In this document: positions 1-64,000 of the stretch, one piece after another
How positions within the stretch are numbered: the first letter of the stretch is position 1
Layout: the number at the start of each line of letters is the position of its first letter
Assembly: GCA_947626865.1 (NCBI GenBank)
Contig: CANQTZ010000001.1
Span: forward strand, 3,772-67,771
Source: an uncultured Clostridia bacterium
GTDB taxonomy: Bacteria > Bacillota > Clostridia > TANB77 > CAG-508
DNA length: 64,000 nucleotides
Reading direction: 5' to 3'
The notes under the pieces: model-generated
What the model was told of the DNA's origin: nothing
Databases searched by the model: none
What the model saw: only the letters and a program-made list of their open reading frames with translations
Program-made: the position numbers and the translations under genes

Positions 1-705
1 CTTTTGGATTGGAGTTTGAGGTGTTTCACTTTCTATAATCATATTGGCAATTTGTCCTACTTTTGTATTCATACCTGTTTCAGTTACAATCATTTTTCCA
101 TTACCATTTACCACAATACTTGTCATAAACGCCATATTGTTTTTATCCCCTAATGGCTCGTCTTTTTTACAAATACTATTTGCATCTTTTAGTACCGCTT
201 CTGTTTCACCAGTTAAACTCGACTCCTCTACTTTTAGCTGAAAACTCTCTATAATTCTTCCATCTGCTGGTACATAATTTCCTGCTTCTAATATAACAAT
301 GTCTCCTTGTACCAATTCTTCTGCATTAATTTCTTTAATCTCACTTTGCCTTATCACTTTTGTTTTTTGTGGTGCCATTTTTTGCAAAGCTTCTATTGAT
401 TTCTCTGCTTTTGCTTCCTGCACCACTCCCATAATAGCATTTAAAATTACAATTGCAATAATAATTATAGAATCTTCTACATTGGCGATAAATGCCGAAA
501 TAATAGAAGCAATAATTAAAATAATAATCATAAAATCATTAAATTGTTTTACAAATTTGACAATAATACTTTCTTTAGGCTTGTCTTTTAAAATATTCTT
601 CCCATATTTTTCTTGCCTTTGTTTTACCTCATTGGCACTTAAACCACTACTTGCATCTACTCCCAATTTTCTTAAAACATCTTCTTTTCTTAACGTTTCC
701 CACAT
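1..705 (-). CDS. P-type cation-transporting ATPase (Ca2+/SERCA-YloB-like), N-terminal part; continues beyond window start
   Basis: Manual reverse translation from ATG at 705-703 gives MWETLRKEDVLRKLGVDASSGLSANEVKQRQEKYGKN...VPADGRIIES..LKVEESSLTGETEAV...TKVGQIANMIIESETPQTPIQK. This is a typical Cation_ATPase_N plus actuator-domain sequence. The frame is open to position 1. It is missing from the ORF track because it is truncated. Confidence 0.8.
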   Translation of the reverse strand, partial: MWETLRKEDVLRKLGVDASSGLSANEVKQRQEKYGKNILKDKPKESIIVKFVKQFNDFMIIILIIASIISAFIANVEDSIIIIAIVILNAIMGVVQEAKAEKSIEALQKMAPQKTKVIRQSEIKEINAEELVQGDIVILEAGNYVPADGRIIESFQLKVEESSLTGETEAVLKDANSICKKDEPLGDKNNMAFMTSIVVNGNGKMIVTETGMNTKVGQIANMIIESETPQTPIQK

Positions 706-855
706 AATCTACTCTCCTTTGTATTTATTTGTTCTTTTAATTATATGTGGCTTGTACCATGGATATGTTAAATTGTTACAATTCACGAAAAAAAGATACC
801 TCTGCCAAAAAACATTTAGCAGAGGCTGATTTATTTAATTGCTGTTTTTTACTAT

Positions 856-1047
856 TTACTTATCTTTTTTATTCTCGCTTGTTCGTACGTCGTCATCACC
901 GTAGTCTATATCGTATCCCCAGTTATAATTAGGGGACTGAAAGAACCCAGAGGCTACTACTCTGGCGTTCTCATCATCCTCGTCATAAAACGAGTTCGTC
1001 CTAATTGCAGGGAACAATACCGAATCTGGAATCTCTATGTTTATCAT
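856..1047 (-). CDS. small acidic hypothetical protein (63 aa from the internal ATG)
   Basis: The ORF track gives 856..1083. AAAAGGAGGAG precedes the ATG at 1047 (MINIEIPDS...), so that start is preferred. I recognise no family. Confidence 0.35.
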   Translation of the reverse strand: MINIEIPDSVLFPAIRTNSFYDEDDENARVVASGFFQSPNYNWGYDIDYGDDDVRTSENKKDK

Positions 1048-1241
1048 ATACTCCTCCTTTTTACGTTTACAGCAATTAAACAAATCATTTTTTCCCTTTA
1101 ACCAAGGGTAAACATCAACAATGTCTAGAATATACCAGACTTAATTGACAAAATTATTATAACACATTTTTCTCTCAATGTCTATATATTGTTAAACCTG
1201 AACTTAAAAAACAAATTTTACATATAAATCATAAAAATATA

Positions 1242-1270
1242 TTGACAAATAGAACTTATAGTGTTATATT
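1242..1270 (+). promoter_or_regulatory. candidate sigma-A promoter for the XRE regulator
   Basis: TTGACA (1242-1247), a 17-nt spacer, then TATATT (1265-1270), about 25 nt upstream of the ATG at 1295. Confidence 0.4.
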
Positions 1271-1294
1271 TACTACTTAGAAGGAAGTGGTAAT

Positions 1295-1624
1295 ATGGAA
1301 GTTGATTATAAACTAATTGGAGAAAGAATAAAAGAGGGAAGGAAAAGGAAGAGGTGGTCACAAGAAAGGTTAGCAGAAGAAATGGATTTAACAGATGTTT
1401 ATATTAGTAGAATAGAAAGAGGAGCACAAACAAATCTAAAAAGGTTAGTTCAAATTGCAAATGTATTAGAAATACCATTTGAATATTTAATAACAGGAAC
1501 AGTGCCAAAAACACCTAATTATTTGGACAGAGAATTATACGAGATACTAATGAAATGCACACCAGCCAAGCAAAGACTAATTTATAGCATTGCAAAAATA
1601 GTAGCAACAGCAAACTTTGTATAA
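1295..1624 (+). CDS. XRE-family helix-turn-helix transcriptional regulator
   Basis: The N-terminus IGERIKEGRKRKRWSQERLAEEMDLTDVYISRIERG is a classic HTH_3/Cro-C1 motif. A GGAAG RBS lies upstream. Confidence 0.85.
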   Translation: MEVDYKLIGERIKEGRKRKRWSQERLAEEMDLTDVYISRIERGAQTNLKRLVQIANVLEIPFEYLITGTVPKTPNYLDRELYEILMKCTPAKQRLIYSIAKIVATANFV

Positions 1625-1631
1625 AAAACAC

Positions 1632-1671
1632 AAAACGGTAATTTTTAATAAATTTTAAAAATTACCGTTTT
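1632..1671. terminator. bidirectional hairpin terminator between the convergent XRE gene and smc
   Basis: AAAACGGTAATTTTTA / TAAAAATTACCGTTTT inverted repeat flanked by A/T runs. Confidence 0.6.
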
Positions 1672-1675
1672 AACA

Positions 1676-4600
1676 TTATCCTAATTTCATAGATAACAAT
1701 TTAGAAATTCCATTTTCCTCCATAGTCACTCCATATACAGTATTAGCAGCTTCCATAGTTCCCTTTCTATGAGTAATCACTAAGAATTGAGTCTCTTTTG
1801 AAAATTTCTTCAAATACTCTGCAAATCTATATACATTAACATCATCTAAGGCGGCTTCTATTTCATCTAATACACAAAATGGTGCAGGGTTTATTTTAAG
1901 TATAGCAAATAATAACGCAATTGCAGTAAAAGCCCTTTCTCCTCCAGATAATAGCATCATATTTTGTAATTTCTTTCCAGGAGGTTGTACAGTAATGTCA
2001 ATTCCACACTCTAAAACATTTTGTTCATCTTCTAATGATAATGTTGCTTTTCCTCCGCCAAACAATTCTGAAAATACTTCTGCGAAGTTTTTATTTATCA
2101 TTTCAAATTTAGTTTTAAATTGTTCCTTCATAGTTTTTGTTATATCTAAAATAACATTTCTTAATTTACTCATAGTGCTCTCTAAATCAACTCTTTGCTC
2201 ACACATAAAATCATATCTATCTTTCAAATTTTGATACTCTTGGATAGAATCTACATTTACACTACCAATATCCCTAATTTCCACTCGTAAATCGTTCACC
2301 TTTTTTTGTGTTAGACTAATATTTTCTGGCTTTTTATATTCGCCAGCTGTGTTTGGAGTTAATTCATATTCATCCCACATTTTATTAATAATAGAATTCA
2401 TATCTTCTTCTGTTTTCGTTTTCTTAACATCAATTTTTACAATCTGTGCTTTAAGTTCTTCTATATTATTGAATTTAGAAGTAATTTCTTCTTCTTGTTT
2501 TGATAATTTTTCATTTTTTTCAATTCTTTCCTGTTTTAAATCCTCAATTTTTGAACTACTATTTTGCACATCTTCTTTTATTTGATTTATTTTATCTTTA
2601 GTCTCTTGAATCGTTTGTTCTAATTCAAGATTATCATGTTGAATTTGTTCAATTTGCTGTTTTTTATTTTCAATGCTCTTATTAGCATTTTCAATTTCAG
2701 ATTTAATTCTATCTTGAATTTCTTGAATAGAAACTTCACTTTCATCAAACGAAGAAACAGAAATCTTCAAATTTGTTATATCAAAGTTTAGGTCATCCAC
2801 ATATTTTTGATTATCCTTATTTAACTTAGCAAATTCAGATATTATTTCTGTCAAATTTTCAGTTTCTTGAATTAAATCTTGCATTTGTTGTTCTAGTTGT
2901 TCTCTATTTTTAATTGATGTTTCTTTTTGTTCTTCTAAAGCTTTTTGTTCCTCTTTTAATTGCTCCAAATATTTTTGGAACCTAGCAATATTTTCATCAA
3001 TAGCTACCACTTTTTGTTTTTCTGTGGCATAAGTTATATCTATTTCTTGCAACTCTTTTTCTAAACTTATGGCATTTTCTATAGTATTTTGTATAGAATT
3101 TTCATATTCTTGTTTCTCTTTTTCTAATGTTGCAATTTTACTCTTCAAGCGCTTAATATCTTGTTCTAATTGTTCAATTTCACCTTTTCTTCCTAGAATA
3201 TTAACAGTTTTCTTAGCAACAGATCCTCCAGTAATTGCACCTGATGGATTTATAACATCACCTTCTATTGTGATAATTCTAAAGGTATAACCATTTTGTT
3301 TAGCTATTTTTATAGCTGTATCCATATTATCTACAATTACAGTTCTGCCCAACAAATTAAGGATAATAGCCTCATATTTTTTATCGAATTTTATTAAATC
3401 TGAAGCAATTCCAATAAGCCCTTTTTCATTGCCTTTTATTTTATCCAACTTTTTACCCTTCACAGATGAAATTGGTAAAAAAGATGCTCTTCCTAAATTA
3501 TTTTTTCTTAAATGTTCTACTAATTTTTTAGCATCATTTTCTGTTTGAGTAACAATATTTTGCAAACTTGCTCCTAAGCACATTTCAATAGCTGTTTGGT
3601 ATTCTTTTGGTACTTCAATAAGATTTGCAAGCACACCACACATACCTTGCCCAAGTTCTTGATTATTTTCGCAATCTTTTAATAATGATTTTACACTTTT
3701 GATGTAGCCTTCTTTTTCTTTTTCAGTTTCAATTAAAAACTTCAATTTTGATTCTTTAATTCTCATTTCACTTTGATATGCATTTATTTGACTATCATAA
3801 TTTTTTATATTTTTTTCCACAGAATCTTTTTGTTCATTTATTTCTTCTAAGCTCTTTATAATTTGATTTCTCTTATTATCTATTACATAGAATTGTTTGC
3901 TTATATCTTCTTTTTGCAGACGTGTGGCATCTAATTGTGATATTTGATTTGATATTTCATTTTTTATTTGATTTTGTCTTTTTTGGAAGTTTTCGTAATT
4001 AATATTTTGTGTATTAATATCTGCTTGCAATTCATATTTTTTATCTGTATTCTTTTCCACTTGTGCTTTATGTGCTTCTATTTCTAATTCTTTTGAAGAT
4101 AAAGTTTTGGTAATCTCTGCAAGCTCTTTCTCTTTTTGCTGTAGCTCTTTTTCAAATTTTTCTTTATTTTGTTTTAGATTTTCTTTCTTTTCTTCTCTTT
4201 GTTTCATTTCATCTTCTAAAGATATTTTTCTGGCTTTAGTTTCTTCTATTTCTACTTGGAATCTTGCCTGATTTTCTTGATTATTAGCAATTTTGGTTGT
4301 TGACACTTGAATATTAGAATTTAGCATTTCAATTTCTTTTTGGCTATCAAATGCTAAATTAGATAAATCTTCAATTTGTTTTGTAATTTCATCTATTTGT
4401 ATTTTTAATTCTTCTTTTAATTGCTTAATTTTATTTAGATTTTCTTCTTCTTCTTCACATTGTGTGACATAAATATTTTCATCTTCAATTAATTCTTGCA
4501 AATTTTGTTTATATTTTTCAATGTTATAAATAAATAAACCAATTTCAATGTTTTTAAGTTCTTCTCTTAGGTTTAAATATTTTTTAGCTTTTTCTGCTTG

Positions 4601-5221
4601 CATTTTTAATGGTTCCATATTATTTTCTATTTCTGATAAAATATCATTAATCCTAAGCAAATTTAATTTTGTATGTTCTAGCTTTTTTTCACTCTCTGCT
4701 TTCCTTGTGCGATATTTAACAATACCTGCAGCCTCTTCAAAAATATGTCTTCTGTCTTCTGATTTATTACTTAATATTTCATCAATTTTTCCTTGTCCAA
4801 TAATGGAATATCCATCTTTACCAATTCCTGTATCCATAAATAATTCTAATATATCTTTTAATCGGCAAGGAACTTTATTGATGAAATATCCTGTTTCTCC
4901 ACTACGATATATTTTTCTAGTTACAGTTACTTCCGTATATTCTATAGGTAAAGTTCCATCAGCATTATCAAAAATAAGGGATGCTTCTGCAAAGCCAAGT
5001 GATTTTCTATTTTGTGTTCCTGCAAATATGATGTCTAGCGTTTTTGTGCCTCTTAATGATTTCATGCTTTGTTCTCCAAGAACCCATCTTATGCTATCTG
5101 ATATGTTACTTTTACCAGAACCGTTTGGACCTATAACAGAGGTTATTCCTTGTTTAAATTCTAATACTGTTTTATCTGCAAATGATTTGAAACCTTGCAA
5201 TTCTAGTCTTTTTAAATACAT
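1676..5221 (-). CDS. smc: chromosome segregation protein SMC
   Basis: 1181 aa. N-terminal Walker A (GPNGSGKSN), long coiled-coil, hinge, and C-terminal LSGGE signature plus Walker B (FCVLDEIEAALD). Confidence 0.97.
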   Translation of the reverse strand: MYLKRLELQGFKSFADKTVLEFKQGITSVIGPNGSGKSNISDSIRWVLGEQSMKSLRGTKTLDIIFAGTQNRKSLGFAEASLIFDNADGTLPIEYTEVTVTRKIYRSGETGYFINKVPCRLKDILELFMDTGIGKDGYSIIGQGKIDEILSNKSEDRRHIFEEAAGIVKYRTRKAESEKKLEHTKLNLLRINDILSEIENNMEPLKMQAEKAKKYLNLREELKNIEIGLFIYNIEKYKQNLQELIEDENIYVTQCEEEEENLNKIKQLKEELKIQIDEITKQIEDLSNLAFDSQKEIEMLNSNIQVSTTKIANNQENQARFQVEIEETKARKISLEDEMKQREEKKENLKQNKEKFEKELQQKEKELAEITKTLSSKELEIEAHKAQVEKNTDKKYELQADINTQNINYENFQKRQNQIKNEISNQISQLDATRLQKEDISKQFYVIDNKRNQIIKSLEEINEQKDSVEKNIKNYDSQINAYQSEMRIKESKLKFLIETEKEKEGYIKSVKSLLKDCENNQELGQGMCGVLANLIEVPKEYQTAIEMCLGASLQNIVTQTENDAKKLVEHLRKNNLGRASFLPISSVKGKKLDKIKGNEKGLIGIASDLIKFDKKYEAIILNLLGRTVIVDNMDTAIKIAKQNGYTFRIITIEGDVINPSGAITGGSVAKKTVNILGRKGEIEQLEQDIKRLKSKIATLEKEKQEYENSIQNTIENAISLEKELQEIDITYATEKQKVVAIDENIARFQKYLEQLKEEQKALEEQKETSIKNREQLEQQMQDLIQETENLTEIISEFAKLNKDNQKYVDDLNFDITNLKISVSSFDESEVSIQEIQDRIKSEIENANKSIENKKQQIEQIQHDNLELEQTIQETKDKINQIKEDVQNSSSKIEDLKQERIEKNEKLSKQEEEITSKFNNIEELKAQIVKIDVKKTKTEEDMNSIINKMWDEYELTPNTAGEYKKPENISLTQKKVNDLRVEIRDIGSVNVDSIQEYQNLKDRYDFMCEQRVDLESTMSKLRNVILDITKTMKEQFKTKFEMINKNFAEVFSELFGGGKATLSLEDEQNVLECGIDITVQPPGKKLQNMMLLSGGERAFTAIALLFAILKINPAPFCVLDEIEAALDDVNVYRFAEYLKKFSKETQFLVITHRKGTMEAANTVYGVTMEENGISKLLSMKLG

Positions 5222-5303
5222 TTATATCACCTGAGTTCAGTTTATACTATTTTTGGGCTTTTGTAAAGAAGTTTTTAATATTTTGACATATAAAAGTTAC
5301 TTT

Positions 5304-8300
5304 TTATTTCTTATTTTTCCTTTTTAAATATAACAAACAAACTATAAGTACAAATACTGAAATTCCTATTAATATAAGCCATATCATGTCATTTATTTCA
5401 TTTCCTGTTTGTACATTTAAAATTTTACCTGGTGTAACTTTATTTTCAGTTAATTCCTCGTTTGTACTAATTGCTTTGTCTTTCATTTCAATTACTTGTG
5501 TTTCTTTGTCACTAGTAACTGTAAATTCTATGCTTTCTGCTTGCTCATATCCATCAGGGCAAGTTTTTTCTGTTAATGTATAAGTTTCTCCTTCTACCAA
5601 TCCTTCTACAATATGAACTTCTTTTCCAGAAATCCATTCATCTACTACATTGCCATCTTTGTCTGTTACGACTAACTGTGCACCTTCTAGTTCTTCTCCT
5701 GTAGCAAAGTCAGTTTTCTTAACTATAACTATTTTATCTATTAGTTCAATATCTAAATTTCTTTTATCTGTTGGAACTGTAAATTCTTCATCTGCCATTT
5801 TTACATATCCGTCAGGCACTTCAATTTCTTGTATAATATAGGTTTCACCCTCTATTAAATTTTTAACATTATGAATTTTGCCATCTGTTACCCAAGCATC
5901 GATTACATTTCCTTGTTTGTCTATTACTTGCAATTTAGCTCCTATAAGCAGTTGCCCTTCAATGTTAGTTTTAGAAACTTTTACTTGCTCATCTATCATT
6001 GTAACTTTTTGTGGATTTGCTGTATTTTCAACTGTAAATTTTATATCGCTTGCTTTTACATATCCATCTGCTACTACTTCTTCATGTAATGTGTATTCGT
6101 GACCAACTAACAAACCTTCTATTGTATGTGGCTTATCTTTAGAAATCCATTCATCTACAATATTTCCATTTTCATCAATGACTTGTAATTTTGCACCTAC
6201 TACTTCGTTTTCTCCAGTTATATCAGATTTTGATATTTGAACTAAGGTAGTATCATTTGAAATATCTAAATTTTGGACATATTCTTTTGTTTTGGTATCT
6301 TTTTGTTCAAAAATAATATTATGAATTGTACTATCTAATACTAAACCATCTTTTGTACTTATTTCTTCTAAGTTATAACTTCCCATTGGTAATCCTGCAA
6401 TTTCTAAATTGCCATCTGCATCTAAATTGTAAGTTCCAATAATTTGTCCTTCTTTGTAAATAATAGAACCATCTGCCCAATCTATAATATCTTTATTGGC
6501 CTTTAATCTAAATTGGATTCCGCCAAAGTTATGACCATCTACAAAAGATTTGTCAACTCCTTCTCTTATGGCAATTGATTTATTTAATACTATTTTACCA
6601 GTAGGTTGCTCATTTTCTACTTCAACTGTTATCCATGCATCTTCATTCAAATCATATTCCAAACTAGGATTTGTTGTATTTACATAGAATATCAAATTGT
6701 CATCTAATTGATTAAATCCATCTGGAATTTTAGTTTCTACTAATCTATATGTGCCAGCAGATAATTTAACTTGAGTTTCACATATTCCATTTTCATCTGT
6801 TGACCATTCTCTATAATAGTTAGAGCCAACTTTACATTGCACTAAATTCCACTCTTTTGTTGCTTTGTCATATCTATATAATTCAAATGTTGCATTAGAA
6901 AATGTAACTGTTTTTCCTGTTTTTTTGTCTTTTTTTACCATCTTTATATAAGATGTAAATGGACTATCATTTTCTACTACTTCTTTTATAACACCATCAC
7001 TATCTTTGTCTATTGTAACTGTAAAATCTTCTACTTGATTTATATCATTTTCTGGCACATGAGTTTCAGAAACCACATAGTCTCCATAAGCTAGAAAGTC
7101 TGACACTCCATGCCCATTTAATCCGATTTCAAATGTGCACCACTCATCTTCTGCAAATTCTTCTATATGTTTATATGCCTCATCAAAACTACCATAGTAT
7201 TTTACATATTTTTCTAATATTGCTGTAAATTTTGCTTTATCTACTGTTGGTGCTGTTGTATTTGTGTCTGTTGATACCTTAATAATTTCAAATTTAGCCC
7301 TTTGTACTTGCTCTGTAACTGTTTGTTGTACTTGGATTTCTTCTGTCAACTGGTCTATGTAATCTACTCTAAAATTATATGTTGTTGTATCTGGTGTGTA
7401 TCCTGTTGGACTAGTAGTTTCACGCAAATAATATTGTCCCATTGGAACACCTTTTAACTTGCTCCCATCTATGCTTAAATTTACACCATCTGCATTATTT
7501 AGTATAGTAATTGATGGAAATCCTTTTGCATCAAATGTGAAAGTCGCAATTGCATCATTTGGTCTATAATATGTAACTGTTTTTGCATAATTTGTTATAT
7601 TTTCGCCAGCATATAAAGTATAAACTGCTCCTGCAAATGTTGCATCACCATGATGATATTGCCCATCTGGCCTTACTCCATTCCCTGTAAGCACATCTAC
7701 TTTGCTAACATCTATTACTCCTGTTGGCTCTTTATCTACAATAGTCGCATCTCCCAAAACTACTGATGTTGTCTGATTTGCATAAGTTAATTCTACTTCA
7801 TATTTGTTTTCATTTAACAAATATCCTGTAGGTGCAAATACCTCTTGAACATAGTATTTTCCTAAATGTAAATTCTCTAAGGTTCCAGAACTGTTTGTAC
7901 TGGTATCTATGCTACCTACTTCATCTCCTGCATGAAAATAAGTGACCGTTCCTGCTTTGTTTACAATATCTTCTTTGGCTATTACAACAAATTTTGCACC
8001 TTGTACAGTGTCTTGATTCGTATTTGTTTTAACAACAGTAATTTTTCCAGTAGGCTCTAAATCAATAATTTCTCCTAAGTCTATTTGAATTACAGGTGTA
8101 TGTTCGTCTACATAGTCAATACTAAATTTGTGTTCTGTTTCATCTAATAAATATCCATTTGGAGCAGAAAGTTCTTTTAGGTAATATCTTCCTAGTCGCA
8201 AATTATCAATACTTGCTGTTCCATCTTCTGACGTTATAACAGATTTTACTTTTTGGCCTTTTGTATAATAAGTTACATTTCCGAGATGCATCTGTTATGT

Positions 8301-10185
8301 TTTCATCTGCATATAGCTCAAATTCAACTCCTCCTAAGCCATCGCCATTATCATTAACTTTTTTGAAGATTATTTTTCCTGTTGGTTCAGCATTTTCTAT
8401 ATTTCCTAAGTCTATTTCTGAATTTGTTTCTGTTACCTCAGCTTGATGAACAGTAGTATCTAATATATAACCTCGTGGAACTGAAACTTCGGTTACATTA
8501 TATTTTCCTAATGGTACACTTTCTAAAGTTCCTCGACCACCAGCACCTGTAGTAATTCTGCCAATTTCTTCTCCTTTTGAATATTCTTTATCTGTGCCTT
8601 GAATATCCTCTGCTGCTGTTATACTAAATACTGCTCCTTGTATTCCATTTCCATTTTTATCTACCTTAGTTAAAGATATTTTTCCTCCTACTGCTTTTAG
8701 ATTTATATGGAATACTATCGGTTCAACATAATTCGAATACAACATATTTTGTATGCTAGAGGATGTAAAAGCGATGTAAACATGAGTGCTATCAGGATTA
8801 TATTCTGATCCATTTGGCAATAGTCCTTTTATGCCAAAATCTGCACTATTAAAATCTAAATTGTCAATTACTTTACTTGCTGTTATTTTTAATATATTGG
8901 ATCTGCTTTCATGTTCAAATTTGACACCTTGTGTTTCTGTAGAAAAAGTACCAAATCTTTTAAACCAATCGTTGTTTAATTCCTTTGTTTTTCCAACTTC
9001 TAATGTCAATCCGCTCCAGTTCATATTAGTATAATATGTATGTTGTTCTGCATCTACATCATAATACTGAGATATCCTTTGTTCTAGGGCATTATACCAT
9101 TCTAAATATGAACTATATGTTAGCCAATTAGACTTCCATGTACTTTCTATTGGATATTTGCTCATATATCCTTCTTCTTTTGAAGTCCACCAACATTGTT
9201 GCTGTGCTGCAATGGCTGATTTCCACCCTTCATCTGTACTAGGAATCCCTGTTCCATATTCTATAACATGCCCAAAATAAATTTCTGTTGCGAGACCTGC
9301 TAAAGTTTCATCAGTGTATGCAGTAAATTCCGAACCATATACATATTCGTGATTAGTTGGAGATGTTTTTCCATATTCCATACAAAAGACTAAAAATTCT
9401 TGTCCATTTACTCTTGCAAAGTGCATTTCGTGTCCAAATCGATTAAGTGAGCCTACTACTACTCCAAATACTGCATTTGAAGTTAACTGTGATAGAGCGT
9501 CTAATGTCATAATTCCTTGATTTTTTTCTTCTGTAATAGGTATGATACTGTTATAAGTTTTGACTTTTTGATTTAATTCTTCTTTTGTTAATATTTGAAC
9601 AATTTTGTTTAATTCTTCCTCGGTTTTATTTAAATATGTATTTATTGTTTCATCTGTTTTTTCTACTTCAATTCCTTTTTGGGTTATTTTGCCAAAATAT
9701 ACTTTTGTTTCTTCATCACACAAATTTTCAATGTCTGAATAAGATGTTGGTACTACCTTAATTTCTCCTTTGTTATTTATTAAAATAGCAACCTTTTCTC
9801 CTATTTCAAAATCATTTGTAATTATTGGTAATACTGCTGTTGTGTCATTTGTTATTCCGTTGTCTTTGCTCACTGTTACACTTTCTTCTGAATTTTTTTG
9901 TGTATTTTGTTCTTGATGTTCTTCTGTATTTTTTTCTGTGTTTTCTTCTGTGTTTTCTCCTGCCTTTTCTCCTGTCTTTTCTATATTGCTACTTTTGTTA
10001 CTGTTTTTTTGTTCATTTTCTTCACTTTTTTCAAGAACTTTTTGTTCATTTTGTTCTGCAATATTTTCATTTTCTGTTGCTGCATAAACTTTTGATGAGA
10101 TTAAAGCTATATCAGAAAAAGTTGATGTGAAAAGAACAAGCAATAGACAAATAGCTGTTATTATTTTTTTAGTTATTAATTTCAT
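5304..10185 (-). pseudogene. large sortase-anchored surface adhesin (signal peptide, thioester-like domain, many SpaA/Cna-B-type repeats, NVQTG sorting signal), split by a 1-nt frameshift near 8283
   Basis: ORFs 8206..10185 and 5304..8291 overlap in different frames. Removing G8283 gives ...ELYADENITDASGNVTYYTKGQKV..., which matches the internal repeat pattern (AGTVTYFHAGDEV, AKTVTYYRPNDAI). N-terminal signal peptide MKLITKKIITAICLLLVLF...VYA. C-terminus NVQTG, then a hydrophobic stretch, then KRKNKK. Confidence 0.8.
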
Positions 10186-10245
10186 AAATTGTCCTCCTTT
10201 TTTAATTTTTTATTTTATGCAAGCAAACATCTAGTGTAAAACACT

Positions 10246-10935
10246 TTATTCCACAGGTATGATACTTGCAATAATATAATGTCTTTGGTTTGTTGGATGT
10301 GTTTTTGCATTTATGTATGAGCATGTTGATAATTTTACTATTTTTTTTATATTATCGATGTTTTCTACTGGATACTTGCTTGCTTTTTTATAATAGTCTA
10401 CTTCTTGTGCAAAATCTAATGATTTTATATTTTCTTCTTCTTGGCTTTCATCTATTGAATAACAGCTAAATATTATTGCTTTATAATTTTGATTTTTTGT
10501 ACTTATTTCAAAACTAGCGTGTTCCTTAAAAAAATCTTCGTTCATATACTTAGCTAATTCCGAAAACATAATTTCATTTTGCATATTATGCCCATATATA
10601 GTAGTTTCTTCGTTTTGTAAAGGATTATCATCTAATGTAAATATGGAGCCATTACGATTGCTTTTTCCATCAAATGAATGTTTTAAATATTTTAAGTTAC
10701 TATTGTCTTTTAGTATTGGGTAATTGATATTAGTGTGTTCTACTCTTATCCAGCCTATAATATCTTTATTGATTTTTTCTAATTGTTGCCAGTCTATATT
10801 GGTTTTGTTATTTTCTTTTATCACATACTTTGTCAATTTCATAGTAGAGTCTTTGCATTCTTTGTACTCTAAAAAATTTCTTACAAAAATGCAAGTAGCT
10901 AAAATTAATGCCATTGCAGATATTACAATAGTCAT
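10246..10935 (-). CDS. srtB: class B sortase
   Basis: 229 aa with an N-terminal TM segment. Motifs GSIFTLD, TIYGHNM, LSTCSY (TLxTC catalytic Cys) and a conserved Arg near the C-terminus (QRHYIIASIIP). It lies directly upstream of the adhesin. Confidence 0.85.
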   Translation of the reverse strand: MTIVISAMALILATCIFVRNFLEYKECKDSTMKLTKYVIKENNKTNIDWQQLEKINKDIIGWIRVEHTNINYPILKDNSNLKYLKHSFDGKSNRNGSIFTLDDNPLQNEETTIYGHNMQNEIMFSELAKYMNEDFFKEHASFEISTKNQNYKAIIFSCYSIDESQEEENIKSLDFAQEVDYYKKASKYPVENIDNIKKIVKLSTCSYINAKTHPTNQRHYIIASIIPVE

Positions 10936-11191
10936 TTGTGCAATTTTTACCTTTATGCCTTTGTCACCTCCTCTCTTAATTTTTTTATTTTGGCATCACC
11001 TCCTTTTCTTGAAAAATTACTAATAACTTTTATAGCATATACTTTTAATTTTTGTTTGGGCTATATAGTATAGTAATTTTGAAACTATTAATATTAATAT
11101 TTCTAGGATTTTTTTTAGAAATTTTTAAATATTTTTTTACTAAAATTAATGATGAATTAAATTTTTGAAAAAAATCTAAGCTTGTACAAAA

Positions 11192-11995
11192 TTAATTATA
11201 AACATTACTACTTATATTTATTTGTTTTTTTTCTATTTTTTCTAGAATGTCTTGTAATAGATTGTCCAATAAATAGTTCATTATAATAACTAATTTTTTT
11301 AGCTTTTCACTTTTTTTAGTAGCTTTTATAATGCTAGCTAAATTTTCTATCATTTCTTCTTTGGTCTGTGCTTTTTCTATCAAAATAACATTGCTAAATA
11401 AGGTATTACTTTCTAATAATATTTGATTAGAGATTTTTTTTATGTCTATTAGATTATAATCTAAATCTACTTGATAGTTGTCTAATAAGTAATCATCCAT
11501 TACTCGTTTTTTTGCTTTTTTCGGAAATTTCCATTTGTTTTCTCCTGTATAAATTACAATAGGTACAATTATAGGATATGTGTACATTTTTTTATTTTTT
11601 TGATTTCTGCTAAATTTTCTTATTATATCTATGCAGTCATTTAAAATTTTGTATTGTATATTATTGTCTATGCTGGATTGATGTTTTATCCAAAAATACA
11701 TTTCTTTGTTTTTTATTTGATAGATAATGTCTGCCTCTTTTGAGATGTTTCCGTTTGTATACAATATAAGTTCTTTTGATTGCACTTTTTCTTTTGGCAT
11801 AAGAATCATATTAATAAACTGTGCCAATTCTTCTGTATCTTTTAGTAACTTTCTAATTTGTTTATCTAACAAATTGTTTTCTTTAGTTTCTAGTCTATAT
11901 TCTGTACTCTCTTCTGCTAATTGTGATAATGTATTTAGTCTTAGTGTATGAATACATTGAATATAGTTTTTATATGTAAACACTTTCATTCCCAT
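11192..11995 (-). CDS. Rpn/YhgA-like (Transposase_31, PD-(D/E)xK) recombination-promoting nuclease family protein
   Basis: LLDKQIRKLLKDTEELAQFIN, ...ADIIYQIKNKEMYFWIKHQSSID..., YPIIVPIVIYTGENKW follow the RpnA-type pattern (HD..FK, xEHQS, LP.V.P.V.Y.G...W). The start is probably the second ATG at 11989. Confidence 0.65.
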   Translation of the reverse strand: MGMKVFTYKNYIQCIHTLRLNTLSQLAEESTEYRLETKENNLLDKQIRKLLKDTEELAQFINMILMPKEKVQSKELILYTNGNISKEADIIYQIKNKEMYFWIKHQSSIDNNIQYKILNDCIDIIRKFSRNQKNKKMYTYPIIVPIVIYTGENKWKFPKKAKKRVMDDYLLDNYQVDLDYNLIDIKKISNQILLESNTLFSNVILIEKAQTKEEMIENLASIIKATKKSEKLKKLVIIMNYLLDNLLQDILEKIEKKQINISSNVYN

Positions 11996-12191
11996 CCCTC
12001 CTTATAATAATTTTTAATTATGTTTAATGAACATAAAGTACTCTTTTATTACATTAAAGCACGAAAAAAGAAGAATTGCAAGTGTTTTTACAAAACTTCT
12101 TACAATTCGACAAAACTTCTTATATTTCTACATTTTTTTCATGGCATTTTACTAGTTTTAAACTGAGATTTTCTATGTATTGTTACTATGT

Positions 12192-12405
12192 GATTTTTTC
12201 AAAGCATATGCCCCTGAAGTATAAGATTTTCATTGCATGTCTCGGCTTATTACGAAATTTAAGAAATTCTAATTTATTTTATGGCACCCTTTCACAATAG
12301 TGAACTATTTCCATAAAATTGCATAGAATTTCTAAAATTTCTCCATGCACATTCGACATTCCATTCAAATTCTTATACTTCAGAGGCACATACTTTGAAA
12401 AAATT
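12192..12405 (+). repeat. hairpin repeat element, copy 1 (shortened outer arms)
   Basis: Arms GATTTTTTCAAAGCATATGCCCCTGAAGTATAAG / CTTATACTTCAGAGGCACATACTTTGAAAAAAT. The roughly 150-bp core is near-identical to the copies at 20095, 28718 and 53426. Confidence 0.85.
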
Positions 12406-12413
12406 CTATGTAA

Positions 12414-12918
12414 TTATGTATCGAAATAATCACTTATTTCTTGCAAATCCTCAAAATTATGTTGTCTCAAAATTTCATAAGTAATAATAGCCACACTATT
12501 TGACAAATTTAGCGACCTCAATGTAGCCAGCATAGGAATTCTAATCGTTTTCGTATCCAAATATCTTTCCAAAAGCCATTCTGGCAATCCCTTCGTTTCC
12601 TTCCCATACAACACAAAAACCTCATCCATCTTAGAATAATCCACATCCGTATATTTCGTCTTCCCCTTAGTCGTTGCAAAAAACATATAATTATTTTCTG
12701 GCTTATACTTATCCAAAAACTTCTCTAACGAAACATGCTCCTCCACCTCAAGCTTATCCCAATAATCTAGCCCAGCCCTCTTAAGCGACTTTTCATCAAT
12801 TCTAAACCCCAACGGATGAACCAAATGCAATTTTGCACCTGTTATTGCACAGGTCCTTGCAATATTTCCGAGTATTTTGAGGAATTTCTGGTTCTACCAT
12901 AACAATATTTATTTTCAC
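12414..12918 (-). pseudogene. trmL: tRNA (cytidine/uridine-2'-O)-methyltransferase TrmL (SpoU family), frameshifted near 12870
   Basis: The track ORF starts at MHLVHPLGF, which is mid-protein. Upstream, in another frame, is (V)KINIVMVEPEIPQNT. Deleting G12870 restores ...[29 protein letters not shown], the canonical TrmL N-terminus. GTG start at 12918 after GAGGGAG. Confidence 0.8.
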
Positions 12919-12946
12919 ATTTACTCCCTCTTTCTATATTAATTAT

Positions 12947-13045
12947 GTGCCAAATGTACCATTTGGGACAGGCACCAACGATACATCAATGTATCATTTG
13001 GGACAGGCACCAATGGCACATCAATGTGCTTTTTGGGACAGGTAT
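12947..13045 (+). repeat. 35-bp tandem repeat array A1 (about 2.8 units)
   Basis: Units GTACCATTTGGGACAGGCACCAACGATACATCAAT (12956-12990) and GTATCATTTGGGACAGGCACCAATGGCACATCAAT (12991-13025), then the terminal half-unit GTGCTTTTTGGGACAGGTAT. Units are contiguous with no spacers. Confidence 0.9.
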
Positions 13046-13059
13046 AAATAACAAATGTA

Positions 13060-13861
13060 TCATTTTTTTTCACCCCTGATAACGTCCCTTACATATTCAT
13101 ATAAAATAATTCCTGTAGCCACAGATGCATTAAGACTTTCTGTTTTTCCAAGCATTGGAATTTTTACTTTTTTATCTGCCATTTCCTGTATATTAGTTTC
13201 CACGCCATTGGCTTCGTTCCCAATAATAATTACTTTTTTATGATAATCAACATCATAGATTGTATTTTTTGCTTGTAAAGAAGAAACCACTATTTCAAAC
13301 TTGTGTTTTTGAAGCTCTTTTAAGGTATTTTCTAAATTTTCACATTCTATAATCTTAACTCTAAATATGGCTCCCATAGTAGAACGCACAACCTTTGAAT
13401 TATAGCTATCAGCCGAATTTTTAGATATTAATATTTGAGTTAGACCAACACTATCTACAGTCCTTAGTATTGTTCCTAAATTTCCAGGATCTTGCACATT
13501 ATCTAGAGCAACTATAACATCTTGTGTATAATCAATTTCGATATTACTGTTATTTTTCTCTAATATTGCTAGAATTCCTTGAGGTGTCTGTACATCTGAC
13601 ACATATTTAAAAATCTTCTCTGGCACATAAATACATTCATATCTTGCAATTTCATACATCAATTCTTTTGGAATCAACTCATTATTTTCACAATCATCAC
13701 ACAGTACAATTTGCTTAATTAAAGCTTTTTCGCCGAATTGCTTCTGATACTAATTTAACACCTTCTATTACATACTCATTATTTAAATCACGATATTTTT
13801 TGTCTTTCAATTTCCTTATATGCTTAATCAAATCATTTTCTTTACTAGTAATTCTTTGCAT
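13060..13861 (-). pseudogene. TrmH/SpoU-family RNA 2'-O-methyltransferase (RlmB-like), frameshifted near 13735
   Basis: C-terminal 205 aa carry SpoU motifs (NVQDPGNLGTILRT, IIGNEANGV, IPMLGKTESLNASVATGI). Upstream ATG at 13861 after GGAAGGAG encodes MQRITSKENDLIKHIRKLKDKKYRDLNNEYVIEGVKLVSEAI, then reaches a stop. Deleting G13735 joins it in frame (..EAIGEKALIKQIVLCDD..). Confidence 0.8.
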
Positions 13862-13934
13862 TGCTTATCTCCTTCCTTTATAGTTGGTCTTTCAAACTTA
13901 AACCGCACAAATATCAAAACATTTAACAAAACAT

Positions 13935-14025
13935 AACCTGTCCCAAAAAGTACATTGATGTACCATTTGTGCCTGTCCCAGATGATACATTGATGTATCA
14001 TTTGTGCCTGTCCCAAACGGTACAT
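13935..14025 (-). repeat. 35-bp tandem repeat array A2 (inverted relative to A1)
   Basis: AACCTGTCCCAAAAAGTAC, ATTGATGTACCATTTGTGCCTGTCCCAGATGATAC, ATTGATGTATCATTTGTGCCTGTCCCAAACGGTAC. It overlaps the last 9 codons and the stop of mfd. Confidence 0.9.
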
Positions 14026-17000
14026 AGGAATTGTGTTACGTTGTTTAGTATTTGTGTTTCTTTGGTGCTTCCTATTTCTAGGGTTATCATTGGTTTTACG
14101 CCTGCTGAAAATTTTATTTTATTTGCAAATGTTTTGACTAATTGATTGATGTCTAGGTTGAATCCGTTGGCTTCAAATGTAAATATTACTGCTGTTTTAT
14201 GGCTAGCAATTTTGCTTATTTTTAGTTTTTTGGCTAGGTATTTTATTCTGGCTATGGCAATTAGGTTTTCTAGTTCTGGTGGCATGTTTCCAAAGCGGTC
14301 TATGATTTCGTCTATAATGTTTTGGATGTCTTGCTCATTTTTGCATAATGCTATGTTTTGATAGATTTCTATTTTTTGGTTTGCGTCTTGGATGTATTCA
14401 TCTGGTATATAGCTTGTTACATTTAAATCTATTTGTATGTCTTGTTCTGGTTCAATTTTTATTCCTTTCATTTCTTTTACAACTTCTTCTAGCAAGTTAC
14501 AATAAGTATCATAGCCAACTTGCTCTAGGTGCCCTGATTGGATTTCTCCAAGTAGGCTTCCTGCTCCTCTTATTTCTAGGTCTCTCATTGCTATTTTGAA
14601 GCCTGAGCCAAATTCTGTAAATTCTTTTATGGCTTTTAATCTCTTATCAGCCACTTCTGATAATAATTTGTCTTTTTTATAGGTAATATATGCGTATGCT
14701 TGCCTTTGGGCTCTTCCAACTCTTCCTCGTATTTGATATAACTGTGCTAAGCCCATTCTATCAGAATTTTCTACGATTATGGTATTGGCATTTGGTATGT
14801 CTATTCCAGATTCTAATATAGTTGTGCAAACTAATACATTGCTTTTTCCTTCAATAAATTCTTTCATAATTTCTTCTATCTTTGAACCTGTCATCTTTCC
14901 ATGCGCATAAACAACATTCGATTCTGGAACTAATCTTGATATGTCATCTGCCTTTTTTTGAATTCCTTCCACATTGTTATAAAGATAAAATACCTGTCCT
15001 TCTCTTTCCAATTCCTTAGTTATGGCTTCTTTGATTACTTCTTCATCATATTCCAATACATAAGTTTGAACTGGCTTCCTATTATGTGGTGGCTCATAAA
15101 TTACTGACATGTCACGTATTCCAACAATTGACATGTGCATAGTTCTCGGAATTGGAGTTGCTGTCATTGTTAAAACATCAATATTTGCCCTTAATTGTTT
15201 TATTTTTTCCTTATCTTTTACGCCAAATCGATGTTCCTCATCTATAATTAATAATCCCAAATCCTTAAAAATAACATCTTTACTTAAAATTCTGTGTGTT
15301 CCAATAAGAATGTCTACCTCTCCCAATTGCAATTTTTGAATTACTTCATTTTGATATTTTTTACTTTTAAATCTATTCAAAATTTCAACTTTGATAGGAA
15401 AATCTTTTACTCTTTCTTTAAATTCCTGATATTGTTGTTCTGCTAAAACAGTAGTTGGTGCTAGATAAGCCACTTGCTTATGATCCATAACTGCCTTAAA
15501 TGCTGCTCGCAAGGCAACCTCTGTTTTTCCATACCCCACATCACCACACAACAATCTATCCATTGGTCTTATACTTTCCATATCTTTTTTCACTTCTTCG
15601 ATGCAACGCAATTGGTCTCCAGTTTCTTGATAAGGAAATTTTGCTTCAAATTCGTTTTGCCAAGGTGTATCTTTACTAAATGCAAAGCCTTGTATTTTCT
15701 CTCTTTTTGCATATAGTTCAATTAATTCTTTGGCTACTTCTCTTAAATTATTTTTTACCTTTTTCTTTGTATTTTCCCACTCTTTACTACCTAAACGGTT
15801 AACCTTAGGTTGAACTCTATCTCCTCCAATGTATTTCCTAATGGAATCCAAATCATTAGTTGGTATATATAAAATATCATCATTTTTGTATTTTATTTTG
15901 ATGTAATCTTTGATTGTCCCATCTGCCTTTATTGTATTTACACCAATATAAATACCAATCCCATACCTTCTGTGTACCACATAATCGCCTATTTTTAAAT
16001 CAGCAAATACAACTTTTTCGCCTTCTTTAAATTCATTACTTACAATCTTTCGTCGTTTTTTCTCACCATCAATCAATTCATCTGCAACAATAACTAATTC
16101 TTTTGTTTCATAAAATTCAAATCCAGCAGATAATTTTCCAACTGTAATAGTTACAACTGCTTCATTTGCTTGCACCACAATTGTTTTGTTTAATTTTTCT
16201 TCTAATCTGTTCACAATCTCTTTTTCATCTAATAAAGCTTGCAATTTCTTCGCTTTTTCCTTAGTAGAAACCAAAATATACACTTTCTTCTTATCTTTAA
16301 CTGCTTTTTGTAAATCCGCAATCAAACCTTCTATCTCACTTTTATAATAATTTACTTCTCTATACTCAAACTTATATTTTTCTGCAACTAATTTATTTGA
16401 AACATCTTGTTTTTCTAAATATACCATTTGTCTTTTTTCAAATTTTTCTTGTACTTCTTCATAAGCAAGCACATTATTTATCGCATCTGGTATCATTTTT
16501 TCTTTCTCAAACAAAGCATTTTTTAAATTGTTATTGTCAATTTCAATATTATTTACTCTTTGCTTTATTTTACCAATTTCATCTAAAAATATACAATAAT
16601 TATTCGCTATATAATCAATAAGAGTTTCCTGTTGTTCATAAAAACTGTCAAAATATTTATCTATTTTACTAATGTAATTTCCGATTTTTATTTGTTCGAT
16701 ATCTTCTTGCAACATTTGTTTTTGCACATCTTTAGCGTCGATATTTTGTATTTTTTGGCATATATTGTCAATTGAATCTTCCAAAATATATTCATGTGCA
16801 GGATAAATAGTTGCTTTTTGTAAGGTATTTATTGACCTTTGACTAACTACATTAAAATTTCGTATGGAGTCAACTTCATCTCCCCAAAATTCAATTCTAA
16901 TCCCAACCGCTTCATCTGTTGATATATCTACAATTCCGCCTCGTATTGCAAATTGACCTCTTCCTTCAATTAAGTCACATCTTACATATCCTAGGTCAAT

Positions 17001-17465
17001 TAATTTTTTCTTGATTTCCTCTATGTTATAAGTTTTCCCTACTTCAAAATGTAATTCATTTGCATATAATTTAGATTGATTAGGCAATTTTTGTAGCATC
17101 GCTTCGATGGTAGTTACAATGATTAAATTTCTTTTTGTTTTTATTTCATTTAAAGCTTTTATTCTTTCATAAGGTAATTCCTTACTTTCTGCAATATAAT
17201 CATAAGTTACTACTTCTTTCTTTGGAAAAAATACTACATTATCTGTAAAATATTTTATATCTTCATATAATTTTTTGGCTTGAATTTCATTATAAGTAAT
17301 AAGTAATATTGGTTTTTTTGCAAATTCGTGAAGGGCCGTTGTTAATTGTACAACGGCAATGTTAGTTAAGCCCGATATGGCTATCGGACTTGTTTTGTTT
17401 TCTATTTGTTTTTCTAAATCAACAAATTTTGCTGATTTACCAAGTTCTCCTAAAATTGTATTCAT
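13998..17465 (-). CDS. mfd: transcription-repair coupling factor Mfd
   Basis: 1155 aa with a UvrB-homology N-terminus, CarD-like domain, superfamily-2 helicase motifs (GDVGYGKTEVA, DEEHRFGV, QLYQIRGRVGR) and a TRCF C-terminal domain. The last residues (..CTVWDRHK) are encoded by repeat array A2. Confidence 0.95.
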   Translation of the reverse strand: MNTILGELGKSAKFVDLEKQIENKTSPIAISGLTNIAVVQLTTALHEFAKKPILLITYNEIQAKKLYEDIKYFTDNVVFFPKKEVVTYDYIAESKELPYERIKALNEIKTKRNLIIVTTIEAMLQKLPNQSKLYANELHFEVGKTYNIEEIKKKLIDLGYVRCDLIEGRGQFAIRGGIVDISTDEAVGIRIEFWGDEVDSIRNFNVVSQRSINTLQKATIYPAHEYILEDSIDNICQKIQNIDAKDVQKQMLQEDIEQIKIGNYISKIDKYFDSFYEQQETLIDYIANNYCIFLDEIGKIKQRVNNIEIDNNNLKNALFEKEKMIPDAINNVLAYEEVQEKFEKRQMVYLEKQDVSNKLVAEKYKFEYREVNYYKSEIEGLIADLQKAVKDKKKVYILVSTKEKAKKLQALLDEKEIVNRLEEKLNKTIVVQANEAVVTITVGKLSAGFEFYETKELVIVADELIDGEKKRRKIVSNEFKEGEKVVFADLKIGDYVVHRRYGIGIYIGVNTIKADGTIKDYIKIKYKNDDILYIPTNDLDSIRKYIGGDRVQPKVNRLGSKEWENTKKKVKNNLREVAKELIELYAKREKIQGFAFSKDTPWQNEFEAKFPYQETGDQLRCIEEVKKDMESIRPMDRLLCGDVGYGKTEVALRAAFKAVMDHKQVAYLAPTTVLAEQQYQEFKERVKDFPIKVEILNRFKSKKYQNEVIQKLQLGEVDILIGTHRILSKDVIFKDLGLLIIDEEHRFGVKDKEKIKQLRANIDVLTMTATPIPRTMHMSIVGIRDMSVIYEPPHNRKPVQTYVLEYDEEVIKEAITKELEREGQVFYLYNNVEGIQKKADDISRLVPESNVVYAHGKMTGSKIEEIMKEFIEGKSNVLVCTTILESGIDIPNANTIIVENSDRMGLAQLYQIRGRVGRAQRQAYAYITYKKDKLLSEVADKRLKAIKEFTEFGSGFKIAMRDLEIRGAGSLLGEIQSGHLEQVGYDTYCNLLEEVVKEMKGIKIEPEQDIQIDLNVTSYIPDEYIQDANQKIEIYQNIALCKNEQDIQNIIDEIIDRFGNMPPELENLIAIARIKYLAKKLKISKIASHKTAVIFTFEANGFNLDINQLVKTFANKIKFSAGVKPMITLEIGSTKETQILNNVTQFLCTVWDRHK

Positions 17466-17519
17466 CTTTCTCTCCTTAAGTGTATCACGTTTTCTTTGAT
17501 AAATTTTGCTACACCATTT

Positions 17520-19634
17520 CTACTCCTTGTTATTTTTTTCACAATGGTTTCTATCTGGACAATTTTTACAACCGCTATCCTTTGACTTAACTTTTTTTAC
17601 TATTATTGCTATAACGACAACTGCAATAACACTTACTACTAAGATGTCGGCTAATTTTAATGTTCCATTTTCAATTCTACTTCCAATTTGATATACTATG
17701 CTTGCCAAAATCCAAGCCAGTATAGTTTGAAAAGCTACTGCTTTTAGCATTTGCTTAGTTCCACCTAATTCTCTTCTCATAGCACCTATTGCGCCAAAGC
17801 AAGGTGCACTAAATAAGTTAAATACCATAAAAGCATAAGCTGAAGCTGCTGTAAAGAAACTGAAAATTCCTCCACTTGCAAATATTTGACCAGCTTCTTG
17901 TACGTCTTCTGATAAACCTGCAATGACAGACATTGATGATATTACTTGTTCTTTTGCTACTAATCCTTGAATTGCTGAAACTGTTGCTCCCCAACTATTT
18001 TGTCCTATTATTGGATAAAAAATCCAAGCTATTTTACTTCCTATTGTTGCTAATATACTATTCTCTACTTCTACGCCATATTCCAATTTAAATGAAAATG
18101 ATACTAAAAACCATATAACAATAGAACACAATAAAATGATTGTTCCTGCTCTTTTTATAAAAGAGAATACTCTATCTGTTACATCTTTTGCTACATATTT
18201 TGCATTTGGAAGTTTATATTCTGGCAATTCTGAAATATATGTACTTGATGTGTTTTTGAATAGGAATTTTTTCATTATATATGCACTTGTTATAATTATT
18301 ATAATTGCAAAAAAGTACAAAGAGGCAGAAGCAATCCCTGCATTTTCTTTGAAAAAGTATCCTGCAAATAGAGCAATAATTGGTAATTTTGCACTACATG
18401 GAATAAATGGTGTAAGCATAGCTGTCATTTTTCTTTCTTGCTCATTTTCTACAATTCTAGCCCCCATAATGCCTGGTACTGAGCAACCTGAACCTATAAT
18501 GAACGGAATTAAACTTTTACCGCTTAGACCAATCTTTCTAAAGACTTTATCTAATAATAATGCTATTCTTGACATATATCCCGTTGTTTCTAGTAAAGAA
18601 ATGCAAATAAACAATATAATAAGTTGTGGAACAAATCCTAATACCGCACCAACACCTGCTATAATACCATCAACAACTAAACTTATTAGCATTTCTGAAG
18701 TTCCAATGTGAGTTAAGCCATTTTCTACCATTTGACTTACCCATTCAATACCTTCTCCTACTAAATCTACAGTAGCACTTCCTATTATTCCAACAGATAA
18801 GTAATATACCAAGAACATAATTACTACGAAAATTGGAAATGCAATCCATTTGTTCAAAAATATTTTATCTAGCTTGTCAGATATTGATTCTAGTTTCTTT
18901 TTTCTTTCAACACAAACTTTTTTTACTTTTTCTATAAAATCATATCTTTGTGTCGCAATTATTTCTTCTAAATCAGTATCATATTTATTTGCTAAATTAG
19001 TTGCTATTGCTTCGATTTCTGCTTTTTGATGTTCCATAAAATAATCATCTTTTTCTAATAATTTAACTGCTATAAATTTCTTATGTTTTAAATTAATTAA
19101 CTTTTGTATATTTTGAATAGAATTTTCTATCTCACTATCAAAGACTGCAGTCCTTTCTAAATCACTCTTTTCAATTTCATGTATTAACTTTTTAATTCCT
19201 GTTTCCTTCAAAGCAGAAATCTTTAACACCTTCACTCCTAGCAAATCTTGCAACTTCTTCTCATCAATAAAAATACCTTTTTTCTCCAAAATATCTGCCA
19301 TATTCAAAGCAATAATTACTTTTACATCCAGTTCCATAAGTTGTGTTGTCAAATACAAGCTTCTTTCTAAAGAAGTAGCATCTACAATATTAATAATAAC
19401 ATCCGGATTTTCATTTAACACAAATTCACGAGAAACCTTCTCTTCCAAACTATATGGACTTAATGAATACACTCCTGGAAGATCTGTAATTTCATAATTA
19501 GTCCCCTTAATAACACCAGTCTTCTTCTCTATAGTAACTCCTGGCCAATTACCAATTTTCGCATTCATACCAGTTAAACAATTAAACAACGTTGTCTTAC
19601 CACTATTTTGATTACCAATCAATGCTACTTTCAT
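17520..19634 (-). CDS. feoB: ferrous iron transporter FeoB (with short Cys-rich C-terminal tail)
   Basis: N-terminal G-domain (GNQNSGKTTLFN, DLPG), polytopic membrane domain, C-terminal ..GCKNCPDRNHCEK. Confidence 0.95.
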   Translation of the reverse strand: MKVALIGNQNSGKTTLFNCLTGMNAKIGNWPGVTIEKKTGVIKGTNYEITDLPGVYSLSPYSLEEKVSREFVLNENPDVIINIVDATSLERSLYLTTQLMELDVKVIIALNMADILEKKGIFIDEKKLQDLLGVKVLKISALKETGIKKLIHEIEKSDLERTAVFDSEIENSIQNIQKLINLKHKKFIAVKLLEKDDYFMEHQKAEIEAIATNLANKYDTDLEEIIATQRYDFIEKVKKVCVERKKKLESISDKLDKIFLNKWIAFPIFVVIMFLVYYLSVGIIGSATVDLVGEGIEWVSQMVENGLTHIGTSEMLISLVVDGIIAGVGAVLGFVPQLIILFICISLLETTGYMSRIALLLDKVFRKIGLSGKSLIPFIIGSGCSVPGIMGARIVENEQERKMTAMLTPFIPCSAKLPIIALFAGYFFKENAGIASASLYFFAIIIIITSAYIMKKFLFKNTSSTYISELPEYKLPNAKYVAKDVTDRVFSFIKRAGTIILLCSIVIWFLVSFSFKLEYGVEVENSILATIGSKIAWIFYPIIGQNSWGATVSAIQGLVAKEQVISSMSVIAGLSEDVQEAGQIFASGGIFSFFTAASAYAFMVFNLFSAPCFGAIGAMRRELGGTKQMLKAVAFQTILAWILASIVYQIGSRIENGTLKLADILVVSVIAVVVIAIIVKKVKSKDSGCKNCPDRNHCEKNNKE

Positions 19635-19865
19635 CTAGTTAATCACCTCTATTTCTATCTGACTCAAATCTTCTTTCCTAAGACACAACTCATAATCCCT
19701 AAGCTCTATATCAATTGGATCTCCCATAGGAGCCACCTTTTTAATTTTAACTTCAACCCCTCTTGTAAGCCCCATATCTAACAAATGCCTTCTTACTTCC
19801 CTATTGGAAACATGTAATTTAACAACCTTAGCTTTATCTCCTACCTTAAGTTCATCTAATCTCAT
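19635..19865 (-). CDS. feoA: ferrous iron transport protein FeoA
   Basis: 76 aa, LDELKVGDKAKVVKL...RRHLLDMGLTRGVEVKI (FeoA/SH3-like). It abuts feoB. Confidence 0.9.
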   Translation of the reverse strand: MRLDELKVGDKAKVVKLHVSNREVRRHLLDMGLTRGVEVKIKKVAPMGDPIDIELRDYELCLRKEDLSQIEIEVIN

Positions 19866-19913
19866 TTTTACCTACCTTTCTTTGTGTATTATATTACAAT
19901 TCTAAATTATAGT

Positions 19914-20056
19914 CAATGTACCATTTGGGATGTGCCATCTGGGACAGGCACCAACGATACATCAATGTGCCGTTTGGGACAGGCACTAATGATACATTGA
20001 TGTGCCGTTTGGGACAGGCACTAATGATACATTGATGTGCTTTTTGGGACAGGTTA
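19914..20056 (+). repeat. 35-bp tandem repeat array B1 (about 4 units)
   Basis: CAATGTACCATTTGGGA, TGTGCCATCTGGGACAGGCACCAACGATACATCAA, then two copies of TGTGCCGTTTGGGACAGGCACTAATGATACATTGA, ending with GTGCTTTTTGGGACAGGTTA. Confidence 0.9.
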
Positions 20057-20094
20057 TTTGGACAATAATATTATAAATTTTTCTTCATACAGCA

Positions 20095-20330
20095 GTTACA
20101 GGATAATGGTTTCAAGGCGAGTTGCCCCTGCAGTATAAGAATTTGAATGAAATGTCGAATGTGACTGGAGAAATTTTAGAAATTCTATGCAATTTTATGG
20201 AAATAGTTCACTATTGTGAAAGGGTGCCATAAAATAAATTAGAATTTCTTAAATTTCGTAACAAGCCGAGACATGTAATGAAATTCTTATACTGCAGGGG
20301 TAGCTCGCCTTGAAACCATTATCCAGTAAC
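20095..20330 (-). repeat. hairpin repeat element, copy 2 (full length, inverted orientation)
   Basis: Arms GTTACAGGATAATGGTTTCAAGGCGAGTTGCCCCTGCAGTATAAGAATT / AAATTCTTATACTGCAGGGGTAGCTCGCCTTGAAACCATTATCCAGTAAC. The core is the reverse complement of the copy 1 core. Confidence 0.9.
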
Positions 20331-20344
20331 ATACAACAGGCTAG

Positions 20345-20405
20345 TAACCCGTCCCAAAAAGTACATTGATGTATCGTTGGTGCCTGTCCCAAATGGCACA
20401 TCACA
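20345..20405 (-). repeat. 35-bp tandem repeat array B2 (inverted relative to B1)
   Basis: TAACCCGTCCCAAAAAGTAC, ATTGATGTATCGTTGGTGCCTGTCCCAAATGGCAC, ATCA. Confidence 0.85.
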
Positions 20406-20480
20406 AATGCCACATTGGCTACTAGACATTTTTTTATTTTTATAGTACAATACTAAAGAATTTTATTAAAGGAGGATTTT

Positions 20481-20987
20481 GTGTCAATGGAAAGTTTACC
20501 TATTTTTGTAAAATATCTTTTTACTGTAATTGTTGGAATGGTACCGATTGTTGAACTTCGTGGGGCTATACCTATTGGGGTTTTTACTTTTCATTTGAAT
20601 TATATTGAGGCTTTTATTTGTAGTTTTATTGGTAATATTATTCCTGTTTATTTTATTGTTAAATATATCCGTCCTTTGTTTGATTTTTTTGGAAGATGGA
20701 AACCTTTTAAAAAAGTTATTGATTGGGCTACTGAGAAGGCTACTAGGAAAATTGAGGAGAGTACAAAGTTACAGAATTTTGTGGCTTTAGGATTGTTTTT
20801 GTTTGTGGCAATTCCTTTACCAGGAACAGGTGCATGGATTGGCTCTTTGGTTGCTAATTTTTTAGATTTGCCACCTAAAAAAGCTATTCCACCTATTATA
20901 ATAGGTGTTCTTACTGCTGGAATTATTGTTCTAAGTTTGACTGCTATTGCAAAAGGTGGTATTGAGTACTTATTACAAAAAAATTAA
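20481..20987 (+). CDS. small multidrug-export-like (COG2426 family) membrane protein
   Basis: 168 aa, 4-5 TM segments, motif VPIVELRGAIPIGV typical of this family. GGAGG RBS 5 nt before the GTG. Confidence 0.6.
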   Translation: MSMESLPIFVKYLFTVIVGMVPIVELRGAIPIGVFTFHLNYIEAFICSFIGNIIPVYFIVKYIRPLFDFFGRWKPFKKVIDWATEKATRKIEESTKLQNFVALGLFLFVAIPLPGTGAWIGSLVANFLDLPPKKAIPPIIIGVLTAGIIVLSLTAIAKGGIEYLLQKN

Positions 20988-21006
20988 TTATGCTGATAAC
21001 TATTTT

Positions 21007-21380
21007 GATGGCTTTTTTATAGTTACAATCACAGCCAATAAACTTTATATGTCAAAATATTAATATATTATTTATTTGTAACTCCCAACTGCATAACAGA
21101 CTTTAATCCAAAGTGGGTAAATAATTGTATTTTTTAATAACTGCGTAAGCGAACAAACGAGTGAAACGAGTGCGATTGGAGCAACTTACATACTAGTATT
21201 TTTTAATTATGGAAGTTGCGACACACAAAGTTATGAAAAAATACAATTATTCTACCCACTTTATAAACAGTCTGTAATTTGTTGGTCCCCCCGAATTGTT
21301 ACCAATAAATAATATATTAATATTTTGACCCTATAAATATAAATTTGGCTATGAATTGTAACTTTTAATAAAGTCATCAT
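21007..21380. repeat. 374-bp long imperfect palindrome between convergent genes
   Basis: The left arm TGATGGCTTTTTTATAGTTACAATCACAGCCAATAAACTTTATATGTCAAAATATTAATATATTATTTATTTGTAAC pairs with the right arm GTTACCAATAAATAATATATTAATATTTTGACCCTATAAATATAAATTTGGCTATGAATTGTAACTTTTAATAAAGTCATCA. Inner arms also pair (..AAAGTGGGTAAATAATTGTATTTTTTAATAAC.. / ..GTTATGAAAAAATACAATTATTCTACCCACTTT..). Confidence 0.85.
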
Positions 21381-21389
21381 TGTTTATTT

Positions 21390-22523
21390 CTATGATATTT
21401 CTTTTTTTGCTACTAGTTTGAAAGTAACGTAATCTTCTATTATTATTTTTATTACAGCCATTAGAGGAACTGCTAAGAACATTCCTATTATTCCAAAATA
21501 TGCTCCACCAACAGTAACTGCAAAAATTATTAATATTGGACTAATTTTTAGAGACTGTCCTACAATTTTAGGATTTATAATATTTGCATCTATTTGTTGC
21601 AATATAATAACAACTATTAGCATCCAAATGGTTTGTGACATTCCTCCTGTAATCAAAGTTATAAGTGCTGATATTGAAATTGCAATAATTGCTCCAATAT
21701 AAGGTATCATATTGAATAATCCAATAAAGAAACCTAGTAATGGTGCATACCTTATTCCCATAATGCTCATTGCAATTGTTGTTAAAACTCCTATCACAAT
21801 TGCATCTAAAAATTGACTAGCAATAAATCGGAAAAATATTTCATTTGAATCTCTAAAATAATGATTTAGATTTTTATACGCTGTGTCTTTTAAAACAGCA
21901 CTAGCAAATCGTTTTAAAAATTGAACTATTTGTGTTCTCTCTAGCAAAATATAAACCGAAACCACTACTGCTACAAAAACATTAAATAATCCTGTTACAG
22001 CATTAATTGCACTCATAATATAAACAAAAATCTTATCTATATTAATATACTGTTTTATATCTATATGTTGAATCTCCTTAACAATTTCTTGTACTGCTTG
22101 TCCCTTAAAAAAAGAATCTGCTGGTAATTGATTATATCTTTGTATCGCTGTTTCGATATATGTTTGCATATTACCAATCAAATCCATAATGCTCTCTATC
22201 ACAACTGGTAAAATAAAATTAAATAAAATAATCAGAAGCAACAAAACAATCATATAAACCGTAAATATCCCTAACCCTCTTGCTCTTTTTTTAATTGCCT
22301 TTGTTTTACTTCTTCTATATGCCCTTTCTATTTTCTGACATGGGATATACAACAAATAACTAATTAAAATTCCAACCAAAAATGGGCTTAAAATACTAAA
22401 AAAATCTCCCAACATTTTCATAACATCTGGGAAACTATCCAAAGCCTTATAAACAACTATAATAGCCACTCCCAAAGTAAACCAATAAAACCATTTTCTA
22501 GCATGGTTTTTTATTTCATTCAT
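21390..22523 (-). CDS. AI-2E family transporter (PerM-like permease)
   Basis: 377 aa polytopic membrane protein. The C-terminal region ..NPKIVGQSLKISPILIIFAVTVGGAYFGIIGMFLAVPLMAVIK.. is characteristic of the family. Confidence 0.85.
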   Translation of the reverse strand: MNEIKNHARKWFYWFTLGVAIIVVYKALDSFPDVMKMLGDFFSILSPFLVGILISYLLYIPCQKIERAYRRSKTKAIKKRARGLGIFTVYMIVLLLLIILFNFILPVVIESIMDLIGNMQTYIETAIQRYNQLPADSFFKGQAVQEIVKEIQHIDIKQYINIDKIFVYIMSAINAVTGLFNVFVAVVVSVYILLERTQIVQFLKRFASAVLKDTAYKNLNHYFRDSNEIFFRFIASQFLDAIVIGVLTTIAMSIMGIRYAPLLGFFIGLFNMIPYIGAIIAISISALITLITGGMSQTIWMLIVVIILQQIDANIINPKIVGQSLKISPILIIFAVTVGGAYFGIIGMFLAVPLMAVIKIIIEDYVTFKLVAKKEIS

Positions 22524-22546
22524 ATATTTCTTTACCTCCCTTGTTG

Positions 22547-23302
22547 CTATATTGCGATTTCAAGTCCTACTGGACAATGGTCACTTCCCAAAACTTCTGA
22601 ATAAATACTAGCCTCTTGTATTTTCTCTTTTACATCATTTGACACAATAAAATAATCAATTCTCCAGCCAACATTCTTCTCTCTTGCTCGTCCCATATAA
22701 GACCACCAGCTATAAGCATTTTCTTTTTCTGGATACAAAAAACGAAAACTATCCGTAAAACCTGCTTGCAATAGCAACGTCATTTTTTTTCTCTCTTCAT
22801 CAGTAAAACCCGCATTTCCTCTATTACTTTTTGGATTTTTTAAATCTATTTCTTGATGTGCTACATTTAAATCTCCACACATAATTACTGGTTTTGTTTT
22901 ATTCAAATTTAATAAATAATTTCGTATTTCATCTTCCCACACTTGCCTATAATCCAATCTTTCTAACTCTCTCTTAGCATTAGGTGTATAATTATTTACC
23001 AGATAAAACCCTTCAAATTCTAACGTAATAATTCTTCCTTCCTTGTCATGTTCTTCCCTTCCTATACCATAAGTAACTGAAATTGGCTCTTTTTTTGAAA
23101 AAATTGCCGTTCCTGAATATCCCTTTTTTTCTGCACTATTCCAGTAGCTATAATAATTAGGAAATGTTAAATCGATTTGTTCTGGCTGACACTTTGTTTC
23201 TTGAATACAAAAAATATCTGCTTGTTCTTTCATAAAAAAATCTTCAAATCCCTTATTTACACATGCTCTTATTCCATTTACATTCCACGAAATTAATTTC
23301 AT
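22547..23302 (-). CDS. xth: exodeoxyribonuclease III
   Basis: MKLISWNVNGIRA..., QETK, GDLNVAH, SDHCPV motifs. Confidence 0.95.
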   Translation of the reverse strand: MKLISWNVNGIRACVNKGFEDFFMKEQADIFCIQETKCQPEQIDLTFPNYYSYWNSAEKKGYSGTAIFSKKEPISVTYGIGREEHDKEGRIITLEFEGFYLVNNYTPNAKRELERLDYRQVWEDEIRNYLLNLNKTKPVIMCGDLNVAHQEIDLKNPKSNRGNAGFTDEERKKMTLLLQAGFTDSFRFLYPEKENAYSWWSYMGRAREKNVGWRIDYFIVSNDVKEKIQEASIYSEVLGSDHCPVGLEIAI

Positions 23303-23417
23303 ATCTCATTCCCTTCCTTTTTTATTGTTTCTTATTTTACTATAAAACATGAAAAATAGCAAGTTTCCTTGCTATTTTTCTGTTGGTCTCATTATAAACA
23401 ACGAATTATAATTTTTT

Positions 23418-24353
23418 TTAATTTGCTACACTTACAGATAAATATCTAACGCCCCATTGTAATGCTTCTGCATGTGAGCCAACAAATATATCAATTCTAT
23501 TTCCTTGGATAGCACCACCTCTATCTTCTACTGTATAAATATGCCCTCCAATATTTAATTTTGTTCCAAAAGCAAATTTGCTAGGTGCTGCTACTGTTCT
23601 TCCTGCTGTTGCTTGTGTTCCAGAAGCTGTTCTGCCTGTAGTTTTTCCACAACATTTAGCACATGGGCAATATGCTGTTATTTTATAAGTTCCTGAACTT
23701 GCAGTTGTTGCAGTATTTGATGTTCTTGGTAAAGTAGAACTTCTTGATGTTTGTAATTTTTGAACTTGTACAATTTTTTGTATAGGTTCTTGAATTACAA
23801 CTTCTGATAATTGTGTTCTTTCAATTTCTTGCTCGTTTTGATATTTTACTTTATAGGTAACTTCTTTTATGCCTTCTTTTCCTTCTTGCAATACTTTATT
23901 TGTAACGTTTGCCTCTTCCCCTGTTGCATTTTTAGTAACTGTTTCATAAGGTATTGGCACTTGCTCTACTACTATTTTTTCAGTAATTGGTGCATACCCT
24001 TCTAATAATTGATTCAAAGAATTTTGAATACCATCTTCAGATATTTTTGCAATCTGAACTTCCTGATAAGACTTGTCTGTTATTTTTATGCTTTCCCCTG
24101 CGACTAATTCGCTCTCTAAGTCTGGAATTGTTTTTTGATCTTCCTCAAGTATAATGTTGTTTTCTTTTAATATGTCTGCCACTTTTGTTTTTGATGTTAA
24201 TACAGTCATTTCATAACCATTTTGAAGTACGATTTTGATATCATTTAACTGTGTATTAACTGCCATTACTCCTATTCCTGATATAAAAATAAGTAAAATA
24301 CTAATTGCAATAATCCTGATGATTGAAATAGAAGCTTTTTCTTGTTTTTTCAT
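23418..24353 (-). CDS. YabE-like cell-wall protein (DUF348 / G5 / 3D domains)
   Basis: N-terminal TM segment, a G5-like middle (GKEGIKEVTYKVKYQNEQE), and a C-terminal 3D/RlpA-like domain (ITAYCPCAKCCGK..TASG.....VEDRGGAIQGNRIDIF). Start set at MKKQEK after GGAGGG. Confidence 0.8.
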   Translation of the reverse strand: MKKQEKASISIIRIIAISILLIFISGIGVMAVNTQLNDIKIVLQNGYEMTVLTSKTKVADILKENNIILEEDQKTIPDLESELVAGESIKITDKSYQEVQIAKISEDGIQNSLNQLLEGYAPITEKIVVEQVPIPYETVTKNATGEEANVTNKVLQEGKEGIKEVTYKVKYQNEQEIERTQLSEVVIQEPIQKIVQVQKLQTSRSSTLPRTSNTATTASSGTYKITAYCPCAKCCGKTTGRTASGTQATAGRTVAAPSKFAFGTKLNIGGHIYTVEDRGGAIQGNRIDIFVGSHAEALQWGVRYLSVSVAN

Positions 24354-24585
24354 ATAAATATATTCCCTCCTTTTTGGAAACAATATTATTATACTATTTT
24401 TTTATATTTTTGTCAAATTTGTCAAATTATGTCTTCCGTAGTAAAAACTGCTATTTTTCTATACATTTTTGCCATAAAATTTTTCATTGGCTATAAAATA
24501 AAAAAAATAGTATAACAATTTGTCCCTAATAATCTTAGGTATTTATACTATTATATGTATCAAATTTTTAAATATGACTTTTTTG

Positions 24586-25362
24586 TTAAAATTTAAATAA
24601 TTTTTCTGCATTTTGATAAGTCATTTTTGCTACTTCTTCTACTGCAATCTGCTTTACTTGGGCAATTTTTTGTGCCATATATTTTACATTTCTTGAATCA
24701 TTTCTTTTTCCTCTAAAAGGTTCTGGAGATAAATATGGACTATCTGTTTCTATTAATATTTTTTCATTTGGTACTATTTTTATTACTTCATCAGCATTTT
24801 TTGAATTTTTGAAGGTTATCGGTCCTGCAAATGATATATAAAATTCTAATTTTAAAGCTTCTTTTACTAGTTCTGGATTTAATGGACAACAATGAAACAC
24901 ACCTTTTCTTTGCACTTCATTTTGTTTTAATATTTGGATTGTATCCATAACCGCTTCTCTTGTGTGAATTACAATTGGTAATTCTAATTTATTTGCTAAT
25001 TCTATTTGCTTAATAAACGCAAGTTTTTGCATATCTTTATTTTCTTGATTCCAATGATAATCTAAACCAATTTCGCCAATTGCAACTACTTTTTTATTTA
25101 ATTTTGTCATTTCTTCAATTTCTTCTAACATTATCCACAATTCTTCTTCAGTTTGTGGAATATCATTTGGAGAAATACCACAAGTTGCATAAATAAAATC
25201 ATAGCATTTTGATAACTCAACCGCTTTTTTAGAACCTTCCAAACTGTATCCAGCTGAAATTAGTTTTGTAATACCTTCTTTTTTTATTTGTTCTATTATT
25301 TCTTCTCTATCTTCATCAAATTTTTCATCATCTAAATGTGCATGACTATCCAAAAGTTCCAT
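24586..25362 (-). CDS. tatD: TatD-family metal-dependent hydrolase/DNase
   Basis: MELLDSHAHLD..., GEIGLDYHW, IHTREA, ETDSPYL. Confidence 0.92.
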   Translation of the reverse strand: MELLDSHAHLDDEKFDEDREEIIEQIKKEGITKLISAGYSLEGSKKAVELSKCYDFIYATCGISPNDIPQTEEELWIMLEEIEEMTKLNKKVVAIGEIGLDYHWNQENKDMQKLAFIKQIELANKLELPIVIHTREAVMDTIQILKQNEVQRKGVFHCCPLNPELVKEALKLEFYISFAGPITFKNSKNADEVIKIVPNEKILIETDSPYLSPEPFRGKRNDSRNVKYMAQKIAQVKQIAVEEVAKMTYQNAEKLFKF

Positions 25363-25404
25363 ATTCTAAACATTCCTTCCTACTTATATTATTTGATAAT
25401 GTTT

Positions 25405-25782
25405 TCAGGTTGTTACCACTACTGTTGCAACCGCATATTCATGACAATGTGATATACTCAAATCAATATTTTGTATTGATGTTTTCAGATTATTCAATAC
25501 CCTTAATTCTGGTCTTCCTTGTTCATCATTAACTACTTCAAAATCTTTCCAAAGAATTGAATATTTATTTTCTATTTGTTTTGAAAGCGCTTTAAAAGCT
25601 GCCTCTTTGGCAGCAAATCTAGCAGCATAATGCTGATATTTTTGATTTTTCTTGCTTTCGCAATACGCAATTTCTTGAGGGGTAAATATTCGTTCTTTTA
25701 AAGATGTACCTGTTTTTTCATCTTCCAAGGATTTTCGAATTCTACAGATTTCTATAATATCTGTCCCACAAAAAACCTTCAT
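25405..25782 (-). CDS. acpS: holo-[acyl-carrier-protein] synthase
   Basis: 125 aa, GTDIIEICRI, FAAKEAAFKAL, ISHCHEYA. Confidence 0.9.
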   Translation of the reverse strand: MKVFCGTDIIEICRIRKSLEDEKTGTSLKERIFTPQEIAYCESKKNQKYQHYAARFAAKEAAFKALSKQIENKYSILWKDFEVVNDEQGRPELRVLNNLKTSIQNIDLSISHCHEYAVATVVVTT

Positions 25783-25803
25783 ACTCTCCCCTCTTTCTTT
25801 GTT

Positions 25804-27036
25804 TTATTTATTTGTTAATGCGATGAAATTAAATAAGTTTAGCAATAATGATATTACTAATATAATGCCAATTACAATTGTTGCTCTTCTATCTTTTTCA
25901 ATATTTAATTCTTTATAAAATACATCATATTTATTTTTTATTTCCATATATAAATTGTCTAACTCTAATACCTCTTGTATTTTATGATTTAACAAAGTTC
26001 CTGTTTCATCTTCCGTAATTTCTTGAATCCACAAATTCTTTGTAAATTCGACAAATTTCTTCCTTGCAATTTTTATTGTTGCGCTATTTTTTAATTCTAT
26101 ACCAATTTTTCTTAAATATATTTTCTTATATAAGTTTAAAATATAAGTATAGAAATATTCATTTTCATATTCTTCTGGAAGGACTGTATAATTATTTAAG
26201 TCCTTACTTGAAGAAAATAATGTCATTGCAGACTTTGTTAAACCTAATTTTGCATATTTCCATTTAGAAAATGTTTCCACCTTGTCATATTCATAATCGC
26301 GACTATTATCTGCTGGCAAGATATTTGCATATTTAACAAATTGATTTTGAATTACATCAAAACTTTTTTCTGGATTCCAAGCCTCTTGATCCAAGCAAAC
26401 ATACGAATATGTTAAAAATCGCTCTGTATCAATATTAAGTTCAGTAGCCTCACTATTTGAACCAGTAATTCCATGTATAAAATCTTGAAAACTTTCAATA
26501 TCTGAAAAACTATCTGTTTGAATTCTAATATTATCATAGTCTTCAAATTTTATTGATTCATTCATACTATCTTTAAATTTATAATTAAAGTTCAAAACAT
26601 TAGCAAAATCCATGTATTCTTCTATATTTGTTTTAAATGATAAAAAACAAATTCCTGTACGAAAACATATTATTTCCATTTTTTGAATATTAAAGAAAAT
26701 CCCATTTTTCTCATCTATTTTTCCTTGTATATCCTTTTCTAAATTATATTCAAAAATATTACATGGGTTTTGTGCCAATAAGGCTGCTCTTGTTTCTATT
26801 GGCAATTCTTCTAGTTTTTTTCTTTTGGTATTTCCATAGCTAAAGCTAGAAAATAAGAAATTTCTAGTTTTAGGCAAAAAGTATTGGTATAATTTAAAAT
26901 CTTTTTCTTTTTGAAATACTTTTAAATTACAATTTTTGTCTCTTAATAGTTTTAATAGGTATTTTTGATATTTCCCCTCTTTTACCACAAAAGGGTATAT
27001 AAAGTATGTATACTGATAATTCGTCTTTAGTTCCAT
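25804..27036 (-). CDS. hypothetical protein with C-terminal transmembrane anchor
   Basis: 410-aa ORF, 22 bp upstream of acpS. C-terminal ATIVIGIILVISLLLNLFNFIAL. I recognise no family. Confidence 0.5.
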   Translation of the reverse strand: MELKTNYQYTYFIYPFVVKEGKYQKYLLKLLRDKNCNLKVFQKEKDFKLYQYFLPKTRNFLFSSFSYGNTKRKKLEELPIETRAALLAQNPCNIFEYNLEKDIQGKIDEKNGIFFNIQKMEIICFRTGICFLSFKTNIEEYMDFANVLNFNYKFKDSMNESIKFEDYDNIRIQTDSFSDIESFQDFIHGITGSNSEATELNIDTERFLTYSYVCLDQEAWNPEKSFDVIQNQFVKYANILPADNSRDYEYDKVETFSKWKYAKLGLTKSAMTLFSSSKDLNNYTVLPEEYENEYFYTYILNLYKKIYLRKIGIELKNSATIKIARKKFVEFTKNLWIQEITEDETGTLLNHKIQEVLELDNLYMEIKNKYDVFYKELNIEKDRRATIVIGIILVISLLLNLFNFIALTNK

Positions 27037-27063
27037 ATATATTCCTTCTTCCTAAATTATTTT

Positions 27064-28593
27064 TTATAATTGATTATAGTAATTCATATTAATATCTTTT
27101 CCTAAATGCCATCTTCCAATAAAGTCTATTTTTAAATAATCATCTAATTGGTATGTTGGTTCTTGAATAACTTTTCCTTGACTATCAACAACTCCCCATT
27201 TTCCATCCTTTTTTATTCCTGCAAAACCAAACTTGTTTTGTTCTGTTGCATCATCATATTGATAATCAATAACCACATTTCCGTCTTTATCTAAAAAGCC
27301 ATATTTACCATCTTTTTTGCTTTTAAATAATGTACTTGTTGTATAAATTTCTGATATTCGTTTTTCCTCGAATTGAAAATTGTAATATCTGTATTCTTCA
27401 TCTTGTTTTAGTTCAATATAACCTTTTTCTTCATCTAAGTCAATTAAAATTCCAGATTGTTTAACAGCAAATTCACCATCTATTATGTCATTACTGTAAT
27501 CTTCTTTTTCTGCAATGTAAAGGTTAGCCTTTTCTTGATATGTAATAGATGTATAATTAGGCTGTACTTTCATATTTTTTTGGATATCCATAAGACCATA
27601 TTTTCCATTTTCTTTTACAAGAAAAACGCCAGATTTTATTTCTTTTAATTCTTCGTATTGGGGCTCTATTGTAACTTCGCCTGTTGTTTTCATAATTCCA
27701 TATTTTCCTTCTTTTGTGTAGATTATGCCATCTTCTGGATTTTTTAGAATTTGTTTGATTTCATCAAATTGGTCTTTTAAGATTTCTGTTCCATCATTTT
27801 TTACTAAAATCTGCTTTCCTTCTTGCTTTATAACATACATATCATTTCCATAGATTTTTACAATTTCTTCATAGTTAGGTGCTAATAGTTGTTGGTTTGA
27901 GTTGTTTACAATACCATATTTGCCTTCTTCTGTTTTTACAATGAAGCCGTCTTGCAATGTTTTTCCAAGTGGCATGATGTCTGCATATTGTGTTGGTATA
28001 ATTTCTTTGCCTTCTTGGTTTATTAATCCATATTTGTTTTCTTTTTTTACTTTTAATGTATTTTTTATAGTTGGTAATGATGTAATTTCATCATAGTCAA
28101 AATTTGTTAGTTCTTTTCCTTCTATGTTTATAATTCCATATTTACCATCTTTTTTTACTTTTATTGTGTTTTCTTCATACCATACATTGTTGTTTTCATC
28201 TTGATTTGAAATTGTTTCTACTTGCTCATATTGTGTGAATATTTCTTGATTGCTACTGTTTAATGCTTTTGTTTTGTATTCCCCTGTTTCGTAATTGACA
28301 TCATATACGCATAAGAATACATCTTTTTTGCTGTTTGGAATTGTTATCATTTCTTGATATGATGGGTCTATTACGGTACTTCCTGTAGAATCAATTATTC
28401 CCCATTTGTTGTCTTTGAAAACTGCAAAGTAGTCTTTGCTTGTGATTTTTACTTGCTCTTTGTCTTTTGTTAGGATACCACTTACCATAATTATGCACAT
28501 GATTAATACTATGAATGCTATAATTACTGCAAATACTTTTTTTAAGTTTAGTTTTCGTTCTTCGTATCGCTTTCCTCTGCTCACTTTTTTCAT
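27064..28593 (-). CDS. WG-repeat (KWG-type) protein, membrane-anchored
   Basis: 509 aa with an N-terminal TM segment. Repeated motifs: KWGIIDSTG, GKYGIINIEGKE, NKYGLINQEGKE, GKYGIVNN, GKYGIMKTTGE, GKYGLMD, GKYGFLDKDGN, GKWGVVDSQGK. Confidence 0.8.
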   Translation of the reverse strand: MKKVSRGKRYEERKLNLKKVFAVIIAFIVLIMCIIMVSGILTKDKEQVKITSKDYFAVFKDNKWGIIDSTGSTVIDPSYQEMITIPNSKKDVFLCVYDVNYETGEYKTKALNSSNQEIFTQYEQVETISNQDENNNVWYEENTIKVKKDGKYGIINIEGKELTNFDYDEITSLPTIKNTLKVKKENKYGLINQEGKEIIPTQYADIMPLGKTLQDGFIVKTEEGKYGIVNNSNQQLLAPNYEEIVKIYGNDMYVIKQEGKQILVKNDGTEILKDQFDEIKQILKNPEDGIIYTKEGKYGIMKTTGEVTIEPQYEELKEIKSGVFLVKENGKYGLMDIQKNMKVQPNYTSITYQEKANLYIAEKEDYSNDIIDGEFAVKQSGILIDLDEEKGYIELKQDEEYRYYNFQFEEKRISEIYTTSTLFKSKKDGKYGFLDKDGNVVIDYQYDDATEQNKFGFAGIKKDGKWGVVDSQGKVIQEPTYQLDDYLKIDFIGRWHLGKDINMNYYNQL

Positions 28594-28717
28594 TCCTTGC
28601 TTTGTTATATTTAGGTTTTTAATAGGTTTTGCCTATAAACCTTTGGTGTGTTTTGATATACTATATCATAAAATGATTGGAATTGCAACTACTAGATAAT
28701 GCTTTCAAAAAATTTTT

Positions 28718-28877
28718 GTTACAGGATAATGGTTTCAAAGCGAGTGTTCCCTTGCAGTATAAGATTTTCATTACATGTCACGGTTTGTTGCGAAATTTAA
28801 GAAATTCTAATTTATTTTATGGCACCCTTTCTAAGTACGTGAACTATTTCCATAAAATTGCATAGAATTTCTAAAAT
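28718..28877 (+). repeat. hairpin repeat element, copy 3 (right arm missing)
   Basis: Starts GTTACAGGATAATGGTTTCAAAGCGAGTGTTCCCTTGCAGTATAAGATTTTC and matches the core up to ..GCATAGAATTTCTAAAAT. It ends exactly at the ATG of ORF 28878. Confidence 0.85.
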
Positions 28878-29615
28878 ATGGCAGATAATCAAGACATAGA
28901 AGACAAAATAATATTAAATAAAGATGGGAATTTAACAAGAATAAGAACAGACAGAGAAAGATATGAAGAAAATTCACAAAACGAGCAACCAAAATATGAT
29001 AAAAATGCACAAATCAGCTTAGAACAAGTTTATGACCATATCAAACCGCATTATAGAAAAGATACAAATTGCATATCACTTTCCAGTAATGCTAATGTTT
29101 CAATTTCTTATGGAAGAGGATTTTATAAAGACAGATATATAATGGTAAAAGTTCCTAAAAATGAAATGGGAGAAAAGGTTATAAATGCTGGGCAATATAT
29201 GTTAGAAGAAATAGAGAAAAAAATCAATGAATATATTTCTCATGCAAATATTGATAATAAATTAGAAAAAGCTTTATTTCAAATAGATAATAGCAAAACA
29301 ATAGATGAATTTAGGGAAATACTAGAAACAACATTCACATCAAAAGAAAAATTAAATCCACATAAAGCAAAATTAAGAAATGGAATTAAATATAAATTAC
29401 CAGTATCAATAATTAGTAATTATCAAGCCTTAAATGAAGAGCAATCATTAGAACTTATACATTATGGAGATATAAGAAAAGAAGAAATTATAGATATACC
29501 GAAAGAAATTGTAGATATTTTTGCTATTTTACAACAGACAGAGGGACAAGACATACAAATTATTATAGATTTAAAAAAACAAATAGTCCGCTTTATAAGA
29601 GATTTAATGAAATAA
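28878..29615 (+). CDS. hypothetical protein (245 aa), no recognisable family
   Basis: Ordinary, non-low-complexity composition. The start codon abuts the truncated repeat, and no clear RBS is visible. Confidence 0.4.
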   Translation: MADNQDIEDKIILNKDGNLTRIRTDRERYEENSQNEQPKYDKNAQISLEQVYDHIKPHYRKDTNCISLSSNANVSISYGRGFYKDRYIMVKVPKNEMGEKVINAGQYMLEEIEKKINEYISHANIDNKLEKALFQIDNSKTIDEFREILETTFTSKEKLNPHKAKLRNGIKYKLPVSIISNYQALNEEQSLELIHYGDIRKEEIIDIPKEIVDIFAILQQTEGQDIQIIIDLKKQIVRFIRDLMK

Positions 29616-29623
29616 AGATATTT

Positions 29624-30022
29624 TTATTTCATTAAATCTTCTAATGTTTTGCTATTTACATATTCATTAATTGTTTCATCTAATCCTTTCCAAAATGAAT
29701 ATGTTTTACAATTTTTCCTTTTTTCGCATTTTCCTTCTTCTGTTACGCAATCAATTGGGGTTAGTTTTCCTTCTGTTGCTCGTAAAATATCTCCTACCGT
29801 GTATTGATTTGGTTTCTTGGATAATCTATATCCCCCATTATTTCCTCTAGCTGTTTCTAAATAACCTGCTTTATTTAACATTGCTATAATTTGTTCTAAA
29901 TATTTATTTGAGATTTCTTGTCTTGTTGCGATGTCTTTTAATGATATAAATTTTCCTTCATTGTTCATTGCTAAGTCTAACATGACTGTTAGTGCATATC
30001 TTCCTTTGGTGGATATTTTCAT
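29624..30022 (-). CDS. Rrf2-family transcriptional regulator
   Basis: MKISTKGRYALTVMLDLAMN...ISLKDIATRQEISNKYLEQIIAMLNKAGYLETARGNNGGYRL, with Cys residues in the C-terminal third. Confidence 0.9.
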   Translation of the reverse strand: MKISTKGRYALTVMLDLAMNNEGKFISLKDIATRQEISNKYLEQIIAMLNKAGYLETARGNNGGYRLSKKPNQYTVGDILRATEGKLTPIDCVTEEGKCEKRKNCKTYSFWKGLDETINEYVNSKTLEDLMK

Positions 30023-30113
30023 TTTTTCTCCCTTCTACTACTTTTTGTCTTTTTATAGGATATCATATTTTTTTTTATTTTTCAAATTTTTTGTGACTTA
30101 GCATGGTTCTTAT

Positions 30114-30145
30114 AGTTACAGTATAATGGTGTCATTATACTGTAA
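30114..30145. repeat. perfect 14-bp stem / 4-nt loop hairpin that shares the terminal motif of the hairpin element family
   Basis: GTTACAGTATAATG-GTGT-CATTATACTGTAAC. Compare the element termini GTTACAGGATAATGGT (copy 2) and GTTACAGCTTAATGGT (copy 4). Confidence 0.7.
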
Positions 30146-30251
30146 CCTCTTATATCTTAGAATTTTTTAAAATTTGTAATATTTTTCATATTTTTGCATA
30201 TATTAATAATGATTTTTTTATTATAAAATTTTATTAAATAAAAAAAATGTA

Positions 30252-30281
30252 TTGACAAAATTAATATATAAGATGTATAAT
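30252..30281 (+). promoter_or_regulatory. candidate sigma-A promoter for tRNA-fMet
   Basis: TTGACA (30252-30257), an 18-nt spacer, then TATAAT (30276-30281), about 17 nt upstream of the tRNA 5' end. Confidence 0.5.
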
Positions 30282-30297
30282 AAACTATGTAATACAT

Positions 30298-30373
30298 CGC
30301 GGGGTGGAGCAGTTGGCAGCTCGCAGGGCTCATAACCCTGAGGTCGGTGGTTCGAGTCCATCTCCCGCAACCA
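30298..30373 (+). tRNA. initiator tRNA-Met (anticodon CAT)
   Basis: 76 nt: CGCGGGG acceptor with a C1:A72 mismatch, anticodon stem GGG/CCC around CTCATAA, T-arm GGTGGTTCGAGTCCATC, encoded CCA. Confidence 0.9.
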
Positions 30374-30378
30374 ATTAT

Positions 30379-30400
30379 GAGGCAAAAAGCCTCTTTTTTT
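30379..30400 (+). terminator. rho-independent terminator after the tRNA
   Basis: GAGGCAAAAAGCCTC followed by TTTTTTT. Confidence 0.7.
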
Positions 30401-30548
30401 ATTTTAAAATATTTTATATTATTTTATAAGAAGAGTATATAAGAATAAAAATGGCAATAGATTTACAGTTCAAAGTGCAAAAATTGCACTTTAAACATTG
30501 ATATTACATTTAATATTTGATATAATATATATGTAGGAGGTATTTCTA

Positions 30549-31607
30549 ATGGATAAAAAAGAAGATTGGAATTTAGAATTATCAGAATATATAAAGCAAG
30601 GTGAACCTAATAGAGTAGAAAAAACCAAAACATGGGAAACGGCTATAGGTTTACAGGCTGTAGATGGATTAAAACCTTCAAAATATTTAATAAAAACGGC
30701 TAAAGAGCACATAGAAGGTAATATAGATATTGAAGAAGTTAAAATAAGAATTGATGAGTACTATGAAGTTCAAGGAAGTAGAAAAAACTTTGAGAAAGAA
30801 AGTGAAGAAGCAGATAAAGTTGCAGTTAGAATTGCAGAAATATTAAGTGAAAAGGCATTCAATTTTTCTCCAACAGAATTGTTAAATATTCATAAAAGAT
30901 TATTTAGGGATGTTTTTGATGGAGCAGGAATATATAGAGATTATAACTTTACGAAAAAAGAATGGGTACTAAATGGAGATACTGTAACATATGCATCGTA
31001 TGAAACAATAAAAGATATACTAGAATATGATTTTGAACAGGAAAAGAAATTTTCATATAAAGGATTAGGTATGAAAGAAGCCATAAAACATCTATGCAGA
31101 TTTACATCAAATATATGGCAAATACATCCATTTTGTGAAGGAAATACAAGAACAACAGCAGTGTTTATGATTAAATATTTAAGAACTTTTGGATTTGAAA
31201 TTAATGATGAAGTATTTGCTGATAACTCATGGTATTTTAGAAATTCATTAGTAAGAGCAAATTATACAAATTTTCAAAAGAATATATTTGAAGATACTTC
31301 ATTCTTAGAAAAATTCTTTTATAATTTACTAACAAATAGTAATTATGAATTAAAGAATAGATATACACATATAGATAATATTCAAAGTGCAAATAGAAAT
31401 GATTTAAAGGGCAATAATTGCACTTTAGAAGAACAAGCAATAATAAATATGCTAAAAGTGAATCCAGAAATTACACAAGAGGAAATAGCAAATCAGATTA
31501 ATAAATCTGTAAGAACAGTAAAAACTTATATGGCTGAAATGCAAAAAAAAGGATTGATTGAAAGAAAAAATGGTAAGAGAAATGGTGAATGGCAAGTAAA
31601 TGTATAG
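30549..31607 (+). CDS. Fic/DOC-family protein with C-terminal winged-helix DNA-binding domain
   Basis: 352 aa. Fic core HPFCEGNTRTTA at 31125-31160. C-terminal HTH-like EEIANQINKSVRTVKTYMAEMQKKGLIERKNG. GGAGG RBS. Confidence 0.85.
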   Translation: MDKKEDWNLELSEYIKQGEPNRVEKTKTWETAIGLQAVDGLKPSKYLIKTAKEHIEGNIDIEEVKIRIDEYYEVQGSRKNFEKESEEADKVAVRIAEILSEKAFNFSPTELLNIHKRLFRDVFDGAGIYRDYNFTKKEWVLNGDTVTYASYETIKDILEYDFEQEKKFSYKGLGMKEAIKHLCRFTSNIWQIHPFCEGNTRTTAVFMIKYLRTFGFEINDEVFADNSWYFRNSLVRANYTNFQKNIFEDTSFLEKFFYNLLTNSNYELKNRYTHIDNIQSANRNDLKGNNCTLEEQAIINMLKVNPEITQEEIANQINKSVRTVKTYMAEMQKKGLIERKNGKRNGEWQVNV

Positions 31608-31690
31608 AATATAAGTAATCTCCATAAATAAATCAGGAATTAAATAATCCAGCTAAAACCTTTGATTTCATTAAAGTACAAGAAACAGGC

Positions 31691-31743
31691 AGGTCGCCCT
31701 CATAACCCGAAGGTCGCAGGTTCGATTCCATCTCTCGCAACCA
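31691..31743 (+). other. degenerate copy of the 3' half of tRNA-fMet (att-like scar / tRNA pseudogene fragment)
   Basis: CTCATAACCCGAAGGTCGCAGGTTCGATTCCATCTCTCGCAACCA aligns with 30332-30373 onward of the intact tRNA, with about 7 mismatches in 45 nt. The T-stem pairing is broken and there is no 5' half. Confidence 0.75.
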
Positions 31744-31748
31744 GTAAT

Positions 31749-31780
31749 AGCAAGTCTTTCGTGACTTGCTTATTTATTTG
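31749..31780 (+). terminator. hairpin plus T-rich tract after the tRNA fragment
   Basis: AGCAAGTC-TTTCGT-GACTTGCT followed by TATTTATTT. Confidence 0.5.
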
Positions 31781-31842
31781 ATTTCTTTTCTTTTTATCTT
31801 CCTATCAAAGTAGATGTACTTAAGATTGGAAAAATATTCATA

Positions 31843-32202
31843 TTATCTTTTTAAATGTGTCTTCCAAATTTCTTCTTTAAATCCTATAAAAATGCCTTTA
31901 TCTGATATTAATAATGGTCTTTTTATTAACATTCCATCACTTGCTAACAATTCTATTTTGTCTCTATCACTCATAGTTACTAGTTTGTCTTTTAGATTTA
32001 ATTCTTTATACTTTAACCCACTTGTATTAAACCATTTCTTTAATTCTTGTCCACTCTTTTTTATCCATTCAGTCAATTCTTGAATCGTTGGTGTGTCTTC
32101 AACAATATTTCTATCTATAAATTCAACATTATTTTCTTCTAGCCACTTTTTTGCTTTCTTACATGTAGAGCATTTTGGATATTCTATAAATATATTTTTC
32201 AT
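31843..32202 (-). CDS. ArsC/Spx-family (thioredoxin-fold) protein
   Basis: 119 aa, N-terminal YPKCSTCKKAKKWLEEN..., ..LIKRPLL.. typical of the ArsC/YffB/Spx superfamily. Confidence 0.8.
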   Translation of the reverse strand: MKNIFIEYPKCSTCKKAKKWLEENNVEFIDRNIVEDTPTIQELTEWIKKSGQELKKWFNTSGLKYKELNLKDKLVTMSDRDKIELLASDGMLIKRPLLISDKGIFIGFKEEIWKTHLKR

Positions 32203-32257
32203 TATTATTTCCTCCTATAATTTTTTAACTTCTATTTGCTTTTTCAATTTAATGACT

Positions 32258-32659
32258 TCATAAATTTTCCTCTTTTAAAATTTTACTAAATAGTTCTCTT
32301 GTATTATCATATGTAATTGTTTTTATGGCATCTTCAAATGTCATCCACTTCATTGATTGTATTTCACTTTCTTGATATTTTTCATTTCCATTTATTTTTT
32401 TAGCAATAAATAAAACAACTTGCTTTAGTGTACCTTTATCTGTAATATATTCCATTGTATATCTTTTATTTTTATTTATTTCTACATCTAAATTGGTTTC
32501 TTCCTTTACTTCTCTTATTGCTGTTTCTATTTCTGTTTCACCAACTTCTACATGTCCTTTTGGAAACCCCCAATGTCCTTTTGTCTGTTGAATTAAAAGT
32601 ACTTTATCTTTTTCTATAATAATACATCCACATGATTTTTCTTTTTTTATATTATTCAT
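32258..32659 (-). CDS. NUDIX hydrolase
   Basis: Nudix box GHVEVGETEIETAIREVKEETNL (Gx5Ex7REUxEExGU). Confidence 0.9.
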   Translation of the reverse strand: MNNIKKEKSCGCIIIEKDKVLLIQQTKGHWGFPKGHVEVGETEIETAIREVKEETNLDVEINKNKRYTMEYITDKGTLKQVVLFIAKKINGNEKYQESEIQSMKWMTFEDAIKTITYDNTRELFSKILKEENL

Positions 32660-32852
32660 CTTATCATCTCACTTTCAAAGTATTGTTCTTGAAAATTAGT
32701 TAAAGTTCTTATTTCTTCATCTGTATAATTTTTTATTGAAACCATCCTTAGCTTTTATATTTCTAAATTTACAGTTTCAGTTTAAAATTTATTTATCTCT
32801 TTTGCATCAATCATTATTTTTACTAAAAACATAATCTTTAATTTATAAATAA

Positions 32853-34952
32853 TTATCTCAAAAATTCAGATTTATTTCCATAGCTTGTTATATATGCTCT
32901 TTTTTGCGCTCTTGTTATAGAAACATATAATAAACATCTTTCAGATATAATACTTTCTTCCTTAGCAATTGGATCGACATTATTAATAGCACTTGCTAAA
33001 GGTATTACTCTATCATTGCATCCAACCACAAAAATATACTGAAATTCTAATCCTTTAACACGATGCATTGTTGCTAATCTAATCCCCTCATAATTTCTAT
33101 CATCTATTTTACTACCTCTAATCTTGTATACCCTCATTCCCTTTGAAGTAAACATAGAATTATATTGAGAAATATGTTTATGAGTTCTTGCAACTACACA
33201 TATATTCTTAATATCAACTCCATTTTCTATTAATGAATTTATTTCTTCGTATAAATAATTAAATTCTTCTATTCCATCTCTAAAATGTTTTATAGTAGGA
33301 ATATGACCATGAGTCAATGACTGGCATACATCTTGTTTTTCTATCTCATCATCTAAATTATCAAAAGAAAGATCTTTTAATAGTGCAAATGCGTATTTTC
33401 TTATTTCTTCTGTAGTTCTGTAATTTATTTTTAACAAATGACCTCTTCCTCTTACATTTATACCACATTTTGATAAAATTGCTCTCTTTTTGTAAATTCT
33501 CTGATGGGCATCCCCAACAATAAAGATATCATTTTCATGTTCTTCGCCAGCAATTAACCTTAACAATTTGTATGCATTTGTACTAAAATCTTGTCCTTCA
33601 TCAACAATTATATTTTGATACATCAATTTTTTATTGTAATTTTTCAATACAGTGCGACACTCATACATTGCTGTATCAATGTCCTTAATCTGTAAATCTT
33701 TTGATATTCTTAGATATTCCTCTACAACATGCCAAATAATTTGCTTTGTTTTTCTATCTATACGTGTTCCCCTTCCTATTCTTGATGCATTCATATAGGC
33801 TTGTATAGATAGTTCTTCCTGACATACAATTATTTTTTCATACTCTTCTCTAATAAATGAATAATCATAATTAAGTTTTTCCCCAGATTCAATTAAAGCT
33901 TTTTCCCAAATTTCATCTATTTTTTCATCTTCATAACTTATAGTATAATTATACCCATTTAATTTTAAAAATTGAGAAACCCATGCATCTAAATTGATAA
34001 TTTCAATTCTTTTCATATCAGAAGAATTACATATTTTTCTTAAATTATCTTGAATGTCATTTGCAAGATTTGATGTAAATGTTGTGAACATTATTTTCTT
34101 ATTTGGTTCCAATTTTTTAACTAATTCTTTTGCTCTATGAATTGCAACAACTGTTTTCCCAGTTCCAGCTCCTCCAGTAACTCTTGCTGGTCCATTAAAA
34201 TTCTTTTCTACTATTTTTCTTTGAGAAGGGTGAAGGAATATACGCCATTTTTCTAGAGGTTCAGCCATTATTTTTTCTAATTCTTCTTCTCCTTCAACAA
34301 CAACAAATGAATGTTTTGTATTTGTATTTTCTAATGCTTCGGCAAAATTAGTTGGTACTGGTTCAAATATTAATTTTTGTGAATCATATAATTCTTTTAC
34401 CTCATTATAATCAAATCCATTTACAATCCATTCCAAATATTCATATGTTTCATTTGAAAACGATCCTTTTCGATTATTAAAATCTTCTACATCTATTATA
34501 CTTCTGACAAGTGCTAATTGTTCATTTGGCACACTAATGTCAATTAATTGTTTATCACTAAAATTACTAAATAGATGTTTCTGATTAATATCTATTTCTT
34601 GCTTATCAGTCATTACGTCAAAAATCTGTATAGATCCTAATTCCTTATTAATACTACATTTTTTTCTCTTTGCCCACTCATAGGCTTCATCATGATGATC
34701 AATCCATAAAACTAGATATACTCTTGTTTCTTTTTCTATAGCTATAATAGCCCTATATGTATTATCAATTCTCGCTGAAAAAATTTTATTATCTTGAGAA
34801 TATGGTAATTTTTCTAAATTTATACCCGTAGACCTAGGATTGTTTCTAAATTTATTCATAAAATCAGTTACTTTAACTTGAATTTGTCTAGGCAAAGCAG
34901 CAAATGAATCCAAGAATTTATCAGCAACTGCAATTTTTACCTTTTCTTCCAT
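32853..34952 (-). CDS. UvrD/Rep-type superfamily-1 helicase with RelE/ParE-like N-terminal domain (gene 4 of the defence-like cassette)
   Basis: 699 aa. Walker A GGAGTGKT, IIVDEGQDFS, YRTTEEI, TMHRVKGLEFQYIFVV, YVSITRAQ. N-terminal 100 aa ..NLEKL......IFSARIDNTYRAIIAIEKETRVYLVLWIDHHDEAY resembles RelE/ParE-fold toxins. Confidence 0.8.
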   Translation of the reverse strand: MEEKVKIAVADKFLDSFAALPRQIQVKVTDFMNKFRNNPRSTGINLEKLPYSQDNKIFSARIDNTYRAIIAIEKETRVYLVLWIDHHDEAYEWAKRKKCSINKELGSIQIFDVMTDKQEIDINQKHLFSNFSDKQLIDISVPNEQLALVRSIIDVEDFNNRKGSFSNETYEYLEWIVNGFDYNEVKELYDSQKLIFEPVPTNFAEALENTNTKHSFVVVEGEEELEKIMAEPLEKWRIFLHPSQRKIVEKNFNGPARVTGGAGTGKTVVAIHRAKELVKKLEPNKKIMFTTFTSNLANDIQDNLRKICNSSDMKRIEIINLDAWVSQFLKLNGYNYTISYEDEKIDEIWEKALIESGEKLNYDYSFIREEYEKIIVCQEELSIQAYMNASRIGRGTRIDRKTKQIIWHVVEEYLRISKDLQIKDIDTAMYECRTVLKNYNKKLMYQNIIVDEGQDFSTNAYKLLRLIAGEEHENDIFIVGDAHQRIYKKRAILSKCGINVRGRGHLLKINYRTTEEIRKYAFALLKDLSFDNLDDEIEKQDVCQSLTHGHIPTIKHFRDGIEEFNYLYEEINSLIENGVDIKNICVVARTHKHISQYNSMFTSKGMRVYKIRGSKIDDRNYEGIRLATMHRVKGLEFQYIFVVGCNDRVIPLASAINNVDPIAKEESIISERCLLYVSITRAQKRAYITSYGNKSEFLR

Positions 34953-34955
34953 AAC

Positions 34956-37900
34956 TTATTTATCTCCTCCTATATTTTTTATTGCTTCTGAAATATCTTT
35001 TATTATAATATATCCATTATTAATAAATGCTTTTTCGCTATCCTTAATTTGATTGTCTGTTAAATATACTACCTTATAGCTTTTCCATATCAATTCACAT
35101 TCACCAATAATTAAACCATTTTCATATAGTTCAAATCCTACTTCATCTGGTAAAATGATATTATTCTTAGCACATTCTTTTGCAAACTTAATAGCCTTTT
35201 CATCATAAATATTATGAATAACATCTTCCCACCTACTATCATATTCTTCTTTATCGACTACTATTTCTTCAGTTTTTATTTCTTTAATTGATAATGATTT
35301 ATAAATATCCTTAATAACTCCTGATGTTGTTAATCCATAGAAATACGAACTAAATTGCATCATATTATATAAATTCCAAAATCCATTCCACTCTTTCTCA
35401 TAAGTATCATCCTTAGAATTTTCATCATTTAATTCTGCAAATATATATGGATATGCTGGTTCTTTATTTATGTAATTTATTCCAGAATAAATACTTAATG
35501 ATGAATTAATATCTCTAGGTATCCATGTTCCAAATAAGGTTTCTTCAAAAGTTTTTAAATATTCAACTTTAATACTATACATTAGCTTCGTAATATCTTC
35601 ATTCCATAGATTATAAGCCTCTCTATCTGCTCTTCTTGAAGAATCTATTAACGACCAAGAATAAGCTTCTGCATGATGTTTAAATATATCTTCTGCATTA
35701 TTTGTTTCTAGATATTCCACTAATAATTCAAAAGTTGATACTTTGGATGGTTTTACTATTTCATCTCCATCTTTCAGCATTTTATTATACATTACTGTTC
35801 CAGATGGCATTTTCTCTGGTAATAATGTATTTGTATAATACTCTCCCTGCGATTTAAATTTATCCTGAACATCCTTAAATGTTAATGACCATACTCTAAA
35901 ATTTCCAGATTGTCTTATTGCTTCTCTTTTTAGTGTATCATCCCAAGTTTTATTTTTGTGAAATGTAAAACCATCAGTAAATATAGCTATTGGTAATTGA
36001 TTCTTACATCCTTTACTTGGCCACATAACAAAGTCTGGTTTACATGTGATACTTACATTTTGCTCTTTTCCTAATAAAACCTGTGGCTCTATTTCCCATC
36101 TGCATTTTCCAATTTTTAGTATATAGCCTTCTTTATTATTTACAAAATCTTTATTAATAGTTAGTTCTCTTCTATCAGACTTAAATAATGACAAAGCCTC
36201 AATAAACATCATTTCAAGTTCACTATCTGCTAATCCATTTACAGGAATATCTTTTATACTATTTATTAATTTCAAATTATCTTTCCCACTCAATATCTGC
36301 CTGAACATATTTAATGCTATTTTTCTAGATATCGAACCTATGTTTCTACTCTGTCTATATCCATATAAACAATGATAACATCCATCTTTTTGAGGATCAT
36401 CTTTACACGAGCAGTTCTCCATAACATTTATTGCTTTTTGAAAAACATCTATTAAAAAATTATCATTCTGTAATAGTTGTTTTAAATAACCTGTACCCCC
36501 TGGAACAGAATCATATATTACTAAATATTGCTTTCTATAATCTGACCCTTGAACTGGAGCTTCACTTATACATGTTCTTAAATGCTCAACATTTCCAAAA
36601 AATTCTTTCATGCCTAGCATAAATGCTGCTTCAAATGATTCTACCTTTATTTTTGTAGAATCTAATGTCGTAGAAGGGATTAATAATCTTATAACTTCTG
36701 TTTGTAATTCTCTATATAAAAATAAGCAATTTTCATAATCATTAGGATCATATTCAGTAGATTTCACTTTACAAGAATATGTATGTTCTCCTTTTCCCTC
36801 TTTTATTTGAATTTTACCACAATGTTTACAAATTCTAAATCCTTTTCTTATACTTTCTATTCCAGAAACAAATAACTTTTCTCCACTTAAGTCTGCCTCT
36901 CCAAAATTAATTTCTCTTATATTTGCCTTTTTAATATACTCGAATCCAAATGGAAATTCACTATTATCCATTCTATAAGCTTTTTGAATATCTTCATCTT
37001 CATTGATATCTACTAACAACTGTTTATTATAGAATGTAACTTTTCTATCGTCACTTTCATCATCAATTTTACTTGTATCGTAATCAACATTAGAGTATAC
37101 CATTTGAGCTTTTAACATTGATCTTAATTGCCCTTTGTCAGCCCAAGCAGGAGTTCCACATTGAGGACAAGATGAAGTATGCTTCCCTTCAACTTCAATT
37201 TCAGCATGTGAGCAATTAGGACATAATCGCCATGTTGTAATATCTGCAGAAACTAAATCGACTTGATCTATAGTTAATTTTCTACCACTAGCATAAAAAT
37301 TATTTAAAGGTGCAAACTCACTTATTGCACTTGATGATGGTCTATTAAATTCATATACAACTTTTCTATATTTTTTATCTTTAGCATCAAAATTAGTTTT
37401 ATCTTCTCTTTTTCTTAAAATTGCTTTAAGAGTAATACCTTCTTCTGGAAATGCATAATTTGGTAATAATCCTTCATCAGACAAAAAATTAAATACATTT
37501 TTCCTTGTCATATTTTTAATTACCTGAGCCAAAGCTCTTTTTTCAGCTTCTAATTCTTTTTTTTCATCGTCATATGAAGAATCATAAGGCATTGCTTCTA
37601 TTTTTTCTATTTGAATAGTCAAATCTTTTATGTTCTCAGTTAATGAATCTTTTTGCTTTCTTAAAGTATCTAACGTTTCGTATATTTTCAAGTGCATTGG
37701 ACTGTTTTCTAGTCCTGTACCATTTGCAAACAAATATATTTCACCCTTTGTTGCAGCAGATATTTCTGGAAATAATCTGAAGAAATTTGCTAATAATTTA
37801 GAAAGTCTTTCTTGTGTAAATTTCAATAAATTATATGGAAATACACTTATATCTTTTGAGTCTAATTTTGTTAAACAAGTTCCAATTGATTTAGGTATTG

Positions 37901-40900
37901 CACTTTCAGCTACTCCATTTTTTACCCAACTGTCAAAACAAAAAGCCACAAATTGTCTTTCTAAAACAGCTGAAGCATCTAAAAATATTCTAGGAGTATC
38001 AACTTCTCCTTCTATCATTTCTAAAGGACTTGCATAAAAATATAAATCATGAGGTCTTGCATTTGCAACTGTTATAGTTAAAGCATTTCCATCTTTTCTT
38101 CCAGCACGCCCTACTCTTTGTAAGTATTTTGATTGTGCAGGTGGCATACTACATAAAATTACAGAAGATAAGTCTCCTATATCAATTCCCATTTCTAAAG
38201 TAGGAGTACAAGATAGTATATTTGTATCCCATGGTTTTTGCTCATCTTTGCTATGTTTAAATACTTTTTCAACATCTTCTCTTGTGTTTCTATCTAATAA
38301 GCCTGTATGCTCTTCAGCAACAATTCTTTTAATATCTCCATTACAGTATAAATTATGATAATAATCAAAATTAATACTTGAATTTTCTTTTAAAATTCCA
38401 TAACAATTATTTGAAAGACATAATAAGTCATTTGCATATTTATTATTTTCTTTTCCAATTGAAAAATATTGTCCACATTTATCACATTTAAATGTCTTTA
38501 CTTCATTTGAAATAAATACACTTTTAGTATTTATACCGTAAATAGATATGTTATCATTTGGTTTTATCTCTACTAATAAATTACAATTCTTTAATTCATA
38601 TATACATTGTTCAAAAATACTTTGTGCTAAATCTTCTTCTAATAACTCTATAGGAAGAATTGCTGTTATATCTTTTATATATCTTGAATTTTTGTTTTCA
38701 ATATTACATAAATTTTTAAATTTATTTTTTTCAATTAATCTATGTTGTTTGCATAAAAATTCAGGTGTATTTCTGGAAGTGTTTTTCCCTGGCATCCATT
38801 TTCTAAATGTATTAGATAAAAAATAATCTTGGCATCCATTTTCTAAATAATACTCATACGCAGAATCATAAAATGCACCATTGTATTTAAGTTTATTTAA
38901 AATATAAAAAACAATTTTTATATATATATCTTTATCAATATTTCTACCACGCTCATTATATATTAAATCTTTTATATTGTTTGCAACTTTATCTATTACA
39001 TTGTTTTGAAAAACTACTATAGAGCTATATGTTTTTTCTAATGTTCTCCCTATTCTTGATGTCAAGCCATATTCCAATAGAATCTCATACTTTAATCTTT
39101 TGTCAATAAACTGTATTAACGTATTAGTTTGATCATTTTTTGGCAAATTTCCGTTTTTTTTCATACTTTCATATGAATCCATCCAAGTTAAGTTTGGTGG
39201 TATAAATAAAGAAACATATTCTTCTAATGATAACTGTGATTTCCAATAATTAATAAATTCATTTTGAAAATCGTATAAGTTCATTTTATTTCCTTTTTCA
39301 TCACAGAATTTTTGTATAGCACTTCTTAAAGAAAATTTCCATGTTCTTGAATTAAAGAATCCAGCTCTATGTGCAGCATCTTGTACATTATCGGAAAAAG
39401 TTAATGTTTTTTTATCATCATTAAATTTAGATGAAAACATTTGAGATACAGTAGCACTAATAGTTGTCGCACTTCTTAAACCTAGTAAAGATAAACTAGA
39501 TGTACTTTTACAATGTGGACATACATAATGCTTATGTTTACCTCTTGTTTTTATCTCTTTAGGTATAATAACGGAAATACTTTCTGCTCCGCATGAGGAA
39601 CAAGAATGGTGTTCTTCTTCTCCTAAATCCACTTGCATACACTCTGGACAAATAAATCCTTTATAAAAATCATTTGTTACATTCTCATCATGTTTTTGTG
39701 GATAAATAAAAATAATGTTATCATCATAATTAAAAAATGTATTATAAAATGCATTAAGATCTCTAATTTTTATATTTTGTCTAGCATCAACCATACTAGC
39801 CCATCCAGTATATCCACAATCTCTACAATTAATTACAGGCAAATATTTACTTGCTTGATTATGATTTAAATCAGTTGCTAATGCATATTCTATATTGGTA
39901 TCACTAACTTTTCCCACAACTCTTCTTAGTTCCCTAATCCATAACTGTACACTTACAGTTAAAAATGGTCTTAATTTGTCATCAATTTTATTTCTTGCAT
40001 ATGAAATTATTGCAAATAAAGTATCTATTGCAAATTCTTTTTCATTAATTTCATTTAAAAATGGATATGAATCTTTTAATTCATTAATTAAATATGTATT
40101 TTGTACAAATTTATTTTTCATTAAAGAAATCATAGAAACAACAAAATTATGCGTTATCAATCTATCTGCTAATTCTACTTTTCCATCATCAGTTAATGCT
40201 TTATCTTCATCAAAATCCGTAAACCACGCTTTAGTAGCTAATTTAATAAAATTATCAAAATCATCTTTTTGATATGCTTCGTAAATTTCATTAATTTCGG
40301 CATTGCTTGGTGTTTTAAATTCAGATATATCTTTATTAAAAAATTCACTTGGGTTTAATCTGTCTTCCGTAATAACCGCATTGTCATCAAACTTTTCTCC
40401 AAAAATCTCACTGGCATATCTTAAAATACTTTTTGAATCGTCTCCACTACCTATAGTTGCAGATGTTCCTACTGAGCAAATATAATCTTTAGGAGTGTTT
40501 AATCTATTTTTTAATCTTCTTAATAAACATGCTAAATCTGTTCCTTGTGCCCCATCAAAAGTATGTAATTCATCAACAATAATATATTTTAATGTTTCAG
40601 ATTTATTATCTCTCCATAATGACGCGTCTTTAGGTCTAACCAATAAATAGTCTAACATTTTATAGTTTGTAAGTAAAATATCTGGAGGATTTGATAATAA
40701 AGTTTCATGATCAGTAATAACTGTTTCTTTTCCCATAACCATTGATGTTCTTCCAAGTTCTTCTCCACCAACATACATTCCAACTGTAATATTGCCCTTT
40801 AGCTTACTATTTCCATATATTTCTTTTGCAATACGTCTTGCCTGGTCTGAAGCCAAAGCATTCATTGGGTATATAATTAATACTTTAACACCTCTAGTCC

Positions 40901-41255
40901 CCCTATTTTTATAGCAATAGTCTAAAGCAGGATACATAAAGCATTCAGTTTTACCAGAACCAGTACCAGTGGCTATAATAGTAGATTTTGGTTCGTCTAT
41001 TGCTAACCTTTGAAATGCCTTACTTTGATGTAAATACGGTGTATAATTTAGTTTAACACCTTCAAATTCTGTTTCTAAATCAGAAGTTCTAAATGGCATT
41101 TTAACAGAAATGTATGGTTCATGATAAACTGCATCCTTGGTTTTTAATAGTTTATCTATAGAACCTTTAAAGCAACTATTTGTCATTGGAAAAGTTGCTT
41201 CAATATAATCTTTTAAACCTTTTTCAAGCTGTCTTGAAAGAATTGATGGTAGCAT
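34956..41255 (-). CDS. 2099-aa DExH helicase with multiple zinc ribbons, DUF1998 (MrfA-type) zinc module, PD-(D/E)xK/DUF559-like region and a C-terminal tail of unknown function (DrmA+DrmB-like or DruE-like)
   Basis: ATGTGSGKTECF (about nt 40970), VDELHTFDG, GTSATIG, TPTLEMGIDIGDL...QRVGRAGR. CxxC pairs: CRDCG, CPEC..CSSCG, CPHC, CDKCG, CPNC..CPQCG, CKHCG. DUF1998 signature VIYDSVPGGTGYL...CSCKDDPQKDGCYHC (about nt 36370-36500). KPDFVMW...IAIFTDGFTFH...DDTLKREAIRQSGNFRVWSL (about nt 35867-36050). Confidence 0.85.
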   Translation of the reverse strand: MLPSILSRQLEKGLKDYIEATFPMTNSCFKGSIDKLLKTKDAVYHEPYISVKMPFRTSDLETEFEGVKLNYTPYLHQSKAFQRLAIDEPKSTIIATGTGSGKTECFMYPALDYCYKNRGTRGVKVLIIYPMNALASDQARRIAKEIYGNSKLKGNITVGMYVGGEELGRTSMVMGKETVITDHETLLSNPPDILLTNYKMLDYLLVRPKDASLWRDNKSETLKYIIVDELHTFDGAQGTDLACLLRRLKNRLNTPKDYICSVGTSATIGSGDDSKSILRYASEIFGEKFDDNAVITEDRLNPSEFFNKDISEFKTPSNAEINEIYEAYQKDDFDNFIKLATKAWFTDFDEDKALTDDGKVELADRLITHNFVVSMISLMKNKFVQNTYLINELKDSYPFLNEINEKEFAIDTLFAIISYARNKIDDKLRPFLTVSVQLWIRELRRVVGKVSDTNIEYALATDLNHNQASKYLPVINCRDCGYTGWASMVDARQNIKIRDLNAFYNTFFNYDDNIIFIYPQKHDENVTNDFYKGFICPECMQVDLGEEEHHSCSSCGAESISVIIPKEIKTRGKHKHYVCPHCKSTSSLSLLGLRSATTISATVSQMFSSKFNDDKKTLTFSDNVQDAAHRAGFFNSRTWKFSLRSAIQKFCDEKGNKMNLYDFQNEFINYWKSQLSLEEYVSLFIPPNLTWMDSYESMKKNGNLPKNDQTNTLIQFIDKRLKYEILLEYGLTSRIGRTLEKTYSSIVVFQNNVIDKVANNIKDLIYNERGRNIDKDIYIKIVFYILNKLKYNGAFYDSAYEYYLENGCQDYFLSNTFRKWMPGKNTSRNTPEFLCKQHRLIEKNKFKNLCNIENKNSRYIKDITAILPIELLEEDLAQSIFEQCIYELKNCNLLVEIKPNDNISIYGINTKSVFISNEVKTFKCDKCGQYFSIGKENNKYANDLLCLSNNCYGILKENSSINFDYYHNLYCNGDIKRIVAEEHTGLLDRNTREDVEKVFKHSKDEQKPWDTNILSCTPTLEMGIDIGDLSSVILCSMPPAQSKYLQRVGRAGRKDGNALTITVANARPHDLYFYASPLEMIEGEVDTPRIFLDASAVLERQFVAFCFDSWVKNGVAESAIPKSIGTCLTKLDSKDISVFPYNLLKFTQERLSKLLANFFRLFPEISAATKGEIYLFANGTGLENSPMHLKIYETLDTLRKQKDSLTENIKDLTIQIEKIEAMPYDSSYDDEKKELEAEKRALAQVIKNMTRKNVFNFLSDEGLLPNYAFPEEGITLKAILRKREDKTNFDAKDKKYRKVVYEFNRPSSSAISEFAPLNNFYASGRKLTIDQVDLVSADITTWRLCPNCSHAEIEVEGKHTSSCPQCGTPAWADKGQLRSMLKAQMVYSNVDYDTSKIDDESDDRKVTFYNKQLLVDINEDEDIQKAYRMDNSEFPFGFEYIKKANIREINFGEADLSGEKLFVSGIESIRKGFRICKHCGKIQIKEGKGEHTYSCKVKSTEYDPNDYENCLFLYRELQTEVIRLLIPSTTLDSTKIKVESFEAAFMLGMKEFFGNVEHLRTCISEAPVQGSDYRKQYLVIYDSVPGGTGYLKQLLQNDNFLIDVFQKAINVMENCSCKDDPQKDGCYHCLYGYRQSRNIGSISRKIALNMFRQILSGKDNLKLINSIKDIPVNGLADSELEMMFIEALSLFKSDRRELTINKDFVNNKEGYILKIGKCRWEIEPQVLLGKEQNVSITCKPDFVMWPSKGCKNQLPIAIFTDGFTFHKNKTWDDTLKREAIRQSGNFRVWSLTFKDVQDKFKSQGEYYTNTLLPEKMPSGTVMYNKMLKDGDEIVKPSKVSTFELLVEYLETNNAEDIFKHHAEAYSWSLIDSSRRADREAYNLWNEDITKLMYSIKVEYLKTFEETLFGTWIPRDINSSLSIYSGINYINKEPAYPYIFAELNDENSKDDTYEKEWNGFWNLYNMMQFSSYFYGLTTSGVIKDIYKSLSIKEIKTEEIVVDKEEYDSRWEDVIHNIYDEKAIKFAKECAKNNIILPDEVGFELYENGLIIGECELIWKSYKVVYLTDNQIKDSEKAFINNGYIIIKDISEAIKNIGGDK

Positions 41256-41257
41256 TA

Positions 41258-44200
41258 TTATTCCTCACCTTCATATTTTTTTGTAAAAAATTCCCACGCT
41301 GTTTTATAATCTTCTATTCTATCACATTTATCAAATGGAGCTACATATTCTATAGTACGTTCAATTGGTCCTTCTGGCATAGTATCATCTATTATTGTAC
41401 GATAAAATTTTTCTCCTTCTTTTGCATTTTTTATTTCTTCAAAGTCTTGTCTCTTAAAAATTAAATCTCCCATATTTTTAGAAGAAAATACAATTCTACC
41501 TTTAGCATCATACCAAGTATCTTCTTCATATTTCATCAATACTGGAAACTGTATTTTATAAATTGTACAAAGCTCTTCTAAAGTAATTCCTAATGCAAGT
41601 GAGACAAGAACATCTATTTCAACTAAAGCTTGTCTTCTTTCGTAATCTGTTCGTAATATTCTGTCAAAGGACCATATTGTATTTGAATTTGTATAATATT
41701 TTACATTTAATCTATCATCAAATTTTGACCATGAATCCCTCGAAATTTTCTTATAAGAATTATTCCAAAGGTCAGAATAATCTGTAGTTAAGCAATTTAA
41801 CATTAATAATCTATTAATTATTAATTGATTATATTTTGAACTTAATATAGGTAATTTTCCGATATTATCAAGTGTAAGATTAGTTTTACCCATTATTTTA
41901 ATAAAGAAATCATAAGGCAAAGAAGCACAAGCTCCTGCAAATAAAGTAGCTGTATTAACATCTTCAAAGGAAATTCCAATAGCTCCATTAATGTGTGAAG
42001 TACCTAATGGTATAATTGCTCCCATAAGTGTTCTTTCTTGTGTTAAATTCAACATTTTTCTAAATAGACATCTATAAGTTTCTGTATATTTTCTTCCCCA
42101 TGGCATATTTGGAATACAATTATTGTAATCTATTAAATCACATTTTGGAGAATAATTACATCTTGGATAATAATGTTCATTAATATTTGTTAAATCAATA
42201 TTATCATAATCACCATTAGAAGAATATTTTCGTCTAGTAGTTTTAAATAACGGACAAGCTAAATATAAATGTGGTCCAGAATAAATCATATCTTGTGTAG
42301 TCGTTGCAAAATGTACATTTTTTTTAATTGTTCCATCATTTTGTGCATTAGTCTCATGCCACATTTCACAAATAGATATATGTTTTTCTAAATCTTTGAG
42401 TAAAACTTTCTGTTTTGTAAATTTTGAAAGTATATTTAACATACTTTCTGTATGAATTGGAGTAATCTTAGCTGTTTTATAATTTTCATTTCCATCAAAT
42501 AGTTCAGCAAATAATAATAATTCATCTTTTCCTATATGTAATATTCGATTAGGATGTCCTAATACACTCCATTCTCCTTTGTTATTTTTTAATCCTTCAA
42601 GCTGATTTGTACATTTTTTATCATAACAATCATCTAAAGCATTAACAGAATATAAATTGGCAATCATTTCAAAATCATTAGTTTCTGTATTGGAGTAAAT
42701 ATTTATACTATATACTACATGATTATCTATATCTTGGAATAATTTTTTTACATTCATAAATTGAAAATGTTTTCTTAATTTTGGATACATTATCTCACGT
42801 AATTTTTCACCATTAGGATCATTAAATGGACCATCTGGATGAATAAATGCACTTACTCCATCTATAGCTCTGCAATACATCCAAGCAATAGGTAAAAAAC
42901 ATTTATACAAATTTGTTTGTTGTCCCTTTAGAACATCATAGTTTTGTATAGAATTAAAAAAATTTTGTTGACCACATATATTCGTATATTCGTTTAAATA
43001 AGATAATAATGTTTGATAATCTTTTAATGCATCTTCTCTTCTAAAAGTAGTTTCATTAGCACTCAATTTTCTAACCGCAACTAATGGATTATTATCTGCA
43101 AGAACTCCTTGTTCTTTCCATTCCAGCTTTACCCATGGTGGATTTCCTATCATTAAGTCAAAACCACCTTTCTCTTCAAACAAATCTGCAAATTCTAATT
43201 CCCAATGCATAAAATGATTTTCATTTGCTATTTTTCTGACTATTGCTAAACGTTCTTCTGTTTCACACAATTTATCAAGATTTACATGTCCTAAATCATC
43301 ATATTTTTTTTGAATTTCTTGTGCTATTAAATTTATATTAGTATCGAACATTGAAGTCTGATATGCTGTTTTACCATCTTTATATATGGTAAATTTGCCT
43401 TCTTGTCCTTCTTGTTTAACAGACATGATTCCACCTTCAAGTATTAATGACATATCATAAATATATTCACTTCTTGATGGTAAAAATTCTGCTTTATCTA
43501 TCGGCCAAAACCATAAAGAACACCAGTAATCCATAGCAAATTTTAATCTTGCATAAGGACCTGCATTTTCCATTTTTTCTGATTTATATAAATTTCTATA
43601 AATCATATCTTTTTGTCTAATTGTTGTATGGGAATCTTCAATTCCATCTTCATGCCCATATATAGAAATTTTATCTGCTGTTCTTTCATCAATCTCTTTC
43701 CTTAATTCAATTTGTTTTGACCACAAATTATCTATAATTGAAGATAATCTTAATAGTGATTCTATTTCATCTGGATTATATGGTTTAATAAATTCTTTAT
43801 TCCAATTCTTCATATAATCCAGATTCTCTTTTTCTAATTCTTTTATTACTTTATCCTTATAAGAACACATTCCAGGATCACCTGTAAGGAAATGATAAAT
43901 CTGTTTTTTTTGTTTTTTACTTTCTTTTGTATTTCTTATAGTTCCTGGATTAAGCCTTTTGGGTTCATTATTATGCCATTGAAGTTTTTTATTTGTTGTA
44001 GCTAATTGTTCTGTATTATAAACCTGTCTTCTTGCACCTATTAAAGAATTACCATTTACAATTTGTGTTCCAAACCAAGGAACATACCCACCTTTACAAA
44101 TTGTATTTAACCATAATGAAACTTCCGCAAGTTCTACTGCAGTTGGATTTAAATCAACACCATATATATTTCTGTCTGCAATATACATTTTTACTTTTTG

Positions 44201-46030
44201 TATTTGATCATATCTTTCTTCATATGGTATTAATTCACCTAATTCTTCTTGTTTTTTATTAATATAAGCTTCTGCTAGTTGATTAATTGCTTCATTTAAG
44301 AAGGCTGCACTTCCCATAGCAGGCTCACATATTGTTAATTTTAATATATCATCAGCTGATTTATCTTGTAATAATTCTTTTAGGGCATACTTTACTAAAC
44401 ATTTTGTTAATACTTCAGGTGTATAATATGAAGCAGATTTTTCTCTTTCTCTTCCGGCTAATCTATATATAAATGTACCTTTTTCATATTTACGAGGTTT
44501 GCCTTTATTTATTCCAGACTCATATCTTACTCTTTCTTCTTCTGTATAATTATCAAGTTCAGATTCTGGAATGAAGTATCCAACTTCCAATTCATCAAAA
44601 GAATCTCCTGCTCTTTTAACTTCATACAAAGTCTGTTCAGCAATAAATCCTCTATATGATAACAACGCCTCATATACTGCTCCTAATTGGTTTATTCCTA
44701 AATTAGAATAAGATATTCTTCCTCTACCAGTTCGACTTCCTCTTGATATACTCATTAATCTAAGAATTTTTACCATTGTAGAATTGCGAAGTTTTATCTT
44801 ACTTATCATACTCGTTAACTCTGGATCAAATATATGAGCTTTTAATGGTTCAACAACAAATGCATTATGGATTGATTCCATTTTTTCAGCATTAATTAAT
44901 TCTTCTTGATTGCTAGGATAGCCAGAATAGATAATATCAAATAATTTGTTAATACTATCTCCCAAATAATATCCATTATCTACTTCTTCTATATCTTCAT
45001 TTATTTCATCAACAACATCTCTAAGTGTTTCAAGAGAATAACCTGTTACATATGAAATATCTTTCATTGGAGCATATCCTAATTCAGGTCTTGCCTCAAT
45101 AAACAATACAAACAGCATTCTATACATATATCTTAGGCATTGCATTGTAAGTTCTGAAGCATCTATAGGATTATTATCTAAATCTCTATTTTCATTATTT
45201 TTAAAATAATATAATACTTCATTTCCTAATAATTCTATACATTCCCTCAAAGCATATTTTAAATCTTGAGATATTCCTGCAGCATGTCTATTTGAATTCT
45301 CATTTAATTCATCTAAAAGTGAAGTACCTTCATCTGGACATAATGAATCTTTATGAAGCAAAATTGACATTGCTTGTAAACATGATTCTTCTCTTCTTGA
45401 AAATATTTCTTTTAAATCAAAACCTAAATATCTTTTTTCGTTCCATTTATTTCTATCAATTAAAGAAATTCCATTAATTCCAATAACAATAATCCATCTT
45501 GGTGGATTATCATTTTCAAAGAATGATTTTGTAACCAAATCTTCACAGTTATATTCTTCATTAATGTAACTCTCGATTGACTCTTCTTCTATACTTCCAT
45601 CAAATGCATTTCCATATAAAACATCTTCATCATCTTCTTTATTTTGAGATAAAAGTATCCAAAGTAGAGGATTTCCATTAGTTGATTTTATTTCTTTGTA
45701 TACTGGTACTTTAATATCATTACCTATTGTTTCAAAAAACGGTTCAGCATCATTATATCCCAATGAATTTAAATACTTATCAGCCATCTCTTTTATAATT
45801 AAGGAAATACTATTATTACTTCTAGTTCTTAAATATTTCTCATGCATAGCATAATATGATTTAGCATCTTCTTTAAGCATAGACCATGGAGTTTTAACAT
45901 TTTCACTTGCCCTAGCTGAATCTCTCCATTCTGAAATTTGAGCAGTAGCATTTTCTTCAAATATTGATGAAAAATAATGATTAGTATAATATTCATTATA
46001 ATTATTTATACCTGTATAAATCTTTGCCAT
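41258..46030 (-). CDS. 1590-aa gamma-class N6-adenine DNA methyltransferase (Eco57I/PglX/DrmMI-like)
   Basis: Motif I ICEPAMGSAAFLNEA (about nt 44300-44343), IYGVDLNPTAVELAEVSLWL, motif IV LMIGNPPWVKLEW (about nt 43125-43165). Large flanking regions have no motifs that I recognise. Confidence 0.85.
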   Translation of the reverse strand: MAKIYTGINNYNEYYTNHYFSSIFEENATAQISEWRDSARASENVKTPWSMLKEDAKSYYAMHEKYLRTRSNNSISLIIKEMADKYLNSLGYNDAEPFFETIGNDIKVPVYKEIKSTNGNPLLWILLSQNKEDDEDVLYGNAFDGSIEEESIESYINEEYNCEDLVTKSFFENDNPPRWIIVIGINGISLIDRNKWNEKRYLGFDLKEIFSRREESCLQAMSILLHKDSLCPDEGTSLLDELNENSNRHAAGISQDLKYALRECIELLGNEVLYYFKNNENRDLDNNPIDASELTMQCLRYMYRMLFVLFIEARPELGYAPMKDISYVTGYSLETLRDVVDEINEDIEEVDNGYYLGDSINKLFDIIYSGYPSNQEELINAEKMESIHNAFVVEPLKAHIFDPELTSMISKIKLRNSTMVKILRLMSISRGSRTGRGRISYSNLGINQLGAVYEALLSYRGFIAEQTLYEVKRAGDSFDELEVGYFIPESELDNYTEEERVRYESGINKGKPRKYEKGTFIYRLAGREREKSASYYTPEVLTKCLVKYALKELLQDKSADDILKLTICEPAMGSAAFLNEAINQLAEAYINKKQEELGELIPYEERYDQIQKVKMYIADRNIYGVDLNPTAVELAEVSLWLNTICKGGYVPWFGTQIVNGNSLIGARRQVYNTEQLATTNKKLQWHNNEPKRLNPGTIRNTKESKKQKKQIYHFLTGDPGMCSYKDKVIKELEKENLDYMKNWNKEFIKPYNPDEIESLLRLSSIIDNLWSKQIELRKEIDERTADKISIYGHEDGIEDSHTTIRQKDMIYRNLYKSEKMENAGPYARLKFAMDYWCSLWFWPIDKAEFLPSRSEYIYDMSLILEGGIMSVKQEGQEGKFTIYKDGKTAYQTSMFDTNINLIAQEIQKKYDDLGHVNLDKLCETEERLAIVRKIANENHFMHWELEFADLFEEKGGFDLMIGNPPWVKLEWKEQGVLADNNPLVAVRKLSANETTFRREDALKDYQTLLSYLNEYTNICGQQNFFNSIQNYDVLKGQQTNLYKCFLPIAWMYCRAIDGVSAFIHPDGPFNDPNGEKLREIMYPKLRKHFQFMNVKKLFQDIDNHVVYSINIYSNTETNDFEMIANLYSVNALDDCYDKKCTNQLEGLKNNKGEWSVLGHPNRILHIGKDELLLFAELFDGNENYKTAKITPIHTESMLNILSKFTKQKVLLKDLEKHISICEMWHETNAQNDGTIKKNVHFATTTQDMIYSGPHLYLACPLFKTTRRKYSSNGDYDNIDLTNINEHYYPRCNYSPKCDLIDYNNCIPNMPWGRKYTETYRCLFRKMLNLTQERTLMGAIIPLGTSHINGAIGISFEDVNTATLFAGACASLPYDFFIKIMGKTNLTLDNIGKLPILSSKYNQLIINRLLMLNCLTTDYSDLWNNSYKKISRDSWSKFDDRLNVKYYTNSNTIWSFDRILRTDYERRQALVEIDVLVSLALGITLEELCTIYKIQFPVLMKYEEDTWYDAKGRIVFSSKNMGDLIFKRQDFEEIKNAKEGEKFYRTIIDDTMPEGPIERTIEYVAPFDKCDRIEDYKTAWEFFTKKYEGEE

Positions 46031-46031
46031 T

Positions 46032-48857
46032 TTACACCTCCATTAATACTGCTACTACTTTTATAAATGGATGATTTTCTGCCTTTACACTATCATCATA
46101 CCATTTCCTATAATTATCAAAAACTTCTTCTATTTTATTTTTCTTTAATAATTTTGTTCTAGTCAATTGCTCATCAAATAAACTCAATTGATTATATTCT
46201 AAATGTTTTTTCTTTAATTCTTCAAGTTTGTCAGCATATGTAATTACTTCTTCAGCAACTTTATCATCATATTCTTTAAATTTATCGCCCAAAATCTCTT
46301 TTACTTTCTCTATAGCTATATTCATATTTGCTTTTGCCTCATTTAATTCATTTTCTGTAATTATACTTTCATTAGGTACTGATTTATTGCTAAGTTTTGT
46401 TTTTTCTAATAAATCTTTAATAGACAATATATCTAATATACAATTATCTTTAACTTTTATTCCATACCATTCATCAATAACTGGCGTTGAACGTCTATTA
46501 AATATTGAGCCAGAAATGATATAAACAAGTGATTTTTCAGAATTATCTGATTTAAAGCCTAAAACTGGAGCTTCTCCCCTTCCAAATAATAATTTTGATT
46601 TGTCATTTATCCAGTTATAAATTGGATGTAATCCCCACAAAAATTGCGTTTGTGGCCATGCTTCTTTTGACAAATCATTTTGCATACACCTATCCATTTC
46701 CTGCATAATGAATTCTTTATTAGGACTTAATTTCAATTTATTATTATCTGCTAAAACTTCGTCAGGTACTTGAGATCTTAATCTTCTTTTCATTTCATCT
46801 GTTAATTCAATTTCTACACTATCAGCAATTCCTAATTCATGAGCTATATGTTCTGATTTTTCATTAAAAACAGATAGTGATTGAAGTAAGTATTCTTTAT
46901 CTGTATACAATGTAGAATCATTAATTGTTTCAGAATAATTATTATCAATCTCATCTGTTTTCATTAATAATTCGAAAGGATCAAATTCTTCAGAAATCGT
47001 TTCTAATTTTTTTTCAAATTCTTCACTAGAAATATTATTCTCTATACTTTCAGCAACTTCCTGTTCTTCTTCTTCAATATTAAACTTACCCATCAACAAA
47101 GTAGGATCTCCTATATTCTTATAAGCTTGTTCTTCTTTTTGAATAAGGACTTCCATTATTCTAGAATCACCTTTTATTTTGGAATTAGAACTTTGAATTA
47201 AGAAATATCTAATATTAGGCTTTTCTTTTTGACCATATCTATCAATTCTTCCATTTCTTTGTTGAAATACCATTAATGACCATGGAATATCAAAATGAAT
47301 TAATCTATGGCTCAAATAATGTAAATTAATACCTTCTGAAGCAACATCTGAAGCAACTAATATTCTAATTTTAGATTCTTCTCTGCCAAAATCTTCTACT
47401 ATCTGTTGTTGCTCAATATCTGACATTCCGCCATACATTTCTTGAACTTGACCATTATTCATGTTTAGATCGTTTCTTAAATGATTAGCAAGCCATTTCA
47501 TTGTTTCAATTCTTTCAGTAAAAATAACTATTCTATCATTTTTTTCTTTTTTCCAGTTATACTCTGTACTATTTAATAATTCTATCAATTTTTGATATCT
47601 TGAAAATGATTTTTCATCAATTCTATTTAAAAGTTCTTTTAGTCCTTTTAAAGTATTTATATCTTTGAATTCATTTCCAAATCTCTTTTCAAGTTTCTTT
47701 ATTCTTTCATTTATACTTTTTATACACGCAACAGGTGAAGAAAATAGAGCTTTTTCAAGACTTGTTTTAAATAATTGTCCAGTAATTCTCTTATTTTTGT
47801 CATCCATTTCTAGTTTCATGTTAACAAAGTAATCATATGCTTCTTCCTCTAAAATTGAAGCTCTACATTTTTCTATATTAACCTCTCTCTCCTTAAACGA
47901 AGCTTGTATCTGATTACGAATATCTTTTTTAAATCTTCTTACACATAATCCTTTAATATCATCTTTTGTATAATCATGAGGATTAGCAATAGCTGTTGGG
48001 TCAAGCATATTCATTAATGATGCAAAACTTTCTGCCTTTCCGTCATGCGGAGTAGCAGATAATAAAATTAATGTATCACTTTTACTAGCTAATAATTGAG
48101 CAAGTTTTGCTCTTTGAGCTTGTCTCATTCCTCTGTCTGCAACATTATGTGCTTCATCAATTACTATAATATCCCAATATGCATTCTCTAAATGTGTTCT
48201 ATATTCAATATCTCTTTTTAAAGTATCGACAGATATAATAGTTTTATCATAATAGAAAAAAGGATTATAATTTGATGGCAATGTATTTCTTATTTTTTGA
48301 ATTTTATTTGAATCCAAACGCATTAATGGAATAGAAAAACGATTCCACATCTCTTTTTGAAACTGTGTCATCATACTTTTTACTGTAACAACAAGTATTC
48401 TTTTCCCTTTACCTCTTAATATTAATTCAGACATCAAAATTCCAGCTTCTAGTGTTTTACCAAGTCCTACACTATCTGCTATAAGAATTCTTTGTCTATG
48501 ATTTTTTAAACTCATAGCAGTTGGAATCAATTGAAAGTCCATTAAATCCATTGCTGCTTTATAACCTATATGAATCTTACTATCTGTTGGTATTTTTTGT
48601 CTTAAATTACTTTCAATATATAATTTTGATTTTTTAAAGAACGATGATGTATCAGCTACTAACTTAGTATTTGCTGGATTTATAATAGTAATATTATCCT
48701 CCAAATCCTCTAAAAAGATACTTTCCTTATCTTTCACTAATGGCGATATTCCAATGCAATAAATTGCTCTATTTCCGAAGCTATTTCTATCTATTTTTTT
48801 AATCATCCATTCTTCATCACGTACTAATATCCTTAATCCAGGTGCTAATTCTTCCAT
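46032..48857 (-). CDS. SNF2-family helicase/translocase (DrmD-like)
   Basis: 941 aa. ADSVGLGKT (about nt 48452-48480), VIDEAHN, LLSATPHDG, ILVASDVASEGINL, FQQRNGRIDRYGQ. Confidence 0.9.
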   Translation of the reverse strand: MEELAPGLRILVRDEEWMIKKIDRNSFGNRAIYCIGISPLVKDKESIFLEDLEDNITIINPANTKLVADTSSFFKKSKLYIESNLRQKIPTDSKIHIGYKAAMDLMDFQLIPTAMSLKNHRQRILIADSVGLGKTLEAGILMSELILRGKGKRILVVTVKSMMTQFQKEMWNRFSIPLMRLDSNKIQKIRNTLPSNYNPFFYYDKTIISVDTLKRDIEYRTHLENAYWDIIVIDEAHNVADRGMRQAQRAKLAQLLASKSDTLILLSATPHDGKAESFASLMNMLDPTAIANPHDYTKDDIKGLCVRRFKKDIRNQIQASFKEREVNIEKCRASILEEEAYDYFVNMKLEMDDKNKRITGQLFKTSLEKALFSSPVACIKSINERIKKLEKRFGNEFKDINTLKGLKELLNRIDEKSFSRYQKLIELLNSTEYNWKKEKNDRIVIFTERIETMKWLANHLRNDLNMNNGQVQEMYGGMSDIEQQQIVEDFGREESKIRILVASDVASEGINLHYLSHRLIHFDIPWSLMVFQQRNGRIDRYGQKEKPNIRYFLIQSSNSKIKGDSRIMEVLIQKEEQAYKNIGDPTLLMGKFNIEEEEQEVAESIENNISSEEFEKKLETISEEFDPFELLMKTDEIDNNYSETINDSTLYTDKEYLLQSLSVFNEKSEHIAHELGIADSVEIELTDEMKRRLRSQVPDEVLADNNKLKLSPNKEFIMQEMDRCMQNDLSKEAWPQTQFLWGLHPIYNWINDKSKLLFGRGEAPVLGFKSDNSEKSLVYIISGSIFNRRSTPVIDEWYGIKVKDNCILDILSIKDLLEKTKLSNKSVPNESIITENELNEAKANMNIAIEKVKEILGDKFKEYDDKVAEEVITYADKLEELKKKHLEYNQLSLFDEQLTRTKLLKKNKIEEVFDNYRKWYDDSVKAENHPFIKVVAVLMEV

Positions 48858-48916
48858 AAAAAATGCATCTCCAAATATTTTAAAAATTCTATTATATTTT
48901 ATATCACAAATTTCTT

Positions 48917-48958
48917 ATTATAGCAACAAAATTTAACAAATTTACAGGGTAATTTGTT
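48917..48958 (-). promoter_or_regulatory. candidate -10 box and upstream inverted repeat in the 125-bp gap between sbcC and the SNF2 gene
   Basis: On the minus strand, TATAAT (plus 48917-48922) lies 60 nt upstream of the ATG at 48857. It is preceded by the AACAAATT-N7-AAATTTGTT palindrome (plus 48935-48958), which could be the sbcC terminator or an operator. The signal is weak and AT-rich. Confidence 0.25.
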
Positions 48959-48982
48959 ACAATTTCCATTTTCTATAATTCT

Positions 48983-51682
48983 TTAATATTCCACTTCTAA
49001 CTTACTTCCTTTTTGCGTTTTAGATACTATTATTTTTTTATCCAATCTTTCCTTTAATTCAGTCACATGGCTTATTATACCAATTAACTTATTATCTCCT
49101 GCTAGCTTAATCAAAGTATTTATTGCTTGTTCCCTAGATTCCATATCTAACGTTCCAAAACCTTCATCTATAAACAAAGTATCAATTACCACTCCTCCTG
49201 AATAACTTTGTATAATATCAGATAATCCTAAAGCAAGAGCAAGAGCTGCTTTGAATGATTCCCCTCCAGATAGTGATTTTACATCTCTTATTTTTCCGTT
49301 GTAATTATCTAAAACATCTAAGTCAAGAGCCATTTTTTCTGATATTTTATCTGATGATTTCTTTCTTAGTAGCATATATCTATTATCTGTCATATTAATT
49401 AATCTCTTATTAGCTTCATTGATTATCATATCAAAATATGTAGCTTGTACATATTGTTCAAATGCAATTTTTCTCTTACCTACTGCTGTTCCACTTGCTA
49501 ATTTAGATAATTCATCAATTCTTGCAACTTTAACCATCTGTTCTTTTAGTAAGTCTGCTGTTTTTTGCAAAGCTTTATTAAATTTTTCATTTGAATCTAA
49601 GTTACTTTTAAGTGTAAGTTGTATTTTCTTTTGCTCTTTTTGTTTATTTATAAATTCCTCTAATTGTGCTTCATCTTTAGAAATATCAATAATTTCTTTT
49701 TTAGATATTTCTTTTTCTAATGATTCTAATTTTGTTTTGTTGGATATTTGCGCTTCCTTATAATTTTCAATTCTTTCTTTTATTTTAGCTATTTCATCTT
49801 CACCTAACAAATTCTTTTTATAATCTTTTTCGTTTTTAAATCCAAGTGTTTTTATTGTTTCAATAAAATCTGCATATTTTTCTTGATACTCTTTATCTGT
49901 AATTTCTTTGATTTTTTTTGTGTTATTAAGTAATGTTTTGTTTTTAATCATTTGGTCAGCATCTTCTTTTATTCTTTTATTGAACTCATCTTTAAATTCG
50001 TCAAATTCAAATTCAGCAATATCAGTGTATTTTTCAGTAACTTTATAATAAGTAGTTTCAAATTTATCTTTTATATTGGTTTTCTTTTCATCTATTTCGT
50101 TTTTTTGTTTTTGTATTTTTTCTACATATTCTTCTAAATTAAATTTGCTTTTTTTACTTTCAGGAATTTCATTAAGAATAGAATCGTATTTTGTTTTTAC
50201 AACTGTTATTTGCTCTTTATATTTAGAATTTTCTTTTTCTAGTTTTTCTTTTTCTTCTTTTAATTCTTCTAATTCTTCTTTTGTAAGAACGCTTTTGCTT
50301 TTCTTTGCTTTTACAGGATGCTCTATACTACCACATACAGGACAAGGTTTACCTTTTTCAAGTTTTTCTGCAATAATACCTGCTTGTTCTTTGAAAAAAG
50401 CATCTTCTTGTTTTAAATATTCTTTTACTTTATCTTGATATTTTTTATTACTTTTTTCATATTTCTTACTAAGTGTTTCTTTTTCTTTGTTTAGTTTAAT
50501 TAAGTCATCAATTTTGACATTTAATTCATGTATTTTTTTGTTTTCATCTTGTATTTGGGTGTATTCCTTTATTATTGTTTTTAATTCTTCTATTCTTTTT
50601 GTATTTGCATTATTTTTCTTTTCTGTTTCTTTTTCAAGTTCAATTTCTTCTTCAAGCTTCTTTATTTGTTTATTATTTTTTTGTATTTCTTCATCTAATT
50701 TTTCAAGTATTTTTTCTTTTGGAAGTACAGATGCAAGTATTTTTTCATTTGTTTTTACTTTTTTTTCATCTTCTTTAATACTTTTTCCTTGCTCTTTTAA
50801 TTCGTTTTTGATTATTTTTAATTTTTGATATTCTTCTACTTTTTTATTTTGCCCTTTTATTTTTGTTATTTGGCTTTCTAATTTTTTTGTATCTTTTGCG
50901 ATTTTATCTATTTCTTTTTCAAAGTCTTTGTATTCCTGCTTTTGCTTTTCTATTTCATTTGCTAGACTCTTTAAAATTTGTTCTATATCTGCTTCAACTA
51001 TTTTTTTATAATCAATTAGTTCAACACTTATTGGTTTTTCTTTCCATATTATATTTTCTGCGTTTGTTTCAAATGTTGTTTTTAGAGTTTCTAATTCTGC
51101 TCTATTATTTTTAGCAAATTCATTTAAATTTTTAGTTATTATATTATATATTTCTGTTTCAAATATTTTTCTAAAGACTTCTGTTCTATCATCACTTTTT
51201 GCAAATAACACATTTATAAATTCTCCTTGGGCTAACATTGCAATTTGCTTAAATTGTTTTGAGTTAATGCCAATTATTTCAATTATTTTTTCATTTACAT
51301 TTGAAATTTTTGTTATTATTTTATCTTCATATGATAGTGATGCTTCTGCAATGTTTTTTGTCACACCTTCCCCTCTATTCTTTTGTCTTTCATAAGATGG
51401 TGTCCTTTTTACAGTATATATTTTGTCTTTATGTTCAAATATTAATTCTACATAAGTATCTTCGGTTGTTGCAAAATCACTTCTAAGCGAAGATATTGGT
51501 CTATTGGATCCACTTACATCATTAAATAGTGCAAATGATATTGCATCAAATATAGTAGTTTTTCCTGCACCAGTATCACCGGTAACTAAAAATAAACCAC
51601 TGTTACCTAATTTTTCAAAATCAATGATTGTTTCTTCTCTATATGGTCCAAATGCGGACATTGTTAATTTTATTGGTTTCAT
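48983..51682 (-). CDS. sbcC: exonuclease SbcC (Rad50-like ATPase)
   Basis: 899 aa. N-terminal Walker A GDTGAGKTT, long coiled-coil with zinc hook CPVCG, C-terminal LSGGE and FIDEGFGTLD. Confidence 0.92.
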   Translation of the reverse strand: MKPIKLTMSAFGPYREETIIDFEKLGNSGLFLVTGDTGAGKTTIFDAISFALFNDVSGSNRPISSLRSDFATTEDTYVELIFEHKDKIYTVKRTPSYERQKNRGEGVTKNIAEASLSYEDKIITKISNVNEKIIEIIGINSKQFKQIAMLAQGEFINVLFAKSDDRTEVFRKIFETEIYNIITKNLNEFAKNNRAELETLKTTFETNAENIIWKEKPISVELIDYKKIVEADIEQILKSLANEIEKQKQEYKDFEKEIDKIAKDTKKLESQITKIKGQNKKVEEYQKLKIIKNELKEQGKSIKEDEKKVKTNEKILASVLPKEKILEKLDEEIQKNNKQIKKLEEEIELEKETEKKNNANTKRIEELKTIIKEYTQIQDENKKIHELNVKIDDLIKLNKEKETLSKKYEKSNKKYQDKVKEYLKQEDAFFKEQAGIIAEKLEKGKPCPVCGSIEHPVKAKKSKSVLTKEELEELKEEKEKLEKENSKYKEQITVVKTKYDSILNEIPESKKSKFNLEEYVEKIQKQKNEIDEKKTNIKDKFETTYYKVTEKYTDIAEFEFDEFKDEFNKRIKEDADQMIKNKTLLNNTKKIKEITDKEYQEKYADFIETIKTLGFKNEKDYKKNLLGEDEIAKIKERIENYKEAQISNKTKLESLEKEISKKEIIDISKDEAQLEEFINKQKEQKKIQLTLKSNLDSNEKFNKALQKTADLLKEQMVKVARIDELSKLASGTAVGKRKIAFEQYVQATYFDMIINEANKRLINMTDNRYMLLRKKSSDKISEKMALDLDVLDNYNGKIRDVKSLSGGESFKAALALALGLSDIIQSYSGGVVIDTLFIDEGFGTLDMESREQAINTLIKLAGDNKLIGIISHVTELKERLDKKIIVSKTQKGSKLEVEY

Positions 51683-52821
51683 CTACATATACTCCTATTT
51701 ATTATATCTTTTATAATCTTTTTTTGTTCATCATCTAGTCTGATATTATTTTGAAATTCATAAAAGTCGTCAAATAATTCAAATTCATCTTTTTGTTTTA
51801 ATTCTTCTATGTTTTCTAACTCTACATTTTGGATACTTGATTTTATATTAGAAATTTCTAAACTTAATGTGTTTGGATAGACTCTTCTAATTTGACCTAT
51901 TGCATCATATACAGGTTCTTTGTTTGTAATAATAGCTTTAATATAATCTTGGGTATTTGTATCTTTATAATTTTCTTTATTTAATAATTCTTCTATTGGA
52001 CCTTTGATTACTCTCATATCTCTTAATGGTTTTAAAGGAATTAATTTATATTCGACTGATTTGTTGTTTTTTATGTTGATTAATACTGCTGATTTATTAT
52101 GATTTGCTTCTGAAAATGAATATTTTAACATTGTTCCTGAATATCTAATTGTATCTTTTCCTATTCGTTGTGGCCCATGAATATGGCCTAAGGCAACATA
52201 GTCAAATTTATCGAAATTAGATGAATCTACATTTTCTATTCCACCAACATTTAGTGTTGTTTCTGATTCACATGTTTCAGGACTTTTATTTCCTGCTGTT
52301 ACAAATTGATGTGCCATTAATATGTTTACTTTATTCTCATCAATTTTTTCATTATCCACTATTAATTTTATGGCTTCATTATATGTATCTATTTTTTCAG
52401 TTTCAAAGTATTGTTTGACTTCAATTGGTTTTATAAATGGAAGCATATAAATATTGATTTTATCTGATAGTTCTATACTTGTTATTTTGCCGTTGTATGT
52501 TGTTTGGATGTATAAACCATCATTTTCAAATATTTTGCTTCCAAAATTTAATCTTTCTTTTGAATCATGATTTCCTGAAATGATAAAGACTTTAATTTTT
52601 AATATTTTAATTAATTTATTTAAGAAATCATTTAATACATCTACAGCATCTGCTGGAGGTATACTTCTATCATATATGTCTCCAGATATTAAGACTGCAT
52701 CTACTTTTTCTTTTTTTGCAATTTTTATAATTTCTTTTAGTATGTATTCTTGATCTTCTAATAGTGATTGCTCATATATTATTTTGCCTATGTGTAAATC
52801 GGATAAATGTAATAATTTCAT
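51679..52821 (-). CDS. sbcD: exonuclease SbcD (Mre11-like nuclease)
   Basis: MKLLHLSDLHIGK, GDIYD, GNHD, GHIHG phosphoesterase motifs. 4-nt overlap with sbcC. Confidence 0.95.
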   Translation of the reverse strand: MKLLHLSDLHIGKIIYEQSLLEDQEYILKEIIKIAKKEKVDAVLISGDIYDRSIPPADAVDVLNDFLNKLIKILKIKVFIISGNHDSKERLNFGSKIFENDGLYIQTTYNGKITSIELSDKINIYMLPFIKPIEVKQYFETEKIDTYNEAIKLIVDNEKIDENKVNILMAHQFVTAGNKSPETCESETTLNVGGIENVDSSNFDKFDYVALGHIHGPQRIGKDTIRYSGTMLKYSFSEANHNKSAVLINIKNNKSVEYKLIPLKPLRDMRVIKGPIEELLNKENYKDTNTQDYIKAIITNKEPVYDAIGQIRRVYPNTLSLEISNIKSSIQNVELENIEELKQKDEFELFDDFYEFQNNIRLDDEQKKIIKDIINRSICR

Positions 52822-52890
52822 GTTAAATTTCTTTCCTTTCTTGCTTCATTAAAAGGCACATATAGAAATGAAAGCTTACATTCTTTCAAA

Positions 52891-53337
52891 CTATTTTTTC
52901 CTTTCATTATTTTTCCATTCCATTGTATATATTTTTTCTCCTGTTTTTTCTTGCAGATTAATGGCTTTGTTTTTAAATCCCATTGCTACAAAAAATAATA
53001 TAGCATTTATGTTTTTTTCATATACTTTTAGTTTTAAGTAGTTGTTTTTGTTCTGACAATAATGCATTAATTTGCTACCAATTCCTTGTCTTATGGAGTC
53101 TTTTCTAACAAATATGCTAGTTATTTCTTGATTTTTATCTATGCTAATGAATGCTTTTATTTCGTTTGTACTGGTGCAATATATGTATGTTTCCGCTTCA
53201 AATAAATACTCATTTTTTACTCTGTTGAAATTTTCTAACCAATGATCTTTTTCGATAAAATAATGAGCATCGAAATTTCCTTTTGTCCATAAAGTCATTA
53301 CTTTTGTTGTGTCTTCTTTTTTAAATTTTCTAATCAT
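52891..53337 (-). CDS. GNAT-family N-acetyltransferase
   Basis: 148 aa with the acetyl-CoA motif IRQGIGSKLM. Confidence 0.8.
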   Translation of the reverse strand: MIRKFKKEDTTKVMTLWTKGNFDAHYFIEKDHWLENFNRVKNEYLFEAETYIYCTSTNEIKAFISIDKNQEITSIFVRKDSIRQGIGSKLMHYCQNKNNYLKLKVYEKNINAILFFVAMGFKNKAINLQEKTGEKIYTMEWKNNERKK

Positions 53338-53425
53338 TCGTTCCTCCCTATTATTGAATGATTATATAATTTTACTAATATTTTGTCAATGTTGAAAAAT
53401 TGTGTTATCCTTGCTATTTTTACTG

Positions 53426-53670
53426 GCTAGTTACAGCTTAATGGTTTCAAGTGTGTGTCCCCACATAATATAAGATTTTCATTGCATGTCTCGGCGTTAT
53501 TTCGAAAATTAAGAAATTCTAATTTATTTTATGGCACCCTTTCACAACAGTGAACTATTTCCATAAAATTGCATAGAATTTCTAAAATTTCTCCATACAC
53601 ATTCGACATTCCATTCAAAATCTTATATTATGTGGGGACACGCACTTAAAACCATTAAGCTGTAACTAGC
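53426..53670 (+). repeat. hairpin repeat element, copy 4 (full length)
   Basis: Arms GCTAGTTACAGCTTAATGGTTTCAAGTGTGTGTCCCCACATAATATAAGATTTTC / AAAATCTTATATTATGTGGGGACACGCACTTAAAACCATTAAGCTGTAACTAGC around the conserved core. Confidence 0.9.
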
Positions 53671-54062
53671 TATGTTTTTTCATTTCTTTTTTATTTTTTT
53701 CTATTCTTTCTAACTCAAGCTGAGATAATTCTTTTACTGAATAATAATCTCCATGACTAATACAAGCAATTATCATTCTTAAAAATTTTTCATATGTTTC
53801 GTCATTTACCATATTTTTACATTCCTTTTTTAGTTATTTTTTTTACTTCTTTTTATACCCTCAGTATATATATTATTTTAGCTGGTAACACTAATAGTGT
53901 AACGTTTTTTTGTTTATGATAGCATATTTTTCCTTGAAATTCAAGTATTTTTTCGATTTTTGATGACTTTAAAATTCACTACTGTTACAGTAAAAATGTG
54001 TTCAACATTTTTACGTTGCTTGCTATACTAATAATATACTTTATATTAGGCGGTGGTACGAG

Positions 54063-54404
54063 ATGAATTCAGTTTCTAAAATAGATATTGATAAAACTTT
54101 TGGTAAAATTCTACGAGACTTTCGTATTAAAAATAAAATGACACAAGAACAATTATCTGAAAAATTAGGCATTTCTTTAAAATATATTTCTAGAATTGAA
54201 AATGGCAATAATGGTGTCAAAACACAAACTTTAATAAATTATATGAATATTTTAGGAATCACACCAGATTTGATATATAAGTCTTTCATTACAAATCCAG
54301 ATGTGATAACAAATGTCGAAATATCAGAAAAAGTATGCACACTTTCCCAAGATAAAAAGCAATTTTTGCTTGCAATTATAGATTTACTTCAAAACTTAGA
54401 ATAA
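54063..54404 (+). CDS. XRE-family helix-turn-helix transcriptional regulator
   Basis: FGKILRDFRIKNKMTQEQLSEKLGISLKYISRIENG. Confidence 0.85.
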   Translation: MNSVSKIDIDKTFGKILRDFRIKNKMTQEQLSEKLGISLKYISRIENGNNGVKTQTLINYMNILGITPDLIYKSFITNPDVITNVEISEKVCTLSQDKKQFLLAIIDLLQNLE

Positions 54405-54442
54405 AAGAGGTTATCTTATTATAGATACCTCTTTCTTTTTTT
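54405..54442. terminator. bidirectional hairpin terminator between the XRE gene and the aminopeptidase gene
   Basis: AAGAGGTTATC..TAGATACCTCTT followed by a T-run. Confidence 0.6.
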
Positions 54443-54454
54443 ATTATTATTTTT

Positions 54455-55852
54455 TTATTCACTCCAAAATGCTTTATAAGTTTTATAAGCCGAATAAATA
54501 TCATATTTACTTGTTACTTCATAAGGGGCATGCATAGACAATACTGGAACACCACAATCTATTACATCTGTACCTTTATTAGCTAAAATGTATGCTATTG
54601 TGCCTCCCCCACCAATATCCACTTTACCTAATTCTGTAAGTTGATATTGAATTTTGTTTTTATCTAATACATTTCTAACCCAAGCAACAAATTCTGCATT
54701 AGCATCAGAACCACCAGATTTACCTCTAGAACCTGTATATTTTACTAAAGCTATTCCTTTTCCTAAAAATCCTGCATTATGCTTATCAGAAACATTAGCA
54801 TAAATTGGGTCAAAACCTGCATCTACATCTGAAGATAACATTTTTGAAAAGCAAAATACTCGGTCTAGTAAATTAGGCTTGTTAACTCCTAATTTATTTA
54901 ATATTTCAGAGATAAAGAAATCAAACATATGTGATTCCATTCCAGTATTTCCCATGCTACCAATTTCTTCTTTATCAGATAAAATGCAAACTGCTGTATT
55001 TTTCACTTTATCCAATTCCATCATAGCTGCTAAAGATGTGTAAGCACAAACTTTATCATCTTGCCCATATCCTGCAACCATACTCTCATCCAATCCTAAC
55101 GTTCTAGCTTTAAAAGCTGGAACCAATTCAATTTCTGCACTTGTTAAATCAACTTCTGTAATTCCATACTTTTGATTTAGAATATTTAGGATATTCAATT
55201 TTATTTTCTCAGATACTTTTTTATCTTTGTAAGGAATACTTCCAATTAATAAATTAAGATTCTCTCCTTCAATTCCATTTTTCAGCTTTTTCTCCATCTG
55301 CTCTTGCGCTAAATGTGGCAATAAATCTGTAATTGTGAAAATAGGATCATTTTCATCTTCACCTATATTTACCTCTATCTTTTCACCATTTGTCTTAACA
55401 ATTACACCATGAATACTCAAAGGAATTGTTGTCCATTGATACTTCTTAATTCCACCATAATAATGTGTTTTAAAATAAGCAAATCCACCATCCTCATATA
55501 ATGGATTAGGTTTCAAATCTAATCTTGGTGAATCTACATGAGACCCTATAATATGCATTCCATTTTCAATTGAATTCTCTCCAATAATAGCTAAATACAT
55601 ACTTTTACCACGATTAATAAAATATACTTTGTCCCCTACCTTTAACGAATCTAATTTGCTAATATCTTGATACCCATTTTCATCTGCTAATTTTTGCGCT
55701 TGCTTTATAAATTCTCTCTCCGTTTTAGCAACATTTAAAAAATCCATATATTTTTTCGACAATTGAAATATTTTCTCCTTCTCCTGTTCATCCGTATGTT
55801 CCCATCCACTTAGCTTTACATTAAAAAGTTTCTCTTTAAGCTCTTCTCCCAT
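54455..55852 (-). CDS. M18-family aminopeptidase
   Basis: 465 aa. GSHVDSPRLDLKP, HYYGGIKKYQW, DDKVCAY, SMHAPYE, typical of aminopeptidase 1 / aspartyl aminopeptidase-like enzymes. Confidence 0.85.
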   Translation of the reverse strand: MGEELKEKLFNVKLSGWEHTDEQEKEKIFQLSKKYMDFLNVAKTEREFIKQAQKLADENGYQDISKLDSLKVGDKVYFINRGKSMYLAIIGENSIENGMHIIGSHVDSPRLDLKPNPLYEDGGFAYFKTHYYGGIKKYQWTTIPLSIHGVIVKTNGEKIEVNIGEDENDPIFTITDLLPHLAQEQMEKKLKNGIEGENLNLLIGSIPYKDKKVSEKIKLNILNILNQKYGITEVDLTSAEIELVPAFKARTLGLDESMVAGYGQDDKVCAYTSLAAMMELDKVKNTAVCILSDKEEIGSMGNTGMESHMFDFFISEILNKLGVNKPNLLDRVFCFSKMLSSDVDAGFDPIYANVSDKHNAGFLGKGIALVKYTGSRGKSGGSDANAEFVAWVRNVLDKNKIQYQLTELGKVDIGGGGTIAYILANKGTDVIDCGVPVLSMHAPYEVTSKYDIYSAYKTYKAFWSE

Positions 55853-55941
55853 TTTTCTCCTCCTCTTTCATAAATTATTTGCCATCTCTATTCTAAAATT
55901 TCGCTGGCAAAGTCATTGTATCACAACCTCAATTATTCTGT

Positions 55942-56000
55942 CAATGTGCCGTTTGGGACAGGCACAAATGATACATTCAGGTGCTTTTTGGGACAGGTTA
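55942..56000 (+). repeat. 35-bp tandem repeat array C1
   Basis: CAATGTGCCGTTTGGGACAGGCACAAATGATACATTCAG, then GTGCTTTTTGGGACAGGTTA. Confidence 0.85.
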
Positions 56001-56116
56001 TTTATGATATATTTATGTATTTTTGAAAAAAATTTAAGTTAATACATTTTTTAAGAATAAGAGATAATACTAGAGCCACATAGATTTACGGACATTTTTA
56101 TTTAGTTTTTTTATTT

Positions 56117-56209
56117 TATACCTGTCCCAAAAAGCACATTGATGTACCGTTGGTGCCTGTCCCAGATGGCACATGGATGTATCGCTAGTGCCTGTCCCAA
56201 ACGGCACAT
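56117..56209 (-). repeat. 35-bp tandem repeat array C2 (inverted relative to C1)
   Basis: TATACCTGTCCCAAAAAGCAC, ATTGATGTACCGTTGGTGCCTGTCCCAGATGGCAC, ATGGATGTATCGCTAGTGCCTGTCCCAAACGGCAC. Confidence 0.9.
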
Positions 56210-56357
56210 CTGCCAAATTGCATACATAAAATGCTAGTTTTTGGTTATACTGTTATTTAAGTATGATAGTATGTTAGTATTTTAGTAAGTAAGCACGTAA
56301 TGAGAAGGAAAAATTAAGTATTGATAAGTAAGGATAAGTAGGGATAAGGAGGTAAAA

Positions 56358-57920
56358 ATGAGCTCATTATGGTTAGATTCTATACAATATAAAAATAAAA
56401 AAAATAAGGATAAGGATAAAGATAATTATAAGGATGATTATGATTGTTTGCGTGGTGATGTTGAGGCTGATGTGTGTGTTATAGGTGCAGGGATTTTTGG
56501 GTTGTCTTGTGCTTATTATTTGAGTAAGTTGGGTTTTTCTTTGGTGGTTTTGGATAAGGCGGGGATTGCTACTAAGGCTACTGGGCATACTACTGCTAAG
56601 ATTACAAGTGAGCATGGTTTGTTTTATGATTATTTGATTAATTCTTATGGTGAGAGGTTTGCTGGTGATTATTTGGAGGCGAATGAAAGGGCTATTGAGA
56701 ATATTAAGGGTATTGTTGATGCGGAAAATATTAATTGTGATTTTGAATACCAGAATAGTTATGTGTATACAACGAAGCCGACTGAATTGCACTCTATTAA
56801 GGATGAGGTTAAGGCTGTTAATAGTTTGGGTGGTTCTTGTGATTTTGTGACTAAGACGGGGCTTCCTTTTGAGGTTTGTGGAGCTGTTTGTTTTAAAAAT
56901 CAAGCTCAATTTCATCCTTTAAAGTATGTATATGGTTTATGTAATAGTATTGTTTCTAATAATGGGAAAATTTATACTAATACTTTAGTATATGACTTGG
57001 AAAAGGATTCCGATTCCTCTTACAGAGTAATTGCAAATGGCTATTGTGTTAGTTGCAAATTTGTAATTGTTGCTACACATTATCCTTTTATTAATTTTCC
57101 TGGTTTTTATTTTGCAAAGATGTATCAATCTACTTCTTATTTGATTGCTATTGATGCGAAAAAATCGCTTTTTAATGGGATGTATATTAGTGCATTTTCT
57201 CCTACTTTTTCTTACAGAACTGCTAAGATTGATGGAAAAAATTTGTTGATTGTTGGTGGTGGCGACCATAAAACAGGACATCCTTCTTGCTATAGAGATA
57301 CTTATGGTTTGTTGGAAAGAGAAGCAAAAAAGTTTTATCCTGATGCAGAAGTTTTGTATCGTTGGAATACTAGGGATTGTATTTCCTTGGATAAAATTCC
57401 TTATATTGGTCAATATTCTATGTCCCTTCCAAATGTCTTTGTAGGCACTGGTTTTAAAAAATGGGGCATGACTTCTTCTAATGTTGCTGCTAATATTATT
57501 GTTGATAAAATTTGTGGAAAACAAAATAAATATGAATATGTATTTAAATCTTCTCGTTTGAAGCCTTTTAAAAATGCAAATGAAATGAAAAATATGCTAG
57601 TACAATCAAAAAATTCTTTGTTGGTGGATAAATTGAAACCTTCTAATTTTCATTTTGATGAAATTGAAAATGACTCTGGCGGTATTATAGAGATTAATAA
57701 TGAAAAAGTTGGAGTTTATAAAGCCCCTGATGGTAAAATTTTTGCTGTAAAACCTGTTTGTACTCATTTAGGTTGCTTGCTTTCTTGGAATGATGTTGAT
57801 AAAACTTGGGATTGCCCTTGTCATGGTTCTCGCTTTAATTTTAAAGGTGAAAATTTATATGATCCGGCTTTTAAAGATTTGTGCCAATGGAATCGGAGAT
57901 TAAAGTGCTTATGCCAATAG
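56358..57920 (+). CDS. FAD-dependent oxidoreductase fused to a C-terminal Rieske [2Fe-2S] domain
   Basis: Dinucleotide fold VCVIGAGIFGLSCAYYL. C-terminal CTHLGC...CPCHGSRF Rieske ligands. AGGAGG RBS. Confidence 0.88.
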   Translation: MSSLWLDSIQYKNKKNKDKDKDNYKDDYDCLRGDVEADVCVIGAGIFGLSCAYYLSKLGFSLVVLDKAGIATKATGHTTAKITSEHGLFYDYLINSYGERFAGDYLEANERAIENIKGIVDAENINCDFEYQNSYVYTTKPTELHSIKDEVKAVNSLGGSCDFVTKTGLPFEVCGAVCFKNQAQFHPLKYVYGLCNSIVSNNGKIYTNTLVYDLEKDSDSSYRVIANGYCVSCKFVIVATHYPFINFPGFYFAKMYQSTSYLIAIDAKKSLFNGMYISAFSPTFSYRTAKIDGKNLLIVGGGDHKTGHPSCYRDTYGLLEREAKKFYPDAEVLYRWNTRDCISLDKIPYIGQYSMSLPNVFVGTGFKKWGMTSSNVAANIIVDKICGKQNKYEYVFKSSRLKPFKNANEMKNMLVQSKNSLLVDKLKPSNFHFDEIENDSGGIIEINNEKVGVYKAPDGKIFAVKPVCTHLGCLLSWNDVDKTWDCPCHGSRFNFKGENLYDPAFKDLCQWNRRLKCLCQ

Positions 57921-57973
57921 AACCAGAAATTAAAGTAATTGCACCAATGGAAAATGGAATCGGAGTTTAAAGT

Positions 57974-58003
57974 AAGTATGCCCAATTTTCAATGGGCATA
58001 CTT
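57974..58003. terminator. hairpin terminator between convergent genes
   Basis: AAGTATGCCCA-TTTTCA-ATGGGCATACTT. Confidence 0.6.
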
Positions 58004-58039
58004 GCATTGTAGTCTAGATTTCTCCACAAAAACGTGACA

Positions 58040-58294
58040 CTAGATTAATATAATTTCTGAGCCATTTCTTATGGTAGATTCTTTTATTGTTAATTGCACA
58101 TCATAAGGAGTTGCATTTAACTTATCATATAGAATTGGCATTTTATTTGGTCTATAATCTCCACCTGTAATCTCGTAGATAGCTTTTATGAGCAATTTGA
58201 TTACATTACCAATCCTTCTATTTAGTGGTAGCCATACATCATATTCTTGTTCTATTAATGGAACATATAATTTAACTAATATTTTATTCATCAT
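58040..58294 (-). CDS. YukD/EsaB-like ubiquitin-fold type VII secretion accessory protein
   Basis: 84 aa. The pattern ILVKLYV...EYDVWLPLNRRIGNVIKLLIKAI.......TIKESTIRNGSEIILI parallels S. aureus EsaB (..YDLAVPAYLPIKNLIALV.....LIDYQIADGDILKLL). It overlaps the essC stop. Confidence 0.65.
   Translation of the reverse strand: MMNKILVKLYVPLIEQEYDVWLPLNRRIGNVIKLLIKAIYEITGGDYRPNKMPILYDKLNATPYDVQLTIKESTIRNGSEIILI

Positions 58295-64000: not shown

Follow-up and report, generated by a model that had tools for sequence, protein, structure and literature searches.

Probable intergenic foldback MITEs with a conserved centre and changing complementary arms in uncultured gut Clostridia

The stretch of DNA analysed here (64 kb in length, hereafter called the window) carries three full copies and one half copy of an intergenic palindromic repeat, together with a 32-bp 'ends-only' miniature. 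These four copies and the miniature are MITEs. The explanation that we consider probable is that they belong to a foldback MITE family whose arms are kept complementary by processes acting at the DNA level, and whose constrained centre is read in its folded form. A first-pass annotation of the window had noted that the arms of the copies differ in a compensatory manner, and had taken this as a sign of a maintained stem that would fit a structured RNA or a transposase-recognised DNA hairpin. The family examined here carries a warning in this respect, because compensatory changes between the copies of a palindromic repeat are, taken alone, no proof of a selected RNA stem. The step from covariation to a selected stem and onward to a structured RNA is thus weaker than it looks. 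The elements and the neighbouring repeats in the window are as follows.

Copy 1: 12182-12414, plus strand, full element of 233 bp; core module at 12239-12351; covariance-model core match of 106 bits.
35-bp repeat array (TTTGGGACAGGCAC unit): 19910-20057, plus strand, left of copy 2 and unrelated to the element.
Copy 2: 20095-20330, minus strand, full element of 236 bp in inverted orientation; core module at 20160-20272.
Inverted partner array of the 35-bp repeat: 20345-20436, minus strand, right of copy 2.
Copy 3: 28718-28877, plus strand, half element; core match of 84 bits.
Miniature: 30115-30146, no strand assigned, 32-bp hairpin made of two termini and a 4-nt loop (GTTACAGTATAATG-GTGT-CATTATACTGTAAC), without the core.
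Copy 4: 53430-53666, plus strand, full element of 237 bp as defined by its terminal repeats; core module at 53488-53601.

The four similar copies had already been recognised, and a covariance model of the core returns exactly those four matches in the window and nothing else. The earlier boundaries hold for copies 2 and 3, whereas copy 1 extends to 12182-12414 and the terminal repeats of copy 4 lie at 53430-53666; the palindrome of copy 4 reaches 53426-53670, which is 4 nt beyond the terminal repeats into the flanks. Copies 1 and 2 align over 178 nt at 95% identity, copies 2 and 4 over 131 nt at 94%, and copies 3 and 2 over 83 nt at 94%, within 64 kb of DNA that has a G+C content of 24-33%. 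The ends of copy 1 have diverged (GTTACTATG...CTATGTAAT). Copy 3 retains the left terminal repeat, the left arm, the apex and the 3' strand of stem P3 and lacks the right half, and the ATG of the open reading frame (ORF) at 28878-29615 directly follows it. This half state is also present, with 100% identity, in a second metagenome (locus L076). One contig stops within the copy 3 apex.

As described before, three of the copies occupy divergent intergenic regions: copy 2 separates feoA from a gene for a small export protein, copy 3 separates a WG-repeat gene from ORF245, and copy 4 is flanked by a GNAT gene and an HTH gene. The neighbours of copy 1 are two minus-strand genes. A YhgA-like 'Transposase_31' gene adjoins copy 1, and this gene is not found beside the other copies. 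The two 35-bp repeat arrays enclose copy 2 together with its own target duplication, and in one related genome inverted arrays of a second repeat bracket every copy at a constant distance.

The status of these sequences as mobile elements rests on their ends. The terminal inverted repeats begin GTTACAGGATAATGG. Copies 2 and 4 carry GTTACAGGATAATGGTTTCAA and its complement at their two ends, and copy 3 carries this terminus on its left; the miniature has it too, as do two further copies (L010/L013) that belong to the metagenome-assembled genome (MAG) of another species. The terminal 21-mer was matched 6 times against an expectation of 0.00, and chance therefore cannot account for the repeat. 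Direct repeats of 8 bp that agree at 7/8 positions flank copy 1 (12174-12181 TATGTATT / 12415-12422 TATGTATC), copy 2 (20087-20094 ATACAGCA / 20331-20338 ATACAACA) and the miniature (30107-30114 TTCTTATA / 30147-30154 CTCTTATA), and the duplication around L010 is identical at 8/8 positions. At this spacing, direct repeats with at least 7/8 matching positions have a background rate of 0.0014-0.0026 per site. When all subfamilies were scanned, 12/67 copies showed a candidate duplication compared with 3 in controls, although these were mostly unconvincing because palindromic flanks and low complexity confound the scan. Terminal inverted repeats, flanking direct repeats, lengths of 233-237 bp (32 bp for the miniature), the lack of coding capacity and the presence at many AT-rich, unrelated intergenic sites together match the definition of prokaryotic MITEs (PMC10969869), as the earlier MITE-like label had anticipated.

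Some observations fit this classification less comfortably. Copy 4, whose flanks GCTA / TAGC are palindromic, has no target duplication, and neither does L013. An autonomous partner carrying the same termini, which the first-pass annotation had suggested looking for, was not encountered in the window, in 77 related loci (about 560 kb) or in viral contigs, where 8 single terminal-repeat matches are as many as chance predicts. An extra terminal repeat in L010 was considered as an insertion sequence end and was rejected, as it is a right-arm fragment; L010 also contains a half copy at 3870-3937. Blastn searches of plasmid and phage collections gave no match, and apex searches of viral contigs yielded 0 matches with one pattern and 1 chance match (L018) with the other. 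When the ORFs lying up to 4 kb from the copies were all compared with one another, in search of a recurrent transposase, invertase or partner protein, only orthologous neighbourhoods emerged.

The copies in the window all fold as one long hairpin, with z values of about -18 to -21. For copy 4, the RNA fold is a single hairpin of -116.1 kcal/mol (z = -20.7), the opposite strand folds with -127.5 (z = -18.1), and the DNA fold is -71.7 (z = -17.9); the DNA fold of the miniature is -12.3 kcal/mol (z = -7.8). The arm pairs quoted in the first-pass annotation prove correct. Outer arms of copy 2 (CCCCTGCAG.../...CTGCAGGGG) and of copy 4 (CCCCACATAA.../...TTATGTGGGG) are fully complementary, with an additional base in copy 4 being mirrored in the opposite arm, and the pair in copy 1 contains a single C.A mismatch. 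GGCGAG/CTCGCC belongs to copy 2, and GTGTGTG/CACGCAC, with one G.T, to copy 4. Over greater lengths, the arms of copy 2 (50 nt) are 94% complementary and those of copy 4 (59 nt) 93%. Each arm resembles its own partner (57/64 positions in copy 4, 52/60 in copy 2), whereas copies 2 and 4 agree at only 45/64 positions. As had been supposed, this is a real repeat family and not a decaying one, and pairing is actively kept in both the arms and the inner stems.

The core is composed of stems P1-P3, a 6x6 bubble (CACCCT/CTATTT) and a larger bubble in which CTCGG... lies opposite ...CATTCG. P1 and the loop together vary in length by 5 nt, with the bubble and P2 remaining constant, a pattern that agrees better with a site recognised in folded form than with one read as a duplex. 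Within one MAG, three copies carry wholly unrelated arms inside a conserved right border, and such arms are not easily explained by point mutation and conversion. Further copies of the variable arms, as expected if they derive from target DNA, were sought in the sampled DNA and none were found.

Using two apex patterns, we collected the core at 74 loci (17 in GTDB genomes and 57 in metagenomes), all from uncultured gut Clostridia. The collection amounts to 78 copies (67 distinct), which occupy unrelated and exclusively intergenic sites. Because the search patterns fixed the apex bubble and part of P2, the invariance of these positions is partly a matter of ascertainment. Pairing is kept in 95.8% of the inner-stem cells, and double changes occur in 12/24 pairs. 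The number of double-change cells is 102, compared with a shuffled mean of 26 (0/500 shuffles as high), and the covariation score of 0.22 falls to 0.02-0.05 when the pairing register is slid. The covariation is almost purely of the Watson-Crick type, with G.U in 4/1270 cells. The two strands have 25 and 17 isolated mismatches that would be wobble pairs, which reveals no strand asymmetry. Likewise, the core runs with the genes in 8 tandem gene contexts and against them in 6, and hence exhibits no orientation bias.

The elements also invert in place. At one locus (locus X), located between ypeB and a SASP gene, a 170-bp segment that is 100% identical between assemblies is present one way in 4 assemblies and the other way in 6, with identical flanks. 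The inverted segment is bounded by a perfect 13-bp inverted repeat, and locus X thus displays the hallmark of an inverton, an inverted-repeat-bounded segment found in both orientations in one species. The pairs L003/L014, L050/L072 and L054/L075 are flipped as well, and both orientations were seen, across different samples, at about 4/11 of the loci sampled more than once. These inversions are taken from short-read assemblies, in which long inverted repeats such as those of L054/L075 could make the orientation an assembly choice; this doubt does not apply to locus X, where the perfect repeat measures no more than 13 bp. The breakpoints lie in the inverted repeats that happen to be present, namely the element's own arms at locus X and the outer 35-bp arrays at L054/L075. 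Two loci of the same strain from another sample (L076 and L077) are identical to the window and share its orientation, with copy 4 unflipped, and are therefore uninformative on inversion of the window's own copies. One arm has been caught in the act of being replaced: in L050 the large bubble is overwritten by the reverse complement of the opposite arm, and the ortholog L072 is still asymmetric.

Watson-Crick-only changes, the lack of strand or orientation bias, the in-place flips and the overwritten arm all point to concerted evolution of the arms at the DNA level, and therefore conversion can explain much of the arm 'covariation' without invoking RNA. Most likely, this signal reflects arm-to-arm conversion of DNA in combination with a need for the DNA to fold, and arm complementarity is probably maintained by copying between arms.

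Comparisons between species reveal a different regime for the centre. At the orthologous sites L006/L007, which represent two species, the core is identical at 115/119 positions, coding flanks are about 83% identical, and the outer arms are only 27-60% identical and yet are still paired within each species. In L003/L014, identity is 96.7% in the core and 87.5% in the flanks. The core therefore diverges less between species than the genes beside it, whereas the arms turn over, and the same core is found inside differing outer arms across genomes. Such conservation at orthologous sites suggests a function at the host level, beyond the picture of a selfish element. Ordinary MITEs have conserved ends and an interior that drifts. 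The element reverses this pattern, since its centre is the most conserved part and its ends differ between subfamilies, a trait that also sets it apart from what the MITE explanation would ordinarily predict.

In the foldback MITE explanation, the elements would be short, non-coding, non-autonomous DNA transposons with GTTACAGGATAATGGTTTCAA and its complement as termini, inserted by a transposase that is encoded elsewhere and that duplicates 8 bp of target. Each element would form one long DNA palindrome with a small asymmetric region in the middle. Within a copy, one arm might be copied onto the other by recombination or template switching between them, and the same process could flip the centre in place. 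Both the centre and the foldability of the whole element would be under constraint, and we infer that the centre is probably read as a folded hairpin or cruciform by a protein, which might be the mobilising enzyme or a host factor. A conserved centre flanked by arms that turn over and nevertheless stay paired would imply such a factor, reading folded nucleic acid, in these little-studied uncultured spore-forming gut Clostridia. A bolder extension, which we offer only tentatively, is that the centre of ~80-115 nt (P3, P2, 6x6 bubble and P1, with the larger bubble) is an undescribed folded-DNA module that is read by a dedicated protein, selected at fixed sites in different gut Clostridia species, and enclosed again and again in new complementary arms. 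If so, the unrelated arms within conserved borders, the arm overwriting and the flip-flop inversion would be traces of a mechanism that renews palindromes, and the element would be more than a MITE, namely a palindrome system that renews itself and has a function, whether selfish or for the host.

Other readings share part of this evidence. The centre might be a domesticated site, bound or processed by a chromosomal host protein and selected at fixed loci, with transposition responsible only for its initial spread. Such a site would resemble the IHF site in the BIME/RIP elements of Escherichia coli or in Correia elements, and it would accommodate a core that exceeds the flanking genes in conservation between species and is kept identical within differing arms, Watson-Crick-only pairing (expected if both strands must fold), and the related genome in which all copies hold a fixed position between inverted arrays. 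We nonetheless regard it as unlikely: there is no candidate protein and no positional rule relative to genes, half copies (copy 3 and L010 3870-3937) and the erased-bubble copy L050 persist, and conversion between copies could also yield core identity. A structured RNA, in the form of a small RNA gene or a cis-acting RNA element whose pairing is selected at the RNA level, is disfavoured and seems to us quite unlikely. The covariation across three stems, the conserved internal loops, the very stable predicted RNA folds and the conservation of the core beyond that of neighbouring genes would all be expected of an RNA, and the reverse-strand 6x6 bubble is purine-rich (AAAUAG/AGGGUG) and could conceivably form non-canonical pairs. 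However, an RNA would not predict that 102 double changes are accompanied by only 4 G.U cells, that wobble-like mismatches split 25 versus 17 between strands, that orientation relative to transcription is random (8 versus 6), or that elements flip within species and have an arm overwritten. Of the first-pass argument, the maintained stem survives and the structured RNA is the weaker part. There is also no promoter or terminator at a conserved distance, with the spacing of promoter-like hexamers not being conserved, and the 11-codon apex ORF is out of frame among copies. The earlier impression that the repeat matches no named RNA family is supported, as only a tRNA-Met in the window passes Rfam gathering thresholds; in E-value mode the element matches only models of long-hairpin miRNA precursors, which are spurious and score far under the threshold (60.6 versus 230 bits).

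The in-place flips raise the prospect of a phase-variable switch, in which an invertible segment with an outward promoter or terminator toggles neighbouring genes. Like the invertible promoters (invertons) of gut bacteria, the elements are intergenic, have inverted repeats at their borders and occur in both orientations in one species, in different samples at the repeatedly sampled loci noted above; 3/4 of the window copies lie between divergent genes, and promoter-like sites point outward from copy 4 (TCGACA-17-TATTAT and GAGACA-16-TATTAT). We find a switch improbable, however, because the element is almost wholly palindromic, such that flipping alters little, and forms a dispersed repeat family. 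No invertase or recombinase was found among the window ORFs or as a recurrent neighbour of the copies, breakpoints follow any inverted repeat rather than a single site, hexamer spacing varies between subfamilies, and the neighbours are housekeeping or spore genes and not surface genes. Least credible of all is a single-strand DNA element of the IS200/IS605 (PATE) or REP/RAYT kind, whose HUH tyrosine transposase would read the apex hairpin, and we consider it very improbable. Such enzymes do read a conserved imperfect hairpin with unpaired bases, PATEs are likewise non-autonomous and depend on hairpins for recognition, and the element termini contain TTAC, which we take to be the IS608 target. 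In contrast to PATEs, which have two small subterminal hairpins and neither terminal inverted repeats nor target duplications, the element is one 230-bp hairpin with true terminal inverted repeats and 8-bp duplications, and no Y1 transposase was seen in the window. The duplications therefore largely refute the IS200/IS605-type ends suggested at first.

Several candidate signals within the element were rejected. An apex micro-ORF (ATGGCACCC...TAA) does not keep its frame across copies, because apex lengths range from 33 to 38 nt. A sigma-70 promoter in the apex (TTCACA-17-TAAAAT) shifts in spacing with loop length in other subfamilies, and outward arm promoters do so with arm length. Resemblances to a sigma-54 site (TGGCAC), a parS-like site (TTTCAC/GTGAA), a Spo0A box (TGTCGAA), a T-loop and a T-box are each restricted to one subfamily or wrongly spaced. 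No intrinsic terminator was predicted at copy 4.

Returning to the foldback MITE explanation, the closest parallels are found among other palindromic repeats. Correia elements (CREE/NEMIS) of Neisseria are likewise MITEs that are short, rich in AT and non-coding, occur in multiple intergenic copies and form one hairpin through their long inverted repeats, and the element here also inverts in place and has an asymmetric centre. Correia elements duplicate TA, whereas an 8-bp duplication is seen here; there is no sequence relation, the termini differ from the 26-bp terminal repeats of the Neisseria type, no IHF-like site was identified in the element, and it is the centre that is conserved across species while the termini vary by subfamily. 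The resemblance is one of behaviour and not of membership, and the element does not qualify as a CREE. Correia elements have been reported with promoters, an internal IHF site and inversion (PMC10969869). The ERIC/IRU, YPAL and related sequences of enterobacteria are intergenic imperfect palindromes of 120-170 bp or more (described in part in PMC10969869). They share with our family a species-dependent copy number, occurrence in either orientation and retention at orthologous sites, but they belong to another host phylum and lack sequence similarity, and the element here is longer (about 235 bp), with a three-stem, bubble-containing core and Watson-Crick-only covariation.

REP/BIME elements (including the IHF-binding RIP/RIB) and REPINs with their RAYT present palindromic units in inverted pairs around an asymmetric motif and look retained by the host, as does the element here. 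The 35-bp arrays around copy 2 and the arrangement of all copies in the related genome resemble the REP/BIME layout. However, REP units are 20-40 bp and lack target duplications, whereas our element has terminal repeats and 8-bp duplications, and no RAYT gene was seen. Integron attC sites also keep their pairing while their sequence varies, which generates apparent covariation in a DNA hairpin. In attC sites the base (R'/R'' boxes) is conserved and the tip is variable, whereas here the tip is conserved and the base is variable; no integrase is encoded among the window ORFs and there is no cassette array, and the element is not an attC site.

Repeats of this type break short-read assemblies and can mimic phase variation in screens for invertons. 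Palindromes of about 235 bp are substrates of SbcCD in E. coli. How such palindromes persist, flip and are renewed is a tractable question of genome stability, and the SbcCD genes of this host adjoin copy 4.

The repeat copies proposed in the first-pass annotation were confirmed as one element by pairwise identity and by a covariance model of the core, which detects these four in the window and no more. Copies 1 and 2 (the latter inverted, at 20095-20330) are 95% identical over 178 nt, copies 2 and 4 (53430-53666) are 94% identical over 131 nt, and copy 3 (28718-28877), a half copy, is 94% identical to copy 2 over 83 nt, after which similarity ends. Every full copy is a single long imperfect palindrome. 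For example, copy 4 is predicted to fold as RNA into a single hairpin of -116.1 kcal/mol (z = -20.7), its opposite strand folds at -127.5 kcal/mol (z = -18.1), and the corresponding DNA fold reaches -71.7 kcal/mol (z = -17.9). The arm pairs originally quoted are also right, and an extra base in copy 4 is mirrored in the opposite arm.

The ends of the element read GTTACAGGATAATGG. Its outermost 21 nt, GTTACAGGATAATGGTTTCAA, bound copies 2 and 4 on both sides as inverted repeats, and copy 3 has them on its left side. A window search with this terminus (6 matches versus 0.00 expected) also exposed a fifth, miniature relative at 30115-30146, a 32-bp hairpin consisting of the two termini alone. Direct repeats of 8 bp lie immediately outside the termini; the background frequency of 7/8 matches at this spacing is 0.14-0.26% of positions in the window.

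Direct repeats of 8 bp immediately outside the termini (left / right)
Copy 1: TATGTATT / TATGTATC
Copy 2: ATACAGCA / ATACAACA
Miniature: TTCTTATA / CTCTTATA
L010, a copy in a rabbit-gut MAG: GAAAAAAG / GAAAAAAG

Delimited by its target duplications, copy 1 spans 12182-12414, and its ends have diverged. Copy 4 carries no target duplication and has palindromic flanks (GCTA/TAGC), as if arm-to-arm conversion had run into the flanking DNA. Half copies are known at two places, copy 3 in the window and positions 3870-3937 of L010; the latter is a solitary right arm with the right terminal repeat and no core, the mirror case of copy 3. An ORF of 245 amino acids without a Pfam match (28878-29615) begins exactly where copy 3 is cut off, and an Rrf2 regulator gene and the 32-bp miniature follow within 1.3 kb. 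A 1709-bp contig from another metagenome (ERZ27249467) is 100% identical to window positions 28823-30531 and terminates within the copy 3 apex, so the repeat disrupts short-read assemblies.

Terminal repeats, target duplications, small size, absence of coding capacity and occurrence at many unrelated intergenic sites are the hallmarks of prokaryotic MITEs (PMC10969869). All of these are present, and the element is classed as a MITE, one of the two readings that had been suggested from the sequence. The accompanying comparison with IS200/IS605-type ends did not hold, because the 8-bp target duplications exclude elements of that type. Searches of the window, the related loci and viral contigs found no autonomous partner with matching termini. 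Among known systems the nearest are Correia elements, from Neisseria, and the ERIC class, with which the element has no sequence relation. Both groups consist of hairpin-shaped MITEs located between genes, which may contain promoters or an IHF site, and Correia elements are capable of inversion (PMC10969869). What sets the element apart from both is a deeply conserved centre with bubbles, set within fast-changing arms. Its target duplication is 8 bp, whereas that of Correia elements is TA. At some loci its behaviour resembles that of an inverton, although no invertase was found among the window's ORFs or recurring near copies, and there is no fixed site. The element is not an IS200/IS605 PATE or an attC site, no Rfam family matches it, and plasmid and phage collections contain no match.

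An exact apex pattern recovered 17 loci in species-representative genomes, all of them uncultured Clostridia or Clostridium MAGs from guts, and a looser pattern recovered 57 metagenome loci. The two scans together yield 78 copies, of which 67 are distinct. No recurrent gene was found beside the copies, and all share one architecture.

Architecture common to all copies, from the apex outwards
P1, apex stem: UUCA...UGAA, with a variable tip
Symmetric 6x6 bubble: CACCCT facing CTATTT
P2 stem: TTTTATGG/CCATAAAA
Small loop: between P2 and P3
P3 stem: AGAAATTCT-like
Larger bubble: often CTCGG... facing ...CATTCG
Outer arms: long, varying among subfamilies and often among copies, near-perfectly complementary inside each copy

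Compensatory pairing, first proposed from the window copies, holds in an alignment of 52 copies to the core model. Of the cells in the 24 P1-P3 pairs, 95.8% are paired, and 12 of these pairs show two-sided changes. Double-change cells number 102 versus a shuffled mean of 26 (a value reached in none of 500 shuffles), and the covariation score is 0.22 compared with 0.02-0.05 when the pairing register is slid. Pairing is thus maintained well beyond the four window copies, which deals with the condition for refutation set in the first-pass annotation. The suggestion that this reflects a structured RNA is disfavoured by the kind of covariation observed. RNA stems under selection normally accept G.U pairs on their own strand; only 4 of 1270 P1-P3 cells are G.U, many core changes are transversions (A-T to T-A, G-C to C-G), and isolated arm mismatches that would be wobbles number 25 for one strand versus 17 for the other. 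On both strands the pairing is strictly Watson-Crick, as would be expected of copying at the DNA level or of a requirement that each strand be able to fold. Where the neighbouring genes share a direction, the core points the same way in eight cases and the opposite way in six. By gene context, 14 copies lie between tandem genes, 8 between divergent and 4 between convergent ones.

Direct evidence points to processes acting at the DNA level. Between ypeB and a SASP gene in one species, a 170-bp segment bounded by a 13-bp inverted repeat, AAAGAACACTAAA, is 100% identical but inverted against identical flanks, with four assemblies in one orientation and six in the other. Since a perfect 13-bp repeat is shorter than any assembly k-mer, this flip is not an arbitrary assembler choice. 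The orthologous pair L003/L014, from two species, is likewise inverted, with 96.7% identity in the core versus 87.5% in the flanks. L050/L072 and L054/L075 are further inverted pairs, the latter possibly an assembly artefact because its breakpoint lies within long outer repeats. One case of arm overwriting is also seen. In L050 the reverse complement of the opposite arm has taken the place of the larger bubble, which is hence now paired; the asymmetry is kept in the ortholog L072 and in relatives. The 48-bp outer layer of L006 is a perfect palindrome, of which the ortholog L007 has a decayed version. Inside one copy the arms differ from each other at 2-3 of ~50 positions, and about one third of positions in the same arm stretch differ between copies. 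Recombination or template switching between inverted arms, which would produce both inversion and conversion, is the mechanism proposed here. The best reading, to which we give moderately good odds, is a foldback MITE family in which arm 'covariation' is largely DNA-level concerted evolution around a constrained centre.

At the orthologous L006/L007 sites, from two species, the core matches at 115 of 119 positions, compared with ~83% in the coding flanks and 27-60% in the outer arms. In ordinary MITEs the ends rather than the middle are conserved, whereas here the core is better conserved than the outer arms. P1 and its loop together vary in length by 5 nt, yet the bubble and P2 are unchanged, an invariance partly imposed by the search patterns. 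This combination favours, and we argue for, a module that is read when folded, not as a duplex site. The element would be of greater interest if its centre turned out to be a module recognised as folded DNA by a dedicated reader. In MAG JAAVZW01, three copies (L002, L015 and L017) have perfectly complementary arms of 28-35 bp that are mutually unrelated, and share ~10 nt, TACTCTAYTG, immediately beyond the right arm. None of these arms has a third copy in the sampled DNA. Mutation plus conversion does not readily account for this pattern.

The window is ordinary low G+C (24-33%) chromosome of a spore-forming Clostridium, with genes that include smc, mfd, feoAB, tatD, acpS, sbcCD, an FtsK/SpoIIIE-family gene and a probable defence island. 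In E. coli, the SbcCD nuclease cuts DNA hairpins and long palindromes. The sbcC and sbcD genes (48983-52821) are ~600 bp away from copy 4, separated from it by a single GNAT gene, and the host thus retains 235-bp palindromes despite SbcCD. The probable defence island (32853-48857, minus strand) encodes a UvrD-like helicase, a 2099-aa DEAD-box helicase with an MrfA Zn-binding domain, a 1590-aa Eco57I/N6-methylase protein and an SNF2 helicase, and by composition appears to resemble DISARM. A YhgA-like 'Transposase_31' gene (Rpn-type PD-(D/E)XK; 11192-11995) lies 187 bp from copy 1 and was not found near the other copies; it is therefore probably unrelated to the element. A 72-bp tandem repeat (63217-63674; five copies, 61-86% identity) resides within an ORF (63182-63892) that has no Pfam match.

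A second repeat family in the window has a 35-bp unit, approximately ATGTGCCGTTTGGGACAGGCACTAATGATACATTG, with 13 matches versus 0.13 expected, and forms short arrays.

Inverted pairs of 35-bp arrays
12941-13049 / 13933-14025: brackets a SpoU-methylase gene
19910-20057 / 20345-20436: brackets hairpin copy 2
55941-56000 / 56120-56210: brackets 121 nt of AT-rich DNA

The bracketed SpoU-methylase ORF (13060-13677) is full length, and the adjacent one (12414-12830) is a 138-aa fragment covering profile positions 31-142; the pair may represent a duplication or a disrupted gene. Copy 2, carrying its own target duplication, is nested between its arrays. In a related gut genome (ERZ825670 / ORLY01; the 14.7-kb L062, L060, L037, L023 and others), most intergenic regions contain an analogous 35-bp unit, GGGGTCGGTTCCATTTTTGCCCTTT, which usually directly follows a stop codon and is oriented with the gene. 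Each hairpin core in that genome is flanked, at a fixed distance, by an inverted pair of 35-bp arrays.

Follow-up and report, generated by a model that had tools for sequence, protein, structure and literature searches.

What are the short arrays of tandem 35-bp units that occur as inverted pairs in this DNA of an uncultured Clostridia bacterium, and by what means could they have come to lie there? The window is the whole analysed stretch of 64,000 nucleotides, and all positions are counted from its first letter. Three pairs of arrays, denoted A, B, and C, are found in it, and their parts are as follows.

Array A1, 12947..13045, + strand: ragged outer end, two full 35-bp units, and inner cap at 13026-13045 (GTGCTTTTTGGGACAGGTAT, direct reading).
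Pair A enclosed segment, 13046..13933, − strand: SpoU/TrmH-family RNA methyltransferase gene.
Array A2, 13934..14025, − strand: inner cap at 13934-13953 (GTACTTTTTGGGACAGGTTA, read as the reverse complement) and two full units.
Array B1, 19914..20056, + strand: partial outer unit, three full units, and inner cap at 20037-20056 (GTGCTTTTTGGGACAGGTTA, direct reading).
Pair B enclosed segment, 20057..20344, no strand: palindromic element of ~240 bp at 20095-20330.
Array B2, 20345..20405, − strand: inner cap at 20345-20364 (GTACTTTTTGGGACGGGTTA, with the variant GGGACGGG, read as the reverse complement), one full unit, and ragged outer end.
Array C1, 55942..56000, + strand: one full unit and inner cap at 55981-56000 (GTGCTTTTTGGGACAGGTTA, direct reading).
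Pair C enclosed segment, 56001..56117, no strand: AT-rich DNA of 117 bp.
Array C2, 56118..56209, − strand: inner cap at 56118-56137 (GTGCTTTTTGGGACAGGTAT, read as the reverse complement) and two full units.

The units read ATGT(G/A)(C/T)C...GGGACAGGCAC..., with no conserved GTAG. Exact GGGACAGGCAC occurs 11 times in the 64-kb window (0.14 expected), and the looser motif TYTGGGACRGG (TYTGGGACRGGYWH) occurs 17 times against 0.09 by chance, a number matched by none of 100 shuffles. All 17 copies of the looser motif are inside the six arrays, none is elsewhere in the window, and their spacing within every array is exactly 35 bp. Tandem Repeats Finder calls the period of 35 in four of the six arrays; B2 and C1 are below the length detectable by the program. 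The orientation is + then − in every pair (A1/A2, B1/B2, and C1/C2), giving three head-to-head pairs. The motif counts and the exact spacing thus confirm the six arrays and their pairing as given in a preliminary description of this DNA, and the enclosed segments are also as described there (a gene, a segment with a hairpin element, and AT-rich DNA), measuring 888, 288, and 117 bp, respectively.

The ends of the arrays should be noted. On the inner side, each of the six arrays is closed by a cap, GT(G/A)CTTTTTGGGAC(A/G)GGT. The same half-unit had been described as common to all inner ends; all six arrays are capped, but the consensus requires widening, with GT(G/A)C at that place, and GGGACGGG occurs in one of the caps. 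As for the outer ends, the described ATGT(A/G)CC(A/G)TTTGGG is common, but its extension to CAATGT is found in B1 and C1 only.

All six arrays are intergenic, except that A2 overlaps the end of mfd (13998-17465) by 28 bp; the last nine codons and stop of this gene come from the outer unit of A2. A1 has genes of this methyltransferase type on both sides: the SpoU/TrmH-like gene stops at 13060, and the next SpoU gene starts at 12918. The SpoU/TrmH gene enclosed by pair A (PF00588, E=1e-40) consists of two ORFs, 13715-13861 and 13060-13677, and is apparently frameshifted. The palindromic element in pair B belongs to a second repeat family with other copies at 12176-12388, 28717-28877, and 53430-53667. 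The outer end of B1 gives TTGACT, a −35-like hexamer 17 bp from TATAAT upstream of feoA, and that of C1 gives TTGACA, 18 bp from TG-n-TACAAT upstream of an M18 aminopeptidase gene. C2 lies upstream of a promoter-like tttggttatact of the DAO/Rieske gene, which is conserved in relatives. Judging from these consensus matches, TTGAC(A/T) at the outer ends may possibly serve as −35 boxes of the adjoining genes. A YhgA-like 'Transposase_31' gene is located at 11192-11995; it has no flanking arrays and was set aside as a candidate for the enzyme acting on them.

Such an arrangement could suggest host regulatory DNA, namely tandem operators for a transcription factor or a nucleoid protein at divergent promoters, multiplied by slippage with no link to a transposase. 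The arrays adjoin gene starts and ends, strong promoter-like sites (11 of 12 positions matched) extend into B1 and C1 at their outer ends, and the copy number varies between strains in a VNTR-like manner. However, the neighbours (feoA, M18 peptidase, DAO/Rieske protein, a small exporter, SpoU, and mfd) are functionally unrelated, and a close relative has the same gene pair around a 120-bp region free of arrays. Two further observations described below, on the arms of the unit and on the capped arrays of relatives, also disagree with operators, and this explanation is considered quite unlikely.

The unit consists of two arms of ~11 bp, complementary to each other and to the arms of the neighbouring units, that enclose the conserved motif (G)GGGACAGG(CAC). 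In 64 units taken irrespective of pairing, 63% of the stem cells are paired versus 48% in shuffles; none of 500 shuffles reaches this fraction, and sliding the partner columns leaves 32-44% paired. The stem has a covariation score of 0.42 versus 0.21, though kinship among units can inflate such covariation counts. A core with a perfect flanking stem of at least 5 bp is found in 18 of 96 independent metagenome families (2.1 expected). The arms thus show the covariation of a stem that encloses the conserved core, as in a short hairpin-forming extragenic unit. Either of two hairpins may form, since 63 informative positions include 29 Watson-Crick pairs within the unit and 21 across the unit junction. 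The arms differ by lineage yet stay complementary, which points to a hairpin and not to a duplex operator. As a single DNA strand, the whole of pair C folds back at −56 kcal/mol (z = −9.9).

Hairpins may function in RNA as well. In addition to a mobile origin, the arrays could act mainly as tandem hairpins in 5' or 3' untranslated regions, stabilising or insulating transcripts or attracting an RNA-binding protein, as has been reported for REPs. The start of A2 within the final codons of mfd, the many metagenome arrays that begin 0-15 nt past a stop codon, and the hairpin-forming units are consistent with this, and REPs are reported to be transcribed with effects on mRNA (PMC3733652). The arrays, however, occur in both orientations with respect to transcription, so that the motif would be read as GGGACAGG or CCUGUCCC depending on the transcript, and at pair C the DAO promoter is downstream of the array, leaving C2 probably outside that transcript. 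Neither a match to an Rfam family nor terminator-like sites were found for the arrays; across the window and 20 array-bearing loci, tRNAs were the sole Rfam matches. A predominant role as RNA is therefore rather unlikely, though it deserves more weight than the other alternatives discussed here.

Several narrower candidates were rejected. A sponge of the CsrA type, or loops mimicking or masking Shine-Dalgarno sequences, as the main reading disagrees with the occurrence of both orientations and with at least one array upstream of a promoter. ToxI-like type III antitoxin arrays have a repeat of ~36 nt upstream of ToxN/AbiQ, but the genes downstream here are feoA, M18 peptidase, DAO/Rieske, exporter, and SpoU. 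A sigma-54 promoter is suggested by GGCAC followed by TTGC in some high-GC units, but at inconsistent spacing (3, 4, or 5 nt). CRISPR is rejected because the units are contiguous, without spacers.

The arrays in relatives connect the unit with a transposase. Metagenomes were scanned with a pattern of two cores spaced 29-45 bp. At one resulting locus (L038, 29% GC), a 262-aa gene lies between a + array and a − array, and its product matches PF01797 Y1_Tnp (E=7e-15); NHVHL is the HUH motif of this protein, and RYIHQNP contains the tyrosine. Using tblastn, Y1 homologues were also found beside arrays in six metagenome loci of 56-65% GC (L043, L076, L123, L087, L030, and L095). These high-GC homologues are distant (27-31% identity), and the GGGACAGG core still flanks them; GGGACAGGCAC is on the left of Y1 and its complement on the right in at least five of the six. 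The exact core in metagenome loci was preset in the scan, and independent evidence comes from the flanks, caps, and neighbour genes only.

Conversely, five clusters of Y1 homologues were retrieved by protein only. In all five, from low-GC gut-metagenome Clostridia, Y1 is at a locus with the order RNase J, GH15, Y1, gap, and head-to-head arrays with the core GGGACAGG(C/T)(A/C)C flank it. The unit length is 35 bp wherever a flanking array has two or more units. A Y1_Tnp gene of ~260 aa with head-to-head 35-bp arrays is thereby seen in six lineages (L038, L151, L153, L157, L158, and L159). The arrays of L151, L153, and L159 have GGGACAGGT caps turned toward the gene, and six and five units flank it in L157. 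The gaps between caps and Y1 gene in L151, L153, and L159 are similar to those of the SpoU/TrmH gene in pair A, which is ~70 bp (upstream) and 15 bp (downstream) from the caps. Inverted GGGG[AT][CG]A[CG] flanks are present in all six lineages and in five high-GC loci (L043, L076, L123, L087, and L030). The gene of Sporomusa termitida has GGGGTCAG on both sides, and that of Acetoanaerobium noterae has the looser AGGGACGG. The array-flanked gene is rare on plasmids (13 of 72,556 records).

The window arrays are tied to this Y1 family by the period, core, cap, and + then − topology, which recur in the arrays flanking Y1 in relatives. A profile search of the window in six frames detected no Y1 gene, the best hit (E=0.1) being on an unrelated HTH, and exact-protein look-ups with Mfd and FeoB gave no match. 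No Y1 gene is identified for this species, and the link between array and transposase therefore rests on relatives. On these grounds, we take the arrays to be copies, scattered over the chromosome, of the repeat arrays that form the ends of a TIRtron-like element, of the TIRYT / TnpA_REP subclass 2.1 type, with a probability of about 0.78. The Y1 (HUH) gene of the element is single-copy and apparently domesticated. In general terms, the arrays are a REP/BIME-like mobile repeat family, a kind already known, in a little-studied host group. The capped arrays around Y1 in every relative looked up also disagree with the operators considered above.

The preliminary description had pictured transposon-end-like or REP/BIME-like sites and a RAYT/TnpA_REP or Tn7-like partner. 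The former is supported by the head-to-head arrays of the 35-bp unit carried by the Y1 gene of relatives, and the partner there is a RAYT-like, TIRYT-type Y1 gene flanked by the same unit, core, and cap; Tn7-like genes are without support. Several subterminal repeats are typical of Tn7 and Mu ends, and from the inside the caps read 5'-..CCTGTCCC.., which would fit DDE transposons (Tn7, Mu, or Tn402-like) having several sites at each end, with the caps as outward TGT...-type tips of large elements. However, the transposons so delimited, 13934-20056 and 20345-56000, hold housekeeping genes (mfd, feoAB, sbcCD, and others) with no DDE transposase, TnsABC, or TniQ, and the caps in relatives point inward to the Y1 gene. 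This alternative is contradicted by the gene content and is extremely improbable.

The array-flanked Y1 proteins of relatives are closer to the published TIRYTs dau2153 (31% identity, E=1e-30) and pfs148A (32%, E=1e-25) than to the E. coli RAYT (~20%, E=1e-4). The NCBIfam model REP_Tyr_transpos (NF047646) gives 57.8 and 63.8 bits, under its cut-off of 80. Four of the proteins have weak C-terminal matches to HTH_23/HTH_28, and a C-terminal HTH is a described trait of TnpA_REP subclass 2.1 (PMC6006769). The published TIR motif is GGGGWSAS (PMC3733652), with which GGGGACAG is compatible. These comparisons indicate that the gene encodes a long-type Y1/HUH transposase resembling the published TIRYTs.

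TIRtrons and TIRYTs were described by Di Nocera et al. (2013, PMC3733652) and equated with TnpA_REP subclass 2.1 by Quentin et al. (2018, PMC6006769). The present system resembles them in having a Y1/HUH transposase that exceeds the E. coli RAYT in length and bears an HTH-like C-terminal tail, in placing its gene between inverted repeats with GGGG[AT][CG]A[CG], and in that the repeats are also dispersed as dimers or clusters. It differs in that the 'TIR' is a tandem array of one to six hairpin-forming 35-bp units with a defined cap, in that the window units carry TGGGACAG, which fits 7 of 8 positions of the motif, and in its hosts, uncultured low-GC gut Clostridia. With REP/BIME-RAYT (E. coli TnpA_REP) and the REPIN-RAYT of Pseudomonas, it shares a Y1 gene that is single-copy and inherited vertically, the position of this gene between inverted copies of a short palindromic extragenic repeat, intergenic scattering of the same repeat, and doublets that fold into long hairpins. 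Unlike REP/BIME, the units lack the GTAG/GTRG tag found at the foot of the palindrome in classical REPs, conservation is concentrated in an 8-11-nt motif enclosed by the arms, the units are direct tandem repeats and not of alternating orientation, and the protein, ~20% identical to the E. coli RAYT, is under the NCBIfam equivalog cut-off.

The Y1_Tnp fold is also that of IS200/IS605 (IS608 and ISDra2) and their miniature derivatives. The ends of these elements are not inverted repeats, and they are multi-copy and often plasmid-borne, whereas here five lineages have the Y1 gene at the same conserved place in the chromosome, with inverted arrays as flanks, and an autonomous insertion sequence of this type was therefore rejected. 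BOX elements of Streptococcus pneumoniae are Gram-positive modular intergenic repeats with variable internal tandem units between two complementary end modules; they have no known dedicated transposase and no GGGACAGG motif, and the likeness is in form only. A literature search with the core sequence returned unrelated primer matches only.

The unit number varies among strains at four arrays. B1 has two units in one strain (L160), the sequence of which departs from that of the window at the first base after the cap, and B2 has at least two full units in another (L161). Two strains (L019 and L021) have one or two units plus an extra partial unit at C1 and three units at C2. The array positions are the same in all sampled strains, with no transposition event seen. 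In a relative at 86% identity, the orthologous site is empty (120 bp), which could be a deletion and not the state before insertion; in a relative at 89% identity, a different GGGGACAG palindromic element occupies the same site. The closest public matches are rabbit-gut MAGs bearing the labels uncultured Bacilli or Clostridia. Related MAGs (L003, L011, L012, and L018) carry arrays on further contigs as well, and solo arrays in relatives (L003, L005, L011, and L151 at 3649-3719) indicate that pairing is not universal. The earlier proposal that the arrays are not slippage products agrees with the capped, Y1-linked arrays of relatives, but the shifts in unit number between strains are slippage-like. 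The segment enclosed by pair C has one orientation in three strains.

This constant orientation bears on an inverton, in which each pair would be an invertible switch with a site-specific recombinase flipping an enclosed promoter-bearing segment. Pairs B and C do lie between divergent genes and enclose AT-rich DNA, and the segment enclosed by the palindromic element in the 89%-identical relative is reverse-complemented between the two assemblies L163 and L164. The latter flip, however, may be an assembler ambiguity, since the arms (~85 bp) are longer than common k-mer sizes. Furthermore, a complete gene lies inside pair A and the Y1 gene inside the pairs of relatives, the neighbourhood has no gene for an invertase or a tyrosine recombinase, and the conserved promoter of the DAO gene is outside the pair. 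An inverton is thus considered very improbable.

For the TIRtron-like copies, a mechanism can be proposed on the basis of IS200/IS605, which use single-strand chemistry, with hairpins near the ends and cleavage a few nucleotides from the hairpin. In single-stranded DNA, the units would fold into hairpins, which a Y1 enzyme encoded elsewhere in the genome, its gene being expected between GH15 and gap with ATGTGCCGTTTGGGACAGGCAC-type units on its sides, would bind via the conserved motif. The enzyme would cut and rejoin one strand at or beside GGGACAGG, spreading array pairs to new intergenic sites, and the unit number would afterwards drift through slippage or unequal recombination. A head-to-head pair without a transposase gene would be a non-autonomous form, comparable to REPIN or BIME. 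The cap ends the array on the inner side, immediately after GGGACAGGT; its sharp definition points to a specific cut site, and we infer that cleavage may occur at the cap.

A bolder but improbable extension is that the capped pairs are cassette sites, at which Y1 would cleave the DNA precisely after GGGACAGGT and attach foreign DNA to the cut end, the space between the caps being an exchangeable cargo slot. The slot would then hold the transposase gene in relatives and the SpoU gene, a miniature element, or 117 bp of AT-rich DNA here, and the divergence of L160 at the first base after the B1 cap would be accounted for. Such sites, if real, would be the counterpart of gene-cassette capture in a single-strand process driven by an HUH enzyme.

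REP/RAYT systems have been studied almost wholly in Proteobacteria. For TIRYT / subclass 2.1, the literature describes simple terminal inverted repeats only, with no REP-like partner sequences, and Quentin et al. found no REP-like sequences near subclass 2.1 genes (PMC6006769). The new point is that a subclass 2.1 group of gut Clostridia has a dispersed hairpin-forming repeat family in tandem arrays, the 8-11-nt core of which is unchanged while the protein diverges to ~30% identity. With the arrays as a concrete substrate, this class of Y1 enzymes becomes accessible to biochemical tests. They may also supply promoter elements to adjoining genes, they break short-read assemblies, and their strain-variable unit number could serve as a typing marker.

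The AT-rich window (28.4% G+C) has 11 copies of the exact core GGGACAGGCAC, where 0.14 would be expected, and 17 of the looser motif TYTGGGACRGGYWH, where 0.09 would be. All 17 copies of the looser motif fall within six arrays, which are those located in the preliminary description, and no solitary copy lies outside them in the 64-kb window. The claimed 35-bp tandem period is reproduced, since the spacing of the copies within an array is exactly 35 bp and Tandem Repeats Finder reports a period of 35 for four of the six arrays. All three pairs run + then −, that is, head-to-head as claimed. The sharp common inner terminus is likewise found on every array as a cap, GT(G/A)CTTTTTGGGAC(A/G)GGT(T/A)(A/T), past which similarity ceases. 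The outer ends are ragged partial units sharing ATGT(A/G)CC(A/G)TTTGGG, instead of the form beginning with CAATGT described previously.

Array pairs and their surroundings
A1 12947..13045 (+) and A2 13934..14025 (−): between mfd and the second SpoU gene; enclosing a SpoU/TrmH-family gene, read in two frames
B1 19914..20056 (+) and B2 20345..20405 (−): between feoAB, a divergent operon, and the gene of a small exporter; enclosing a palindromic element of 240 bp from a different repeat family
C1 55942..56000 (+) and C2 56118..56209 (−): between the divergent M18 aminopeptidase and DAO/Rieske oxidoreductase genes; enclosing 117 bp of AT-rich DNA

The enclosed segments are thus as varied as had been stated, and the genes flanking the arrays are ordinary chromosomal genes. 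The mfd gene ends inside A2, with its final nine codons and stop codon. An Rfam search of the window matched tRNA and no other family. The outer ends of B1 and C1 give TTGACT and TTGACA, respectively, 17–18 bp from good −10 boxes. Judging from these matches, the outer ends may supply −35 hexamers to feoA and the M18 peptidase gene.

Promoter-like sites at the outer array ends (each 11/12 consensus matches; the best two in their regions)
19888-19916, − strand: B1, feoA
55915-55944, − strand: C1, M18 peptidase gene

The adjacent SpoU-family methyltransferase genes at 12414-12918 and 13060-13861 (−) are each read as two ORFs in differing frames, and much longer genes nearby are intact. The splits may mark true pseudogenes or stem from sequence errors at this place.

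The preliminary description suggested a search for RAYT/TnpA-REP genes, and a Y1 (IS200-like) transposase gene of the TIRYT type was found beside arrays in relatives; there is no Y1 gene in the 64-kb window. In locus L038 (29% G+C), a + array and a − array bracket a 262-aa gene whose product matches Pfam Y1_Tnp (E=7e-15), carries the HUH motif NHVHL, and has a tyrosine within RYIHQNP. Homologues detected by tblastn with this protein (27–31% identity) directly adjoin arrays in six further metagenome loci. In at least five of the six, GGGACAGGCAC lies to the left of the homologue and its complement to the right, regardless of gene strand. The protein family has 1810 members at E≤1e-5.

For the converse test from the protein, five Y1 clusters were retrieved by exact protein sequence. 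All five share one locus (RNase J, GH15 glycosidase, Y1, and GAPDH), as is typical of a gene that is inherited vertically in a single copy. In each, Y1 is flanked head-to-head by arrays with the core GGGACAGG(C/T)(A/C)C, and where an array beside Y1 has at least two units, the unit is 35 bp. Gene-facing GGGACAGGT caps in loci L151, L153, and L159 lie about 100–130 bp upstream and 6–24 bp downstream of Y1, and L157 has six units on one side of Y1 and five on the other. An additional array stands beside the GH15 gene, in the RNase J-GH15 gap in L151 and L157 and past GH15 in L158. The Y1 neighbours RNase J, GH15 glycosidase, and GAPDH are kept in L151, L153, L157, L158, L159, and L038; the Y1 proteins of the first five are just 57–75% identical to that of L038. 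In L158 the left array is separated from Y1 by an extra PRiA4_ORF3-domain gene. Y1 homologues are rare in plasmid records (13 of 72,556). Two such matches come from cultured Firmicutes, Sporomusa termitida with inverted GGGGTCAGG and Acetoanaerobium noterae with inverted AGGGACGGTT around the Y1 gene.

Di Nocera et al. 2013 reported Y1 genes with long terminal inverted repeats (TIRs), not GTAG-tagged REPs, on either side, and coined the names TIRtrons for the elements and TIRYTs for the enzymes; GGGGWSAS is common to many TIRs, and certain TIR families occur dispersed, as dimers or in clusters (PMC3733652). TIRYTs correspond to TnpA_REP subclass 2.1 of Quentin et al. 2018, long proteins with a C-terminal HTH-like domain, near whose genes REP-like sequences were not found (PMC6006769). 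One RAYT group extends to Clostridia (Bertels et al. 2017, PMC5581495). The array-flanked protein of the relatives is 31–32% identical to two published TIRYTs (E=1e-30 and 1e-25), whereas it is just 20% identical to the E. coli RAYT (E=1e-4) and falls below the cut-off of the NCBIfam REP-associated tyrosine transposase model. It has weak HTH_23/HTH_28 matches at its C-terminus, and GGGGACAG agrees with GGGGWSAS. By these sequence comparisons the protein fits the TIRYT/subclass 2.1 group.

The window arrays share the anatomy of the repeats flanking the TIRYT-type Y1 gene in relatives, which supports the REP/BIME-like reading offered earlier. The system belongs to a known kind, the Y1 transposase-associated repeats of the TIRYT group, and is a variant in three features: its repeats come as tandem arrays of hairpin units that end in a defined cap, the arrays are scattered as inverted pairs, and uncultured gut Clostridia are the hosts.

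The units covary as hairpins. Counts over eleven arm pairs flanking the core were taken from an alignment of 64 distinct units, which came from the window and Y1-linked loci and were picked irrespective of pairing. Paired cells amount to 63%, versus 48% after shuffling (0 of 500 shuffles reach 63%) and 32–44% with slid partner columns; the covariation score is 0.42, versus 0.21 and 0.20 or less, respectively. Compensated arms include GGTTAAGTT/AACTTAACC, GGTTAATC/GATTAACC, GGCTAA/TTAGCC, and ATGTCCCATTT/AAATGGGACAT. Since the arms are alike throughout an array, pairing is also possible between the 3′ arm of one unit and the 5′ arm of the following unit, and the conserved motif would then be a single-stranded stretch separating hairpins. 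At 63 informative positions, 29 Watson-Crick pairs form within the unit and 21 across the junction, numbers that do not tell the registers apart. Folded as single-stranded DNA, pair C turns back on itself (−56 kcal/mol, z = −9.9); array B1 alone gives z = −3.6.

By analogy, a Y1 enzyme encoded elsewhere in the genome may bind the folded units on single-stranded DNA. It would cut and rejoin at or beside GGGACAGG to give the sharp cap, and the array pairs would be a non-autonomous mobile form. The analogy is with IS608 and E. coli TnpA_REP, reportedly treated by Ton-Hoang and colleagues in 2012, a study cited in PMC3733652.

The core, together with a portion of the 3′ arm, served to scan species-representative genomes. 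The window's 35-bp unit was found among them in rabbit-gut MAGs only, with three units in tandem in one (L003), and a sister unit, GTGGGGACAGGCACTAATGCCACAT, occurs in four loci (L005, L011, L012, and L018). Metagenome contigs were scanned for two cores 29–45 bp apart, and at least 120 stretches were found in source samples of 29–73% G+C; the exact core is dictated by this search pattern, and coding Gly-Thr repeats form part of the matches listed. Independently of the pattern, among the matches listed, half of the loci have G just 5′ of the core and nearly half have C just 3′ of it; the upstream flanks are rich in A and the downstream flanks in T. In 18 of 96 independent families among these matches, a perfect stem of 5 bp or more surrounds the core, versus 2.1 expected from exchanging flanks among loci. 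One family (L022, L037, and L052; contigs of 48–52% G+C) has 35-bp units with the same truncated GGGGACAGGT ending, and the L022 arrays also form a head-to-head pair. At the end of one strain's contig (L020, 1-20), a + unit switches directly into a − unit at GGCAC. The small palindrome probably caused a de Bruijn-graph artefact here, though the switch may be a real rearrangement.

Unit number is unstable between strains. Same-species strains, identified via identical M18 peptidase, FeoA, and exporter proteins, differ in unit number at C1, C2, B1, and B2. The pair C site is empty in a near relative: the orthologous peptidase/oxidoreductase site of an 86%-identical relative has 120 bp only, without an array (four contigs). 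In the strains compared, the orientation of the segment between C1 and C2 does not change. In one low-coverage contig (L160), the sequence diverges from the window directly past GGGACAGGTTA of the B1 cap and beyond it has no match among the other sequences compared. In a relative with an 89%-identical M18 peptidase (L163-L165), the orthologous pair C site upstream of the peptidase gene holds a different 215-bp palindromic element containing GGGGACAG, with (TGAGACAGTGGG)x3 and GGGGACAGTCC in its arms. In L164 the inner 40 bp of this element are the reverse complement of those in L163 and L165, through either a true inversion or an ambiguity of assembly. In all three species the oxidoreductase gene has kept its promoter-like tttggttatact, which is not part of C2; C2 therefore sits upstream of the oxidoreductase promoter, not within its transcript.

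Other elements in the window
12176-12388, 20095-20330, 28717-28877, and 53430-53667: second repeat family, a MITE-like palindromic element of ~240 bp whose inverted arms are long
11192-11995, − strand: YhgA-like PD-(D/E)XK 'Transposase_31' (Rpn-type) gene (PF04754, E=1e-16)
32853-48857, − strand: UvrD-like helicase (699 aa), DEAD helicase (2099 aa, MZB/DUF1998 domain), Eco57I/N6-type methyltransferase (1590 aa), and SNF2 helicase (941 aa)
48983-52821: sbcCD
63319-63633: 72-bp tandem repeat, 4.4 copies, 90% matches, inside the minus-strand ORF 63182-63892

One copy of the ~240-bp element lies exactly between the pair B caps; the three others, 85–91% identical to it, are not beside arrays. The Transposase_31 gene is about 180 bp from a copy of this element and about 950 bp from A1, and no 35-bp arrays flank it. 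The genes of 32853-48857, with sbcCD after them, are likely a DISARM-like defence island, as judged by Pfam domains only. The ORF with the 72-bp tandem repeat is near FtsK/SpoIIIE-like and FHA-domain genes, and the repeat probably encodes a repetitive, low-complexity protein segment.
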